Source of the DNA: Mobula birostris
Lineage: Eukaryota
NCBI RefSeq assembly: GCF_030028105.1
Contig: NC_092370.1
Span: 126,382,221 to 126,446,220 of the forward strand
Direction of reading: 5' to 3'
DNA: 64,000 nt
Shown here: one piece after another, positions 1-64,000 of the stretch
How the letters are laid out: every line of letters starts with the position of its first letter
How positions within the stretch are numbered: position 1 is the first letter of the stretch
Position numbers and translations under genes: made by a program
Notes under the pieces: generated by a model
What the model was told of the DNA's origin: nothing
The model's input: only the letters and a program-made list of their open reading frames with translations
Database searches by the model: none

Positions 1-6
1 AAATAA

Positions 7-704
7 AGGCCAATTTATACTTCAGCATCAAATCTACGCCGTAGGTACGGCGTAGCCACGTACCCTATGCTGTACCCTATGTTATAGCCTGACACGCACC
101 TCCCCAAAAATGTAACTACATGTCGCGGCGTCGCAGACCACAACAGCTGTGATTGGTCCGCTTGGTAGCATCGCATTTCCTCCTACGTTGCAATAGCTTC
201 CCATTGGGCGACTGAAGGGCAGGGGAGGAACTCTGACTGCAATGCTTTCCATAAAGCTTTACAGGCCTCTGAAATTATGGGGGACTCTGTACTTGACACC
301 AGCTTGTAGCTAGCTGCTACAGCCTGTTGACTTCCACCTGAAGCTAAAACTCGAATGGTGATTGCCAGTCTCTGAGTATACTGTGTGTACACTGATGAGA
401 AATAAATGGTTGGAGACAATGAACCAAATCGTCAAATCTACCTGCCGACATCTGAAATTATTTGAAATGCATTTCCTCGTCCATGTCTCTCAGTGGCCGG
501 ACAAGCACAGAAAATTCACCCTCCTTCAGTTTCAGTCGCCATTGTTTGAAGTTTGAGTTTCTTTGTGTTGAAACACAGTGGCATAGAAACCCCACCGCCA
601 ACTAGCATTTTGGCGATGAATTGCAGAGAGACACAGACACACCAATGCACAAGTATAAATGTTCACAACAGCGTAGGCTGCTACGCAGAAGTATAAATTA
701 GCCT
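7..704 (-). mobile_element. Non-autonomous PIF/Harbinger DNA transposon (internal deletion derivative)
   Basis: TIRs AGGCCAATTTATACTTC (7-23) and GAAGTATAAATTAGCCT (688-704, 1 mismatch), flanked by TAA at 4-6 and 705-707 (Harbinger-type TWA TSD); internal transposase remnant. Confidence 0.9.
183..530 (-). pseudogene. Harbinger transposase N-terminal/HTH fragment
   Basis: QRLAITIRVLASGGSQQAVAASYKLVSSTESPIISEACKALWKALQSEFLP matches the Harbinger RLAxTLRxLAxG...STVSxIxxExCxALW motif; preceded by a FxMSxxxFDDL-like segment; no DDE core. Confidence 0.8.
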
Positions 705-912
705 TAAGACTTCTACCATATAGTTCCAACAGTAGAGTGATGATATCCAATAACTCTGGAGAACACTACCATCTGGTGGGCATGGTTGACCAAATGACCA
801 AGTATGTTGGGCTCAGTGGATGGCATGAATATGAAAACAGGTCATCCCATGGCAAGTAACTAATTTTCTGATATTCTGGTAGAATTTCCACCAAACATAA
901 GACATGAGTCAC

Positions 913-1024
913 ACTCACAACACGCTGGAGGAACTCAGCAGGTCGGGCAGCATCCGTGGAAAAGATTGGTCGACGTTTCGGGCCGGAACCCTTCATCAGG
1001 ACTGCATCTGCAGATTATTTTGTG
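913..1024. mobile_element. Miniature inverted PLE 3'-end insertion
   Basis: Minus-strand PLE tail with hammerhead (913-1003) joined to plus-strand terminal GCATCTGCAGATTATTTTGTG; flanked by CATAAGACATGAGTCAC (896-912) and CATAAAACACAAGTCAC (1025-1041). Confidence 0.7.
969..1003 (-). ncRNA. Minimal type I hammerhead ribozyme motif (PLE-associated)
   Basis: Minus strand reads AGUC-CUGAUGA-AGGGUUCCGGCCC-GAAA-CG-UC-GAC: intact core, stem II GGG/CCC, stem I GUC/GAC. Confidence 0.8.
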
Positions 1025-1044
1025 CATAAAACACAAGTCACCGG

Positions 1045-1133
1045 AATCAGAATCAGGTTGTGTTGTGAAATTTGTTAGATTAGCAGCAGCATAAATGATA
1101 ATATAGAAAGAATAAATAAATAAATTGCAGTAA

Positions 1134-1210
<77 letters not shown>

Positions 1211-1690
1211 TAATAGATTAAAATAGTGCAAAAACAGAAGAGATATATATAAAGTGAGGTAGTGTTCATGGGTTCAACATCCATTTAGGAATCAGAAGGC
1301 AGAGGGGAAGAAGCTGTTTCTAAATCACTGAGTGTGTGCTGTCAAACTTTTGTACTTCCTGCCTGACGGTAACAATGGGAAGAGGGCATGCCCTAGGTGA
1401 TGAGGGTCCTTAATAGTTGATGTTGCCTTTCTGAGACACCGCTCCTTGAAGATGTCTTGATTACTACGGATGCCCAGTACCCATGATGGAGCGGACTAAC
1501 TTTACAACTTTCTGTAGCTTCCTTTGGTCCCGGGTCCCGTGCAGTAGCCTCCCCCCACCACCCCAATACCAGTGATGAGTGGTGCAGCCTATCAGAATGC
1601 TCTCCACAGTATATCTATAAAAGTTTTTGAGTATCTTAGGTGACAAACCATATCTCTTCAAAATCCTAATGAAATGTAGCCATTGTCTAG
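1045..1690 (-). mobile_element. Rex1/Babar-type LINE 3' fragment
   Basis: ORF 1464-1736 reads LKRYGLSPKILKNFYRYTVESILIGC...KLQKVVK; (CTGATT)n-type 3' tail near 1045. Confidence 0.75.
1135..1206. repeat. Compound (TA)n(TG)~29 microsatellite
   Basis: Directly visible. Confidence 0.97.
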
Positions 1691-1696
1691 ATGATA

Positions 1697-1790
1697 TAAT
1701 ATTCTCCTCTTGCCTGGATGAGTGCAGTGTCAACAACTCTCAAGGATCTTGACCCCATCCAGGACAAAACAGCCTGCTTTTTACCTGGCT
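1697..1790 (+). mobile_element. CR1/L2-group LINE RT C-terminal fragment
   Basis: Translates YSPLAWMSAVSTTLKDLDPIQDKTAC; a related fragment lies at about 40070-40230. Confidence 0.6.
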
Positions 1791-1829
1791 GCGACAACCT
1801 GGCAGTATGAACATTGCCAGTGCAGAACT

Positions 1830-2523
1830 GGGAACTTGCTTTGGCTCAAGAGGCATCGGCAGAGAGGCACAGTTGAGTAGCAAGTAAGAACAGGTAGCTT
1901 TTTTATATAGTTCAGTAAAAATACACCATATTACAATTAACTGAATAAAGTAGGGATGCACGATCAGGTGATGTGTTGTAGCTACATGATGTGGGAGCTG
2001 GTGGACCCCACTGTGGTTCCTGGTGACCACATCTGCAGCAAGTGTTGGTTGCTTGAGGAACTCAGGCTCGAAGTTGATGACCTGGAATCTGAACCTCAAA
2101 CACTCTGATGCATCAGGGAGGGAGAGCATTACATGGACACTGTGTTTCAGGAGGCAGTAACACCCATTAACTACTGAAATTTAGTCTGTGGCCAGGGACA
2201 AGAGGGTGTGACTGTGAGTGAGCAAGGTAGGCAGATCCAAGTGATAGTACTGGAGGAGCCTTAGCCCTTGTGCTTGTCCAACAGGTCTATGATTGTTGCT
2301 GTCTGTGAGATTGACAGTGGGAGCTGTGGGAAAGATGAGGAAAGGTGGCTTTTTAGAACAGCCTCTGATAGAGCCCGCCCGAAAAAATGCAATTCTGATT
2401 TGGTTTTGTGCATTGAACTAGGTTTGATTAGGGAGCATAAGGTAAAGAAATCCTCGAGTGCAATGATCATAATATGATAGAACTCACCTTGCAGCTTGAG
2501 AGGCAGAAGTTAAAATCAATATA
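1830..2523 (+). mobile_element. CR1 LINE, 5' part (ORF1 zinc-finger region and APE remnant), interrupted by a PLE
   Basis: QVMCCSYMMWELVDPTVVPGDHICSKCWLLEELRLEVDDLE (CR1 ORF1 N-terminus); DLVLC...LIREHKVK...DHNMIE (APE C-terminus); the reading continues at 7063. Confidence 0.8.
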
Positions 2524-2583
2524 CACACATAAAAGTAGCTGGTGAACGCAGCAGGCCAGAAGGCATCTATAGGAAGAGGTACA

Positions 2584-2618
2584 GATGACGTTTCGGGCCG
2601 AGACCCTTCGTCAGGACT
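2584..2618 (-). ncRNA. Minimal hammerhead motif with degraded stem I
   Basis: AGUC-CUGACGA-AGGGUCUCGGCCC-GAAA-CGUC-AUCU. Confidence 0.6.
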
Positions 2619-2829
2619 AATTGAAAGAAGAGATAGTAAGGGATTTGAAAGTGGGGGGGAGGTCCGAAATGATAGGAGAAGACAGGAGGGGGAGGGATGG
2701 AGCCAAGAGCTGGACAGTAGATTGGCAAAAGGGATATGAGAGGATCATGGGATGGGAGGCCGAGGGAGAAAGAAAGGGGGAGGGGGTAAGTCCAGAGGAT
2801 GGGCAAGGAGTATAGTGAGAGGGACAGCG

Positions 2830-2968
2830 NNNNNNNNNNNNNNNNNNNNNNNNNNNNNNNNNNNNNNNNNNNNNNNNNNNNNNNNNNNNNNNNNNNNNNN
2901 NNNNNNNNNNNNNNNNNNNNNNNNNNNNNNNNNNNNNNNNNNNNNNNNNNNNNNNNNNNNNNNNNNNN
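2830..2968. other. Assembly gap (139 N)
   Basis: Run of N inside the PLE 3' UTR. Confidence 0.99.
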
Positions 2969-5480
2969 GTATGAAGAGGAGGTGGGACATTAACGGAAGT
3001 TAGAGAAGTCAATATTCATGCCATCAGGTTGGAGGCTACCCAGCCGGAATATAAGGAGTTGTTCCTCCAACCTGAGTGTGGCTTCATCTTGACAGTGGGG
3101 GAGGCCGTGGATAGACATATCAGAATGGGAGTGGGACGTGGAATTAAAACGTGTGGCTACTGGGAGATCCTGCTTTCTCTGGTGGACAGAGCCTAGGTGT
3201 TCAGCGAAATGGTCTCCCAGCCTGTGTCTGGTCTCGCCAATATATAGAAGGCCACATCGGGAGCACCGGACGCAGTATATCACCCCAGTCGACTCACAGG
3301 TGAAGTGTCACCTCACCTGGAAGGACTGTCTGGGGCCCTGAATGGTGGTGAGGGAGGAAGTGTAAGGGCATGTGTAGCACTTGTTCCGCTTACAAGGATA
3401 AATGCCAGGAGGAAGATCGGTGGGAAGGGATGGGGGGTACGAATGGACAAGGGAGTCACGTAGGGAGCGATCCCTGCAGAAAGCAGAGGGGGGGAGGAAA
3501 AGATGTGCTTAGTGGTGGGATCCCATTGGAGATGGTGGAAGTTACGGAGAATTATATGTTGGACCTGGAGGCTGATGGGATGGTAGGTGAGGACAAGGGG
3601 AACACTGTTCCTAGTGGGGTGGCGAGAGGATGGGGTGAGAGCAGATGTGCGTGAAATGGGAGAGATGCATTTGAGTGCAGAGTTGATGGTGAAGGAAGGG
3701 AAGCCCCTTTCTTTAAAAAGGGAGGACATCTCCTTCGTCCTGGAATGAAAAGCTTCATCTTGAGAGCAGATGCGGCGGAGACAGAGGAATTGCGAGAAGG
3801 GGATGGCATTTTTGCAAGAGACAGGGTGAGAAGAGGAATAGTCCGGGTAGCTGTGAGAGTCTGTCGGCTTATAGTAGACATCAGTAGATAAGCTGTCTCC
3901 AGAGAGAGAAACAGAAAGATCAAGAAAGGGGAAGGAGGTGTCAGAAATGGACCAGGTAAACTTGAGGGCAGGATGAAATTTGGAGGCAAAGTTAATGAAG
4001 TCAACAAGCTCAGCATGCATGCAGGAAGCAGCGCCAATGCAGTCGTCGATGTAGTGAAGGAAAAATGGGGGACCGATACTAGTATAGGCTTGGAACATGG
4101 ATTGTTCCACAAAGCCAACAAAAAGGCAGGCATAGCTAGGACCCATATGGGTGCCCATGGCTACACCTTTAGTTTGGAGGAAGTGGAAGGAACCAAAGGA
4201 GAAATTATTAAGAGTAAGGATTATTTCCGCTAGCTGGAGCAGAGTGGTGGTAGAGGGGAACTGGTTAGGTCTGGAATCCAAAAAGAAGCAGAGAGCTTTG
4301 AGATCTTCCTGGTGGGGGATGGAAGTACATAAGGACTGGACATCCATGGTGAAAATAAAGCGGTGGGGGCCAGGGAACTTAAAATCATCGAAAAGTTTAA
4401 GAGCGTGAGAAGTGTCACGAACATAGGTAGGAAGGGATTGAACAAGGGGGGATAAAACAGTGTTGAGGTATGCAGAAATGAGTCAGGTGGGGCAGGAGCA
4501 AGCTGAGACAATAGGTCTGCCAGGACAGGCAGGTTTATGGATCTTGGGTAGGAGGTAGAAACGTGAAGTGCGGGGTGTGGGAACTATAAGGTTGGTAGCA
4601 GTGGATGGGAGATCCCCTGAGCGGATAAAGTTGGTGATGGTGTGGGAGACAATGGCCTGGTGCTCCTTAGTGGGGTCATGATCGGGGAGTAAATAAGAGG
4701 AGGTATCCGTGAGTTGTCACTGTGCCTCGGCAAGGTAGAGGTCAGTACGCCAGACTATAACAGCGCCCCCCTTATCGGCGGGTTTAATAGTAAGGTTAGG
4801 ATTAGTGCAGAGGGAGTGGAGAGCGGAGCGTTCGGAAGGAGTGAGGTTGGAATGGGAACAAGGTGTGGTGAAGTCGAGACGGTTGATGTCCCGTCGGCAG
4901 TTAGCAATAAAGAGATCCAGAGCAGGCAGAAGACCAGAGCGGGGTGCCCATGAAGAGGAGGATGGTTGAAGACGGGAGAAGGGGTCATCAGTGGGGGTGG
5001 GAGAGTCCTTGCTGAAGAAGTAGGCTCGAAGACGGAGCCGACAGAAGAAGAGTTCAACATCATGGCGAACGCGGTACTCGCTGAGGTGTAGGCGAAGGGG
5101 AACAAAGGTGAGGCCCTTACTGAAGACAGAGCCTCTGACAGTTGAAGGTCGGAGGGGATGGTAGAGGCCTGGCACAGATGAGAAGTGGGATCAGAGGGCG
5201 GAGGGAGAGGGAGGCTGGGGTTGTCAGTGGAGAGGGGAGGGTTGGGGTGAGAGGAAGAAGGAGCCTTCGAGGGCCCAGGAGTAGCTGATGGAATGTGAGG
5301 GAGATGGGGTTGCAGAGTGGTGGTGGGGGAAGAGGAGACGGGAGTCACAATAGCAGCATGTGAAGACCCAGCCTGGCCTTCAAGTCTGGAATCTTGAGAG
5401 CGAGGATCAGAGGGGGGAGGGGGGAGGCTGGGGGCGTCAGTGGAGAGGGGAGAGTTGGGGTGAAAGGAAGATGGAGCGTC

Positions 5481-7048
5481 TCCCAGCTATGCCTGCCTTT
5501 TGGTTGGCGTTGTGGAACAATCCCTGTTCCAAGCCTATACTGGTATCTGTCCCCCACTTTTCCTTCGCTACATTGGAGACTGCATTGGCACTGCTTCCTG
5601 CACGCATGCTGAGCTCGTCGACTTTATTAACATTGCCTCCAACTTTCACCCTGCCCTCAAGTTTACCTGGTCCATTTCCGACACCTCCATCCCCTTTCTT
5701 GATCTTTCTGTTTCTACCTCTGGAGACAGCTTATCTACTGACGTCTACTATAAGCCCACGGTCTCTCACAGCTACCTGGACTATTCCTCTTCTCACTCTC
5801 TCTCTTGCAAAAATGCCATCCCCTCCTCGCAATTCCTCCGTCTCCGTCGCATCTGCTCTCAGGATGAGGCTTTTCATTCCAGGACGAAAGAGATGTCCTT
5901 ATTTAATGAAAGGGGCTTCCCTTCCTTCACCATCAACTCTGCTCTCAAACGCTTCTCTCCTATTTCATGCACATCTGCTCTCAACCCATCCTCCCGCCAC
6001 CCCACTAGGAATAAGGTTCCCCTTGTCTTCACCAACCATCCCACCAGCCTCCGGGTCCCACATATAATTCCCCGTAACTTCCGCCACCTCCAACGGGATC
6101 CCAACACTAAGCACATCTTTCCCTCCACCCCTCTCTCTGCTTTCCGCAGGGATCGCTCCCTACGCGACTCCCTTGTCCATTCGTCCCCCCATCCATTCCC
6201 ACCAATCTCCCTCCCAGCACTTATCCTTGTAAGCAGAACAAGTGCTACACATGCCCTTATGCTTCCTCCTTCACCACCATACAGGGCCCCAGACAGTCCT
6301 TCCAGGTGAGGCAACACTTCACCTGTGAGTCGGCTGGGGTGATATACTGCATCCGGTGCTCCCGATGCAGCCTTCTATATATTGGCGAGACCCGACACAG
6401 GCTGGGAGACCGTTTCGATGAACATCTACGCTCTGTCTGCCAGAGAAAGCAGGATCTTCCAGTGGCCACACATTTTAATTCCATGTCCCATTCCCATTCT
6501 GATATGTCTATCCACGGCCTCCTCTACTGTAAAGATGAAGCCACACCTTATATTCCGTCTGGGTAGCCTCCAACCTGATGGCATGAACATTGTCTTCTCT
6601 AACACCCCACCTCCCCCTCGTAACCCACCCATCATTTATTTATTTATTTATTTATTTATTTTCTCTCCTTTTTCTCCCTCTGTCCCTCTCACTATACCCC
6701 TTGCCCATCCTCTGGGCTTCCCCCCTCCCCCTTTCTTTCTCCCTAGGCCTCCTGTCCCATGATCCTTTCCCTTCTCCAGCCTCGTATCCCATTTGCCAAT
6801 CAACTTTCCGGCTCGGCTCCATCTCTCCCCCTCCTGTCTTCTCCTATCATTTCAGATCTCCCCTTCCCCCTCCCACTTTCAAATCTCTTACTATCTCTTC
6901 TTTCAGTTAGTCCTGACGAAGGGTCTCAGCCTGAAACGTCGACTGTACCTCCTCCTATAGATGCTGCCTGGCCTGCTGTGTTCACCAGCAACTTTTATGT
7001 GTGTGGCTTGAAATTCCAGCCTCTGCAGATTTCCTCGTGTTTGCGTTT
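5481..7048 (+). mobile_element. Penelope-like retroelement (Neptune group), inverted short arm with complete 3' end
   Basis: Inverted homolog of about 2524-4140; RT C-terminal half, TYPCKQNKCYTCP linker, GIY-YIG; 14 bp TSD TTAAAATCAATATA at 2510-2523 and 7049-7062 encloses both arms. Confidence 0.95.
6909..6944 (+). ncRNA. Minimal type I hammerhead ribozyme motif
   Basis: Stem I AGUC (6909-12)/GACU (6941-44), CUGACGA 6913-19, stem II AGG/CCU, GAAA 6933-36, predicted cleavage after GUC at 6940. Confidence 0.85.
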
Positions 7049-7925
7049 TTAAAATCAATATATTGGCATTACAGTTGAATAAAAGTAACTGTAAATGTGT
7101 GAAGGAGAACTGGCCTAAATTGATTGGAAGAAGACAATAGCAGGGCTGATGGTGGAACAGCAATGGCTGGAGTTTCTGAGAGTTATTTTGAGAGTTCATC
7201 CCAAAGAAGGATTCTGAAGGGAGGATTAGGCAACAACCATGGCTAAAAAGAGAAGACAAAGAAAGCATAAAAGGGAGAGCATATGGCATAGTGAAACTTA
7301 GTAGTGAGCTGGAGGATTGGGGGATACATGGTCATGCACTTTGGTAGAAGGAATAAAGGCATAGACTGCTTTCTAAATGTGGACCAAATTTAGAAATTGC
7401 AAGTCCAAAGGGATTTAGGAGTCCTAGTGCAAGATTCTCCAAAAGTGAATTTGCAGGTTAAGTTGGAAGCAGGGAAGGCACATGCAATGTTAGCATTCAT
7501 TTCGAGAGGTCTGGAATATAAAAGTAAAGATGTAATGCTGAAATTTTGTAAGGCTTTGGTCCGACCACATTTGGAGTATTGTGAGTGGTTTTGGACTTCA
7601 TACCTAAGGAAGGATTTGCTGGCATTGGAAAGGATCTAGAAGAGGAGTACAAGAATGATCTTGGGAATGTAAGGGTTAAAATATGAAGAGTGTTTGATAC
7701 TTCTGGGCCTGTTCTGTCTGGAGTTTAGAAGAATGGCTGCAGGGGAGAGGGATCTCATTGAATCCTACTGTATATTGAAAGCCTGGGTAGAGTGAACATG
7801 GAGAGGATGTTTTAATATTGGGACTGACTAAAATCAGAGCGCATGGCTTCAGAATATATTAAAAAGTGAAATCCCCAGAGCAGATTTGATAGCCTAATTG
7901 TGATCCTATGCCTTATGGTCTTATG
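7049..7925 (+). mobile_element. CR1 LINE, continuation to 3' end (internally deleted)
   Basis: QRDLGVLV...AMLAFISRGLEYKSKDVML...LVRPHLEYC; CR1-like tail CCTTATGGTCTTATGG. Confidence 0.85.
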
Positions 7926-7934
7926 GCCATGGTC

Positions 7935-9305
7935 ACGGAATTCTTTACTTACTGGTTAACTACTTCTCCCCCCAACATTCCATCTCTTTCCTCTCTCCTC
8001 TTGATCGACCAAGTTTCTCCCACACTAACCTTAGTCCCCCACAACTCTTTTTCCTTCCCCTTCCCACCCACTTCATCTGTCCATCACTCACAAATTCCTT
8101 CCACTTGGTTACCACCCCAACTGTCTTGAGCTGCCTACCACACCTCCCTTATTTGGTTCCGTGGACCATCCTATTTGCCTTTACGTCATCTGCGGCTCTC
8201 CGTCCCCTCAACCTATCTCCTCCTGTTCTCTGTCACTATTTCCACTCTCCCCTCCTATCACCTGAACATTCCTAACTCTGTGCCCAGATTCTGCTCTAAC
8301 TCCAAGTGCAAGTTTGCAGGTGATTCCACCATAATGGACCATATCTCAAATAACAAGGGTTGGAGTAAAGGAAGGAGACTGAGAATTTAGTAACACAGTA
8401 TCATGACAACTACCTTTCCTTCAATGTCAGCAAAATAAGAGCTAGTCATTGGCTTCAGGAAAGAGGGCAGAGCACATGCTCCTGTTTACATCAATGGTGA
8501 TGAGGTTGAGAGGGTTGAAGTTCAACTTTTAGCAGTGAATATCCACATAGACATCATGAACAAGAAAGTTCACGCATGCCTCTACTTCCTCTGGAGGCTA
8601 CAGAAGTTTGGCATGACCATCAACCCTTACCAATGTTTATCGATGTACCATATGGAGCATCCTATTTGGATGCATCATGGGTTGATATGGCACGTGACCA
8701 CAGCAAACTGCAGAGGGCTATGGCCACAGATCTGCACATCACAGGAACCAGCCTCCCTTCCATGCTCTCCACTTCCCTGTACATCAGCAAAGCAGCCAGA
8801 ATAATACAGCTTCTATCCCAAAGTCATAAGACTATTAAATCATTCTCTACCACAATAAGCTTGATTCTTGGCTTCACAACCTAGCTCACAATGGTTACGC
8901 AGCTTATTGTTTACCTGCATTGCAATTTCTCAATAGCTGTTACTCTTTATTCTGCATTGTTATTGTTTTATCCTGTTCTGCCTCAATGCATTTGTAATGA
9001 GTTGATTTGTATGAACAGCATACAAGATAAGATTTTCACTGTATCATGTGACTTCAATAAAGCAATTCCAATACCATTTCCAATTTCAATTCCGTTCCCA
9101 GCTGGATCCATCTATCGCCTGCCAACTGTTGCTTCACTTCTTCCCCTTACCTCTTTATACTGTTTAGCTCGCCTCTGTTCTTCAGTCAAGATAAAGAGTC
9201 TTCATTGACGGCTCATTTCTCTTCATGGATGCTGCCTGACCTGCTGAGTTCATCCATCATCTTGTTTGTAGCTCCAGATTCCATAATCTACTAAATCTTG
9301 ATTTT
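7935..9305 (+). mobile_element. Old PLE 3' UTR/tail, interrupted by a Rex1-type LINE
   Basis: Pyrimidine-rich UTR 7935-8260 resumes at about 9095 and ends GATGCTGCCTGACCTGCTGAGTT...GCTCCAGATTCC. Confidence 0.55.
8265..9090 (+). mobile_element. Rex1/Babar-type LINE 3' fragment
   Basis: KFAGDSTI, FNVSK..ELVI, CLYFLWRLQKFGM motifs; AATAAA plus (ATTCCA)n-like tail. Confidence 0.75.
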
Positions 9306-10144
9306 CCTGCTTATTTAGTACTTTATCATCACGCTGAATAATAATTCCCTCTGCTACTCATAATTATGATGTTTGCCAACTTGAAAATATATTACATAGT
9401 AATTTAAAATGTATTACCTAGTTCAGACTGACAGCACCACCCGACAACACCTGCCAGCAAAGATACTTGCAAAAAGTGAATAGAAAAGCATTCCAAGCCT
9501 CTAAATGCTATCACCTATTTCTTGATTTGGGATGATATCCTGTTTGTTAGTAAAAAAATCTGGTTCCAGATTAATGATACTGTGTGATTTGCTACACAAA
9601 AGCACTGTTGCTGTTTATAGGGAAGAGGACTCTCTGTCTACTTGTCAAAATCAAATCAAGTCGGCTGAGAAAAAAAAATGATTATGAAATCAAATTCAGG
9701 CAAAGTATTCTGAAAAGTTCAAAGAATCACTTCACTATCAGTTTCTCAAAGACCCAATTCACTAAATGAAAACAGTAAGTTGTAAAGAACAATCAGCCCA
9801 ACTTCTAGCAGTTACTAAACAGCAGGAAGTGTAAGATTGACTTATTAACTCATTGAGATCATTTCTAGCCACTTGCAGGGTTCTACTGCTCATCAACTTT
9901 GATAAAAATGGACTTTCTGAAGTTTTAGGGAGATCTGGGAAGACCCAGAGGGAAATACAGCTGCAACTCAGATGAAACAAGAGTTATTACCGTAACAAAG
10001 AACAATGTCAGAATTCTTAAGAACAGAGGGAATGTTAGAAGATGTATTGCTTGTATAATACTATAAATGCTAGCAAGATGAGAGCAGTAAATGCCAACCT
10101 TGTCTGGAAAAAGTGAAAAGAAATACTATAATTTTCGAGTCTAG

Positions 10145-10420
10145 GATGCTACCAGCCAAGACACCAGAGACCCAGGTTGCATTCTGACCTCTGATGCTAT
10201 CTCGGTGTGAAATTTGAGTGGGTTTCCCTTGAGTGATCATGCTTCCTCCAATATCTTAAAACATGCTGATTGTTAGGTTAATTGGCCATGTAGACTATCC
10301 CCAATGTGAGGAGAATCAGGTAGATTTCTTAGACATGTGAGAGAGAATAGGTTATACAGGAATTATATGGAGAGGAATGAGATTTTTTTCAGGTCAGCAT
10401 AGATTAAATGTCCTCCTCTA
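10145..10420 (+). mobile_element. Degenerate tRNA-derived V-domain (HE1-like) SINE
   Basis: B-box remnant CCAGGTTGCATTC, GTGGGTTTCC and GTTAGGTTAATTGGCCATG V-domain remnants. Confidence 0.55.
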
Positions 10421-10449
10421 AATTATAAGGGATCAGGAACAGAGGTCCT

Positions 10450-10975
10450 ACACCACAGATCATCCTACCTGGACACATCACAGCTTGGTATCGCAACAGT
10501 TCTGCCAAGGGAGGCAAGAAATCGCATGACAGTCTATCATGAAAACCAGCCTTCCCTGGAATGATGCTATCCTTACTTCCTGCTGCCTTGGGAAAGCAGT
10601 AATTTACTCAAGGACTCCTTCACAGTGGGCATTCTCTCATCTTCCTCCTACCATCAGGCAGAAGATACAAAGGCCTGAGAACACACTCCATCAGGGTAAA
10701 GCACTGCTTCTATCTTGCTGTTGTAAGACTCTTGAGTGGACCTCTTATACAATAAATATGAACTCCTGATTTCTGAATCTACGTTATGACCCTTGCACCT
10801 TATTTTTTGACTTGCTCTGCACTTTTTCTGTAACTGTATTCTTTATTCTATTATTGCTTTCTTTTTGCACTTCTTCAGTGCACTCATATATGGAATGATC
10901 TATCTGAATGGCATGCAAATAAAACCTTTTCAACGTATCTCAGTACATGTGACAATAATAAACGAATTATCAGTC
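10450..10975 (+). mobile_element. Rex1/Babar-type LINE 3' fragment
   Basis: ITAWY-like motif, LPSGRRY-like motif and the same 3' UTR as other copies in the window. Confidence 0.65.
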
Positions 10976-11454
10976 TTGAATCAAATCTCCTCACTCTCAC
11001 TCTGGGATGAGCACTCCTAGGATTCTCTCTGGGGTAGAATTTCTGATTATCCGAGACAAGGTTCCAAACTCTGTGGGCAGCAGTGATCCAGACTCTGTGT
11101 GGGGATGGAGCAAACATCTCATTCACTTAAAAGGTCCAAGTCATTAAGCGTTCTGAAATACTCAAGATTATTTGAAAACCTGCAGCATTGTATTCGTGCA
11201 GCTTTCCATGGGTAATGTTGTCCCAGGAAGGTAATGGACATGAGGATCTACAGTGAGGATTGGCATCGAAAATACTTGTCGGGATCTGGCTCGTGTCTCA
11301 CAGTCATTTCTACTGCCACCTCCTGCGTATAAATATCTTGACCGTGAGAGCATTTCAGTGGCTGCTATTCTGTGGTGAATGCTACAACAAAGCTTTTCCA
11401 CCAATTATCTTTTTTATTTAACTTTTTGTGACTTCAGGCAACAAATGAAACTCC

Positions 11455-12195
11455 AGGTCTACCCCTAAGGCATAGAGGTCTGCCACTGGCATCTAGACCT
11501 CAGCTGTGTTAGGGCTACACAGGCTCTTGCAAGCTCTCGCCTCATTTCATTGGTCCTTTCAAGATTACCCATCACATCAATCCAGTCACTTACCATCTCC
11601 AGCTGTCGCCATCCCTCAGGATAACAACTAGCTTCCTCAAACCTGTTGCCCATGGGCTACCCAACCCACAGAGCCTGCACCTCCGAAACCTACGATGGTG
11701 AAAGGTGGTCCAGTGTACACACTTCACTGGTTGATGGATTCACGTCACGTGGAAGGGGTGTGCAGTATCTGGTCAACTGGGAAGGGTATGGCTCGGAGGA
11801 GAGATCTTGGGTGCTATCCAGTTTCATCCTGGACCATTGCTGATCAAGGAATTTCATTGGACCTATTTAGATCATCCTGAGCTATTGGGTGCCAGCTGTA
11901 GAGTGGTGGGTCCTGCCAAGCTTCACCCAGGTAACAGGAGTCCTTGCCACTCATTTCCAATTCATCATCTGCAGCCTGTCTAAACGCAGCTCTCATCCAC
12001 AGTCCTTGTTCACTCATTGAACCAATCAGCCTCAACCAGATACTCCTAGCCTTCAGTTACCTTGTTGTCGCCTTGTCAAGTTAAATGTCTGTTCTCTCTT
12101 GTTCCGTGGCCCCCTCATGTCTTATTATTTTTGCACTCTCTTCACTGAATCGTCTCTTTTTCTCTGCTTTTCGGCCAAGCTTCCCATTCCTGAGA
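11455..12195 (+). mobile_element. Chromodomain Gypsy (sushi-like) 3' remnant: integrase end, chromodomain, PPT and LTR
   Basis: [29 protein letters not shown] chromodomain; about 11910-12195 is the reverse complement of the LTRs at 40829 and 46596. Confidence 0.85.
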
Positions 12196-15100
12196 AGCTG
12201 GTGGATTAAAAGCCTCTTCTTATCAGGAACTACCAAATTGCCAATAGTACAGTCTGCACCAATGCTTTACATAGAGAATCTCAAAGTATTTTATCCCCAT
12301 TCTCAAACAGATCACACTCAGAATAGTTTTGCTGATCTATACATATACTCATTCAATGCATTTTACTAAGGGAAATCTAAATCATCAGATACAATGAATG
12401 TAGATAATAATATCAATAAATTAGGAATCAAATTGAACACATTTGTCCAGTATAAATACAAACACAAAAAGTATAGATATAATTCCAATTCATTCTAATG
12501 AAAAGATTAATTCAGTAGTTCATGTATTGAAGGCAATTGAATTGTAATTTGTTTTATGCCACTTAGTTAAAATCATACACTGCTGTCAAAATGACCTTTG
12601 AAATCCCTTTCCATTTCTTACCAAGAAGGCAATCTTGTTTCAATCCAACCTTTACCTACTGCCGAGATTCTGCAGACAGTAATTAGACAGAATTTTCCCC
12701 ACGGAGTTTATCCAGTCACCCCATAAAAAAACAATTAGCTGATTCAGACCAAAATCCAGATTGCTAATGGTTTCATAGCAGCATTCAGACTGTAATTTGT
12801 TTTGCTAATTGCTGCAATCGGTTTTGTTAAATTTGTGGAACCTGTCTCTGTAATATCACAAGCTGGAGAGTTAATGTGCTTTTCAGTGCTTTCTTACCCC
12901 TTCTTTAATTATTTCTGGAGTGCTAAACTGAGAGCTCTTCTAAATATGGGGCTCGTCAGATTCAAGTTTAATTCTTCAACATGGAATCAATTGCATTTGC
13001 TGCCTTGTGCTGATTGAGAGGTGGCATTGGGTAAACCATGTTCAGATCACATTTGGAAAGCTAAGTTGATGACAAATGGGGACAAAACACTAGATGAAAT
13101 TAAAATCACTTAATTCCCCACCCTGCTACATCAAGGGTTTTCTAACATTGCCTACCTAAAATTAGTCATTCCTTTCTCCAACATTAACAGATGGTAATAT
13201 CAATCAATAAATGTGCAGTTATTATGCCCTCATCGCTACAAATCCTTCATTGTGGATGTCATCACTTATTAACAGCTCAAGTATGTTAAGCATCGGCAAC
13301 TAGTACAAATGGTCATAATACAAAGGAAAGGGATTAGAAGTGAACAAAACAACTCTTTGACCTCTCAAGATCTTAAAAAAGGATTCCCTGCAGTGATCTC
13401 AAGACTTCTCTGGGCTTAGATAGTTGTAAGTTCTGGCCTTCACTTTCATAGCTTTTATGGCATCTTCTGTGCCCCTCTAAGAGATAATTGCCTTTTTGAA
13501 CATCCCCAGCATTTTGTAATTCTCTGCTTGAACATGGTTCTGTTGTTTGACGATGCACACATTAATCACTGATGCAATAAATGAGAATGTGAAAAAAACC
13601 AGGTCAAAGGAAGTTTGTAATTATACCAAGAAATTTCAGGCTAACCTAATTTATACAAAGATTACCTTTGATACCTTTCTCCAAGGTATCCCTCTGTACC
13701 ATTAAGGTGAGCTTGCTTACAGTTAAAACTAGAGGATTAAATTTAGAAGAGATTGTATTTCAAAAATAATGCAAAGTGCTCTTTGTTCTTTAAGACTCAA
13801 AAACAAATCTGTCACTTTATCTAAACTTGTGTCTAATATTACCCAATATGATTTAGTGTCAATCGTTAGACTCATGTGAAGTGTTATTGGTCGCTTCACT
13901 ATAGCAAATATGTTATATAAAGGCAATATATTATTTGTTGTTGAATGAATTCGCTTTTTATTCTCTTGGAACTTGCACTTTAATATGTACACACACAAAA
14001 TAGTAGCCAAGTAATCAATTTTCAATGTGTTTTAAGCAATGATCAATATTGTGGAAAGTCTGGGTAATAATATATGGGACAGATGCCTTCTGTAGCTCAC
14101 ATCCTTTAAATGTTACTGGCCTAGAAAATAAAACAAGTGGACCGAACTGCGAAGTGACAAAACCATTTAATTTGCTTCCGTTGACAGAAGAATTAAAGTT
14201 TCATTAAAGCAGTCAGCATGTTTAGTGAATTGTGGAATTCCTTTCGAAATAAAATCATTAACATTAAAATAATTTTGTTACAGAAACAAATAAATCAGAT
14301 TATGTCATTACAAAATGCTTGCTGAGTTGATTGGTGGTGTTTCCTAATTTTAAGCGTGCCGGTTTATCTCCAGAAATACGTAGCTGGTGTTTAACATTCT
14401 AATGGAGTCGTCTTACTGCTGATTGTAAAGCCACTAAGATACACTAAAGATTCAGCAAATGATCACTGATTAATCAAAACGACAATTACTATTACAGAAG
14501 GGAAGAAATTAAGAAAACATCATGGAAATGAATTGCAGCATAGATTTTATTTTTTAGCTGAAATAAAAGATCATTCATAGCCCAGAATAAATTACTTCCA
14601 ATGATAATGTGTTTCATTAATAAAATAATAATTACAATGATGTAAATTAATTTTCTTTCCATACTAGGATTTGAGACAGAATTGTGCAAAAATATGATCT
14701 TTATTTAAATTATTTTTGATGATTCTTTAAAAAAACTCAACTTAGTCTTTAGAGGTAATGTTTGCTGAAATGCAATTTTACATAATGTTGCACGCCTCAT
14801 GATTTTCAGTGCATGTTAGTAATGCGTTTTACAATGACAGAGCGAGATATTACAACTAATCTTGATACTATACTCCTTCACTAAGTCCGTGGATTTTCCA
14901 GTGGACATCAAGGCAGGTCGCTTTGCATGTGATTGGCTGCTAGCCGTAGTCTCCTCCTGACATTCAGCTACAATGGAACCAGGTGTGTAAAGCTGAGCAC
15001 AGCTGGCACATTGTTTAGTGCCAAAGATCAAGGGTAAAATTTCCCTCCTCTTCTGCAGAAATGTATTGGAAAATATACCACTTCTGATCATACTTGGTTT

Positions 15101-15454
15101 GAGTAGAGATAAAAGATCTTGATGCCATGGGGAATAGTATGAGTAAAGTAAATTTAACGTGACTCTGACTGAGAAGGGAAAAGTGTATCTGCTGTTGGAT
15201 TTGGTGAAAGGCAGCAAGAGTGAAGCTTCAAAGATAGCACAGAAAGATTAGACGATGATGAAAAATTTTATGCACATCTTCAATGCCCAGGGGACAATCA
15301 AATGCATTTACTCCTGGTGGGAATTATTGCAGCCAAGAACTTGATCTATTTCTTAGTGACTTGTTAAATTCACTTCCCTCAATGTGGTCTCATTTAATGC
15401 TCAGACATAGTTGGTCTGTTTGATAAAAAAAAACAAATCACAAGCTTGTTAACA

Positions 15455-15745
15455 GTTCTGCTGGACTTAAGATATAAGGAGAGGCTGGATAGAGTTGGAC
15501 TTTTTTCTCTGAAGTGATGGAGGTTGAGCATTGACCTCATAGAAGTATCTAAAATCATGAGGCACATGAATAAGATAAATGATCATGGTCTTTCTCCCTC
15601 GATATGGGACTCTAAAACGAAAAGCTTGGATTTAAGGTGAGAGTGGAAAGACTTAAAAGAGAGCTGAGGAGCAAGTTTATCACACAGAAGGCGGTGGGTA
15701 TATGGAGCCAGCTTCCCGTGGAGGCAGATACAATTACAATATACT
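15455..15745 (+). mobile_element. CR1 LINE 3' fragment
   Basis: ERLDRVGLFSL...DLIEVSKIMR; KFITQKAVGIWSQLP. Confidence 0.75.
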
Positions 15746-15934
15746 GGAAGATTTTTATCTTCTCTCCCTTGAGTAACAGCGATCCTTTTCCCTGGTGGTT
15801 ACATTGTATTCAAATACTACTTCTCAAAGTTCCGGATTATGAATTTGCATAGAATGAGTTCTTGATCTCACCCTTCACAGAAGTCCTTGGGGAATGGAGG
15901 AAGGACTTGAAAGGATTGCTCCTTGTTTGTTAGG

Positions 15935-16230
15935 TAACAGTACAGCAGAGAAACAGGCTCCTTAGCACACTGAGTCCATGCCAACCATTAAACACTCTTT
16001 TAAAATTCTCTTACATTAACCCTATTTTGTTCTGTTCTTGTTCTGGTCCATATCACCCCCTCCCAATTGATTTTACCTACTTACCAATTAACTTACCAAT
16101 GCTTCACATCTTTGGGATATGCGAGAAAAGTCAATCACTTGGACATGATCAGGATGTGCAGAAGCTTCATATGCACAGAAAGTGAAATTGGGATTGAACC
16201 TGGGTCACAGAAGCTATGCGGCAGCAATTT
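15935..16230 (-). mobile_element. Degenerate V-domain SINE
   Basis: GGATTGAACCTGGG (reverse B-box) and CATCTTTGGGATATG V-domain remnant. Confidence 0.5.
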
Positions 16231-16499
16231 TACTTCATTTTAACTTCTTCGTAATTCCCTGCAGAGTATTATATCCTGCATCAAAACAGAAAATACTAGA
16301 AATAATCATCTGGTCAGGCAGCATCTCTGGAGGGAGAAACAGAGTTAACATTTCAAGTCAACAAAACTTTTTTTCCCCCCAGTTCTGGAAACCATAAATA
16401 AGAAAGCAAGTTTAAAGTTGTAGAGGAACACCGAGGAACAGAGATAAGAGAACTGGAAGTATTTGATAGAGAGGGGACCAGAAGGGGACTGATTGACAC

Positions 16500-16845
16500 C
16501 TCTCTCCTCTCTCTTCGGTTGTCCATTGAAATCCGATGACGACGTCCACTCCTTTAACAGTGAGATCTTCAATGACTATACAGTCCTATCCTGGACCCAC
16601 AAGCTCTATTGCAGGTGGGACATGTATATGTGGTAGTGGTGGTGGTAGTTGTGGCAACCATGGCTACATTTCTCCTGACTCTCTTCTGCTGTCTTCTGGT
16701 TGTTCTTTCTATCTCCAGAATACGAACCCCGTCCCTACACAGTTGTCGCCAAGTGATATGGTCAGCTGCAACCTCCTCTGATCTTGCACTTCCTTAAAGC
16801 ATTCTTTATCTGATCCTTATAGCGCTTCTTTGACCTTCCAGCTGA
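16500..16845 (-). mobile_element. RTE-clade LINE 3' end
   Basis: Minus strand reads GRSKKRYKDQIKNALRKC...ADHITWRQLCRDGV...YTCPTCNRACGSRIGLYSH, then a short UTR and (GA)-rich tail; sits inside an older PLE tail (about 16280-16960). Confidence 0.85.
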
Positions 16846-16959
16846 GGTGCTGAAACCAGTGGGATCATTCGGTGATGGTTTGTGAATAAATAATGACATT
16901 TCTCTGGAAGTTGGAAATAGGAGAAAATGAACAACAGTGAAGAATTATCAAGAGAAAGG

Positions 16960-17290
16960 ACAACATAAGAACAGAACTAGATAGGAGCAGGAGTAGGAGA
17001 TCCTTCTATTCCCCCGTTAAATGGCAGATCTGCCCCAGGCCTCAAATCCTTTCTGAGCTAGTTCCCTCAATCCCCCAAAATTTCAAAAATATATCTAGCT
17101 CCATGTTAAATATCTCTAATGTACTATGCTCCACAATTCCCTGGGGCTCAAAATTCCAGTGAATCACTTCCCTCCGTAAGAAAAAAACTTCCACAAATCT
17201 CAGCCTTAAATGATTCACCTTTAATCTTGAAACTATGTTCGAAAACTGCAAACAGCTCAATATCCACCCTGTCATACTCCATTAGGATCT
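16960..17290 (-). mobile_element. CR1 LINE 3' fragment
   Basis: ACATAAGAAC...ATAGGAGCAGGAGTAGG reverse tail; FFLRREVIHWN motif. Confidence 0.6.
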
Positions 17291-18941
17291 TAAATCCTTC
17301 AATATTTTGTACAGTTCTTGTCATTTAGCTACAGAAAGGATATCATTAAGCTGGAAATAGTGCTGAAAGCTGGCAAGTGATCGGAATTATGGAGTTCTAT
17401 GGATCAAGCGGGCATTAATTCAAACAAGAAACAGTCCTCAAGAAAAACATGTTCTAATGTAAATTGTAAGCATGATAATTTTGAAATGAAAAGGACAGCT
17501 TTGTAAACAAACAGTACTATGTACAGAGCACAAGTTACACAGGAGGTGTGGTTTACAAACTCATATGACCATGAGATATTCTCATCCCATTGCCCAAACA
17601 TAAGACAATGGGGGTGCATCAAATTAGACATTAGATAGTAGCTAAATTATTTTGCACCATTGTGACAGAGATCAAAGACCAGGCCTGTTTTATCCCTTAG
17701 TTCTTCAAATATGCCTGGGGCAGATCTGCTACTGAATTGGATATTTGAACACTCAGAGAGTCAGCCCTCACAATACAAATTTTGGGTGAAATTAACAAGA
17801 AGTTGGAAGAGGCTCAGAAGGGAAGGTGGAAGACTGCAGTAGTGATAGGGATTCAATAGTTAAGGGAGCAAATGGGAGGTTATTTGGACGTGAAAGAGTC
17901 ACTCAAGTGGTATGACCTTCCAGGTGCCAGGGCCCAGGATTTTGCAGATATGGTTCACAGCATTCTCAAAGGGAAGGAGAGTCAACAGCCAAAAGTTCTG
18001 GTAGATATTGGAACCAATGACATAGTAGGGAATATGATTAAGGTCCTGGTGAGAGAATATCAGGAGCTATGTAGGAAGCTGACAAGGAGGACCTCAAGGG
18101 TAGTAATCTCAAGGTTGCTGCCAGTGCCATGCACTAGTGGAGGTAAGAATAGGATGATTTGACGGATGAATGTGAGGCCGAGAAATTAATGCAGGGGCCA
18201 GGTTTTCAGACTTCTGAAACATTCAGATCTCTTCTGGGGAAGGTATGGCCTATCAAAAAGGATGGACCACACTTGAAAGTGATGAGGACCAACATAATTG
18301 TCAGCAGAGCTATTGGAAAAGGTTTAAACTAGTTTGGGTGGGGTAGAGGAATCAGAGGATGGAGCAGCTGGTATACAGGTACATACAGTGTGTAGAGAGA
18401 CTGTGAGGAAGGATAGGCAGCTGATACGTCAAAATTGCAGTCAATGAGATAGGTTGAACTGTGTGTATTTTAAGTATCAGGTACAAGAGTGATAAGCATA
18501 GGGCAGTACATGGAACCACAGCATTGTGGCATTATGGAGACCTATCTGTCACTAGGGAAGGAACAGCTGCTGGGTGTTCCAGGGAGAAGGAAGGAGGTAA
18601 AAGAGATGGGAGGGTGACATTAATAATCAGGGATAGTATCACAGCTGCAGAAAGAGATTACGTCATGGAGAGATTGAGTCCATGTGTGTGGAAGTCAGAA
18701 ACAGGAAGGGTACAATCACTCAGTCACCACCCCTTGCCCCTATTAGTAACAGAGACAGCGAGGCTGATTTTGGAAAAGTGCAAAAAATTACAAACTTTTT
18801 ATCATGGGTGACATTAACATCCTTAATATTGAATTTTACCTCGCAAACACGAGAAAATCTGCAGATGCTGGAAATTCAAGCAACACACACAAAATGCTGG
18901 TGGAACACAGCAGGCCAGGCAGCATCCATAGGAAGAGGTAC

Positions 18942-18977
18942 AGTCAATGTTTCAGGCCAGGACCCTTCGTCAGGACT
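18942..18977 (-). ncRNA. Hammerhead motif, CpG-decayed at the cleavage site
   Basis: AGUC-CUGACGA-AGGGUCCUGGCCU-GAAA-CAUU-GACU. Confidence 0.55.
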
Positions 18978-19204
18978 AATTGAAAGAAGAGATAGTAAGA
19001 GATTTGAAAGTGGGAGAGGGAGGGGGAGATCCAAAATGATAGGAGAAGACATGAGGGGGAGGGATGAAGCTAAGAGCTGGAAAGTTGATTGGCAAAAGGG
19101 ATACAGAGCTGGAGAAGGGAGAGGATCATGGGACGGTAGGCCTAGGGAGAAAGAAAGGGGGAGGCGAGCCCAGAGGAAGATGGAGAGCAGGCAGAAAGTG
19201 GTTG

Positions 19205-19337
19205 NNNNNNNNNNNNNNNNNNNNNNNNNNNNNNNNNNNNNNNNNNNNNNNNNNNNNNNNNNNNNNNNNNNNNNNNNNNNNNNNNNNNNNNNNNNNNNNN
19301 NNNNNNNNNNNNNNNNNNNNNNNNNNNNNNNNNNNNN
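19205..19337. other. Assembly gap (133 N)
   Basis: Run of N at the same PLE 3' UTR position as the first gap. Confidence 0.99.
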
Positions 19338-20874
19338 GAGGAGGGGCATTAATGTAAGTTAGAGAAATCAGTGTTCATGCCATCAGGTTGGAGGCTACCC
19401 AGACGGAATATAAGGTGTTGTTCCTCCAACCTGAGTGTGGCTTCATCTTGACAGCAGAGGAGGCCGTGGGTAGACATATCAGAATGGGAATGGGACGTGG
19501 AATTAAAATGTGTGGCCACTGGGAGATCCTGCTTTCTCTGGTAGACAGAGTGTAGTTGTTCAGCGAAACGATCTCCCAGTCTGTGTCGGGTCTCACCAAT
19601 ATATAGAAGGCCACACCGGGAGCACCAGATGCAGTATATCAAACCAACCAACTCACAGGTGAAGTGTTGCCTCACCTGGAAGGACTGTCTGGGGCCCTGA
19701 ATGGTGGTGAGGGAGAAAGTGTAAGGGCAAGTGTAGCACTTGTTACGCTTACAAGGATAAGTGCCCAGAGGGAGATCAGTGGGAAGGTATGGGGGGAACG
19801 AATGGACAAGGGTGTCGCGTAGGGAGCAATCCCTGTGGAAAGCAGTGGGGGGGAGGGAAATATGTGCTTGGTGTGCTTGAATTTTACCTGTTCAGTGTAA
19901 AAGATTTATATGGAGTGAAATCTATTGAGTGTGTCCAGAACGGATTCCTATACAACACGTAGACAGGCTGACTAGAGGAGAATCCATTTTGGATCTGGTC
20001 AGGTGTCAGATCTCTCAGTGGGTGAGCATTTAGGTGGCAGAGACCACAACTTCCTGACATTTACCATTGTCTTGGAGTGAGGTAGGAGTAGAAGGTATGG
20101 GGAAGTACTTAATTAGGGGAGGGCGAATTATGATGCTATTAGACAGGAACCTGGGCATGTAAAACTGTGAATGGATGTAGTCACAAGTAGTCAGCATGGC
20201 TTTGTGAAAGGAAGGTCATGCCTTGTGAACCTGACTGAATTCTTTGAGGATGTGACAAAGCATGTCGATTAAGGTAGAGCAGTGAATGTAATGTACACAT
20301 ATTTTAGTTAGAAGTTTGATAATGTTCCCCATGGTTTCCTCATTTAGAAATTCAGGAGCCATGGGATCCAGGGAGACATGGTTGTGTGGATTCAGATTTG
20401 GCTTGCTCACAGAAACGAGAGGGTGGTTGTAGATGGTGTATATTCAGCCTGAAGGTTGGTGTCCAGTGGTGCTCCATCAGGATCTGTTCTGCGACCCCTG
20501 CTCTTTGTGAATTTTATAAATGACTTGGATCTTTGTAAGATTGCAGGTGATACAAAAGTTGGTGGAGTTGTGGATAGTGTAGAAAGTTGACGTAGGTTAC
20601 AGCGGGACATTGACAGGATGCAGAACTGGGCTGAGAAGTGGCAGATGGAGTTGAATCCGGCAAGATATGAAGTGATTCACTTCAGAAGGTCAAAGTTGAA
20701 GGCAGAATATAGTGTTTGTGCCAGTGTGGAGGAACAGAGGGATTTTGGGGTCCACACCGCACAACTGGAAAGAGTTGTTAAGAAGGTGTATGGATTGTTG
20801 GCCTTCGTTAGTTGGGGATTGAGTTTGAGGTAATGTTGCAGCTCTATAAAACTGTGGTTTAACCACATTTGAAA

Positions 20875-21100
20875 TATTATTTATTCATTTATTTGGGATA
20901 TAGGCCCTTCTTGCCTTTCCAGCAATCCCTAGCCTAATCATGGGGCAATTTGCAATGACCAATTAAACTACTAACTGGTATGTCTTTGGACTGTGGGAGG
21001 AAACTGGAGCACCCAGAGGAAACTCATGCGCACTTGGGAAGGAACATGTAAATGTGCTAAAAGAAGATGCTGGAACTGAGCTCCAAATTCTGACGCCCTG
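20875..21100 (-). mobile_element. V-domain SINE inserted in CR1
   Basis: GTCTTTGGACTGTGGGAGGAAACTGGAGCACCCAGAGGAAAC reverse V-domain; (TTTA)n tail at the left. Confidence 0.8.
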
Positions 21101-21924
21101 AGATTTTGTAGGTTCTATAGATTTTGGAATAAGATATCCGTGATGCTTAGTACAGTGTGTATGATTCTGGTCGCCTCATTATAGGAAGGATGTGGAAGCT
21201 TTGGAGAGGATGCAACAGAGATTTACCAGAATGTTCAGGATTTAAGAGCATGTGGGGAAAGGATGAGTGAGCTATGGCTTTTCTCTTTGGTGAGAAGGAT
21301 GATGAGAGGTGACTTTATCCCAAGGTGGAAATAACCAATATGAAGGGGCACAATTTTAAGGCGTTTGGATTAAAGTATTGTGGAGGTGTCAGAGGTAATT
21401 TTTTTACACAGAGAGTGGTGAGTACCCAGCTAGGTAGAGGAAGACACAATAATGGGATTTAAGAAACTCTTAGATAAGCAAAGAATAGATTGATCTGAGG
21501 GTACATTAAAAGATTGACAGAACATTGTGGGCCAAAGGGCCAGTGCTGTGCAGTATTGTTCTATACTATTTCAACGGGTAAGACAGCATTGGTGGAGGGG
21601 AATGATTTGGGTCATGACCCTTCATTTGGATTGAAAGGAAAAGGAGAAATAGCCAGTCTAAAGAGGTGAAGAGGAGAGATAGGGCAAGAGCTGGGAAGAG
21701 ATAAGAGCATCCAAGTGAGGATAGATTTATGGGTTATGGAGGGGTGGAGATACCAACAGAAACTTGGAGGTGATATGCAGGCAACCAGGTAGGTTGAGTT
21801 TGGAATAAGAGAAGGAAGGATGGTGAAGAGGAATAAAATAAGGGAGGTGAGGAGGACAGATGGGAACTGCATCTGGAAGGGACCAAGTGCAAGAAGTTTG
21901 TGGGTGTTGAGCAAACGGCGTACT

Positions 21925-23036
21925 TGTCATAAGGGGGTGGCTGGGAACGGACTTAAGTGCAAGACACAGACACTGAAATACTAGGGACAGGACCAGGATA
22001 CAGGGTGAGGGCAAGGACATGGACACGAAAACAGGGAACCCGGAGCAGGACTGGACAAGAGAGCTAGGAGCCCAGGCTTGGACTCCGAGCCAGAGACTGG
22101 ACAAGGACCCAGTACCTGGGTCTTGCCTCTGGCTCGGACCCCAGACCTAGGCAAGGACGAGGTTTGGCAGGCAGGCAGGACGAGGCTGGAGTCTTCGGGC
22201 TTGAGGCTAGAGGTGAGGCTTGGCAGGAGGCAGGAGGCTGGAGTCTTCAGGCTTGAGGCTGGAGACTTGAGGCGAGGCTTGGCAGGAGGAAGGAGGCTGG
22301 AGTCTTCAGGCTTGAGGCTAGAGACTTGAGGAGAGGCTTGGCAGGAGGCAGGAGGCTAGAGGCTAGAGACTAGAGACAAGGCTTGGCAGGAGGCAGGAGG
22401 CCAGAGTCTTCAGGCTTGAGGCTAGGCAGACTCCTCCTGGGCAGGGCGTGGTTCACCTGGGCAGGGCGCGGTACTCCTGGGCATGGCGCAGATCACCACC
22501 CGATGGAGGAATGGGACAGGAAGGGACAGAACCAACCGTAGGTAACGGCAAGACAGCCTGGTTTACCCGACGGAGGCAAGGGTTAGGAAGGGACAGAACC
22601 AACCATAGGTAACGGCAATATGGCCTGGCTTACCCAACGGAGGCAAGGGACAGGAAGGGAGTTAGGTATAGTGTGGCTCCAGGACAAGACTGCAGGTGAG
22701 ACAAGGTGAGAGTTACCAGCAAGACAAGGCAAGGCTTCAGGCAATGCAAGGCGAGACGAGAACTTCAGGTGAGGCGAGAGTTACTGGCAAGACAAGGCAA
22801 GGCTTCAGGCGAGGAAACAGAAGGCAGAGGAAGGGATACAAGAATTAAGGACAAGAACAATCCAGCAGCCATGCCCTGGTCTCTGAAGGTATTTATGCAG
22901 CCAGCCCCAACGAACATCAGCTGCCTCAATTAGAGCTCAACAAGAACAGAAACAGGGTAGACAGGAAAACCTGGAGTGAGGGTCGATGGACCGGACCGTG
23001 AACTGAAATACGGACTTCATGGACTGGACCATGACA
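21925..23036 (-). mobile_element. Solo LTR (Gypsy-type), 1112 bp
   Basis: TGTCAT...ATGACA termini; perfect 5 bp TSD GTACT at 21920-21924 and 23037-23041; TATA-like GCATAAATACC on the minus strand near 22890. Confidence 0.9.
22165..22425. repeat. Tandem ~51 bp repeat inside the solo LTR
   Basis: Unit GGCTTGGCAGGAGGCAGGAGGCTGGAGTCTTCAGGCTTGAGGCT(A/G)GAGACTTGAGG repeated about 5 times with variation; further short duplications at 22520-22660 and 22690-22810. Confidence 0.85.
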
Positions 23037-23042
23037 GTACTT

Positions 23043-23258
23043 CCATAAGACCATAAGATATACGAGAAGATATAGGCTATTCAGCCCATCTGCTCTACCA
23101 TTCCATGATGGTTGATCCAATTTTCTTCTCAGCCCCAATGTCCTGCCTTCTCCCTATATCCCTTCATGCCCTTACCAATCAGAAATCTACCAACCTTTGT
23201 CTTAAAAATGCATTAAGACTTGGATTCCACAGCGGCCTGAGGCAAAGAATTCCACAAA
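23043..23258 (-). mobile_element. CR1 LINE 3' tail fragment
   Basis: CCATAAGACCATAAGA tail; NLWNSLPQAAVE-like motif. Confidence 0.8.
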
Positions 23259-23399
23259 GTAGGTGGAGGAGGGTAAAGGAAATGTAAGATTGGGTCTGGG
23301 GAGTTTTTGGAAGGAAAGATGTGTGTGAGAGGGCATGGATAGATCAGAAGGAGAGAAAGGGAAAGAGGGGAAGCAGATAACCTGAACCCAGGGAATCCA

Positions 23400-25805
23400 G
23401 AGCAACACACGCAAAATGCTGGAGGTACTCAGCAGGTCAGGCAGCATCTATGGAAATTAATGAACAGTCAACATTTTGAGCTGACAGCCTTCATCAGGAT
23501 TGACAAGGAAGTGGCGGGGGGAGGCGCCAGAGTAAAGAGGTGGGGGGAGGGGAAGGGGGAATAGATAGAAGGTGACAGGTGAAGCCAGGTGGATGGGAAA
23601 GAGAAAGGATTGGAAAGGAAGGAATCTGATAGGAGAGGAGAGTAGTCCATAGGAGAAGGGGAGGGAGGAAGGGACCCAAGGGGAGGTGATAGTCAGTTGA
23701 GAAGAGGTAGGAGGCCAGAGTGGGGAATAGAAGAAAAGAGGATGGGGAGGGAATTTTTTTTAGAGGAAGGAGAAATTGATATTCATGCCATTAAGTTGAA
23801 GACTACCTAGACGAAACATAAGGTGTCACTCCTCCACACTGAGGGTGGCTATGAGAGGAGGTCATGGACCAACATGTCAAAATGGGAAAGGGAATAGGAA
23901 ATAAAATGTCTGGCCACCAGGAAGTTCCACATTAGGGAGATGGGGCGGAGGTGCTCGATGAAGCACTCCCCTGATTTACGATGGGTCTCACCAATGTAGA
24001 GGCCGCTTCAGGAGCACCGAACACAATAGCCAGCCCCAGCAGATCTGCAGGGGAAGTGTTGCCCCACCTGGAAGGACTGTTTGCGGGCCCTGAATGAAGG
24101 TGAGGGAGGAGGTGAATGGGCAGGTGTAGCGCTTTGGCTGCTTGCAGGGATAAGTGCTAGGAGGGAGATCAGTGGAGAGTGATGAATTGACAACGGAATC
24201 AAGGCGGAAGCAATCCCTACAAAAAGCAGAGAGAGGTAGGAGAGGGAAAGATACGTTTGGAGGTAGGATCCCTTTGGAAATGGGAGCAGTTGCAGAGAAT
24301 GATGTGTTGGATGCGGAGGCTCATGGGGTGGTAGCTGAGGACAAGTGGAACTCTACCAGTGTTAGGGGGGCAGGAAGGTGGGGTGAGTGAAGATGTTTGG
24401 GAAGTAGAGAAGATGTGAATGAGGGCAACATCAATAGTGGAGAAAGATAAACCCTGTTTTCTGAAGAAGGACACCTCTAATGTCCTGGAAAGGAGAGCTG
24501 CATGTGGGATTAGATGTGGTGGAGACCAAGGAACTGAGAAACGGGAATACACAAATTGTTGGAGAAACTCAGCAGGTCAGGCAGCATTAATGGATAGGAA
24601 TAAACAGCTGAAGTGTTGGTCTGAAACCCTTCATCAGGACTGGAAAAAAGATGAGAAGTCTGAGAAAGAAGGTGGAGGAGGGGAGAAAGAAATACAAGGT
24701 GGTAGGTGATAGGTGTCTGGGAGGAGAGAAGGGGTGAGGTAAAGAACTGCGAAGCTGTAGGCTGGAAGAGGGGAATTTGATAGGAGAGGGTAGAAGACCA
24801 TGGAAGAAGGCGAAGTAGGAGGAAAACTGGGAGGGGAAGGGGGTGGGATGAGCAGGTAAGGAGAAAGGTGAAAGAGGGAAACAAGAATAGGGAATAGCAA
24901 AGAGGGGGCAATTACCGGAAGCTCAAGAATTCGATGTTTGTGCCTATCTGGCTGGAGTCTACTAAGATGGAATATAAGATGTTGCTCCTCCAACCTGAGT
25001 GTGGCTTCATCGCAGCAGTGGAGGAGGTCATGGGCTGACATGTCAGGATGGGAATGGGAAGTAGAGTTGAAATGGGTGCCTACTGGAAGATCCTACTTTT
25101 TCTGGTGGATGGGGCTTAGTTGCTCAGCAAAGCAGCCTCACAATCTATGTCAGTTCTCACTGGTATAGAGGTGGCCACCAGGAGCAACACCTTATATTCC
25201 ATCGGGGTAGCCTCCAACCTGATGGCAAGAACATCGATTTCTTGAACCTCTGGTTAATAACCCCCCCATCTTCACTGTTCCTCATTCTTGTTTTCCTCTC
25301 TCACACTTTCCTTACCTGCCCATCACCACTCACTAGTACTCCTCCTGCTTCCCTTTCTTCCATGGTCTTCTACCCTCTCCTATCAGATTTCCCCTTCTCC
25401 ATCCCTTTATGTCTTTCAGCAATCAACTTCCATTCTTTACTTCCCCATCCCCCTCTCTCAGTTTTACCTATCACCTTATATCTCTTCCTCCCTTACTGGT
25501 CACTGCCTTCTTACTCTGACTTCTCATCTTTTTTTTTCCAATCCTGATGAAGCCATTCAGAAGCATTGATTTCCACAGATGCTGCCTGGCCGGCTGAGTT
25601 CCTCCAGTATTGTGTATGTCTTGCCTTGGATTTCCAGCACCTGCAGATTTTCTGGTGCTTGTGAGAAAAGGCAATAGCATTTTTACAGTAAACAGGGTGG
25701 GAAGAGGTATAGTCAAGATAACCATGGGAATCAGTAGGATTATAAAAGCTGTTGGTCGAAAGTTTATCTCCAGAGTTGGAGGTAGAGAGATTGAGAAAGG
25801 GGAGG
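23400..25805 (-). mobile_element. PLE (older subfamily), 5'-truncated, interrupted by 24550-25661
   Basis: Tail at 23400 with decayed hammerhead (about 23466-23500); GIY-YIG remnant; RVPLVLSYHP...HIILCN..HFQRDP; resumes at 25662. Confidence 0.8.
24550..25661. mobile_element. Inverted two-arm PLE insertion nested in a PLE
   Basis: Minus arm about 24550-25180 and plus arm about 25181-25661 with complete end; TSD TGAGAAACGGGAATA (24535-24549) / TGAGAAAAGGCAATA (25662-25676). Confidence 0.8.
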
Positions 25806-28084
25806 GAGGGAATTCAACATTAATGCCATTGAGCTGTAGACTATCCAGATGGAATATGAGTTTCTGTTCCTCTAGTTTGCATTTAACCTCACCCTGGAAT
25901 TCAATGAGGCTAAGAAAAGACAGATCTGTGTGAGAATGACAAGGGGAATTAAAACGCCTTGTAACTGGGTGCTCTGGCAGGCCATTGTGGAAGAAGTGCA
26001 GGTGCTCAGTGCCAAGGGAAGATCTGCTTGTCATGATGAATGAAGATTTTTTATAGCTGCTAGCTTCAATGCCTCCAGTGACTCAATTCCCAGTAACAGC
26101 AGCCACCTGCAAGCTCAGGATGATCCTTGTGGACTAACCTCAGGTGTAGTAAGAACGCAAATAGCTAGTCTATGTTTGTTTTCTCCAGAGTACTATGAGC
26201 AGTGAGTGCAGCACCAATTTGCTTCACTTGGAAGGAGATGGCTCTGGTAGGTTGGGGATAAAAGAGGAAATGTCACATCTGATGCTCTTAGATCTTAGAG
26301 AGCACATTTTCACTGCTTTTTGGGTTGCTTTTCTCCCTTACTTAAATTATCTGACCTCTGCCAATGCTCCCAACCTGAAATATTCCAGAGTATCCCCTGA
26401 GGAAGACAACAAGAACTCATTATGCACAAGCTCATGGTACAGAATCTGCATCCTGACACTTCTTGACAAATGGATTTCAGAGTCGATGCATCATAAGGCA
26501 ATGTCACCTCTGTGCTAATACATCATTCAGTTCTATGGGTCAATCTTTCTGTCCTCCAAGGTTCAATTGTTTCAATCACAGCTGTAAAATAATGTTTAAT
26601 CTAAAGGTGCACTGGAGCTGTGCAGTTTTTATCGAACTCCTTTGCTAAGGTGAGGGTTGTATTTACTGTTCTCCATGTGATAATTTGACAACGCCAACCA
26701 AACACTGGAAGGACGCATAGGGAGATATCTGGGAGAAGAAATTCACCTTAGGCCACGGAGTGTTGGCCAAAGTATTCTCCATATGTAGGTATGTAGGTGG
26801 TGATAAATATCGAAGGTCTTGTTGAAATTTTGATGAGAAATGCTCTCAGGGAGGATCTAGAGGGAGGAAAGGAATTGCTCTGTCTAGACTCGATGGGCCA
26901 AATGATCTACTTCAATGTCATAAGCAAGTATTAAAGTCCCCTAGTTCAGGACATACTGCAGAGCACTACAGCCATAGAAATACTAATGAAGTTGCTATCT
27001 TAACACAGATAATACTGGGTAGTTTCTAAACAGCAAGTTCCCATAAAGACTAACTAAATTTTGATCAGACGGTTCTGTCTTTTCACTCATAGGTTAGCCC
27101 TCGATGAATAGAGGCTCATCAACAAGAAGAAAAGAAAATTCAATAGGAAAGAGCAGTAAACTGATTAAATTTAGGGAGATTCAGTTCAATTTGATGACGT
27201 ACTCTGCAAGTACAAAGTAATTTTAGAGATGTGCAATCGAACTAAGATGATAATACTTGTGTAGTTGAATCTGTGATGCATTTGCAAAGCTATTGACAAA
27301 CCGGAAGAGTGCAAGAGGGCAGGAAGGAAGGCATCTGTCCTCAGGCGACATGAACTTTGCAAGTGACCTTGCTCCCTTACTTCCAATTGGGGAACAGCAA
27401 GCCTGCTGGGAGTGCCCCCATTCCCACCCCTGCCTCTTCACCTCTCAGACAAAAGTATGCCTCTGTCTTCTTGTGTGCAATCGCAGAAAAGAGGACTGTT
27501 GGGTGTGTAAAAATGTATAGACAGAAGGTGCCTTGTTGGAACCATGAGCAGACTGCTGATCATAAATTAAAGCAGGATCTAAAGGCAGCAGATCTCCTCA
27601 GTCCAATAATCTGCCATCATTAGCGCCACAGTTTTATCACAAAGTGTACAAGTGACCCTCAGTGTACAGTGGTAAATTGCTTTACATTTTGAAATCCTCA
27701 GTGCTGCCATACCTCACATTAGATATAGTTGCCTTAATTCAGTTTGCATATCTAATGATTAATGAGAGGTATCTTTGAATTTGGACAGAACTGACTTATG
27801 AGGCCCTGGAGCACAGAAATAAAATTCAAGTGTGTACAGAATGTTAGTTTTACAATTGGCTGGTTAGTCATGCAACAGAAAATATTCTGATCAAAGTAGA
27901 TCTGAAAATATATTAACTCTCTTAGTTGCGTTGAAGTTACGCTGCAGAAATAAATCATTATGTCTATAGTGGGTCAGTGTCAGAATGGATGAATCTTGCT
28001 CATTATTTGTTATCTACCCTTATCACCACATCATTATTGTCAAGGAAGGGATTCGAATAACACCACAGTACGTACAATATATCA

Positions 28085-28450
28085 AGAAGACTGAGCGGGT
28101 TGTATACTCAGCCAGGTTCCTCACAGACACAACCTTTACCACAGTTGAGGACACCATCAAGAGACTGTGTGCTTCAAGAAGACACTTCTAAGGACCCTCA
28201 CCATCCAGGACAAGCCCTCTTCCTGTAATAATCATTGAGGAGGATGTACAAGATCCCCACTCAGTGATTCAGAAACAGCTTCGTTCTTTCCACCATAAGA
28301 TTTCTCATCAATCTGTGAACATTACTTCCTTATTTCTTCTTTTTGCACTTTTTTGTTTGTAGTTTAGAGTAATTTCATGTCTTTACGGCATACTGCTGCT
28401 GCTGAACAGTGAATTCACATCATGTCAGTCAGTGACAATAAATCTAATTC
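28085..28450 (+). mobile_element. Rex1/Babar-type LINE 3' fragment
   Basis: KDPHHPG motif and 3' UTR ending GACAATAAATCTAATTC. Confidence 0.65.
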
Positions 28451-28709
28451 CATTTCTGGGTACATACTGAGCTTCCTTCAAATTTCACCTGTGCTGCTCA
28501 CCTCAACTATTGTCAGAGGTAACAAGTTCTGCATTCGCTCCATGGCCAGTTGCAGAATAGTCTCAAAAGGTCATTGAGGACACAAGTAACACAGCCTGCA
28601 AATAAATTTGATCCAAAGCCAGATAACGTAGATAATTATTTTTATTATGCTGGTGTTCTGAAGAAACTGTCAAAGGATTCTGTATTTTATTCCTTCATGT
28701 GATTCACAT

Positions 28710-29920
28710 CGAGGAGGTTACCAAGAAAGTAGATGAAGGAAAGGCTGTGGATGTTGTCTACATGGAATTTAGTAAGGCCTTTGACAAGGTCCCACATGGG
28801 AAGTTAGTTCAGAAGTTTCAGACACTAGGTATCCATGGAAAGGTTTAAACTGGATTCGAAATTGGCTGTGTGGGAGAAGACAGAGAGTGGTAGTGGATGT
28901 TTGCTTCTCAGACTGGAGGCCTGTGACTAGTGGTGTGCCTCAGGGATCTGTGCTGGGACCATTGTTGATTGTTGTCTTTCTCAATGATCTAGATGATAAT
29001 GTGGTAAAATGAATCAGCAAGTTTACTGATGGCACTAAGATTGGAGGTGTTGTGGACAGCGAGGAAGGCTTTCAAAAGGAGGGATCTGGACCAACTGGAA
29101 AAATGGGCCAGAAAATGGCAGATGGAATTTAATGCAGACAAGTGTGAGGGTGTTGCATTTTGGAAGGACAAATCAAGATAGGACATACGCAGTAAATGGG
29201 AGGGCACTGAGGAGTGTGGAGGAACAAAGGGATCTGGGAGTTCAGGTACATAATTCCCAGAAAGTGACATCACAGGTAGACAGGGTTGTAGAGAAGGCTT
29301 TTGGCATCCTGGCATTCATAAATCAAAGCATTGAGTATAGGAGTTTGGATGTTATGGTGAGGTTGTATAAGACATTGGTGAGGCCAAATTTGGAGTATTG
29401 TGTGCAGTTCTGGTCATCTAACTATAGGAAGGATATCAGTAAGATTGAAAGAGTCCAGAGAAGATTTACTAGGATGTTACCAGGTCTTCAGGAGTTGAGT
29501 TACAGGGAAAGATTGAACAGGTTAGGACTTTATTCCTTGGAGTGTAGAAGAATGAGGGGGGATTTGATAGAGGTTTACAAAATTATGAGGGGTATAGACA
29601 GAATAAATGCAAGTAGGCTCTTTCCACTTACACTAGGAGAGATAAATATGAGAGGACATGGCTTTAGGGTGAAAAGGGAAAGGTTAGGAATATTAGGGTG
29701 AACTTCTTCACTCAGAGAGTGTTGGGAGTGTGGAACGAGCTGCCATCTGATGTGGTAAATGTGTGTTCACTCTTAAGAATAAATTGGATAGATACATGGA
29801 TGCGAGAGGTCTGGAGGGTTATGGACTGGGTGCAGGTCAATGGGACTAGCGGAATAAAGTTTCGGCACAGACTAGAAGGGCTGAATGGCCTGTTTTCTGT
29901 GCTGTAGTGTTCTATGGTTC
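28710..29920 (+). mobile_element. CR1 LINE RT-to-3' end, well preserved
   Basis: [59 protein letters not shown]; TTCTATGGTTCT tail. Confidence 0.95.
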
Positions 29921-30054
29921 TGTGGTACATCATCAGCATGAACAAGTTTTATTGCTCATCCCCAGGTGCTCTTGAGAATGTGCTGGTGAAGGTATGATTA
30001 AGGAAGGAACTCCAGGGCATTGACCACAAGCTGATGCTTGCAATGTTTTTTTTA

Positions 30055-30570
30055 TTGTGTACAGTTTTGGTTACACTGTGAGAAGAAAGATATCATTAAA
30101 CTGGAAAGAGTCCTGAGAAGGTTTATGATGATGCTGTCAGCACATTAGGGTATGTGCTATAGGAAGAATTTGGGCAGACTAGGACTTTCTTCTTTGAAAC
30201 ATAGGAGACCGAAGGGTGACATTTTAAAAGTGTATAAAATCATGAGAGGGTATATATGGAGTGAATGCACATAGTCTTTTTGTTTGCCAGGAATAGAAAC
30301 CTAAAAATTACAGGGCATAGGTTTAAGGTGAGAGGTGAAAGGTTTCAAAGGGACCTGAGGTTCTTCATGCAGAGGATGGTGCATATATGGAATGAATTGC
30401 CAGAGGAAGTGCTTTGAGGCAGGCACAATAACAACACGTAAGAGATTTGAATAAGTACTGTACATATTTAAGAGGGTTTTGAGGGATAGGGGTCAAAAAT
30501 GGGACTAGCATCATGGTTGGTATGGATGAGTTGGGCCTTTTACCATGCTGTATTACCCTATGACTCTATA
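30055..30570 (+). mobile_element. CR1 LINE 3' fragment
   Basis: VQFWLH...KDIIKLERV, GHRFKVRGERFQRDLR, WNELPEEV. Confidence 0.8.
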
Positions 30571-31099
30571 ATTTACTAACAAAATGTTTCATTCTCCAGG
30601 AATAATAAACTGGGGAGAAAATTGTCCTTGCCTAGCAGCATTTGTAGCAGTTTAGAAATGGCCACCTCTGTTCCGGAATTCCTGAAATCCAGTGAAGTTG
30701 AAACCAATGCAAATTTAAGAAAAGGAGCACAATAGTAGTTTCATTCTACAGTAGGTCAAGCGTGACACACGTAGAATGAACTTCATGGTCATAAAGTCTC
30801 CTGAGAGAACACTTTGAAATTAGTATGTAGATTCCTTTGGGTGCGTCACCAGCCAACATGACTCTCCGCCACCTTGCTCCTGACACTATCGATGTCCTTA
30901 CCCTTGTGATCCCTTTATTGTCTCAGAAACTACCCACTCTCATATTTACTTCTTCCTTACAATATACAAGACTATTTCTGGCCGTTTAGTCTATATTGTT
31001 TCACAGAGAACTCCTCCAGCTATTTTCCCCATATTCTCATCGACCCAGATTTTATAGATCATCTACTCACTAAGGGCAATTTTCAGGGGGTAATTAGCC

Positions 31100-32120
31100 T
31101 AACAACACTCACAAAACACTGGAGAAACCCAGAAACATCATCAGGATGAAGGGTCTTGGCCCAAAATGTTGACTGTTCATTTTCCTTCATTGATACTGCC
31201 TGGGCAGCTGAGTTCCTCTAGGTTTCCAGCATTATGCATTCTCTTTTGTGTCTACATTTCTTTGGGATGTGGGAGGGAACCAGCGCACACTGGAGAGGGC
31301 AAGAGGAGATTCACCAAGATGTTACCTGAGAAAGAACTTTTTAGTTAGTGGGAGAGACTGAAGAGGCTTGGCCCATTTTCCCTTGAGCCTGCGTGGCCTA
31401 CAACCTGATGCAATGAATATTGAGTTTTCTGATTTTAGTTAATTTCCCCTTGTCTTTCCTTTTTCCCTGTCTCCCCCGTCTCCTTCTGATCCGCCCATTT
31501 TTGCTTCACTTCCCACTGTCCCCCCATCCCCTTTCACCGGTCTTTGTTCCCAATCTCCTCAATATTTCACTAACATCACTATGCTCACCCCCAATCCCAC
31601 CACCACCAACAATTTCCACCTGGTTCCAACAATTGTCCACCCTTTCCTTCTCCTCTACTGGCTCCCATTCTCATCTTCTTTACTTACTGGAATCCAGCAC
31701 TGGTGTTCCTGTTTATCGTCCTCCAGCATCGACCTCCAGTCTCCCCTCTCCTCCTTGCTCCATCTTTTGTCTAACAGTAACACATACAAAAAATACTGGA
31801 AGAATTTAGGTTGCATCTATGGAGGGGAATAAGTAATCAGCTTTTCAGGCCAGGACCCTTCATCAAAACTGGCTCTATCTGTTTCATTTTCCTCAATCTC
31901 TTTGTCTGCCTCCACCTATCATTCTCCTGTCACAGTCTTCCTACTCTACTCCCACTCACCTCCCCAGCCTGGCTCCACCTACTTGTCATCTACACTTCTT
32001 CTCAGTGAAGCAATCTCCTCAAAGTCTTCTCTTCCCATTCTCCTTCTCCTCTCTACGCAGACCATCCTGTATCTCCACTCTCAGTCCTAAAGCAGGATTT
32101 CAGCCTGAAACGTTGACAAT
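31100..32120. mobile_element. Cluster of old PLE tail fragments in both orientations plus a SINE remnant
   Basis: Decayed hammerhead motifs at about 31143-31175 (+), 31843-31872 (-) and 32083-32118 (+); CTACAACCTGATG...ATGAATATTGAG GIY-YIG end at about 31400. Confidence 0.6.
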
Positions 32121-32175
32121 TTACAGCTTGTACAACAAGTCAAAATTTTAAAGTGATTGGAGCAAAGACTCCTGG

Positions 32176-32885
32176 CAATGTGGAGGATCAGAGGGATCTT
32201 GGGGTCCGAGTCCATAGGACGCCTAAAGCTGCTGTGCAGGTTGACTCTGTGGTTAAGAAAGCATACAGTGCATCAGCCTTCATCAATTGTGGGAATGAGT
32301 TTAGGAGCTGAGAGGTAATGTTAAAGCTATATAGGACTCTGGTCAGACCCCACTTGGAGTACTGTGCTCAGTTCTGGTATCTTCACTATAGGAAGGACGT
32401 GGAAACAATAGAAAGGGTGCAGAGGAGATTTACAAGGATCTTGCCTGGATTGAGGAGCATGCCTTATGAGAATAGGTTGAGTGAACTCAGTCTTCATTCC
32501 TCGGAGCGACAGAGGATGAGAGGTGACCTTTTAGAGGTGTACAAGATGATGAGAGGCATTGATCGTGTGGATAGTCAGAGGCTTTTTCCCAGGGCTGAAA
32601 TGGCTGGCATGAGAGGGCACAGTTTTAAAGCGCTTGGAATCAGGTACAGAGGAGATACTAGGGGTAAGTTTTTTACACAGAGAGTGGTGACTTTGTGGAA
32701 TAGGCTGCCGGCGATAGTGGTGGAGGTGGATATGATAGGGTCTTTTAAGAGACTCCTGGACAGTTATATGGAGCTCAGTAAAACAGAGGGCTATGGGACC
32801 CTAGGTAATTTCTCAGTTAAGGGCATGCTTGGCACAGCTTTGTGGGCCGAAGTGCCTGTATTGTGCTGTAGGTTCTCTATGTTTT
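32176..32885 (+). mobile_element. CR1 LINE 3' fragment
   Basis: MLKLYRTLVRPHLEYCAQFW...GDLLEVYKMMRGIDRVDSQRLFP...FFTQRVV. Confidence 0.93.
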
Positions 32886-34179
32886 TATTGAAAGGATATC
32901 AGAAACAAGAGAGGGTCTGTTGTTTCTGTCCCGATAATAGCTCTTGGCTCGAAATATCAATGTTAACACTTTTCCATAAATGCTGCCTGGCCTGCTTAGG
33001 TGCCTTCAGCATTTTGTGTGCGTCACTGAGGGGATATCAGAGGTACTTTGGAACAATACACCATCAGCCAGGACAATCTGTACCGTATTTCAGAGCTGAA
33101 GTCTCTACATCATCACTTAACCACATGGCACTCCATCTGTGAAATTCATTTCACTGACTCGCAGTGAAATCCAGTCTCAGGTAAGTCCCAATCTTCATTG
33201 GAGAAAGAAGTAAAAGGTCTCAGTCTCAAATCTCCGTTTGCTGAGTTCACACAGTATCTGCCAATACATCATATCTGAACTGCCATTTTAACCCAGGGTC
33301 TGATTACTGGTGAAATCTATAGGAGGAAACCTAGTGGAAGTGCAGCAGGAGCCTAGAGAGCTGAATGTCGTATTACATCCAATGGGTACTGCCAACTTTC
33401 CATCCCAAACCACCTCATGAAGTTACCTTGATCCAGGACAACACCTATTTACATTTGGAATCTTCTTCAGCGCAGTGTCCCTCCAAATCTTACCTCCTGA
33501 TAATACGTTTAATGACACCACTAGTTTATCTTCAACTCCTTTTTAAATCTTTTCTCTCTCACCTTATCATCTATCCCTATAAAACTATCAGTGACAGTCT
33601 TCAATCAATTGGCCTATTCATAATATTTAATATTTAAAGTCTTTTCATAATATTTAAACCTTACAACACAGAGCTTTTCTTATTTGCTATTGATCTTGTG
33701 GATGCTATTACTACATTGAAAATAACTCCCCATTGCATATCCTGATGCGTTTAGCTGTGGTGGTTGTGCTGCGCTAATATTATCAGTTACAGGATATATG
33801 AGCATCAATCTAGAATGTTTTTCCTCACCCCATGATGTAATGATGCTACTATGACCTCTGACCATGTGACTACTTTATATAACCAAATGCAGATACACCA
33901 CACTCCCCATGAAAGGAAGTTATTGCTGCTCCATCTCCGTTCATTATTGCTCCTACTTGCCTCGCTGACAGGGATTACAGCAACATCTGGAAAGAATTCA
34001 ATCCTAAACATGTAAATGCAAATGAATTAAAATCTGAGCTTTGTTGCTTGACATGTCTCCACAACCCAACACTCCTTTCATATTGCTCCCATCATGAATT
34101 CAGAATGACAGCCGAATTTTTGCCACAGTCTTGTAGGAAAAATTAATGAATTTTGGCAGTTTTATTTTTCCAGGAGAAT

Positions 34180-35320
34180 TGGTAAAAATATGGCAGATGG
34201 AATACGCTGTTGTGAAGTGTGCAGTCATGCACTTTGGTAGAAGAAATAAAGGTGCAGACTATTTTTCTAAATGGAGAGAAAATTCAAAAATCCAAGATAC
34301 AAAGGGACTCATGCAGAATTCCTTAAAGGTTAATTTGCAGGTTGAGTCAGTGGTGAGCAAGGCAAACGTATGTTAGCATTCATTTTGAGAGGACGAGAAT
34401 ATAAAAGTAGCAATGTAATGTTGAGGCTTAATAAGGCACTGGTAAGGTCTCACTTAGAATAATATGAGCAGTTTTGGACCCCTTATCTAAGAAAGTGGAT
34501 AGTGTGGTAGGATGTCTCTACTAAAAGAGGTGTAAGATGTTCCTTTCCTCTGCTAGCCTGCAAGTTATCCTTGGGCAAGGTATAGCACCTGCTTAACCCC
34601 GTGATCAGGGTCACATTAAGCCATGGGATCAGGTGATGGATGGTCATGTGAGAAGCTAGTCTTGGTTATGCGAGCACTGACACCAGGCAGACAATCTCTG
34701 AAGAGTAGTGCTAATGGCTGGGGTCATCGTTTTTGTAAAGACACTGCTCTGAAGAAGACAAGAGTAAACCACTTCTGTAGAAAATTTTGCCAAGAACAAT
34801 CATGGTCAGAGAAAGACCACGATTACCCACATCATAGAGCATGTCACAAAATGATGGTGATGATATTTAAGAAAGGATGTGCTGACATTGGAGAGAGTTC
34901 AAAAGAGGTTCACGCAAATGATTCCAGGAATGAAAGGGATACCATGTGTGTAGCGATTGGTGGCTCTTGGCATGCACTCAGAAGAATGAGGGAAGATCTC
35001 ATTGAAACCTATTGAATATTGAAAGGCCTTGATGGATAGATGTTAAGAGGATGTTTCCTATGGTGGGGGAGTCCGAATAGAGATACATCCATTTAGAATG
35101 GAGATGAGGAGGAATTTCTTTAGCTGGAGAGTGGTGAATCTGTGGAATGCGCAGCCACAGGCATTGAGTATATTTAAGGTGGAGGTTGATAGATTCTTGA
35201 GGGGTTACAGGGAGAAGGTGGGAAATTGGGGCTGAGAGGGAAATGGATCAGCTGTGATTAATTGGCAGAGAACACTCGATGGGCCAGATGGCCTAATTCT
35301 ACTTCTATGTCTCATGGTCT
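34180..35320 (+). mobile_element. CR1 LINE 3' fragment interrupted by an RTE-type SINE
   Basis: WQMEY...KCAVMHFGRRNKG; the reading PYLRK|DVLTLERVQ is split by the insertion. Confidence 0.8.
34496..34863 (+). mobile_element. Non-autonomous bipartite RTE-derived short retroposon (Bov-A-like architecture)
   Basis: TSD TATCTAAGAAAG (34484-95) / TATTTAAGAAAG (34864-75); RTE 5'-UTR-like motif GTAAACCACTTCTGTA...TTGCCAAGAA; RTE-like 3' end and (ATG)n tail. Confidence 0.75.
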
Positions 35321-35844
35321 TATTTTAGGCTTGAATTTGAGCTTTCCTCCTTGATGATGAAATCATTCATTTAATATGCAATTAATATGGAAACCTTATT
35401 CTCAGGGAGCTAGTGGTTTGAGTGGACCAAATCAAATCAAAAACATTTATTCTTTAAACTGAAAATGAGTTATTGAATAAAACAAGCCTTGTAGTGGACC
35501 TTTATCTGATTTGGATTAAAGCCAACAGAACAATGATATAGTCAATAAACAAAGTACTAATGGGAGAAATTTTGTCTTTTCACCAACTATTTATGGGAAA
35601 AATGAAAATATTGGATAAGAAGTGGGTGACATAGCATGTCACCTTAACAAAGGTTGATAAAACTGATCACTATTTATGAAGCATGTATTTGATGAAAGTG
35701 ATTTAGAGAGCTAAACACTATTCATGGAGAGGTTGAGGAGTCTACCCTTTCCATGATACATTTGAACTGCAATAGAATAAATGCTGTTTAATGGTTTAAT
35801 TGTGTTTGTTAATGAAGAAGCTTAATGCTGATCAGCATCATCAG

Positions 35845-36160
35845 AGGTGGCACTCTTGGCCAATATATACCTCTCAACCAACATTCGCAAAACACAAGAA
35901 GTGGGAAATTCATTCTCATTTGAAATAAATTTCTGAGGTAATGGCATTACACGTGATACAACTATCAAAATATTTAATATGGCTGACTGCAGAATGATTT
36001 TTTTCAATCATACACTATAGACTTTACATTGCTACTTATGGGAGCTTGCTGCATACAAATTCCTCCTTTCCTGCTTCCTGCCTTTACTTTTCTTTTTGGG
36101 AAGAATTTATTGTATGTCATATACAGTGTTACTGACAACTTCCTAACACTGAAACAGTGA
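35845..36160 (+). mobile_element. Highly degenerate Deu-type (SacSINE1-like) SINE remnant
   Basis: CTTGGCCAATATATACCTCTCAACCAACAT and ATTGCT...TGGGAGCTTGCTGCATACAAAT blocks resemble the Deu-SINE body as I recall it. Confidence 0.4.
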
Positions 36161-36434
36161 TCTTTGTCTTTGGCTGAGTTTGTGCATAAGATCTGATGCG
36201 TGTATTATAAATATTCATAAATTCTGGGAAAATTCCAAATACATTTAACATCAGAGGCTCTCAATCTTTCATGTTGTAGCCTGCTTCAGAGGAAACCAAG
36301 TAATCATCATTTTAATCATAAACACTAAAAGTTATTGCTTTTATAATTGCATCCCTCTTCTAAATCTAACTTGGATTCAAATTTGCCTTGGACATAGAAG
36401 ACCTAGAGAGATATTATTCAAACTGGAGATCAAT

Positions 36435-36835
36435 GAGCAATGGTGTTCCACAGAGATCAGAGCTGGAAGTTCTGTTTTTTTGCAACATATATAAATGATT
36501 TGCATGAAAATGTAGATAGGCAGATGAGTAAGTTGCACATTATGCAAAAAAAATGGCAGAGTGTGGATGGTGTGGATGATGTGGAAGGTTGTCAAAAGAT
36601 TCAGCATGATAAAGATTTCTTGTAAATGTGGGCAGAAAAATGGCAGATGGAGTTTAATTCAGACTAGTGCAAGTTGTGGTACTTTAAGAGACTGAATGTA
36701 AGAAGAAAGTATATCATAAGTGGCAGGTCTCTTCAGGGCATTGATGTACAGAGGAATCTTAGGGTGCATTTCCAAAGCACACTGAAAGTGGCATCACAAG
36801 TAGATAGAATTGTAAAGAAAGCTTGCAGCTTGCCT
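36435..36835 (+). mobile_element. CR1 LINE RT fragment
   Basis: YINDLHEN, WAEKWQMEFN, QRNLRVH motifs. Confidence 0.75.
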
Positions 36836-36837
36836 TC

Positions 36838-38430
36838 ACTGGACTTCATTAAAACAGTTGTAGATGAGGTTGTCCCACAAAATTACTCAGAGTCTTTCCC
36901 AACCAGAAGCCCTGCATGTACCATAAGATCTGCAATCTGCTGAAGGCCAGATCAGAGGCATTCAAGTCTTGTGATCAAGAAAGGTACAACAGGTCCAGGT
37001 ACAATCTCCAGAAAGCTATCTCATGGGTGAAGTGGCAATTCCAGACCAAACTTCAATCAACAAAGGATGCTTGACAGTTGTGGCAGGGCTTGAATGCTAC
37101 CTCCTCTTATACAGTTAAATCAAGTGACATAGGTGACAACAGGACTTTATTTCCAAATGAACTCAATGCCTTCCATGCTTGCTTTGGAGGAACATGGAGG
37201 AACCATCATGAACACCCACAGCCCCAGATAATCTTGTGATTTCAGTCTCTGAGGGTGACGTGCAAGCTGTCTTCAAGAGAATGATCCCATGAACAGTATC
37301 TGGCACAGATGGGGTACCTGGTCAAGTATGAAAGACCTGTGCTGATCAGCCGGCTGGTGTGTTCACTGAGAAGTTTAACCTTTTGCTTTGGCAATCTGAG
37401 GTACCCACCAGACTTCACTTATACCACTGCGCCTAAGAAGAACATGGTAAACTGCCTCAATGACTACTATGCATTTCTATTTACATCCACTGTGATAAAG
37501 TGTTTTGAGAGGCTGGTACTGAAACTATCAATTCCTCCCGAATGGACTTGGATTTGCTCCAATTTGACTACCGACACAACAGGTCCACAGCAGATGCCTT
37601 CTCATTGGCTCTTCACTAAACCCTGGAACATTTGGACAGCAAAGATGCATACATCAGGATGCTCTTCATTGACTACAGCTCAGCATTCAATAACATCATC
37701 CCCTCAAAACTAATCAATAAGCTTCAAGTCGTTGGTCTCAATACCTCTGTGAGCAACTAGATCCTCAGTTTCCTGCAGACTCCAGTCAGTTCGGATTGTC
37801 AACAACATCTCCTCCTCCACAATCTTGAGGTGCACTGCCAGGATCTGTGCTTAGCCCCACTTATGACTGTGTGGCTAAGCACAGCTCCAATTCCATATTC
37901 AAGTTTACTGACAACACCACCATTGTAGGCTGAATCAAAGGTGGTGCCAAATCAGCATATAGGAGGGAGATTGAAAATCCGACTCAGTGGTACTACAACA
38001 ACAACCTCTTACTCAATGTCAGCAACACCAATGAGTTGTTTTTTGACTTCAGGAGGACGAAACCAGTGGTCCATGAGCAAGCAACACACATAAAAGTTGC
38101 TGGTGAATGCAGCAGGCCAGGTAGCACCTCTTCCTAGAGATGCTGCCTGGCCTGCTGCGTTCACCAGCAACTTTTATGTGTGTTGTTTGAATTTCCAGCA
38201 TCTGCAGAATTCCTGTTTGCGTTTAAGGTCCATGAGCAAGTCCTCATTAGAGGGTCAGAATTGGAAAGAGTCAGCAATTTTAAAATCCCTGGTGTTATCA
38301 TTTCAGAGGACCTGTCCTGGTCCCAGCACTTAAGTGCAATTATGAAGAAAGCACAGGAGTGCCTCTACTTCCTTAAGAGCTTGTAAAGATTTGGCATTAC
38401 ATCTAAAACTTTGACAGACTTCTACAGATG
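36838..38430 (+). mobile_element. Rex1/Babar LINE, RT region, degenerate
   Basis: CLNDYY...[65 protein letters not shown]. Confidence 0.9.
38082..38226. mobile_element. 145 bp inverted PLE-tail insertion forming a 45 bp hairpin
   Basis: Arms 38082-38126 and 38141-38185; perfect 14 bp TSD GGTCCATGAGCAAG at 38068-38081 and 38227-38240. Confidence 0.92.
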
Positions 38431-38807
38431 TCCATGAGATTAATCTCAGGAACACTAAAATCCACACCTGTCCAATGGCTCCCAACATAAGCAGAATAGC
38501 ATCCCCGGAGATCCATAGAAGAGCAGCTTTGGCAAAATTCTACAAGCGTATCCAAAATATGCCCAACAACATCCCAGTTCATAAAGTCATTGAAAATGCT
38601 CCTCCAGCTTCCCGGCTCAAATCCCAAAAGCCTTTCCACATCTTGAAAAACCTCGACTCCTATAACGAACACACTGAATGGAGCCAATGCTGGCACACCA
38701 ACATGCCCCCCACCCCCCAGCGGAAATCTGATTGACGACCCCATCTTACTCCTCCTGGACTTTACTACAGCTACCAGATAAAAACTGGGCAACTGCAAAC
38801 AGACTCT
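38430..38807 (+). mobile_element. Vingi/Ingi-type (I-group) LINE C-terminal fragment
   Basis: SMRLISGTLKSTPVQWLP...IASPEIHRRAA...RLKSQKPF...WATANRL, matching the Vingi post-RT region. Confidence 0.75.
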
Positions 38808-39895
38808 AGATAGATAGGTTCTTGATTAGCCAGGGCATCAAGGGGTGAAAGCAGGGGGGTGGGGACAGCTGGAAGAATTGGAACAGCCAATGATTGAATG
38901 GCGGAGCAGACTCGATGGGCCAAATGGCCTCCTTCTGATCCTGTATCTTATGGTCTTATGGACTCTGAAGTCGACATGCCAAAACAGCACAAGCACTACA
39001 CCGGTGGGGCACCCGACAAACCCCAGCTTGGCTCTGCAGAGGTATTTAAAATGTCCTTCATTTCAGGTGAGGTGCCAGAGGATTGGGTGTTAGCTAATGT
39101 TGTTCTGTTGTTCAAGAAAGGCTCCAAGAATAAGTTGGGAAATCATAGGTTTTTGAGACTGATTTCAGTAGTGAGCAAATTCCTGAAAGGGACAGGGTAG
39201 AAAAGTATTTGGATAGAGAAGGAATGATTAGGAATAGTCAACATGGCTTTGTGCTTGGTAGGTCATTTCTAATCAATCCTATAAAGCTTTCCTTTTCCTA
39301 ACACCATCACACATTATCTCTCGGGCCACATTACTTTGCCTCCCTCAAAATTTTGGGAGTGTTCCTTTTCAGGTTGTGGCACTGCATTCTCCATAATGTT
39401 ATTTTCTTTATCTCATTAGTCTTCACCAGACCTGTAATCCCGTAGGATCTTCCCACTCTTTCAATTCTGGTGAAGAAGACTTGTAAGTTTTTTTTCCATT
39501 CCCTCACCGTCTGTCACACCTGAGCTGATTCTTTCTTTGTTCTGTTCAATTAATCTCACTCTTCTGCTTTTGTCTTTGGTTCAAGTAACTATCCAATTTT
39601 GAAAACTAGAAGGCATTCATTTAAGATGGGAAAATGAAAATTTAAGGGAGACATGCTGGACAAGTTTTTTTCCCAGAGCTGTGAATGCCTGGAATGGCTG
39701 CCCATTGGGATGGGTGGTAGTGGAGGCAGATGTAACAGAAGCATTTAAGAGACAGGCACATAAATATTCAGACATTGGAGAAATAGGAATCATGTGCAGG
39801 CAGAAGTGATCAGGTGCCATCAGATCAATTAGTTTAACACAATATTTTGGGCCAAATAATCTGTTCCTGGGTTGTGCTGTTTCATGCTCTATGTT
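38808..39895 (+). mobile_element. CR1 fragments (38808-38960, 39035-39290, 39615-39895)
   Basis: 3' tail TCTTATGGTCTTATGG; SGEVPEDWVLANVVLLFKKG; RAVNAWNG. Confidence 0.75.
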
Positions 39896-40828
39896 CTGTC
39901 CCAATCAGTGGCTCGCCCCCTTAATCTTCCAAGTTTTTTCACTACCAACAAACCACAAGTTCAGCAGCACACATACATGATTCTCAGCAGATCAGGTAGC
40001 ATCTATGGAGGGGAATAAACAGTCACCATTTCGGGCTGAGACCCTTCATGAAGATAAGTTCAGGGGTGACATGGAATACTCCACCTCCCTGCACAAGGGC
40101 TCTCATTCAGAACAAAGTAGCCCACATGATTTGTACTCCACCTTAACCTTTCACTACGGGCACCAATGACACACTCTAACGGCAGAGTGTACCATCTACA
40201 AAACGTATTGCAGTTACCCACCCAGAACATCCTGGCTGCATAGCACAATAATGCAAAATATTGCAGGTATTGGAATTCCGCAATCTGTACAAAAAACCTG
40301 TGGAGAAACTGAAATCAGTAGAGTTAGTGAAGACAAAAATAAAAATAACATTTAAGGTGCTTCTTTACCTCCTGAAACATACTTTTGCTAATCTGTTCTG
40401 GTAAATTATTGATAAAGTTTTCCTGATAACTACAAAGCACCTTGGAATGCTTTGTAATTGAAAGAAGAATTGCTCACTCAAGCTGCAATTGTAGAATTAA
40501 GTATTTGGGATGTGATCCTAGGAACTTAATCCGGAAAATCAAATGATGCAAAGGAATTTCAATTAAAAGAGGAATGCATTTCTGTCACCTGTAATTTAAA
40601 GCAGCCTTGAACTCATTGTCTGCTGCTTTGCTATTTATAACATTTTCACGTCTGCTGCTTTAGCTAATACATCTGTACAGTCTAAGCCTCAAATGATTGT
40701 TCCTATCCAGATGCCATGGTCTGAGTACACCATATCCTCATTGTCTGAAGGTAATAAGGTAAATAATGTTGGTTTTGAGCCCTGACAATAAATCAAAGTC
40801 GAACTTATTGTCATATGCTCAAGTACGT

Positions 40829-41113
40829 TGTCAGGTGAAGTAGAAGAGGCTTGACGCAAAGGTAGAACAGCTGAGGTGGTATTTTACTAATTAACTGCGA
40901 AATAAAAAGCCACAAGGGGTCACAGAACATGAGAGAGCAGATACTTAACATGACACGGCAACAAGGTATCTGAAGGCTAGGAGCAACTGGTTGATGCTTG
41001 CTGGTTCAATGGGTGATCAAAGGACTGTGGATTACAGCTGGAAATGAGTGGCAGGTGACTCCTGTTTGCTGGGTGGATACTGGGAGGTGCCAGCCTGTGT
41101 GGCAGGCCCAACA
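40829..41113 (-). repeat. Gypsy 3' LTR
   Basis: Direct repeat of 46596-46909, e.g. shared CTGAAGGCTAGGAGCAACTGGTTGA and CAAAGGACTGTGGATTA. Confidence 0.85.
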
Positions 41114-42188
41114 GGGATACCATTCCCTCCACCAATCACAGCAGGTACCCAATGACCAGAACAAACCTGATGGGTCTGGTGGAACTCCTTGAAGTGTGAT
41201 AGATCCAAGATGAAGCTGGACGGCACCCTAGACTTCTTTTCCAGGGTTTACCTTTTCCAGTTGACCAGGTTCTGCACACCCCATTTACAATTATGTGAAT
41301 CCATCATCCGGCAAACTGTGTGCACTGGATGACCCTCCACCATCTTTGGTTCTGGAGATGCAGGCTCAGGTGGGTTAAATAGCCCATGGACAATGGGTTT
41401 GAGGCAGGGCATATGGAAGTTAGGTGTAATCCTGAGGGACAGTGGAAGCAGGGGACATTAAATGACTGGGTTGATGCGATGGTTAATCTTAAAGGGAACA
41501 ATGAACCAGGGACGAGAGGTTGTGGGAGTTGGTGGACAACCAGACACGGTCCTCAGCTCAGAGAATGTATGGGCTCTTACCCTGGTGGCAATGGGCATGG
41601 TTGGCAGCTAAGATGGCCCTCCGTGGTCTCTTCCGAGCATTCCGACATTGGTAAGCCAGGGCCTTGGTGGATGGAACCTCCACCGTTGACTATTCCATGG
41701 GGAACCATGGGGAACCATGGGGATTCATATCCATGAAGCACTTCAAAGGGTGACAAACCTGTGGCAGCGGAGGTATGTAGACTGTGGAACAGTTCAGCCC
41801 AAAGCAGATACCTCTTCCATGTGGAAGAGTTAGAAGTGGCAAAACATCACAGAGATTTCTCCACTCGCTGATTGGCTCTTTCTGATTGTTAAATTGGTCT
41901 GCCGATGATAGTCAGAGGACAAACTCAGTGAGGTGCAGAGGAAGGAGCAGAAGGCTAGCCAAGAGCGGCAGATGAATTATAGCCCCCTCCCACCCACCCC
42001 GTCCACCACAACATACTGAGGGGAACCGTAGAGCCAAACCGTATGTTGGAGAACCATACTCACCTTCTCAGCGGATGACGAAGTTTGTTAAGTGCAATGA
42101 AGTGGGCTGCCTTGGAGAATCAGTCCACCACAGTCTTGATCACTGTGGCCTATCAGAAGGTGGCAAACATGTGATGCAATCGATGGTG

Positions 42189-42812
42189 ATAGAACATAGG
42201 ACATAGAATAGAACAGCACAGTACAGGCCCTTCGGCCCACATTGTTGTGCCGACCCTCAAACCCCGCCTCCCATATAACACCCCGCCTTAAATTCCTCCA
42301 TATACCTGTCTAGTAGTCTCTTAAATTTCACTGGTGTATCTGCCTCCACCACTGACTCAGGCAGTGTATTCCATGCACGAACCACTCAAAAAAAAACCTT
42401 CCTCTAATATCCCCCTTGAACTTCCCACCCATTACCTTAAAGCCATGTCCTTTTGTAGTGAGCAGTGGTGCCCTGGGGAAGAGGTGTTGGCTATCCATTC
42501 TATCTATTCCTCTTATTATCTTGTACACCTCTATCATGTCTCCTCTCATTCTCCTTCTCTCCAAAGAGTAAAGCCCTAGCTCCCTTAATCTCTGATCATA
42601 ATCCATACTCTCTAAACCAGGCAGCATCCTGGTAAATCTCCTCTGTACCTTTTCCAATGCTTCCACATCCTTCCTATAGTGATGCGACCAGAACTCGACA
42701 CAGTACTTCAAGTGTGGCCTAACCAGAGTTTTACAGAGCTGCATCATTACCTCACGACTCTTAAACTCTATCCCTCGACTTATGAAAGCTGACACCCCAT
42801 AAGCTTTCTTAT
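42189..42812 (-). mobile_element. CR1 3' fragment nested in the Gypsy integrase
   Basis: KKAYGVSAFISRGIEFKSREVM...LVRPHLKYCVEFWS; (ATAGA)-type tail at the left. Confidence 0.9.
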
Positions 42813-44181
42813 AGGGTATCAACATGGGACCACGGGTGTTCTGGGAAACAGTAGAGACTGTTGGAGCCCAAAGGGCTGCTGGTTGGAGGAACTGCACTGG
42901 GCACATTGAGGGCAGGCAGCGGCGAACTGATGTACATTTGTGATCATGGTGGGCCACTGGAACTGGGATCGCAGAAAATCCAAGAGTCCGTCGTAGACTT
43001 GATGGTTGGAGAGGGGTGAGGAGGGACAAAGGGCCTGGTCCTTTGGCAAGAGACCATTACACCTGCTGCCCACACACTGCCTAACCTCTTACAACATATG
43101 TGATTCCGTTAACACCTTGATGCCTGTGTAACACATGAAGCATAAAGCCAGCATCAATGATTAACTGCACATTCACACTTGCTGCTATTTGGTCTGTCCC
43201 TGACACTCAGGGTACCTAATGATACTGTCATTAGTACAGAAAATGTAACATGGAAGAAGGAAAGAAAGAGGTGTGGGTGATAGAGGGAGAAGCAGTAAGT
43301 GGCTGAGGGAGGGTTGTTAAGGAGAATCAATGCAAAGAGAGTGACACTGGGATAAAAGATCAGCCATCAACTGGCAGGGTGTTTGGGCATGCGTGAGGGG
43401 TAGCAGGAGGGGGAGAGGAGAGGGCGGGGAGCAGGAGCAGAAAGAGAGAGAGAGCAGGAAGGAGAGAGGGAGAGTGGGAAGGAAGGAGATGGGGAGGAGG
43501 TGGGAGAATGAGGAGTAAGAGTGGGAGGTGGAGAGGGATGGGAAGAGAAGATGGAATGATGGGCCTCCATTTTGACTGGGTCAAACTGTCATGACAGGAC
43601 GTCCAGCTCAGTGTTCGTAAGGCTGCTTCGGTAAGAGTTGAATTGCTTGAAGAAGAGGACCCAGCATCCCTGATATAGGTTGAGTTGGTGGGCCCAATTT
43701 ATGGATAGGAGGTTCTGTTGGTCCCATCAACCGTTGGCTTCATTCTCCCAAGGCTCATTTAATGGAAAGTAGCTGCCTGACTTCTACTCCATAATGCTGC
43801 TGTGCAGAGTTGAACTTGTACAAGAAGAAGGCACTAGGGTGTGTCCTTCCCGTCTGGTCCTCACTGGAAAAGGATGACTCCAGTGCCCACATCAGATGCA
43901 TCCACTCCTACTGCAAAAGGTCTGCATGTGTTTGGACGATGGAGAATGGGAGCAGTGGTGAAGCATCTCTTGAGCACTTTGAAAATAAGGTCTGCAGCAG
44001 CAGACCAGGTCATCTGTGAGGTAGGTGATTTGGTGAGAGAAGCAGTGATTTGGCTGCAGTTCCTGATGAAATGAAATGGTGGTAAGGTTGGAGAAGCCCA
44101 AGAGTTGTTGTAGCTGTTCGAGGGAGCGCAGTCGGGGCCATTCAATGATGATGCACACTTTCTCCGGGTCCATGGTTATCG

Positions 44182-44665
44182 TAAGACCTAGGAGCAGAAT
44201 TAGGCCATTGGGTTACCGCATCTGCTCTGCCATTTCATCATGGCTGATCCCATTTTCCTCTCAGCCCCAATCTCCTGCCTTCTCCCCGTATCCCTTCAAG
44301 CCCTGACCAATCAAGAATCTATCAACCTCTGCTTTAAATATACATACAGACTTGGCCTCCACAGCTGCCTGTGGCAAAGAATTCCACAGGTTCACCACCC
44401 TCTGGCTAAAGAAATTCTTTCTCATCTCCATTCTAAAAGGGCACGTTTCTATGCTGAGGTTGTGTCCTCTGGACTCTCCCACCACAGGAAACATCCTCTC
44501 CACATCCACCCTATCAAGGCCTTTCACCATTTGATAGGTTTCAATGAAGTCACACCTTATTCTTCTGAATTCTAGCGAATACAGGCCCAGAGCCATCAAA
44601 CATGCGTCATGTGATAAGCCATTCAATCCTGGAATCATTTTCGTGAACCTCCTTTGAACCCTCTC
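44182..44665 (-). mobile_element. CR1 3' fragment nested in the Gypsy RT
   Basis: MIPGLNGLS...LGLYSLEFRR...FFSQRVVNLWNSLPQAAVEA. Confidence 0.9.
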
Positions 44666-46595
44666 ATGTCTCAGAGGATGTCATTGGTGAAGGCTAGAAA
44701 AATGGCTAGACTGCTGTTGGAACGTCTGAAAGGCATCACTAGGTATTCATAATGACCAGTGGGTGTCTTGAATGCTCTGTTCCACTCATCTGGCTGGTGC
44801 AGATTAGTTTGTACCAGCTCCGTATATTCAGTTTGGTGAAAATCTGGGCTCTGCAGAGCATCTCGAATGCATTAACCATCAAGGGCAGAGGGCAACAGTT
44901 CTTAACTGTGATCTTGTTGAGTCCACTGTAGTTGATGCAGTTACAGAGACCCCATAATTGTTTCAGACAAAGAAGAATGCCACACCGGATGGGGGCAGAG
45001 ATGGTCAAATGAAACTGTGCTACAGCGCTTTGGCGATGTAGTCTTTCATGGGTCTCAGGAGGGGAGAGAGAGAACAGACGACCTTGAGGGGGAGGTAGTG
45101 CCCGGGAGGAGGTTGATTGCAGAGTCGTATGGTCTGTGGTCGAAGGGTGCTGGCCTCCCTTTTAATGATGGTGATGACGCTGTCATGGTATTCCTGTGGG
45201 AGTTGGGTGAGGAGGAGAGTTTTCTCCATCTCCACTGAATTACAGGGTGAGCCAACTGAGATTGCAGGCAGGTAGTCCAGCAGGTGGGGCCCCCACAGCA
45301 GTGAACTGGATGACCAGGCAAAGTGAGGGTTGTGAGTGGAGGGCCAGAGTTAACTCAAGATGAGAGGAGTGTTTGGGTAAGTTGATGAGGAGGAATTGAA
45401 TGGACTTGTGGTGCTTTCCGATGATCATGTGCACAGGCCCTGTGTGCGCTCTGACTGTCCCTAACTGCAACGATGTCTGTCCAGGGCTGTGATCCAGAAG
45501 GAGCGAGAGATAGGCTCATTAGGGAAGCCGAGCTGTATGGACAGAGTCCGGTCCGGAAAGTTGTCTATTGTGGCAGAATCTGCCAGAGCCTCCTGTGTGC
45601 ATAGAGCCATTGTGGTGTGGAGGAAGACAGAGAAAACGAGTCGAGCTATGGTGCTAGGACAAAGGGGCAGGGGGAGCTTACCAGATGGAAGGCCTCTCGT
45701 CTCTGCCTGGTGGTGCTGTTTTGCTGGATGCAGTGGGCATTTGATGCACAAGTGATTGGTGTCTCCACAGTAGGAGCACAAATTGTTTCTTCAACTCTGC
45801 TCATGCCTTTTTTTTTGTGGGGGTGGGGTTGGTTTAAAAGAACTCTATCTCTACCTGCATAGGCTCTGGAGGCAATGATGATGAGGGTCCTGCACCCCGA
45901 AGTGGTTCTGGGAATGGAAATGGGGTCCTGGCAGGTAATCTGGGGGGTTGTTCCACAAGATGCTTGTCAATTCAGACAGACAGAGTGATGATGCTTTCGA
46001 GGTCAGTGGTAGACAGCTGGTTCCTCAAGCACTCTGAGGGGCCGTGGTGGTAATGGGACTGCAGCACTTCCACTTTCCAGCTCCACTCTGCTGGGGGGGT
46101 CCTGAATTCCAGCTGTGAGCATGAGCTCTGACACAGGTGAGGCATCCATTCCACTGCCCCCGCTTACTGGATGGTCGAAAACCCGCCACATCTCAGCGGT
46201 GAATTCCTGACGCTCACTACAAATGGTGGTCTTACTGTCCCAGTTAGCGGTGGCCCAGGACAGAGCTCGCCCAGTCAGGAGAGAGATGTCGAAGGCGATT
46301 TTGGCTGGGTTGTTAAAATACAGAGACGGCTGGAACTCGAAGTGGAAGATGCAGTTGGACAGAAACCCGTGGCATCGGATTGGGGATCGATCAAAGCATT
46401 AGGGCACCAGAGTGTGGGGCTCTGAAGGAGAAGATGGACTGGTGCGGCATTGCTGAATCAAGACGGGGAGCTGGGGGAGAGTGGCGAGCAGATGGTCAAT
46501 GGTTTCTTACTACTTGAGGATAATGCACTCCTGTCAATGGATGAATTCCTTTCGGCGAGCCTACTCTATTGGGTCAATTTCTGGTTCACGCATCC

Positions 46596-46909
46596 TGTCA
46601 GGAGATGTAGTGGAAGCTTGACCCAAAAGCAGAGCAGCGGAGATGACTTAGCAGTGAGCGATATTTTCCTAATAAACTACAAAATAACAAGCCAAGAGGG
46701 GCCATAAAACAAGAGAGAACAGATACTTAACACAACATGACAACTGAAGGCTAGGAGCAACTGGTTGACGCTGGCTGGTTTGGTGGGTGAACAAAGGACT
46801 GTGGATTAGAGCAGGGTTTAAATAGGCTGCAGGTGATGAATTGGAAGTGAATGGCAGTTTACTCCTGATAGCTGGGTGGAGACTGGAAGGTGCCTGCCTG
46901 TGCAGCAGG
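46596..46909 (-). repeat. Gypsy 5' LTR
   Basis: Begins TGTCAGG on the plus strand; TATA-like CTATTTAAA on the minus strand; adjacent to a degenerate gag start. Confidence 0.85.
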
Positions 46910-47430
46910 TGCAATTAAAAAGCATAGTTGCAGAAGCATCTCAGGCACATAGCAACGGATACACAACATTCACAGAAAAAAGGTAAAGGGCACATCACTT
47001 TTACAAGAATGAGCAGGATAGAAACAAAGAAAAATAAATTCTATTGAAGTGCAAAGTGATTTACGTGGTCACAATGTTGCTATATTGAAGTAGTGATTAG
47101 GGCTGTGCAGTTTGGTTCAAGAAATGAATGACTGAAAGAAAATAGCTTTTCTTGAACCTAGTGCCATGGGATTTCAGGCTCCTGTATTTCCTGCCTGAAT
47201 GTACCTGCAAGACTATGGCATAGCCCGGATAGTGGGGATCTTTGAATTATGGATGTTGTCTTCCTGAGGCAGCGGCTCCTAGAAATATTACTGATGGTGG
47301 GGTGGGATATGTCTGTGTTGTATTGGGCTGAGTCCACAATTCTGTACAGCTTCTTACATTTCCATGCATTCGAATTGCTGTAACAGACCACGATACAACC
47401 AGTCGGGATACTCTCATCTGTACATCTGCA
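46905..47430 (-). mobile_element. Rex1/Babar-type 3' fragment split by the Gypsy insertion (extreme 3' end at about 40790-40828)
   Basis: KCKKLYRIVDSAQY...SRSRCLRKTTSII; 3' UTR TTATTGTCATATGCTCAAGTAC | CAGGTGCAAT joins across the Gypsy element. Confidence 0.7.
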
Positions 47431-49329
47431 TCGGGACTGAGTACCTCAGGACCATATCACTGCTGTAGCCGGAGGAAGAAAGCTTTTGGAATCTGGCTTC
47501 CACTCAACATTCAGGCTGAAAGCTGTCCTCCATCAAACTCAAGTGCTTTATATCCTTCTTAAAACTATTTGGTCATGTGCCACTTCCTTTATTTACCAAA
47601 TCGATCCACAAACCCTCTCCTCATGGCCCCCTTCAAAATCGTTGCCCTTTACAGGAAAATAAAACTGTGAGGGAGTCCACAATATTGTAATGCTGATAGT
47701 TCACACTCTCACAATGTGCTGTGTGCTCTTGTGTATGACGATAGACCCCATGCCTTACTGCTGATTTAATAGGTTTTTTAAATGAGGGAAGCAATGATAT
47801 GGTAAACACATATAGAGCACAGTGCACCAATAGTAGATTTTTGAATTGGCTCGTCCCATTGCTTGCGCATTAATGGAATGGGTTCAGAATGGAGTATCTT
47901 TGTTTACTGCATTTCTGTCATTTTTGCAGTTTAAAATGAAGTAAATCCCTGAGGATTATGCTTGCATTGGATCTGCGAGTATCCAGTCTTTGTGTGACTG
48001 TGTTGCCATGCATAGGCTCATTGTGCTTCACAATGCAAAGCTTCAAGGAATTTAATTGAAAGTCTGTGTAAGAAATACATCTGCACACTCCAACGGCTGC
48101 ACTGGCACTGTGGAAAAATGTGGTGATTATGCAAAATTGACAACTATTAGTTATTTTATTGCTGGTTTTCAAAGAGTAAATTGTCAAAGATTTTATTTAA
48201 GGGATTGGCCAAGTATATAAATGAATGACAACAGCATGTATTTACTGAGCTTTGCCACATGTGAAGTATTCTATTGCAAATAAAAGTGTTTCCTTCAAGG
48301 GTGATTTCCTTTACACACCATAGCATGTATTTAGTAAGCCTCTTAAACTGCAGTTTAATCCACAATAAAGATTGGTAGATGCCTGCCCAGTGAAAAGGAA
48401 AACCAGTAGTTAGATGAAAAATGCTGATGGAAATACATTGACAACTGCAAGATGCGATGGCAAATGTAATAGTCAGATTGTATAATGTTAAGGGCAACTG
48501 TTCAATAACTTCAAAAGAAAAATACGCCAAGCTCGTCTGGCATGCCAATTAAGAAGCAGCACACATGGAGTCAGAGCCTGCTGAAGCCAAAATGACATCA
48601 TTAATTTTTGATATAAGTAAAGCTTTCTTGGGGGATGCAGTATACTATGAATTGAATGAAAGTTTAGGTGGCCACGATTCAAAGAATTTCACAATAAAGG
48701 AGGATATTACTTTTAGCCAGAAGCAAACCAGACAATTTGATGCAGTTATTGACACTGTCGGGCATGAAAGTTCACCAGTTTGCAAAAGTGTGTGCATTCC
48801 ACAAGGGCAGTTGGAGACAGTTTACAAATTAAACAAGAATTAAGGACTCCTTGTAAAGTCCATCTGCAAATCTGTCATTGATGATGTGTGTTACCATTTG
48901 GGAGATAAATTATGTTTTGATGATTTTTCATACTTGATGATCCTTCAGTGTAGTTTGTCTTTGTGGTAACTGTAGTAACCACCATGCTCAGACGCTATAC
49001 AATGATCTTTGCAGCGTCCTTCACTCTTCCTTTAAATTTGGTTACTTCTACCTTTAGTGTTCATCAATGATGATATAAAAACATATCTCGCCATTGTCAG
49101 CTTCTGTTTATTCATCGACTTCCAGCAAAAAATGCTGCTATGCTGTTTCCAAGACGGTCCTGTGGATCGATATTCTAAATACCACTAAACCTAAAATAAA
49201 CATAAATCAAACACCAAAACTTTCTATAAACTCATCCATGAAATTAGCATACATAGTGCAAAAGGAAGTCATATTTCCAGTGTTAAAAAAACTGCATTCC
49301 TAAGAATCTTGCAGATATCTCATTGAACA

Positions 49330-49940
49330 TTAGATTCATGGAGATGTACAGCGCGGCAGCAGACCACTCGGCCCATTAAGTCAATGCTGGGCATCAACCA
49401 TTAATACTAATTCTACGTTAATCCCATTATCTTTTTTTACTTTTCCCTACATTCTCGTCAACTACCTTCAAGACTCTACCACTCACCTACACATAGTGGC
49501 CAATAAACTGACCGACATGCACACGTGGACAGAAGTCGAAGCACCCAGAGGAAACGCGTGCAGTCAAAGGGCAATGAGTAAATTCCACACAGATACCACT
49601 GGAGTCAGGATTGGGTGCCACGGTAGTGTGGTGATTAGCATAATGCTTTGCGATGCCCATGGCCCAGGTTCAATTCCTGGCCGCTGCATGTTAAGAGTTC
49701 TCCCCCTGACCGCGTGGGTTTCCTCCCACGGTCCAAAGGTGTACTGGTTGGCAGGTCAACTGGTCATTGTAAATTGTCCTGTGATTAGACTAGGATTAAA
49801 CCTTGGGGATTGCTGGGTTTGAAGGGCTGGGATTGCACATTCCATGTTGCAGCTCAACAAATAAATAAATAAATATTGAACCTGGCTTTCTGGTGCTGTG
49901 AGACAGTTTCTCTGCTAGCTGTACCACTGTGCCAGCCACA
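49330..49940. mobile_element. V-domain SINE (+, 49613-49874) nested in another V-domain SINE (-)
   Basis: Inner: A-box GGTAGTGTGGTG, B-box GGTTCAATTCC, (AAAT)n tail. Outer: reverse B-box GGATTG|AACCTGG split by the insertion. Confidence 0.8.
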
Positions 49941-50044
49941 TCATTAATCTATGACACAACTTACTTAAATTATTGTTCAGGGGGCTACTCACCTTCATTG
50001 CTCCTCGGTGTCCAGGGAAGGGAGAGGTGAATCAGCGTAAACCT

Positions 50045-50400
50045 TAGAATCTTACAGCCTGGTTGGTCATTAAATCAATAGTTCTTTGCAATGCCTATAC
50101 AGCGGGTTACATTCCTCTGTTCCTACTCCTTGTCTTTGTAAATGTTTTCCCTTCGAGTATTCATCCAATTTACTTCTGAAGGTTATTGATGGCGTTGCTC
50201 CCACCACCCTCTGAGGCTCACTCATCTCTATGCAAAGTACGCTTCCTTCCATATTATCATTAGGTGGCTACTTTGCTCCATACTCTCTGATTATTGACCC
50301 TTCCCACACTGGAAATGGCTACTGCTGATCTACTCCTTGAGAATCCATCAAGATTTTGAATATCCTGATTAATTCTTCTCTTAACCTTCCCTGAAGCAAG
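50045..50400 (-). mobile_element. Old CR1 3' fragment
   Basis: RVVGATPSITFRSKLDEY; reverse LIRIFKILM-like segment. Confidence 0.55.
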
Positions 50401-50759
50401 GAGAATCATGGCTAAAGCTACACCAGATGAAATCTGAATAATTTCTCCATCAAAATGCAGTCACCAGAGAATAGATACGTACAAATTACATATCCCCTAT
50501 ATCAGTATGGTCTCCAGGTGTGATCGTTTATTGAATCATCTCCGTTTTGATGGTATAATGGTGCCACATTATCCAATTTTCCATCTATAATCCTGTAATA
50601 GCTAGACAACCCAGAGATATTGCATTTCCCCACATGTTTAACATTTTATATTACACTTCTCACGTGTAAGGGTCCTTCAGCCATTTTCCTTCCTTGGATA
50701 CATTGAAAATCCACACTAAACAGAGAAAGTGCTGCATTTCTAATGCTTATTGCTCTAGC

Positions 50760-51215
50760 ACATCCCTCCCCTCCTTGGGTAGCATCTACAAGAAGTGCTG
50801 CCTCAGGAAAACCTCATCCATCTTCAAAGATCCTCACTATTCGGACTATGTCATCTTTTCATAGCTACCATCTGGCAGGAGGTACAGAAGCCTGAAGTCC
50901 CACACTATCAAGGTCAAGAAAAGCCACTCTCCGTCAACCATTCTTGAACCAATTGACACAATATTAATCACAACCTCAGTATAGCAACACCATGACTACA
51001 TTGACTACTTTGCATAAAATGAACTTTTTGTTTAGTTTCATTCTAATTCTGTTCTCTCTTGTAAATATTTTGTATTATTTTTGCTTAGTTTATATTTTCG
51101 CTTGTGAACGCGGCTTATCTGTTGCCATGTGCCTGTGATGCTGCTGCATGTCAGTCTGTCATTGCACCTGAGCATACATTTATTTGTGTATATGACAACG
51201 AGCTCAACCTTGACT
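50760..51215 (+). mobile_element. Rex1/Babar-type 3' fragment
   Basis: IYKKCCLRKTSSIFKDPH...LPSGRRYRSLKSHT. Confidence 0.75.
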
Positions 51216-51357
51216 TTTTCCTTTAAACATACTAGTTTTTGTTTTTCAAATCCTCGTAATGTGGGAAAATGTCAGTATAGGTATGACAGGCCAAGGAGCC
51301 TGTTTCTGTGCTGTACACCTCATGCCTCATTCTGTGTCCACCCCGTGCCTTCATATA

Positions 51358-51605
51358 TGGGGTGAAGTGACAGCATAGTGGTTAGTATGACACTATTACG
51401 GTGCCAGGGACCTAGATTCAATCGCTGTCGCTGTCTGTAAGGGGTTTGTACATTCACTGCATTACCACATGGGTTTCCTCTGGGTGCTCCAGTTTCCTCC
51501 ATGTTCCAAAGACAGACGGGTCATTAGCTTAATTGGTCACATGAATGTAAATGGGCAGTGCGGGCTCATTGGGCTAGAAGGGTCTGTCACTGTGCTGTAA
51601 CTCCA
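51358..51605 (+). mobile_element. tRNA-derived V-domain SINE
   Basis: AGCATAGTGGTTAG A-box, GATTCAAATC B-box, ATGGGTTTCCTCTGGGTGCTCCAGTTTCCTCC. Confidence 0.85.
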
Positions 51606-51629
51606 AAAAAAAAATCATATAGGTATTGT

Positions 51630-52095
51630 TTTTTTTTATTGACATGTAGCAAGATACAGTGAAATACTTTGTTCTGCAAGCCATCCATACAGATCATTTC
51701 AAAACGTAAGTACATTGAAATAGTACAAAGGAAAAGCCATAACTGAATGCGCACATAGTTTTATGGTTCTAGTTACAGAGAAAGTAAATTGCAGATAGAC
51801 AATAAGGTGTAAGGGCCATGACAAGGTAAACTGAAGTCAAGAGTTCAACCTTATTGTACAAGAAGTCCATTCAAGAGTCTTATAATAGTGAGACAGAGAC
51901 AATCCTTTAGCCTGATGGTGCATATTTTCAAGCTTTTGTATCTTCTGCCCAATGACAGGGAAGAGACGTGAGAATGTCTGGGGTGGGTGGGGTCTCTGAT
52001 TATGTTGGCTGCTTTTCAAAAGCAACAAGGAATGTAGATAGAATCCATGGAGGAGAGACCGGTGTTTCTGATGGACTGAGCTGTATCCACAAATT
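51630..52095 (-). mobile_element. Rex1/Babar-type 3' fragment
   Basis: Reverse complement homolog of 10540-10970. Confidence 0.65.
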
Positions 52096-52968
52096 GAGGT
52101 AGTCATTTTAATTCCGTGCTCCACTCCTATGACTAGCTCCCTACATAATTGTAATAAAGTACCATTCTAATTCAGAAGCTGCTCAAGAAACAGAACCTCA
52201 ATTTGATTCAACATTTTAAAACTCTTTGGATTCAACATCAAAGGTTTTTCATTTCAGATCGTAACTACTGTTCCCATTTTCTTTTTGAGATGACGGTTAC
52301 TGGTATTGAAAATGCTGTAAACACTCAGTAGGTCGAGGAGCATCTGTCAAGAGAGAAATAGAATTAACAGTTCAAGGCAGTAATTAGTTATAGTTGCAAA
52401 GCTAATTCCTGGCTAATGTAGTTGTTGTGTGCAGTTCCAAAAAGTGCATAGAAGGTGTTACTTATTTCATGGCCCAGTCTTTTTGTCAGTGTCTGCCAGT
52501 TGGTTTATACTTTAAAAAATTTTTAAAGAAGAAAATATGGAAACTCTCATCAGATCAAGAATGATCTAGGACAGAGAAACAAAGAGTGTTTCAGGTCAGG
52601 CCCACTTGTCAGAAATAACATTTCTACATTTTCTGGGTTTTTTTTGGATTTCCAGCATCTGCAGTTTTCTTTTCAAATTTTTATTGATCAGAAATGGTCA
52701 TTGTTTAAGAAAGTGCAAATGAGAGGTCCTGCTCATTAAACCTTCAGTGGCTCTAAACACTCAATCATCGGTTGTATTCAGTAGACTCTTAGACTCTGTA
52801 GAAACCAAAGTCCATATGAAGAATGCGCTGTTGGCTTGAAACAACAGATCAGCTTTGATCTCATTGAACCACAGCATAGGTTTCTTATTTTCTTAATTGT
52901 TTTTCTAGTTAGTGTTTCTTTTTATACACTCAAAAATCCATGTTGGTTGTTCTAAAGAATGTAACCTA

Positions 52969-53450
52969 CAGTACTGTGCATAAGTCTTAGGCCCGTTTAT
53001 ATACAGTAGCTAGGGTGCCCGAGACTTTTGCACAGTACTGTATTTGACAACGTGAAGCAGAGAGCGAGTCTGTAAATCTGGTGGGAGCAAAGGGTGTTGG
53101 GAATGGTGACGGTAGAGTGCACGCAGAGGGGTGTGGGATTGGTGGCAGAGAAGGAGCGCCAGGGAGGGATGTAGCATGGATGCAGACACATCCACCCTTG
53201 AAACACCAAGCAAGGTCATTCGACTCCAAGCAAATGGTTTATTGGTCTTTACAGAATGTCTCTCTGGTGCTTCCTGCTCCCTTCCCTCTCCCTTCCCCTT
53301 TTCGCAGCCATGATTTCCCTCTCCCTGCCCCCTTCCCATTCTCAGTCCACAATAGTGACCCATATAAGGATTGGTTTTATCACTCACAATGTCATGAAAA
53401 TTGTTTTTTTTATATATATAGTATGTGCCTAAGACTTTACTTCACTACTG
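52969..53450. mobile_element. Tc1/mariner-type MITE with three TIR copies
   Basis: TA|CAGTACTGTGCATAAGTCTTAGGC at 52969; GTGCCCGAGACTTTTGCACAGTACTG|TA ending 53040; GTGCCTAAGACTTTACTTCACTACTG|TA ending 53450. Confidence 0.8.
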
Positions 53451-53874
53451 TACATTTGAATGTTTCCTTTTCAAGGGATTATATATCATGGAAAGAGGCC
53501 ATTCAACCCATTACCATCATTCAAGCTATTTAAAAGCGCAAGATAGGTAATCCCACACCCCTTTATATTTCCTGTAGTTTTTCTCTTCTGTGGGGAATTT
53601 AATATTTATCTTGCTTTTGGCATTATTCCAGAGTCCCATTTTAAAATAGAAATTTTCAAATAATGTAATTTAAGATTGTTTTTCTTTCTGTCAAAATCTT
53701 ATCCAAAATAAATGCCAAACTGTCTAAGAGTTATTAGCAATAATTCCAGTTTGGTTTGGCTCAGTTTCAGATTTTGTTATGTCATAGTAATCCACCCTAA
53801 TCAGGAGCCGACTTGTTCCTAATCCTTGCAATTGTAATTATACGGAAGGTGTTATGCAGCTGAATGACACTAAA

Positions 53875-54545
53875 TAAGAAAAGACTTGCTTTACTGGGTA
53901 CCTTTCATGACATATATAGCCATAGACATCTTTTGAAATAAAATTACTCTTGTCTAGAGCAATACAGCATGGAAAAGCTCTTTGACTCAACTTGTCCATG
54001 CTAGCAAAGAATCCCGTCTACGGTAATCCCATTCATCTGCATTTGGTCCATTCCCTCTGAACCTTTCAATTTCATGTACCTGGAAAGATCCAAGATTCAA
54101 GAATCAAGATCGAGATTGTTGTCATTCTTCATGAGTGTAAGGAGAACAAAATGTTAGCATTGTACCTGTCTCAACCACTTCCTCTGGCAGCCTGTTCCAT
54201 ATCGCCACCACCCTCGGCATGAAGAATTTGCAGCTTGGGTCCCTTTTAAGTTTTTCTCTTTACAGTTTTTGATACCCCTTCCCAATATCTAGCAAGGATC
54301 GTGAGACACAGTAACATTCTACAACCACATGGGTAAAATAATCTACAAAATTTCATTCTGATGATGCTGATTGAGCTTTAGCTATCAGGATAATCCTGTT
54401 CCACTTTTTGAAATAATATCATGGCATCTTTCATTCCAGTTGAGTTGGCACCCCCAACAACTAAACTGGACTTAGGTTGAGTTTCTGTGCTTAGGTCACT
54501 GTCGAGTGACGTGAATCCCAACCTGCTGTCTCAAGACTGAGTCGC
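53875..54545 (-). mobile_element. Degenerate Deu-type SINE interrupted by a CR1 3' fragment (about 53955-54285)
   Basis: GACTTGCTTT...CCTTTCATGAC tail block, TTTTGAAATAATATCATGGCATCTTT Deu-like block, tRNA-like head near 54500-54545. Confidence 0.45.
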
Positions 54546-54789
54546 AGGTGATTGCCGTTTCACAGTTCTGGGATTCAAAACCATGTGCCTAGGAAGAGAC
54601 TGTCTGTTGTCACGTGCTTTACCAAATTTTAACAGGCCTGTTTTTGGAGAGTCTTAATGAAAGCAACCATATCTCTGGTCCACTGGTCACATCCTGGAAA
54701 GTATGTGAAAAGTTACAGAAAGCCAATGGTTCCTCGGCTTATATAACCAATCAAATATTGATTCACAGGCTGTAAGTATCTTGACTAGT

Positions 54790-55135
54790 TTCTACCCCAT
54801 CCCTAATTATCTCATAATTTATACCTCATCCCCAATTACCCCTAAAATGACCAGCTTGTCAATTGCAAGGGCAGTTAAGAGTCAATCACATTACATCGGG
54901 TCTGGAGCCATGTAAAAGCTAGATGGATAGTGATCACAGATTTCCTGCACTGAAGGTCATTAGTAAATCAAATCGATTTTCACAACAATCTAGAGATGGT
55001 CACCATTACTAATACATACTATTTGATTACGTGAATGAAAATTTCCCAATGTCCATAGTTGGACTTGAACTCACGCCTCTCAATTATAAATTCAGCCCTC
55101 CAGATACTGGAACTATAATGAAACTACAACACCAC
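54790..55135 (-). mobile_element. tRNA-headed SINE, degenerate
   Basis: Reverse B-box GGACTTGAACTC near 55061; GGGCAGTTAAGAGTCAATCACATT body. Confidence 0.5.
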
Positions 55136-55384
55136 ATCAGCCTATTAATAATTGTTAGTCATTTACTTTGAGAAACTAACAACGGATGGAACACCTACAG
55201 AAAGAAATTTTGCAAGTAAAGTTGATGCAAATCGAGACAAACTGAGTTGATTGTCATGTGCACAAGTACGCTGAGGTGCAGGTACAGTGAAAAACATCTG
55301 TCAATCCATGCTTAGCAAAAAAAAACAAGCCAAAAGCAACTTGTTCTTAGACAGGAATACTTTCTTAAGCCAGTTAATTTAGCT

Positions 55385-55620
55385 AGAGGGTGGTGAATCT
55401 GTGAAATTCTTTCCCACAAACAGCTGTGGAGTCCAAATCCTTATGTATATTTAAGGCAGAGGTTGATAGATTCTTGATTGGTCCGGGCATGGAGGGATAC
55501 AGGGAGAAGGCAGGAGATCTGGACTGAGAGGAAAATTGGATCAGCCATGATGAAATGGCAGAGCAGACTCGATGGGCCAAATGGCCTAATTCTGCTCCAA
55601 TATGTAATGGTCTTATGGTC
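55385..55620 (+). mobile_element. CR1 3' end
   Basis: RVVNL*NSFPQTAVE...FKAEVDRFLI; tail GGTCTTATGGTC. Confidence 0.88.
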
Positions 55621-55649
55621 TTAATTCTTGTAATTAACCAATGGGATAA

Positions 55650-55985
55650 TGGCACAATGACACAGTTAGTAGAGCTGCCTTGTCACAATTCCAACAAACC
55701 TGATTCAATCGTGGTCCCTGGTGCCATCTATGTGGAGTTTGCACATTCTCCCTATGACTGCAAGAGTTTCATCTTGGTGCTCCAGATTCTTCCCACATTC
55801 CAAAGATGTTCGGGTTGGTAGATTAATTGGCTGTTGTAGTGAGGGTAGGTGAGTGGTAGAAATCAGGGAGTTGATGACAAAGTGGGAAGGATAAATTGGG
55901 ATTAGGTAGAATGAGTGCAAGTGGATTCTTGATGGTCAGTGTGGGCTTGGTGGGCCAAGGGCCTGTTCCAGTTCTTTATGATTCC
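55650..55985 (+). mobile_element. V-domain (HE1-like) SINE
   Basis: TGTGGAGTTTGCACATTCTCCC V-domain; CR1-like 3' end TGGGCCAAGGGCCTGTT. Confidence 0.8.
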
Positions 55986-57504
55986 ATAGAAGTGCAAGAG
56001 ATGCAGGTACTGAAATCTGGAGCATCAAGAAATCTTCTCGAGGAAATCAGCAGGTGGAACAGTATCTGTAGGAGGAATGGAATTGCTGATGTTTTAGATT
56101 GAAACTGTGTAAAAGGATGGAAACTGCATGACACACTGAGTTCCTACAGCAGATTGTTTGTTGCTCCACGTTCTGTGGAGGTATTTTATCACTTCCATCT
56201 TTAAGGATATTGAATGAAAAATTGCAGTACAGTCGCAAATTGCAGTAGTTTCTCTTGAATCCAGGTATTCTGTAAAGCATAATAATAAAGTGAAAGGATG
56301 CAATTTGAAAAAAAATTTTAAACACCATCAAGATGGCTGGTATTTAAACAACTTCCAAGTGAGACAGAGGTCACATGCTTGTGCATGTGGCAGAGATTCG
56401 GAGTTAAGATGTGTTCTCCAGAAAATATTTAAGAGACCTTTCCCGGCAATATGTTCGCAGCAGAAATCCATCACATGTGTCTGGATAAACACCTGCAGAC
56501 ACTAAAAATCTGAAGCAGACAGAAAGTGTTGGACATACTTAGCATATCAGTTTAGAGAGAAAACAGCGTTAACCTTTCAGGCCAATGATCTCGCATCAGA
56601 ATTCTGATTACTGGGTGGATAATCAGAGCCTCAAAGACTTCCTCAAACATTTATTGAAAATCTGTAACACTCACACTAATTCTGAGATTTCTGGACTCAT
56701 GACTAATTGTAACTACTCAAGAAGGGCTACTTATTACAATCTCCTCAAAGGCATATATAAATATACACAAGATTTGCAAAGCAATGTCCACATCTGACAG
56801 AGTTTTGCAATTTTGATTGTTAGTAAGCCTTCAGGAACTAGAGTAAAGGATACACATAGATGAGCAAAAAAAAATGGAAAGTGATGCAAAGCAACTCAGT
56901 ATAATGTCTGGTAAAGGAATCAATAAAATAGATCAAGCAAGAATAGAAGTCTTGAATAAACTAATTGAGTTGATGAGGAAGCAACATTTCGGAGTAAGGC
57001 TCATTGCTGGTAAATAAAATGCATCCTGTACACATCGATAACACAGAGTACAGGAAGGAGGTAGAGAGCTTTAGGGTTCTAAAAGTGTGCATGTGAGCTC
57101 TCATATATCTGCAGCACCCTTTCCCAATGGTTCTTCAGCACTGGTCATGACCTCAGTGTGAAGATGAGCCCCTGGAGGCAAAGGAAAAAGACTGAGTCTC
57201 TTGCACAGGCTATTCTTATTCCAGGCCAGTGAGGCACCTGGAATCAGACACCAGTGTATTGTCACGCAAGGCAGCCAGTGAGAAAGACCCGCAGCATCCC
57301 TGGAATCAGCCAATCATCAACCAGTACAGAGGAAGTAACTTTCAACTGGCATTACACATTGCACACAGTCGATGTAAGTGTGATTGGATGATAGTCATTG
57401 CAACAGGTTACCATATTCTTCTTGGGCACTGGTATAATTGACGTCTGCTTGATGCATTTGGGTCCTTCAGACTGCCGAAGTGAGAGGTTAAAGATATCAG
57501 TGAA

Positions 57505-57992
57505 CGCTCCAGCATTCTAATTGGTGGCATCACTGTCTGGTACGGAGGGGCTGCTGCACAGGATCGGAAAAAGCTGCAGGAAGTTGTAAACTCAGCCAGC
57601 TCTATTGTGGCTTCCAGCCTCCTCAGCACTTTCAAAAGGCGATGCCTCAATAGGCAACATCTGTCATTAAGGGCCTCCATCGCTGAGGACATGACCTCTT
57701 CTCATTGCTGCCATTAAGGAAAAAATACAGGATTCTGAAGCCACACACTCACCATTTTAAGAACAACCTCTTCTGCTCCATCATCAGATTTGTGAATGGA
57801 CAATGAACCCATGAACACTTCCTCAGTATTTTCCCCTCTCTCTTTGCACTACTCATTTAATTTATTTTTATACAATACACTTCTTATTGTAATTTATTGT
57901 TTTTATTATTATGTTTTGCACCGTACTGCTGCCGCAAAACAAATAATTTCACAACATATGCTGGTGATATTAAACCTGATTCTGATTCTGAT
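57505..57992 (+). mobile_element. Rex1/Babar-type 3' fragment
   Basis: SILIGGITVWYGGAAAQDRKKLQEVVNSASSI; (CTGATT)n tail. Confidence 0.88.
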
Positions 57993-58484
57993 TCATATCA
58001 TCTACAAAATAGAAGAACGGAGACAGACAATATAATCAGAGTTTCTGATTAATGAAGGGAAACATAAACAAAGGCAACATTCACAGAGCAGCCAATTTAA
58101 CAAGGTAGTTTCAGAGTATAGAAATAAATCGTTTCAGCTGGAGAGCAGACGACAGGATTCCACAGGATGAAGCCTGGAAGAAGGGTTGTTCAAATGAGAA
58201 AAGTAGGTGAACTGGATATACTGCTGTGAACAAGTAAACTGGGGGGATCTGGAAGCTATTGTTTTGCAGACAGGTGCAATGTTAATAACATTGGCATACA
58301 TCTGATTATCAACGGGCTGGTAATGAAATATAAACATTGCAAGATAGTTCACATCAAAGTAGCAAAGGGTGAGAAATATTATTTGGAATAACTAGTGAGA
58401 GATGTTTACAGAAGGGACACTGGCATAAGTTCAGCTATTAAAAATAATTGCTAATATATTAAAATTTATTTTGTTTTTGTTTGT

Positions 58485-58752
58485 TAAGAATTAGCATGGA
58501 GTAGGCGCTTCTGGCCCCTTTGAACCACGCTGCCCAGCAATCTCCCAATTTAATCCTAGCCTAATCACGGGACAATTTACAATGACCAATTATTCTACCA
58601 ACCGGTATGTCTTTGGACTGTGGGAGGAAACCGGAGCACCCGTGCAGTCACAGGGAGAACGTATACACTCCTTACAAGCAGCGGTAGGAATTGAACCCAG
58701 GTCGCCAGTACTGTAAGGCGTTGTGCTAACCACTTCACTACTGTGTCGCCCT
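58485..58752 (-). mobile_element. V-domain SINE, well preserved
   Basis: Minus strand GGGCGACACAGTAGTGAAGTGGTTAGC...GGGTTCAATTCC, followed by the V-domain. Confidence 0.9.
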
Positions 58753-59082
58753 GGGTATATTACAGAACTTCAAATTAAAGGAAGGATACAAAAAAGGAAA
58801 TATGCAGATAAATTGGAGAAATAAGTTTGAATAACAAAATTATTGTTCTAAGAGTTTAATGAACCGTTTATTAACTGGGACAGGTTGGAAAAGAGAAGAC
58901 AAAAGGAATAGGAATTCTTAGAATGAGTGTACGATTTCTTCATGAAACCGAATGAAGACTTTGCTCATAGCTAGCTATGCAGTAGTCAAAGTTGAAGTTA
59001 AAATCGCATTAATTGTCATATACACTAGTACAATTTTTAATTATACCTGTGCATATATATACTTGTGTATATGACAGAAAAT

Positions 59083-60395
59083 TTAAAGTTCAAAGTAAAT
59101 GTATTATCAGTGTATATATATATGCCACCATATACATCCCCGAGATTCATTTTCTTGTGGGCATACTCAGTAAATCCAAGAAACACAAAAGAATTAATGA
59201 AAGACCACATCCAACAGGGCGGACAAACAATCAATGTGCAAAGAAACAAACATTGCAAATGCAAAAGATAACGAAATAAGCAATAAATATTGAAATCATG
59301 AGATAAAGAGTCCTTCAAAGTGAGTCCATAAGTTGTGGGAACCATTCAGTGCTGAGGCAAGTGAAGTTAGCTGCAGTTATCCCCTCTGGTTCATAAGCCT
59401 GATTGCTAAGGGGTAATAACTGTTCCTGAAACTGGTGGTGTGAGTCCTGACTCTCCTATACCTCCTTCCTGATGGCAGCAGCAAGAAGGGAGCATGGTCC
59501 GGATGGTGGGTATCCTAGATGATGGATGCTGCTTTCTTGCCACTGTACTCCATGTTGTTGTGCTCAACGGTGGAGAGGGCTTTAACCATGATGGACTGAG
59601 CCATATCCACTACACGTTGTAGGATTTTCCATTCAAAGGCATTGGTGTTTCCATACCAGGCCGTGATGCAACCAATCCACTATACACCTATCGAAGTTTG
59701 TCAAGGTTTCAAATTTCATGCTGAAACCTTGCAAACTTCTAAGGATTTAGAGGCGCTGCCATGCTTTCTTTGTAATTGGACTTATATGCTGGGACCATGA
59801 CAAATCCTCTGAAATGATAACATAGAGGAATTTAAATTTGCTGATTCTCTTCACTTCTGATCCCCTGATGAGGACTGGCTCATGGACCTTTGGTTTCCTC
59901 CTTCTGAAAGCAATAATCAACTCCCTAGTCTTACAGATATTGAGTGAAAGGTTATTGTTCTGACAGCACTCAGTCAGATTTTCAATCTCCCTCCTACATG
60001 CTGGTTCTTCACCACCTTTGATCCAGCCAACAACACTGGTGTCATCAGCAAACTTAAATATGGCATTGGATCTAAATTTAGCCACACAATCATAAGTGTA
60101 AAGTGAATAGAGAAGGGATCAAGCACACAGCCTTGTGGTGCACCTGTGCTGATGGAGATTGTGGAGGAGTTGTTGTTGCTAATCTCAACTGACTGTGGTC
60201 TGTAAATGAGGAAAATCAGGATCCAATTGCATAAGGAGGTAGTGAGTCCAAGTTCTTGAAGCTTATTGATTAGTTTTGAGGGGATGATGATATTGGATGT
60301 CACACTGTAATCAATACAGGGCATCCTGAGCTGTCCAGATCTTCCAGGGTTGAGTGAAGAGCGAACAAAATGGCATCTGCTGTGACCTTGCTATG
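59083..60395 (-). mobile_element. Rex1/Babar LINE RT-to-3' end
   Basis: [45 protein letters not shown]. Confidence 0.9.
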
Positions 60396-60404
60396 ATGGT
60401 AAAT

Positions 60405-61272
60405 TTCAAAGTTCAAAGGAAATTTATTATCAAAGTACATACATGTCATCATGTACAATCCTGAAATACATTTGCTTTTGGGCATACTCAGCAACTCCAA
60501 GAAATACATTAGAATTAATGAAAGACCGCACTTAACAACCAATATGCAAAAGACAACAAATTATGCAAATACAAAACAGAATAAACAAACAAACAAACAA
60601 ATAGATAAATAAGCCATACATATCGAAATCATGAGATGAAGAGACCTTGAAAGCATGTCCATAGTTTGTGGGAACAATTCAGTGATGGGGCAAGTGACGT
60701 TGTATGAACGGTTTAAGAGACTGATGGTTGAGGGTTAATAACTGTTCCTGAACCTGGTAGTGTGAGTCCCTAGGCTCCTGTACTTTCTTCCTGATGGCAA
60801 CAGCAAGAAGAGAGCATGACCTGGGTGGCGCGGTCGTTGATGATGGCCGTTACTTTCTTGTGACAGCGCTCTGTGTAGTTGTGCTCAACCCGTGATGGAC
60901 TGATCTGTATCCACTATTTTTCATAGGATTATCCGTTCAAGGGCATTGGTGTTTCCATACCAGGCTGTGCTGCAACCAGTCAATATTCTGTCCAACACAC
61001 ATCTATAGAAGTTTGTGAAAGTTTTAGATGTTATGTTGAATTTTTACTAAGTCTAAGGAAGTAGAGGCACTGCCATGCTTTCTTCGAAATTGCACTTACA
61101 CGCTGGGCCCAGGACAGGTCCTCTGAAATGATAACACCAAAAAATTTAAAGTTGCTGATCCTCTCCACTTTTGATCCTCTGATGAAGACTGGCGTATTGA
61201 CCTCCAATTTCCTCCTCCTGAAGTCAATAATCAGCTCTTTGGTCTTGTTGACATTGAGCAAGAGGTTGTTGT
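60405..61272 (-). mobile_element. Rex1/Babar LINE 3' part, tandem to the previous copy
   Basis: LNVNKTKELIIDFRRRK...KKAWQCLYFLRL; same 3' UTR starting AAAGTTCAAAG. Confidence 0.9.
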
Positions 61273-61289
61273 TGAAAAAAATTGATGAT

Positions 61290-61665
61290 AGTAATCCATG
61301 GACCCTCCCACTTCAGGCATCGTCTCTTCACCCCCTGTCTGAAGGTACAGAAGGAGCAAAAGACTGAAAGTATGTACCAACAAGCTTAAGCACTGTACAT
61401 ACCAACAAGCTCAAGAACATTTTCTGTCCTGCTATCATAAGATTATTGAATGATCCCCTTGTATGACAAGATAGACTTTATCTCATCACAACCTTACTGT
61501 CTGCCTGCACCGTGCTTTCTCTGTAACTGTAGCTCTATATTCTGTGTTTCTTTTTCCTTTTCCCTTGTACAACTTTGATGTTCTGATGTGATGAAACATC
61601 TGCATGGATGGCATGCAAAACAAAGTTTTTCTCTGGACCCTGATACATGTGGCGTTAATAACAAA
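61290..61665 (+). mobile_element. Rex1/Babar-type 3' UTR fragment
   Basis: Same UTR family as 10600-10970. Confidence 0.6.
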
Positions 61666-62129
61666 CCAACCAGCTAATAGTATGTCAGGGAGGTGTACAG
61701 AGCATAGTAGAAGCACCTTGGAAGTAGGAAGAGAAGCGATAAGGTTTAAATTTGAAAAACAACAGAGAAGAATCAGCAAAGAACAAAGGGGTGAATCTGA
61801 GATAATTTAGCAACGGAACGAATGAGAGAGCTGAGATCCTGTAAATTAGGAGGAAATTGAAATAAGGATGCAAAGAATCAGTGGCATATTTCTCCTTCTA
61901 ACTCAATCAAATAAAGGATATTAATATAACTAGCCATAAGTTTGAAAAGTCATTCATAAAATCAAATTGGGATAGAGAAAATATAAAAAAGAACAAATGA
62001 ACGAAGGTTCAGAGTTTTGACCAGAAACATCAACAAATAAATTCCCTCTCGATGCTGCTAAACCTGATGAGTTCCTCCAGCAGATCATTTGCTGTTTACT
62101 TTTTTCAATCTTACCATTCCTCTATATCT

Positions 62130-62680
62130 CAGTCAGTCAGTCAGTGGGTACCGTCCCGAATCCAGGGTTGGCGGCTATGCACCTCCATTTTCTTCGATCT
62201 TGTGACGGCACCGAGTACAGCCTCTCCTCCGGTTGTTCTCGTTGGCCACTTTGGCACCGCCCGCTGCTACCCCCGCTGAACTCGAGCCCGAGGCCGTGTC
62301 GGCTTCCAGCCGCGGCCGCTTCTTCAAGCTCGGCCCTTCCTTAGGCGGAGGCCTTGAGCAGGACCAGGCACACGGTGCAGCGCCCAAGTTCACCATGTCT
62401 CTTCTAACTAGGTGCATAGCATATGATTCGTAGATACGTGGTGAGGCTTTAATCTCTTCCACGGAAGATGGCCGTTGGCTCACAAGGAGCTCATCCACCC
62501 TTTGTCAGGTCTTGTTTTTTTTTAGTCCTGCTGGGTGTCCTCACACCCTCCTCACCAGACTAAGTCCGGTGGGGGGAGCCGGCCCAAGTCGCCAACCACT
62601 CGACCATGGGCCTCGGCCGAGCACTGGGCACCCACCCCCCACCAAATCTCTCCGAGCGCCCGGCGCCCGACCGAAAACCA
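62130..62680 (-). mobile_element. GC/CpG-rich non-autonomous retroposon with RTE-like 3' end
   Basis: Minus strand ends QDRRKWRCIAANPGFGT + (ACTG)4 tail; flanks TCTATATCT (62121-29) / TATATATCT (62681-89); structured 5' region. Confidence 0.75.
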
Positions 62681-63429
62681 TATATATCTGTAGTTAACTG
62701 CAACTCTACGATCTCCCAAGGTGTCTGAGCTGCTCCATTTCAGGCCTTTGAACATATCAAGTTTTGATCAACCCATTTCTAGTGGGTAAGTCTTTAGCTG
62801 GCAGAGTCTCAATTCCAAAAGTCCCTCCTTAGACCTTCACTTCTGGCTGGAGATATCACAGATCTTATCTCTTTACCCCAAAATTTGGCATCTCCACCAA
62901 ATGGCTTGGTGTCAATTTGATTTAAACATAGTTTTCTTAACCACCTTTGTTGTATTTTCATGCTACATTAAGTACATTAAAGTAGATCTTTATTCATGCC
63001 TTGCAGCTCTTCTGCTCTTCTGTTTAAAAAAGAGATTGGGAAGAGTGGCAGTGTGGAAAACAGTGACATTTTCAAAGAAAATACCAGATTTAAAAAATTA
63101 ATATTCGTAAAATCATTTACAAGAATATCCAGTACATGGCTTTCTTTACATTATTAAGATTGCCCATTCTACACATTCGTGATACTGTCAAGTCTTCAGT
63201 TTAATGCTTTCTTTCAACAAAAGCACTAATGCCGCTCATGTTGCCTCTAAACAATGCACCCGACAGTTCCTTGCACATGGTCCACCCCTCAGTGTCCAGT
63301 GGGTAAGACCAGATCATCCTTTTTCAACATTTCAAACATGAACTTTGTTCATAATAAAAACATATGCAAAAGAAGCACTGCAACTCTTTTACACTCATGG
63401 TCAGTGCATCCGGTAGTGTTAACGTATTT

Positions 63430-63705
63430 TTAAATTCACAGCGTTATTGCTGTTCCTGTGACCCCCTGAGGTGTTACACTCTTTCATTGTTTGAGAGCCT
63501 TCCCCACCTGACTCAGCCCCTCCATGAGTGGTAGTGGGAGGAGCCCAGATAGTACTCCTTCCCCTCAGAGCCCCTGCATTAGCTACACCAAGCTTCAGTA
63601 CACCCCTCGGCACAAACCCTGGCGAACTGGACTGTGCCAGCTGGCAGCTTTGCACTATGGACTTCACACTGTGCTGGAAAACCAGCAAGCATCAGGTGGA
63701 CCTAA
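63430..63705 (-). mobile_element. Tx1/L1-group LINE ORF2 C-terminus and 3' UTR
   Basis: LLVFQHSVKSIVQSCQLAQS...VPRGVLKLGVANAGALRGRST resembles the Tx1-type RNLLVFQ...CCRLAHS...VLRDALKLG...WG terminus. Confidence 0.65.
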
Positions 63706-63781
63706 GGGTGGGTGTTCCCAGCCTGGGTGAGGGAGTGGCTTCCTCACTCAGCCTGACCCTTTCCTCTTCAGTAGCGGATGA

Positions 63782-64000
63782 ACATAGAAACATAGAAACA
63801 TAGAAAATAGGTGCAGGAGTAGGCAATTTGGCCCTTCGAGCCTGCACGGCCATTCAGTATGAGCATGGCTGATCATCCAACTCAGAACCCTGTACCAGCC
63901 TTCCCTCCATACCCCCTGATCCCTTTAGCCACAAGGGCCATATCTAACTCCCTCTTAAATATAGCCAATGAACTGGCCTCAACTGTTTTCTGTGGCAGAG
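63782..64000 (-). mobile_element. Young CR1 3' end (continues beyond the window)
   Basis: (CATAGAAA)3 tail followed by the typical CR1 3' UTR. Confidence 0.9.

Follow-up and report, generated by a model that had tools for sequence, protein, structure and literature searches.

Penelope-like element insertions with one tailed and one tail-less inverted end suggest priming from both ends of a single cut

Results

The window, by which we mean the whole 64-kb stretch of DNA analysed, contains 25 terminal matches to a Penelope-like element (PLE), several of them without a partner or a target-site duplication (TSD). As judged from its sequence, the element is an endonuclease-bearing (EN+) PLE with a Neptune/Nematis-type linker. 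Its PLE-type reverse transcriptase (RT) was recognized by an RVT_1 match (E 1e-3, under the curated cut-off) and by the DKG motif, read in frame as ADKGG within 4717–5190; 533 homologues were found, of which many carry an RT annotation and some a GIY-YIG annotation. The C-terminal GIY-YIG domain is of the CCHH kind with cysteines between GIY and YIG (E 2e-4; 22.1 bits against a cut-off of 22.6), and its region reads VIYCIRCSRCSLLYIG followed by two His. Between RT and endonuclease, the sequence CKQNKCYTC fits the CX2-5CxxC linker of the Neptune and Nematis clades as defined in PMC8557442; among the 120 homologues listed there were no named references by which one clade could be told from the other. 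In addition, a minimal hammerhead motif, with a core and a palindromic helix III that match the description in PMC4209133, was predicted by pattern search at three places in the terminal repeat. An Rfam scan gave no hammerhead or other relevant family (three weak matches) and ARAGORN found 0 genes. Every PLE copy in the window is truncated at its 5' end, and no upstream direct terminal match was seen in the longest arm.

Five insertions (i1 to i5) are each bounded by a TSD of 13–17 bp, three of which are perfect, as the first-pass annotation of this DNA had proposed. Against 1498 random junction pairs each TSD was significant (p = 0.0007–0.0013). On the plus strand, the TSD copies lie at 896..912 and 1025..1041 for i1 (17 bp, 3 mismatches, p 0.0013), 2510..2523 and 7049..7062 for i2 (14 bp, perfect), 18829..18841 and 19877..19889 for i3 (13 bp, perfect), 24535..24549 and 25662..25676 for i4 (15 bp, 2 mismatches) and 38068..38081 and 38227..38240 for i5 (14 bp, perfect). 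The mismatches of i1 are all transitions (3 of 3), two of them compatible with the decay of one CpG. The claim was also confirmed by empty sites, which could be reconstructed from paralogues in the window for two of the five insertions. The left TSD copy of i4 belongs to the part of an older PLE that encodes the RT thumb, and the flanks of i4 overlap by 14–15 bp on the uninterrupted PLE ORF; that of i5 falls in a repeat of which the window also has uninterrupted paralogues (59684–60388 and 61100–61300), on both of which the flanks overlap by 14 bp. For the other loci, 14 flanks were searched and no paralogue was found across any junction. One arm of i2 and one of i3 contain an assembly gap (Ns), and the scaffolding of both loci is supported because their TSDs match across the gaps. 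Inspection by eye gave no evident target consensus among the TSDs. PLEs are nested at this place, since the older copy that holds i4 lies itself within a yet older one.

The arms of these insertions differ in the possession of a 37-nt terminal extension, the tail. In i1, a minus-strand tail-less arm (913..1003), which begins at the inner start and carries a minimal hammerhead core at 999–973, is joined to a plus-strand tail arm (1004..1024) that holds only the distal 21 nt of the tail, does not overlap the other arm and matches the i3 tail at 18 of 21 positions (p 0.0006). The tail-less arm of i2 (2524..5477, minus, 2.95 kb) comprises a broken ORF and the 3' UTR, with the DKG motif within the interval given above, RT at 3313–4482, endonuclease to about 3000, an N gap at 2830–2968 and a hammerhead at 2614–2588, and its tail arm (5481..7048, plus, 1.57 kb) contains the C-terminal half of the RT, the CX4CxxC linker, GIY-YIG with CCHH and the 3' UTR, with a hammerhead at 6913–6939 and the tail at about 7007–7048. 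The tail arm of i3 (18842..19873, minus, 1.03 kb) includes the endonuclease region, an N gap at 19205–19337, the 3' UTR and the tail; in a post hoc reading, it is accompanied by a vestigial plus-strand inner arm of 3 nt (19874..19876), and the 8 nt of TSD that follow agree with the sequence by which the element would continue. In i4, a tail-less arm of 637 nt (24550..25186, minus) and a tail arm of 482 nt (25180..25661, plus) have a central overlap of 7 nt, and in i5 a tail-less arm of 45 nt (38082..38126, minus) and a tail arm of 100 nt (38126..38226, plus) form a near-symmetric palindrome of 112 bp. The proposed arrangement was therefore found again, with outward-facing inverted ends in four insertions and a vestige, the 3 nt of i3, in the fifth; a single TSD surrounds both arms in four of the five loci, and in i3 if its vestigial arm is counted.

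The arms had also been said to duplicate the same 3' sequence. Substantial duplication occurs in three of the five loci, i2 (about 1.5 kb), i4 and i5, but not in i1 (zero overlap) or i3 (3-nt second arm). The two i4 arms disagree at 120 of 413 sites (29%), giving no support for identical templates, and the i4 TSD copies differ at 2 of 15 positions, which is compatible (P 0.14). Between the i5 arms there are 2 differences in 45 sites, and the two arms of i2 have variants in common, against i3, at 52 of 116 informative sites, more than a star tree predicts (p 0.007); the i2 pair and the i5 pair are each of one subfamily. No two loci in the window are alike in their centre junction, and perfect hairpin stems around the centre reached at most 3–6 bp at each of the eight centres examined.

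Four additional inverted pairs were found in the window. The pair x329 (32889..33041) has the same geometry as i1 to i5, with junctions chosen by eye, a 15-bp TSD with 2 mismatches (32889–32903 and 33027–33041), a minus-strand arm made of tail only (about 32904–32919; p 0.003–0.005) and a plus-strand inner arm (about 32921–33026). The pair x525 (52517..52683), of an older subfamily, has a 9-bp AT-rich TSD, a minus-strand inner arm (about 52530–52618) and a plus-strand tail arm (52627–52674). No TSD was detected around x311 (31101..31252; p 0.73), with a 31-nt inner arm on the minus strand and a plus-strand tail arm with an internal deletion, nor by the junction test around x560 (55993..56167; p 0.31), with its tail arm on the minus and its inner arm on the plus strand; a single TSD thus encloses both arms in two of these four pairs. 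When junctions chosen by eye were scanned ±8 nt (null 99th percentile, 8.0), TSDs were supported in three of nine extra candidates (x329, x525 and x399, with scores of 10, 9 and 8) and not in the other six. An open-ended TSD search at nine further termini left eight without any and gave one low-complexity candidate. The two-armed structure is not universal, as x399 (39957..40063, minus) is a lone tail-less arm within an 8-bp direct repeat in which no tail arm was seen, and the copy at 23372–25807 has a tail arm only, with a tentative 20-bp low-complexity duplication. The tail-less arm extends further 5' in i1, i2, i4, x329 and x525 and the tail arm in i3, i5, x311 and x560, so that a general rule of shorter tail arms does not hold (five loci against four). 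All these counts come from one 64-kb window and n is small.

Exactly one end bears the 37-nt extension in all eight inverted pairs with both ends visible, a pattern with a probability of at most 0.004 under independent site choice. One arm had been described as always keeping the full terminus, which holds for the presence of the tail but not for its exact end: the outer ends of i2 to i5 spread over 7 nt after GTTTG, and that of i1 stops just short of it. Likewise, the inner start does lie upstream of GTTTG, by 36–44 nt, but it is a window of about 9 nt rather than the fixed site proposed. Microhomology at the inner ends of i1 to i5 was of 2, 1, 8, 1–3 and 4 nt (sum without i3, 8–10; p 0.0015–0.0002), and at the outer ends of 0, 0, 0, 1 and 1 nt (p 0.46); with the most cautious references the inner sum is 4 nt over four loci (p 0.09). 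The earlier microhomology claims consequently stand for the tail-less ends with some corrections, namely 2 nt instead of 3 in i1, an 11-nt match in i3 that is made of 3 nt of arm and 8 nt of TSD, and a CAAG in i5 that is valid when compared with the family base and fails in comparison with the other arm of i5, where a T is found. Folding of the terminal RNA in eight sequences was in no case better than that of shuffles (z −1.3 to 0.8) and, as a consequence, no structure is claimed for the start sites. The sense RNA is U/G-rich at both of them.

Discussion

The geometry described here is not novel, as it corresponds to the published structure of inverted pLTRs plus tail: inverted ends within one duplication, with a 30–40 nt tail on one end, are reported in PMC3846280 and in PMC8557442, and a 34-bp repeat in PMC2377424. 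The insertions share with canonical EN+ PLEs the outward inverted ends in one TSD, the 30–40 nt extension on one end only, the RT with C-terminal GIY-YIG and the minimal hammerhead near the end. They differ in their TSDs (13–17 bp, against 8–10 bp in the rotifer), in centre junctions that are not palindromes and in that no direct upstream pLTR is seen in these truncated copies. What is added is a testable mechanistic refinement. The origin of the inverted ends was 'undefined' as of 2021, according to PMC8557442, and the in vitro study of 2024 (PMC11167929) left the steps past first priming unvalidated. We did not find in print the strict pairing of one tailed and one tail-less end per insertion, the microhomology at the tail-less end only (1–8 nt against 0–1) or arm lengths excluding fold-back self-priming.

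We consider that the insertions were made by target-primed reverse transcription (TPRT) from both ends of one cut, with a probability of about 0.75. The GIY-YIG domain would nick both strands 13–17 nt apart and leave 3' overhangs; the stagger of about 14 nt is what we infer from TSD length only. The outer RNA site lies about 105 nt downstream of the hammerhead; there, one 3'-OH would start cDNA synthesis without base-pairing, as was shown in vitro for the anole Poseidon, and give the tail-bearing arm. The other, to go by the junctions, would use the inner site, which is some 40 nt further upstream, usually with the aid of 1–8 nt of pairing, and give the tail-less arm. Both cDNAs would be truncated independently and joined head to head with 0–7 nt of overlap, and fill-in would leave one TSD around both arms.

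In the Anolis carolinensis Poseidon studied in PMC11167929, the RT starts at two internal sites that mark the boundaries of the tail, cleavage and extension affect both DNA strands, each strand makes use of either site, a dimer is predicted, and initiation occurs in AC-rich RNA at a site without homology to the cut DNA. The element analysed here resembles Poseidon in the two, probably internal, start sites that flank the tail downstream of the hammerhead and in the cutting and extension of both strands that its insertions suggest, and differs in linker type (CX4CxxC), in U/G-rich instead of AC-rich start sites and in the short microhomology at the inner one. The main text of PMC11167929 draws no connection between these sites and either the two ends of a single insertion or inverted arms. 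Because the outer ends vary over 7 nt here and initiation is internal in that study, the outer start, like the inner one, probably lies within the RNA and not at its 3' end. The first-pass interpretation is thus partly supported: priming by both ends of a staggered cut fits the junctions best and is backed by the Poseidon biochemistry, but priming on two RNA 3' ends is not retained.

Nor are two RNAs required, because the strict tail/no-tail pairing arises equally easily from one RNA with two RTs, and the arms of i1 and x329 do not overlap, as in twin priming. The template model that we favour, at somewhat less than even odds, is one RNA with two RTs about 40 nt apart, in which the trailing RT would either stall inside the tail (i1, x329) or displace the leading cDNA and recopy the RNA. 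Two RNAs on an asymmetric dimer seem somewhat less likely; both models share with a tandem-transcript variant the confidence placed above in both-ends priming. More tentatively than the favoured model itself, a PLE dimer might load both cut ends on one RNA, unpaired at the outer site and by short pairing at the inner one, with two RTs following one another, of which the second would displace the cDNA made by the first, so that the RNA is copied twice; the tail would then be the spacing between active sites, and the inverted double-ended insertion the normal PLE route.

Both-ends priming also has relatives among L1 elements. In L1 twin priming (PMC2837659) both DNA ends prime, the inverted arms lie in one TSD and the second primer pairs internally. 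Its layout of non-overlapping arms with an internal deletion is exact in i1 and x329 and absent in i2, i4 and i5; furthermore, the second site here falls within about 9 nt, the arms often overlap (up to 1.5 kb), there is no poly(A) and the inverted structure appears to be the common outcome. L1 dual priming, postulated but not validated in PMC2837659, is essentially the first-pass model, with two cDNAs primed from two nicks and overlapping arms possible. However, both mRNAs prime there at the poly(A), whereas here the starts are offset by 36–44 nt, strictly one and one, and in no pair do both arms come from the same RNA 3' end. A both-ends model for PLE inversion was not found stated in the literature searched; Arkhipova 2006, Evgen'ev and Arkhipova 2005, Lyozin 2001, Pyatkov 2002/2004, Dalle Nogare 2002 and the supplements of PMC11167929 may contain one.

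Among the alternatives, the one that survives best, improbable as it is, would be single-ended TPRT of a read-through transcript from an already inverted source locus. The tail-less end would then be the 5' junction and microhomology would therefore be found there, microhomology at one end only being typical of LINE 5' junctions; diverged arms such as those of i4 would be allowed. A junction with such microhomology was noted for Pen2 in PMC3846280, and active copies of D. virilis are flanked by inverted repeats (PMC2377424). However, the centre junctions in the window are all different, this reading accounts neither for 5' truncations that fall within a single 9-nt window nor for an i3 arm of 3 nt, and the origin of the inversion is merely pushed back a step. 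Trimming after synthesis, in which both arms have the same start and the endonuclease removes the tail from one end, comes next and appears scarcely probable. Endonuclease trimming during resolution is suggested in PMC8557442 and would also leave exactly one tail per insertion, but RT starts were mapped directly to both tail boundaries (PMC11167929), and the 3-nt second arm of i3, followed by 8 nt of match between target and RNA, looks like priming.

The reading offered in PMC3846280 for head-to-head Penelope structures, in which one cDNA or antisense template loops back and copies itself into an inverted arm, agrees with the near-symmetric palindrome of i5 and with the palindromes at inverted junctions of rotifer elements in that paper. 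Nevertheless, fold-back from the tail arm needs a contained tail-less arm, while the tail-less arm is the longer one in i1, i2 (2.95 against 1.57 kb), i4, x329 and x525; fold-back from the tail-less arm has no source for the tail. It is contradicted at five of nine loci, perfect stems at the eight centres reach just 3–6 bp, and we give it very little credit. Equally little is due to two sequential insertions at the same spot, the second homing to the element's own terminus at the 5' end of the first, since the nesting of PLEs here, the cleavage of the element's own ORF-pLTR junction (PMC11167929) and the 29% divergence of the i4 arms are outweighed by one TSD around both arms and none around a single arm, arms joined at arbitrary ORF or UTR positions, an orientation always outward with one tail in eight of eight pairs, and i2 and i5 arms of the same subfamily.

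If each insertion pairs an outer start at one end of the cut with an inner start at the other, tail, inversion and TSD would be the product of one mechanism, and the earlier explanations by self-priming and by endonuclease trimming would have to be given up. Both-ends priming, merely postulated for L1, would gain abundant natural examples, and in this high-copy ray family, with 25 terminal matches in 64 kb, the mechanism would be testable by computation alone.

Results

Judged from its sequence, the element is an EN+ Penelope-like element (PLE) of the Neptune/Nematis type, an assignment made by the definitions in the available part of PMC8557442 and not by a tree. A minimal hammerhead core (as described in PMC4209133) was found on the sense strand about 65–70 nt upstream of the inner start site; this core was not detected by Rfam.

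The first-pass annotation had placed five PLE insertions, i1 to i5 (896–1041, 2510–7062, 18829–19889, 24535–25676 and 38068–38240, target-site duplications included), and window self-comparison and direct reading bore out all five positions. Their target-site duplications (TSDs) measured 17 bp (3 mismatches), 14, 13, 15 (2 mismatches) and 14 bp, each better than random (p 0.0007–0.0013 against 1498 random junction pairs). In addition, two empty sites could be rebuilt within the window: the i4 flanks overlap by 14–15 bp on an uninterrupted PLE ORF, and for i5 the flank overlap is 14 bp on each of two paralogues without an interruption. The repeat family that hosts i5 has tandem 0.9-kb copies (73%) at 59070–59959 and 60392–61273, and these served as empty-site references. 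Both ends are present and face outward in four insertions; the second arm of i3 is 3 nt. The annotation had also claimed that the arms duplicate the same sequence, which stands in 3/5 insertions and fails in i1 because its tail arm, the distal 21 nt of the tail alone, does not overlap the partner arm.

Some features of the arms were also recorded. Each of the two assembly gaps (2830–2968 and 19205–19337) falls where the ORF of a PLE arm ends and its 3' UTR begins; the ungapped arm carries a (TTTA)n run there, near 6635–6660. The low-complexity 5' part of the long i2 arm contains a 77-bp direct repeat (88%; 5188–5264 and 5404–5477), and the arm ends where the second copy does (5477).

A terminal-region profile gave 25 matches at E up to 1 in the whole window versus 1 in the reversed control, and a second round gave 28 versus 0. 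Nine of the 25 belong to i1–i5. The others include four more inverted pairs, x311 (31101–31252), x329 (32889–33041), x525 (52517–52683) and x560 (55993–56167), whose junctions, like those of all loci outside i1–i5, were picked by eye; the TSD is supported in two. At 31779–32117 a further pair has its tail-less arm on the minus strand and a sense arm reaching the hammerhead, its right end being lost beside a LINE fragment. The remaining matches include unpaired termini; old ones with no detectable partner or TSD lie at 9172–9300, 16258–16363, 21560–21649, 52307–52380, 56491–56602 and 62004–62097. The two-armed layout is not universal, since x399 (39957–40063, minus strand) is a single tail-less arm within an 8-bp repeat, and at 23372–25807 a copy apparently has the tail arm only. 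The latter belongs to a three-level nest (23320–25990): it is antisense, older than the i4 it contains, and apparently inserted where the ORF of an even older PLE copy gives way to the 3' UTR, the same junction that Poseidon of Anolis carolinensis (the anole element) cleaves in vitro.

As for other repeats, the LINE ORF2 C-terminal fragments at 29039–29701, 32312–33142 and 42328–43056, which had no Pfam match, we take to be CR1-like. The segment 49617–49688 has a tRNA-like head (Rfam 27.9 bits, under cut-off). It probably represents a tRNA-derived SINE, whose relatives lie near 20928–21028 and 58533–58751.

Measured from CTTGAA to GTTTG, the tail has a length of 37 nt. Exactly one tail was present in all 8 pairs with both ends visible (probability under independent site choice ≤0.004). 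Inner starts of i1–i5 are confined to about 9 nt, and outer ends of i2–i5 spread over 7 nt, a scatter that fits initiation within an internal window better than at a fixed end of the RNA. The inner ends showed target-RNA microhomology of 2, 1, 8, 1–3 and 4 nt (i1–i5). Leaving out i3, because its second arm was recognised via that very match, the sum was 10 (p 0.0002) or 8 (p 0.0015), falling to 4 (p 0.09) when the references were chosen most cautiously. The five outer ends had 0, 0, 0, 1 and 1 nt (p 0.46). RNA folding gave nothing better than shuffles. At both start sites the antisense (cDNA) strand is the AC-rich one (913–920, 2524–2535, 18842–18895 and 38082–38095); in the anole element, by contrast, it is the RNA that is AC-rich there.

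Centre junctions overlap by 0 (i1), 1 (i5) and 7 nt (i4), and i2 has 3 unassigned nt instead. The i2 arms differ at 62/1023 non-CpG sites, compatible with the perfect 14-bp TSD (P 0.42), and share variants relative to i3 at 52/116 informative sites (p 0.007). The i4 arms differ at 120/413 sites and over that span are nearer each other than either is to i2 or the host copy; they are too decayed to reveal a common template.

Discussion

The insertion feature is real and its geometry was already known. The available part of PMC3846280 describes inverted terminal repeats (pLTRs) within an 8–10 bp TSD, one with a 31-bp tail; that of PMC8557442 presents this layout as general, with a 30–40 bp tail often at one end, explains the tail by endonuclease resolution and describes the PLE cycle as undefined. 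In D. virilis the 34–37 bp repeat and flanking inverted repeats are found (PMC2377424, in part). For the anole element, initiation was internal, at two sites bounding the tail, both strands were cut and extended, start sites had no strand preference, priming took place without homology and a dimer was predicted (PMC11167929).

An arm starting at the TSD boundary with the element 3' end is the expected product of TPRT, and two such arms within one TSD would mean that both 3' overhangs acted as primers. The strict one-and-one use of sites implies that the two starts are coupled. In the simplest coupling, a single RNA would offer both start sites to a dimer, with unpaired priming at the outer site and a short paired stretch at the inner one. 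The trailing reverse transcriptase would then halt within the tail (21 nt in i1, 16–19 nt in x329) or displace the leading cDNA; non-LTR reverse transcriptases can do strand displacement. For this family, each step is inferred from the junctions or transferred from a related element. The model of priming from both ends follows closely from the 2024 biochemistry.

Coupling could also come from an asymmetric dimer that carries two RNAs, or from the two pLTRs of a tandem transcript. Two-mRNA dual priming is postulated, and L1 twin priming defined, in the available part of PMC2837659; those of PMC8969392 and PMC12910113 add nothing further on mechanism. No centre junction recurs, which speaks against the copying of a source that was already inverted; the single TSD and fixed polarity speak against sequential insertion of the arms. 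Finally, self-priming is offered as the cause of inversion in the available part of PMC3846280; fold-back is excluded at i1, i2, i4, x329 and x525 because the tail-less arm is the longer one there, and no hairpin stem >6 bp was found at any centre junction of i1, i2, i4 and i5.

In our literature search, with several older papers outside it, the use of two PLE sites, one per insertion end, was nowhere stated. What this window adds, per insertion, is the 8/8 pairing, the one-sided microhomology and the exclusion of fold-back, and it also supplies a sharp test to tell one RNA from two.

Follow-up and report, generated by a model that had tools for sequence, protein, structure and literature searches.

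The locus analyzed here raises the question of whether a hammerhead ribozyme carried by a Penelope-like element (PLE) has any part in the formation of the inverted, double-ended insertions in which copies of the element are found. We have analyzed a stretch of 64,000 nucleotides of the Mobula birostris genome (the window), in which the motif in question occupies positions 6909 to 6944 of the forward strand and, read directly, has the sequence AGTC CTGACGA A GGGTCTCAGCCT GAAA CG TC GACT. By sequence and by site scoring it is a minimal type I hammerhead. Helix I is formed by AGUC and GACU (6909–6912 and 6941–6944) and encloses the core CUGACGA (6913–6919), an unpaired extra A between 9 and 10.1 (6920), a stem II of four pairs (6921–6932; G.U, G-C, G-C and U.G, with the loop CUCA), GAAA (6933–6936) and C17 (6940), after which the cut is predicted (6940/6941). 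Both catalytic boxes, CUGANGA and GAAA-UH, occur in the type I order, helix III and loop 3 are missing, and the palindromic 15.2–16.2 is the CG inside the palindrome ACGU (6936–6939). Positions relative to the motif are given below with C17 (6940) as 0, its first base (6909) being −31.

A strict descriptor matched once in the window and never in any of 200 order-1 shuffles, and a 34-nt pattern of the motif gave 40,296 exact matches genome-wide (4.0 Gb) against none for the reversed control. A search of Rfam at E ≤ 1 left 6909–6944 undetected, a result that is uninformative for motifs so reduced. The motif is a real and ordinary member of the min-HHR family described from Penelope-like elements (Cervera and De la Pena, 2014; PMC4209133). 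The first-pass annotation had recognized here a CUGANGA-stem II-GAAA-CG-UC core with an AGUC/GACU stem I, about 100 nt upstream of the PLE 3' end, and both points were borne out, the arm ending at 7048, 104 nt beyond the motif. That helix III is reduced to the palindrome ACGU, unable to close within one molecule, can be read from the sequence and matches PMC4209133 in the parts used here; the further statement that PLEs carry minimal type I hammerheads thought to act as dimers was already in print there. The "ultra-minimal" dimer-type hammerhead is therefore already published and not new.

In the sections of PMC4209133 that we cite, min-HHRs are described as lacking helix III and loop 3, with a palindromic 15.2–16.2 and an extra base between 9 and 10.1; they occur in Neptune and other PLEs of fishes, the monomer being inactive and the dimer weakly active in vitro. 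Like the window motif they are type I, have a short helix I and a palindromic 15.2–16.2 and are located in pLTRs, and they are likewise found as thousands of single truncated copies, some on opposite strands 100–700 bp apart. The differences lie in stem II (4 pairs here, 7–8 in Schistosoma), in the 10.1–11.1 pair (G.U in the young majority here, G-C in theirs) and in copy number, at least 40,296 here against reported numbers of 4,000–9,000 in coelacanth and Xenopus. The hosts named in those sections include no cartilaginous fish, and the supplementary alignments of the paper may already include the family of the window. Small PLE-associated hammerhead variants (Lunse et al., RNA Biol 14:1499, as reported via PMC6765202) resemble the window motif in their short palindromic stem III and were found to cleave as dimers, and a 2026 preprint (10.64898/2026.07.22.740005), in the part used here, ties retrozymes to PLEs and gives one of nine Xenopus dimers as cleaved.

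The closing pair 10.1–11.1 is G.U in the 6909–6944 copy and in 21 of 29 young copies, and G-C in the older-copy majority, in the window copies at 968 and 2583 and in 62–78% of the depth in four other public sequencing runs; G10.1-C11.1 is termed highly conserved, not invariant, in the cited part of PMC4209133. The U that replaces C at 11.1 (window 6932) characterizes the most successful young lineage at a level far above the CpG decay of other sites, so that the master copy itself had the weaker G.U closing pair.

All of the nine further hammerhead sites listed by the first-pass annotation are present in the window, and we have assigned their strands. The copy at 968–1003 (−) belongs to another subfamily (CUGAUGA, G-C closing pair); its core is complete and helix I keeps three of four pairs, so "intact" had been slightly generous. 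The copy of the left arm at 2583–2618 (−) had been given as partly decayed, which is right for the broken 3' strand of helix I, its core being nonetheless complete. The remaining seven are decayed, with 0–3 core changes each, and the ACGT palindrome is gone in six of them. It was lost through CpG decay at 18942–18977 (−) and is retained at 32083–32118 (+), beside two core changes; site scoring placed the others at 23466–23501 (−), 24606–24641 (−), 31139–31174 (+), 31835–31870 (−) and 40021–40056 (−). In another sampled locus (L100, about 9580–9625, +) we found a minimal-hammerhead-like sequence with an entirely different helix I and stem II, probably from a second PLE family in this genome.

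The hammerhead at 6909–6944 is located in the right arm (5481–7048, +) of a head-to-head PLE insertion, together with the 3' part of the reverse transcriptase (RT), a linker, GIY-YIG, the 3' region and a pLTR with a long tail. The left arm (2524–5477, −) is longer, has a short tail that ends at the equivalent of about 7004 and holds, besides its hammerhead copy, an RT frame at 3313–4482. Both arms are 89% identical across 1147 bp, and a 14-bp target-site duplication (TSD), read from the flanks, encloses them (2510–2523 and 7049–7062, +). Family copies end either near 7004–7011 (short) or near 7043–7053 (long), and by this comparison 6945–7048 (+) is the remainder of the pLTR plus the tail, with the long end in the right arm. 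A second, tiny head-to-head insertion of the family (38078–38224) has arms starting at +17 and +7, one short and one long tail and a 14-bp TSD; neither of its arms extends to the hammerhead.

In the element the RT is followed by a C-terminal GIY-YIG endonuclease, both recognized in decayed window frames with scores under the Pfam curated cut-offs (RVT_1, E 1.1e-3; GIY-YIG, PF01541, E 1.9e-4, just under, in the degraded C-terminal frame 6111–6566, +). The endonuclease is preceded in two window copies by a C-X4-C-XX-C linker, that of the last-mentioned frame included, and this CX2-5CxxC zinc-finger linker feature points to Neptune/Nematis. Judged from these sequence features, the host element is a very abundant Penelope-like retrotransposon of Neptune/Nematis type. 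In 3 of the 12 loci cut upstream of the ORF (L286, L290 and L295) the hammerhead module continues directly into the ORF 5' region, where an apparent start codon follows the cut site at a distance of about 140 nt. Since the module is found before the ORF as well as after it, the "tail" is the pLTR, which also heads the transcription unit; the earlier placement of the hammerhead in the PLE tails holds for its position after the ORF here and falls short in taking it for a feature of the 3' tail only. A non-LTR retrozyme, with tandem non-coding units and a complete hammerhead in each, was considered and rejected because the copies are single or head-to-head truncated PLE ends; same-strand neighbouring copies were few and irregular in the sampled loci. 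A tandem repeat of about 205 nt and variable copy number was seen in the N-terminal region of the PLE ORF, in the window (5130–5477, −) and at L267, L279, L282, L283 and L285.

The structure of the insertions was examined in unselected DNA, 130 stretches which together with the window amount to 1.36 Mb, and in loci taken around matches of the pattern. The pair survey covered 235 sequences (the window in, L001 out) and gave 331 distinct arms, from which 57 head-to-head pairs were recognized; those from L002–L010, L141–L155 and L216–L235 had been picked via the hammerhead or the best match, which biases the set to hammerhead-containing arms. For the 5' starts we used 239 distinct non-edge arms from loci not selected via the hammerhead, 104 of which passed the filters for young arms (identity ≥ 88%, 3' end ≥ +55, start ≤ +30). 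More than half of these young arms (57 of 104) sit in head-to-head pairs, and their tails fall into two classes, 48 short and 56 long with none intermediate. The two classes are combined in the pairs: in 54 of the 57 (p 2e-13) a long 3' end (+93 to +112) stands opposite a short one (+41 to +75), and the three exceptions had no clear TSD. Clean TSDs of 13–15 bp flank many of the pairs.

Paired arms are also matched to each other. Their 5' starts correlate (rho 0.70), and in 51 of 57 pairs both arms are stubs (≥ −35) or both are long (Fisher p 6e-10). In the 40 young mixed pairs, 85 of 101 comparisons at three subfamily sites showed the two arms in agreement (59% when shuffled), and rare variants were common to both arms in 27 of 344 cases, against about 1% when shuffled, a concordance that could also reflect two transcripts of one source locus or gene conversion between the inverted arms. 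In 24 of 54 pairs each arm holds sequence missing from the other, so that one arm is not a simple fold-back copy of the other there.

The 5' ends of the arms tell where copying stops. We found 22 of the 104 young arms starting at −34 to −27, a per-base rate about six times that of the neighbouring positions (p 1e-8). Run-off at the cut was sought in the same 104 arms, and the 7 starts found at −7 to +7 correspond to the background rate. Genome-wide, patterns that demand five non-consensus bases ahead of a given start gave 877 starts at −30, 22 at −7, 19 at +1 and 67 at +8 (16 of the latter look, by eye, like 1-nt indels). After correction for the chance of passing the filter, with assumed base frequencies and CpG content unequalised, the numbers become roughly 4200, 190, 290 and 425. 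Run-off at +1 was not found in this genome-wide search, whose filter drops microhomology joins, such as those at helix I in L260 and L263, so that a hidden cut-site class is possible.

Copies therefore run off at the first base of the motif and not at the cut, from which we infer a 5' end of the RNA at about −31, ahead of the ORF. The sequence at about −31 (TTAGTC/TCAGTT) is, we assume, initiator-like. Alternatively, the pile-up at −31 could be a release point of a cDNA hairpin. An excess of cap-derived G before −31 was looked for and not seen (25 G, 25 A and 50 C among the first 100 matches, by eye). We have also considered a splice acceptor ahead of the motif (a pyrimidine tract plus CAG, 6904–6906) and rejected it, because arms starting at −34 to −27 share no upstream exon. 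The starts as a whole suggest, at the level of sequence, that uncut RNA is the usual template of copying. Among the first 100 matches for copies starting at −30, 21 are preceded by GAAGG, either by a 13-nt stutter at the GTC microhomology or by a preferred inverted join at −40, and this class points to further kinds of stuttering by the enzyme at the same end.

We consider it probable that one uncut RNA is primed twice, the protein using two internal sites, one for each nicked DNA strand, to give a two-armed insertion; the hammerhead of that RNA is predicted to be mostly an inactive rod that cuts rarely. The RNA would start at about −31, ahead of the ORF, with the hammerhead module heading the unit, and the protein of the element would prime one uncut RNA module internally from each of the nicked strands. 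Priming in the 5' module would run off at about −31 and leave stubs of 100–140 bp, priming in the 3' module would give the long arms, and the two cDNAs would then be joined near their stopping points. The hammerhead would be kept by selection in master copies, likely for a low-level, protein-assisted processing of tandem transcripts, and would not be responsible for double-ended insertion. If one RNA module has two internal priming sites, used from the two nicked strands, all of the long/short asymmetry is expected, whereas a symmetric homodimer through ACGU predicts none of it.

The long/short tail rule fits what has been described, in the parts of the paper used here, for PAc, a Poseidon element of Anolis carolinensis (Frangieh et al., 2024; PMC11167929), whose protein nicks and extends both DNA strands, and whose reverse transcription starts at two internal sites that define the tail. 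PAc and the window element have the same pLTR-ORF-pLTR organization with the hammerhead heading the ORF region, and the main template of PAc is, like in the scheme that we prefer, the uncut RNA. PAc differs in its clade, Penelope/Poseidon, and in an ORF that begins within the hammerhead; here the linker points to Neptune/Nematis, and about 140 nt separate the cut from the apparent start codon. The PAc hammerhead cleaves only with protein, and catalytically dead hammerheads insert normally in vitro; inverted insertions are not treated in the cited portion. Complex tandem/inverted insertions with a one-sided tail of 30–40 bp are known from other EN+ PLEs (PMC8557442, by Craig et al., 2021, and PMC3846280, by Arkhipova et al., 2013) and show, as here, an inverted 5'-truncated copy beside a direct one, a tail that is often confined to one end, and TSDs. 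In the parts that we cite, Naiads without canonical hammerheads make inverted insertions with the tail often at one end only (PMC8557442), and an inverted pLTR is described with self-priming as the proposed origin (PMC3846280). Those parts give the pattern without counts, and here it is accompanied by the 54 of 57 pairs, the correlated stops and the pile-up at the first base of the hammerhead. The function of the PLE hammerhead is called unclear in PMC8557442, and in vitro it was dispensable (PMC11167929), again in the parts consulted.

The motif may be under selection. Young (n=29) and older (n=111) majorities differ at 2 of the 36 motif positions (N7 and 11.1, both tolerated) and at 14 of 70 positions in the flanks, a contrast that is not significant alone (Fisher p 0.08). 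The CpGs in ACGU, in the loop and at the cut site persist in both majorities, and in contigs of four other public runs the block shared with the window commonly spans 6909 to about 6946. Helices I and II are almost invariant between subfamily majorities, leaving nothing to covary. Once a copy is inserted, ACGU is lost much as other CpGs are (intact in 17 of 29, against 19 of 29 for loop II), and just 8 of 29 young copies have both core and helix I intact, which is what dead copies should show. By nearest-neighbour folding, the minimum free energy structure of the monomer is a rod with the core GACG paired to CGUC (−10.0 kcal/mol), and the active dimer of two strands reaches −9.5 against −20 for two rods, energies that omit the non-canonical and tertiary contacts of the core and any help from protein. 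An inactive rod is the prevailing fold predicted for the monomer, and cutting should be rare.

A trace of such cutting may be preserved in head-to-tail joins. A genome-wide search for such joins within the motif, in which the upstream piece was allowed to end anywhere from −9 to about +4, gave 44 matches, which may not all be independent. By eye, 15 end exactly at C17, 9 at −1 or +1, 3 are ambiguous and 17 lie elsewhere, which departs from a uniform spread over the 14 positions (p 2e-7). Ten of the 15 C17 joins (by eye) are blunt joins of C17 to −31 without microhomology, in the young family, and at L240 one piece spanning −30 to 0 lies between the inverted arm and a −31 start. The C17 joins hint that the RNA is cut from time to time and that the cut piece then stays next to an uncut RNA. 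It is possible, if still doubtful, that the blunt joins are germline fossils of hammerhead cleavage, formed when the RT ran off the 5' end of uncut RNA and jumped to the 32-nt cut fragment of a partner RNA still paired with it; such a jump would place two RNAs in one particle. If true, they would be in vivo evidence that the minimal hammerheads of PLEs cut, as dimers inside the transposition particle, without causing double-ended insertion.

Joins at the cut site amount to tens among tens of thousands of copies and so cannot explain the 57 of 104 double-ended young arms. The joint of 6940 to 6909 was absent from the contigs of six sequencing runs, which counts neither way as contigs drop rare short duplications, and a scan for head-to-tail pieces in 208 arms gave two matches, neither at the cut, being insensitive enough to miss the known case of L240. 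None of the tests applied here would reveal seamless circles formed when a cut RNA is ligated again. Our literature search found no paper combining a Penelope hammerhead with a template jump and, in the parts of the papers available, no passage that connects inverted insertions with dimers of the hammerhead. As a motif the ribozyme brings no novelty; what makes the family valuable is its very large natural record of integration products, and the rare joins at the scissile bond provide a handle on cleavage in vivo.

A protein dimer might instead hold two RNAs of one source locus, with its halves priming at different sites and the hammerhead as a bystander or a weak extra tether. The PAc protein is a predicted dimer that nicks both strands (PMC11167929, in the part used here), the variant concordance of the arms is high and incomplete (85 of 101), and the cut-site joins imply that a second RNA is sometimes present. 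We nevertheless regard this arrangement as unlikely, since independent RNAs need not share the primed module, yet 51 of 57 pairs agree in it, and the stopping points of the arms correlate.

Still less credible, and in our opinion very improbable, is the proposal of the first-pass annotation that two transcripts pair through ACGU (in fact through ACGU and both helices I), the dimer both cutting and bringing two templates to produce double-ended insertions. Helix III can indeed form only between two copies, 24 of the 44 head-to-tail joins end at −1 to +1 (the 15 at C17 and the 10 blunt ones among them), the L240 piece counts on its side, and the frequency of young arms in head-to-head pairs is as high as given above. 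Against this stand the fixed long/short asymmetry and the matched module origin of the arms, and no run-off is seen at +1. None of the 57 pairs has both arm starts at −4 to +2, in the ACGU and cut zone, six having one such start, and this result, with the long and short tails of 54 pairs, speaks against the supposed link of the ribozyme to double-ended insertion. Nor is it supported that two RNA 3' ends reach one target through the pairing of ACGU: in the cited part of PMC11167929, PLE reverse transcription starts internally instead of at the 3' ends of the RNA, and mutation of the hammerhead leaves insertion in vitro normal; Naiads without canonical hammerheads also invert (PMC8557442, in part). 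Besides, the ACGU duplex is weak (−1.7), the overlapping palindrome GUCGAC giving a stronger and inactive pairing (−7.5), and the tens of cut-site joins are set against at least 40,000 copies.

Least likely of all is that a single cDNA or antisense template folds back at local palindromes and primes itself to make the inverted arm, as proposed for Adineta PLEs (self-priming, in the cited part of PMC3846280). In favour of this, near-symmetric joins are common (median start difference 25 nt against 90 when shuffled) and two loci (L260 and L263) join at helix I itself. Against it, clean 13–15 bp TSDs flank many pairs, and in the 24 of 54 pairs with arm-private sequence, the insertion of the window included, the short-tailed arm extends more than 10 nt further 5' while the other arm is longer-tailed, which excludes fold-back as the sole route and leaves it possible for nested pairs.

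The window contains other putative mobile sequences besides the PLE insertions. Near-perfect 15-bp terminal inverted repeats (8–22 and 689–703) enclose about 700 bp at 8–703 in what looks like a non-autonomous DNA transposon, which we take to be PIF/Harbinger-like. A tRNA-like match below the Rfam gathering score at 49617–49688 (+) is probably the head of a tRNA-derived SINE. Decayed frames at 44739–45161 and 46003–46398 (−) presumably derive from the gag/pol of an LTR retroelement, which they resemble, and we take the segments at 29039–29701, 32312–33142, 42328–43056 and 44261–44680 to be C-terminal fragments of CR1/L2-type LINE reverse transcriptases.
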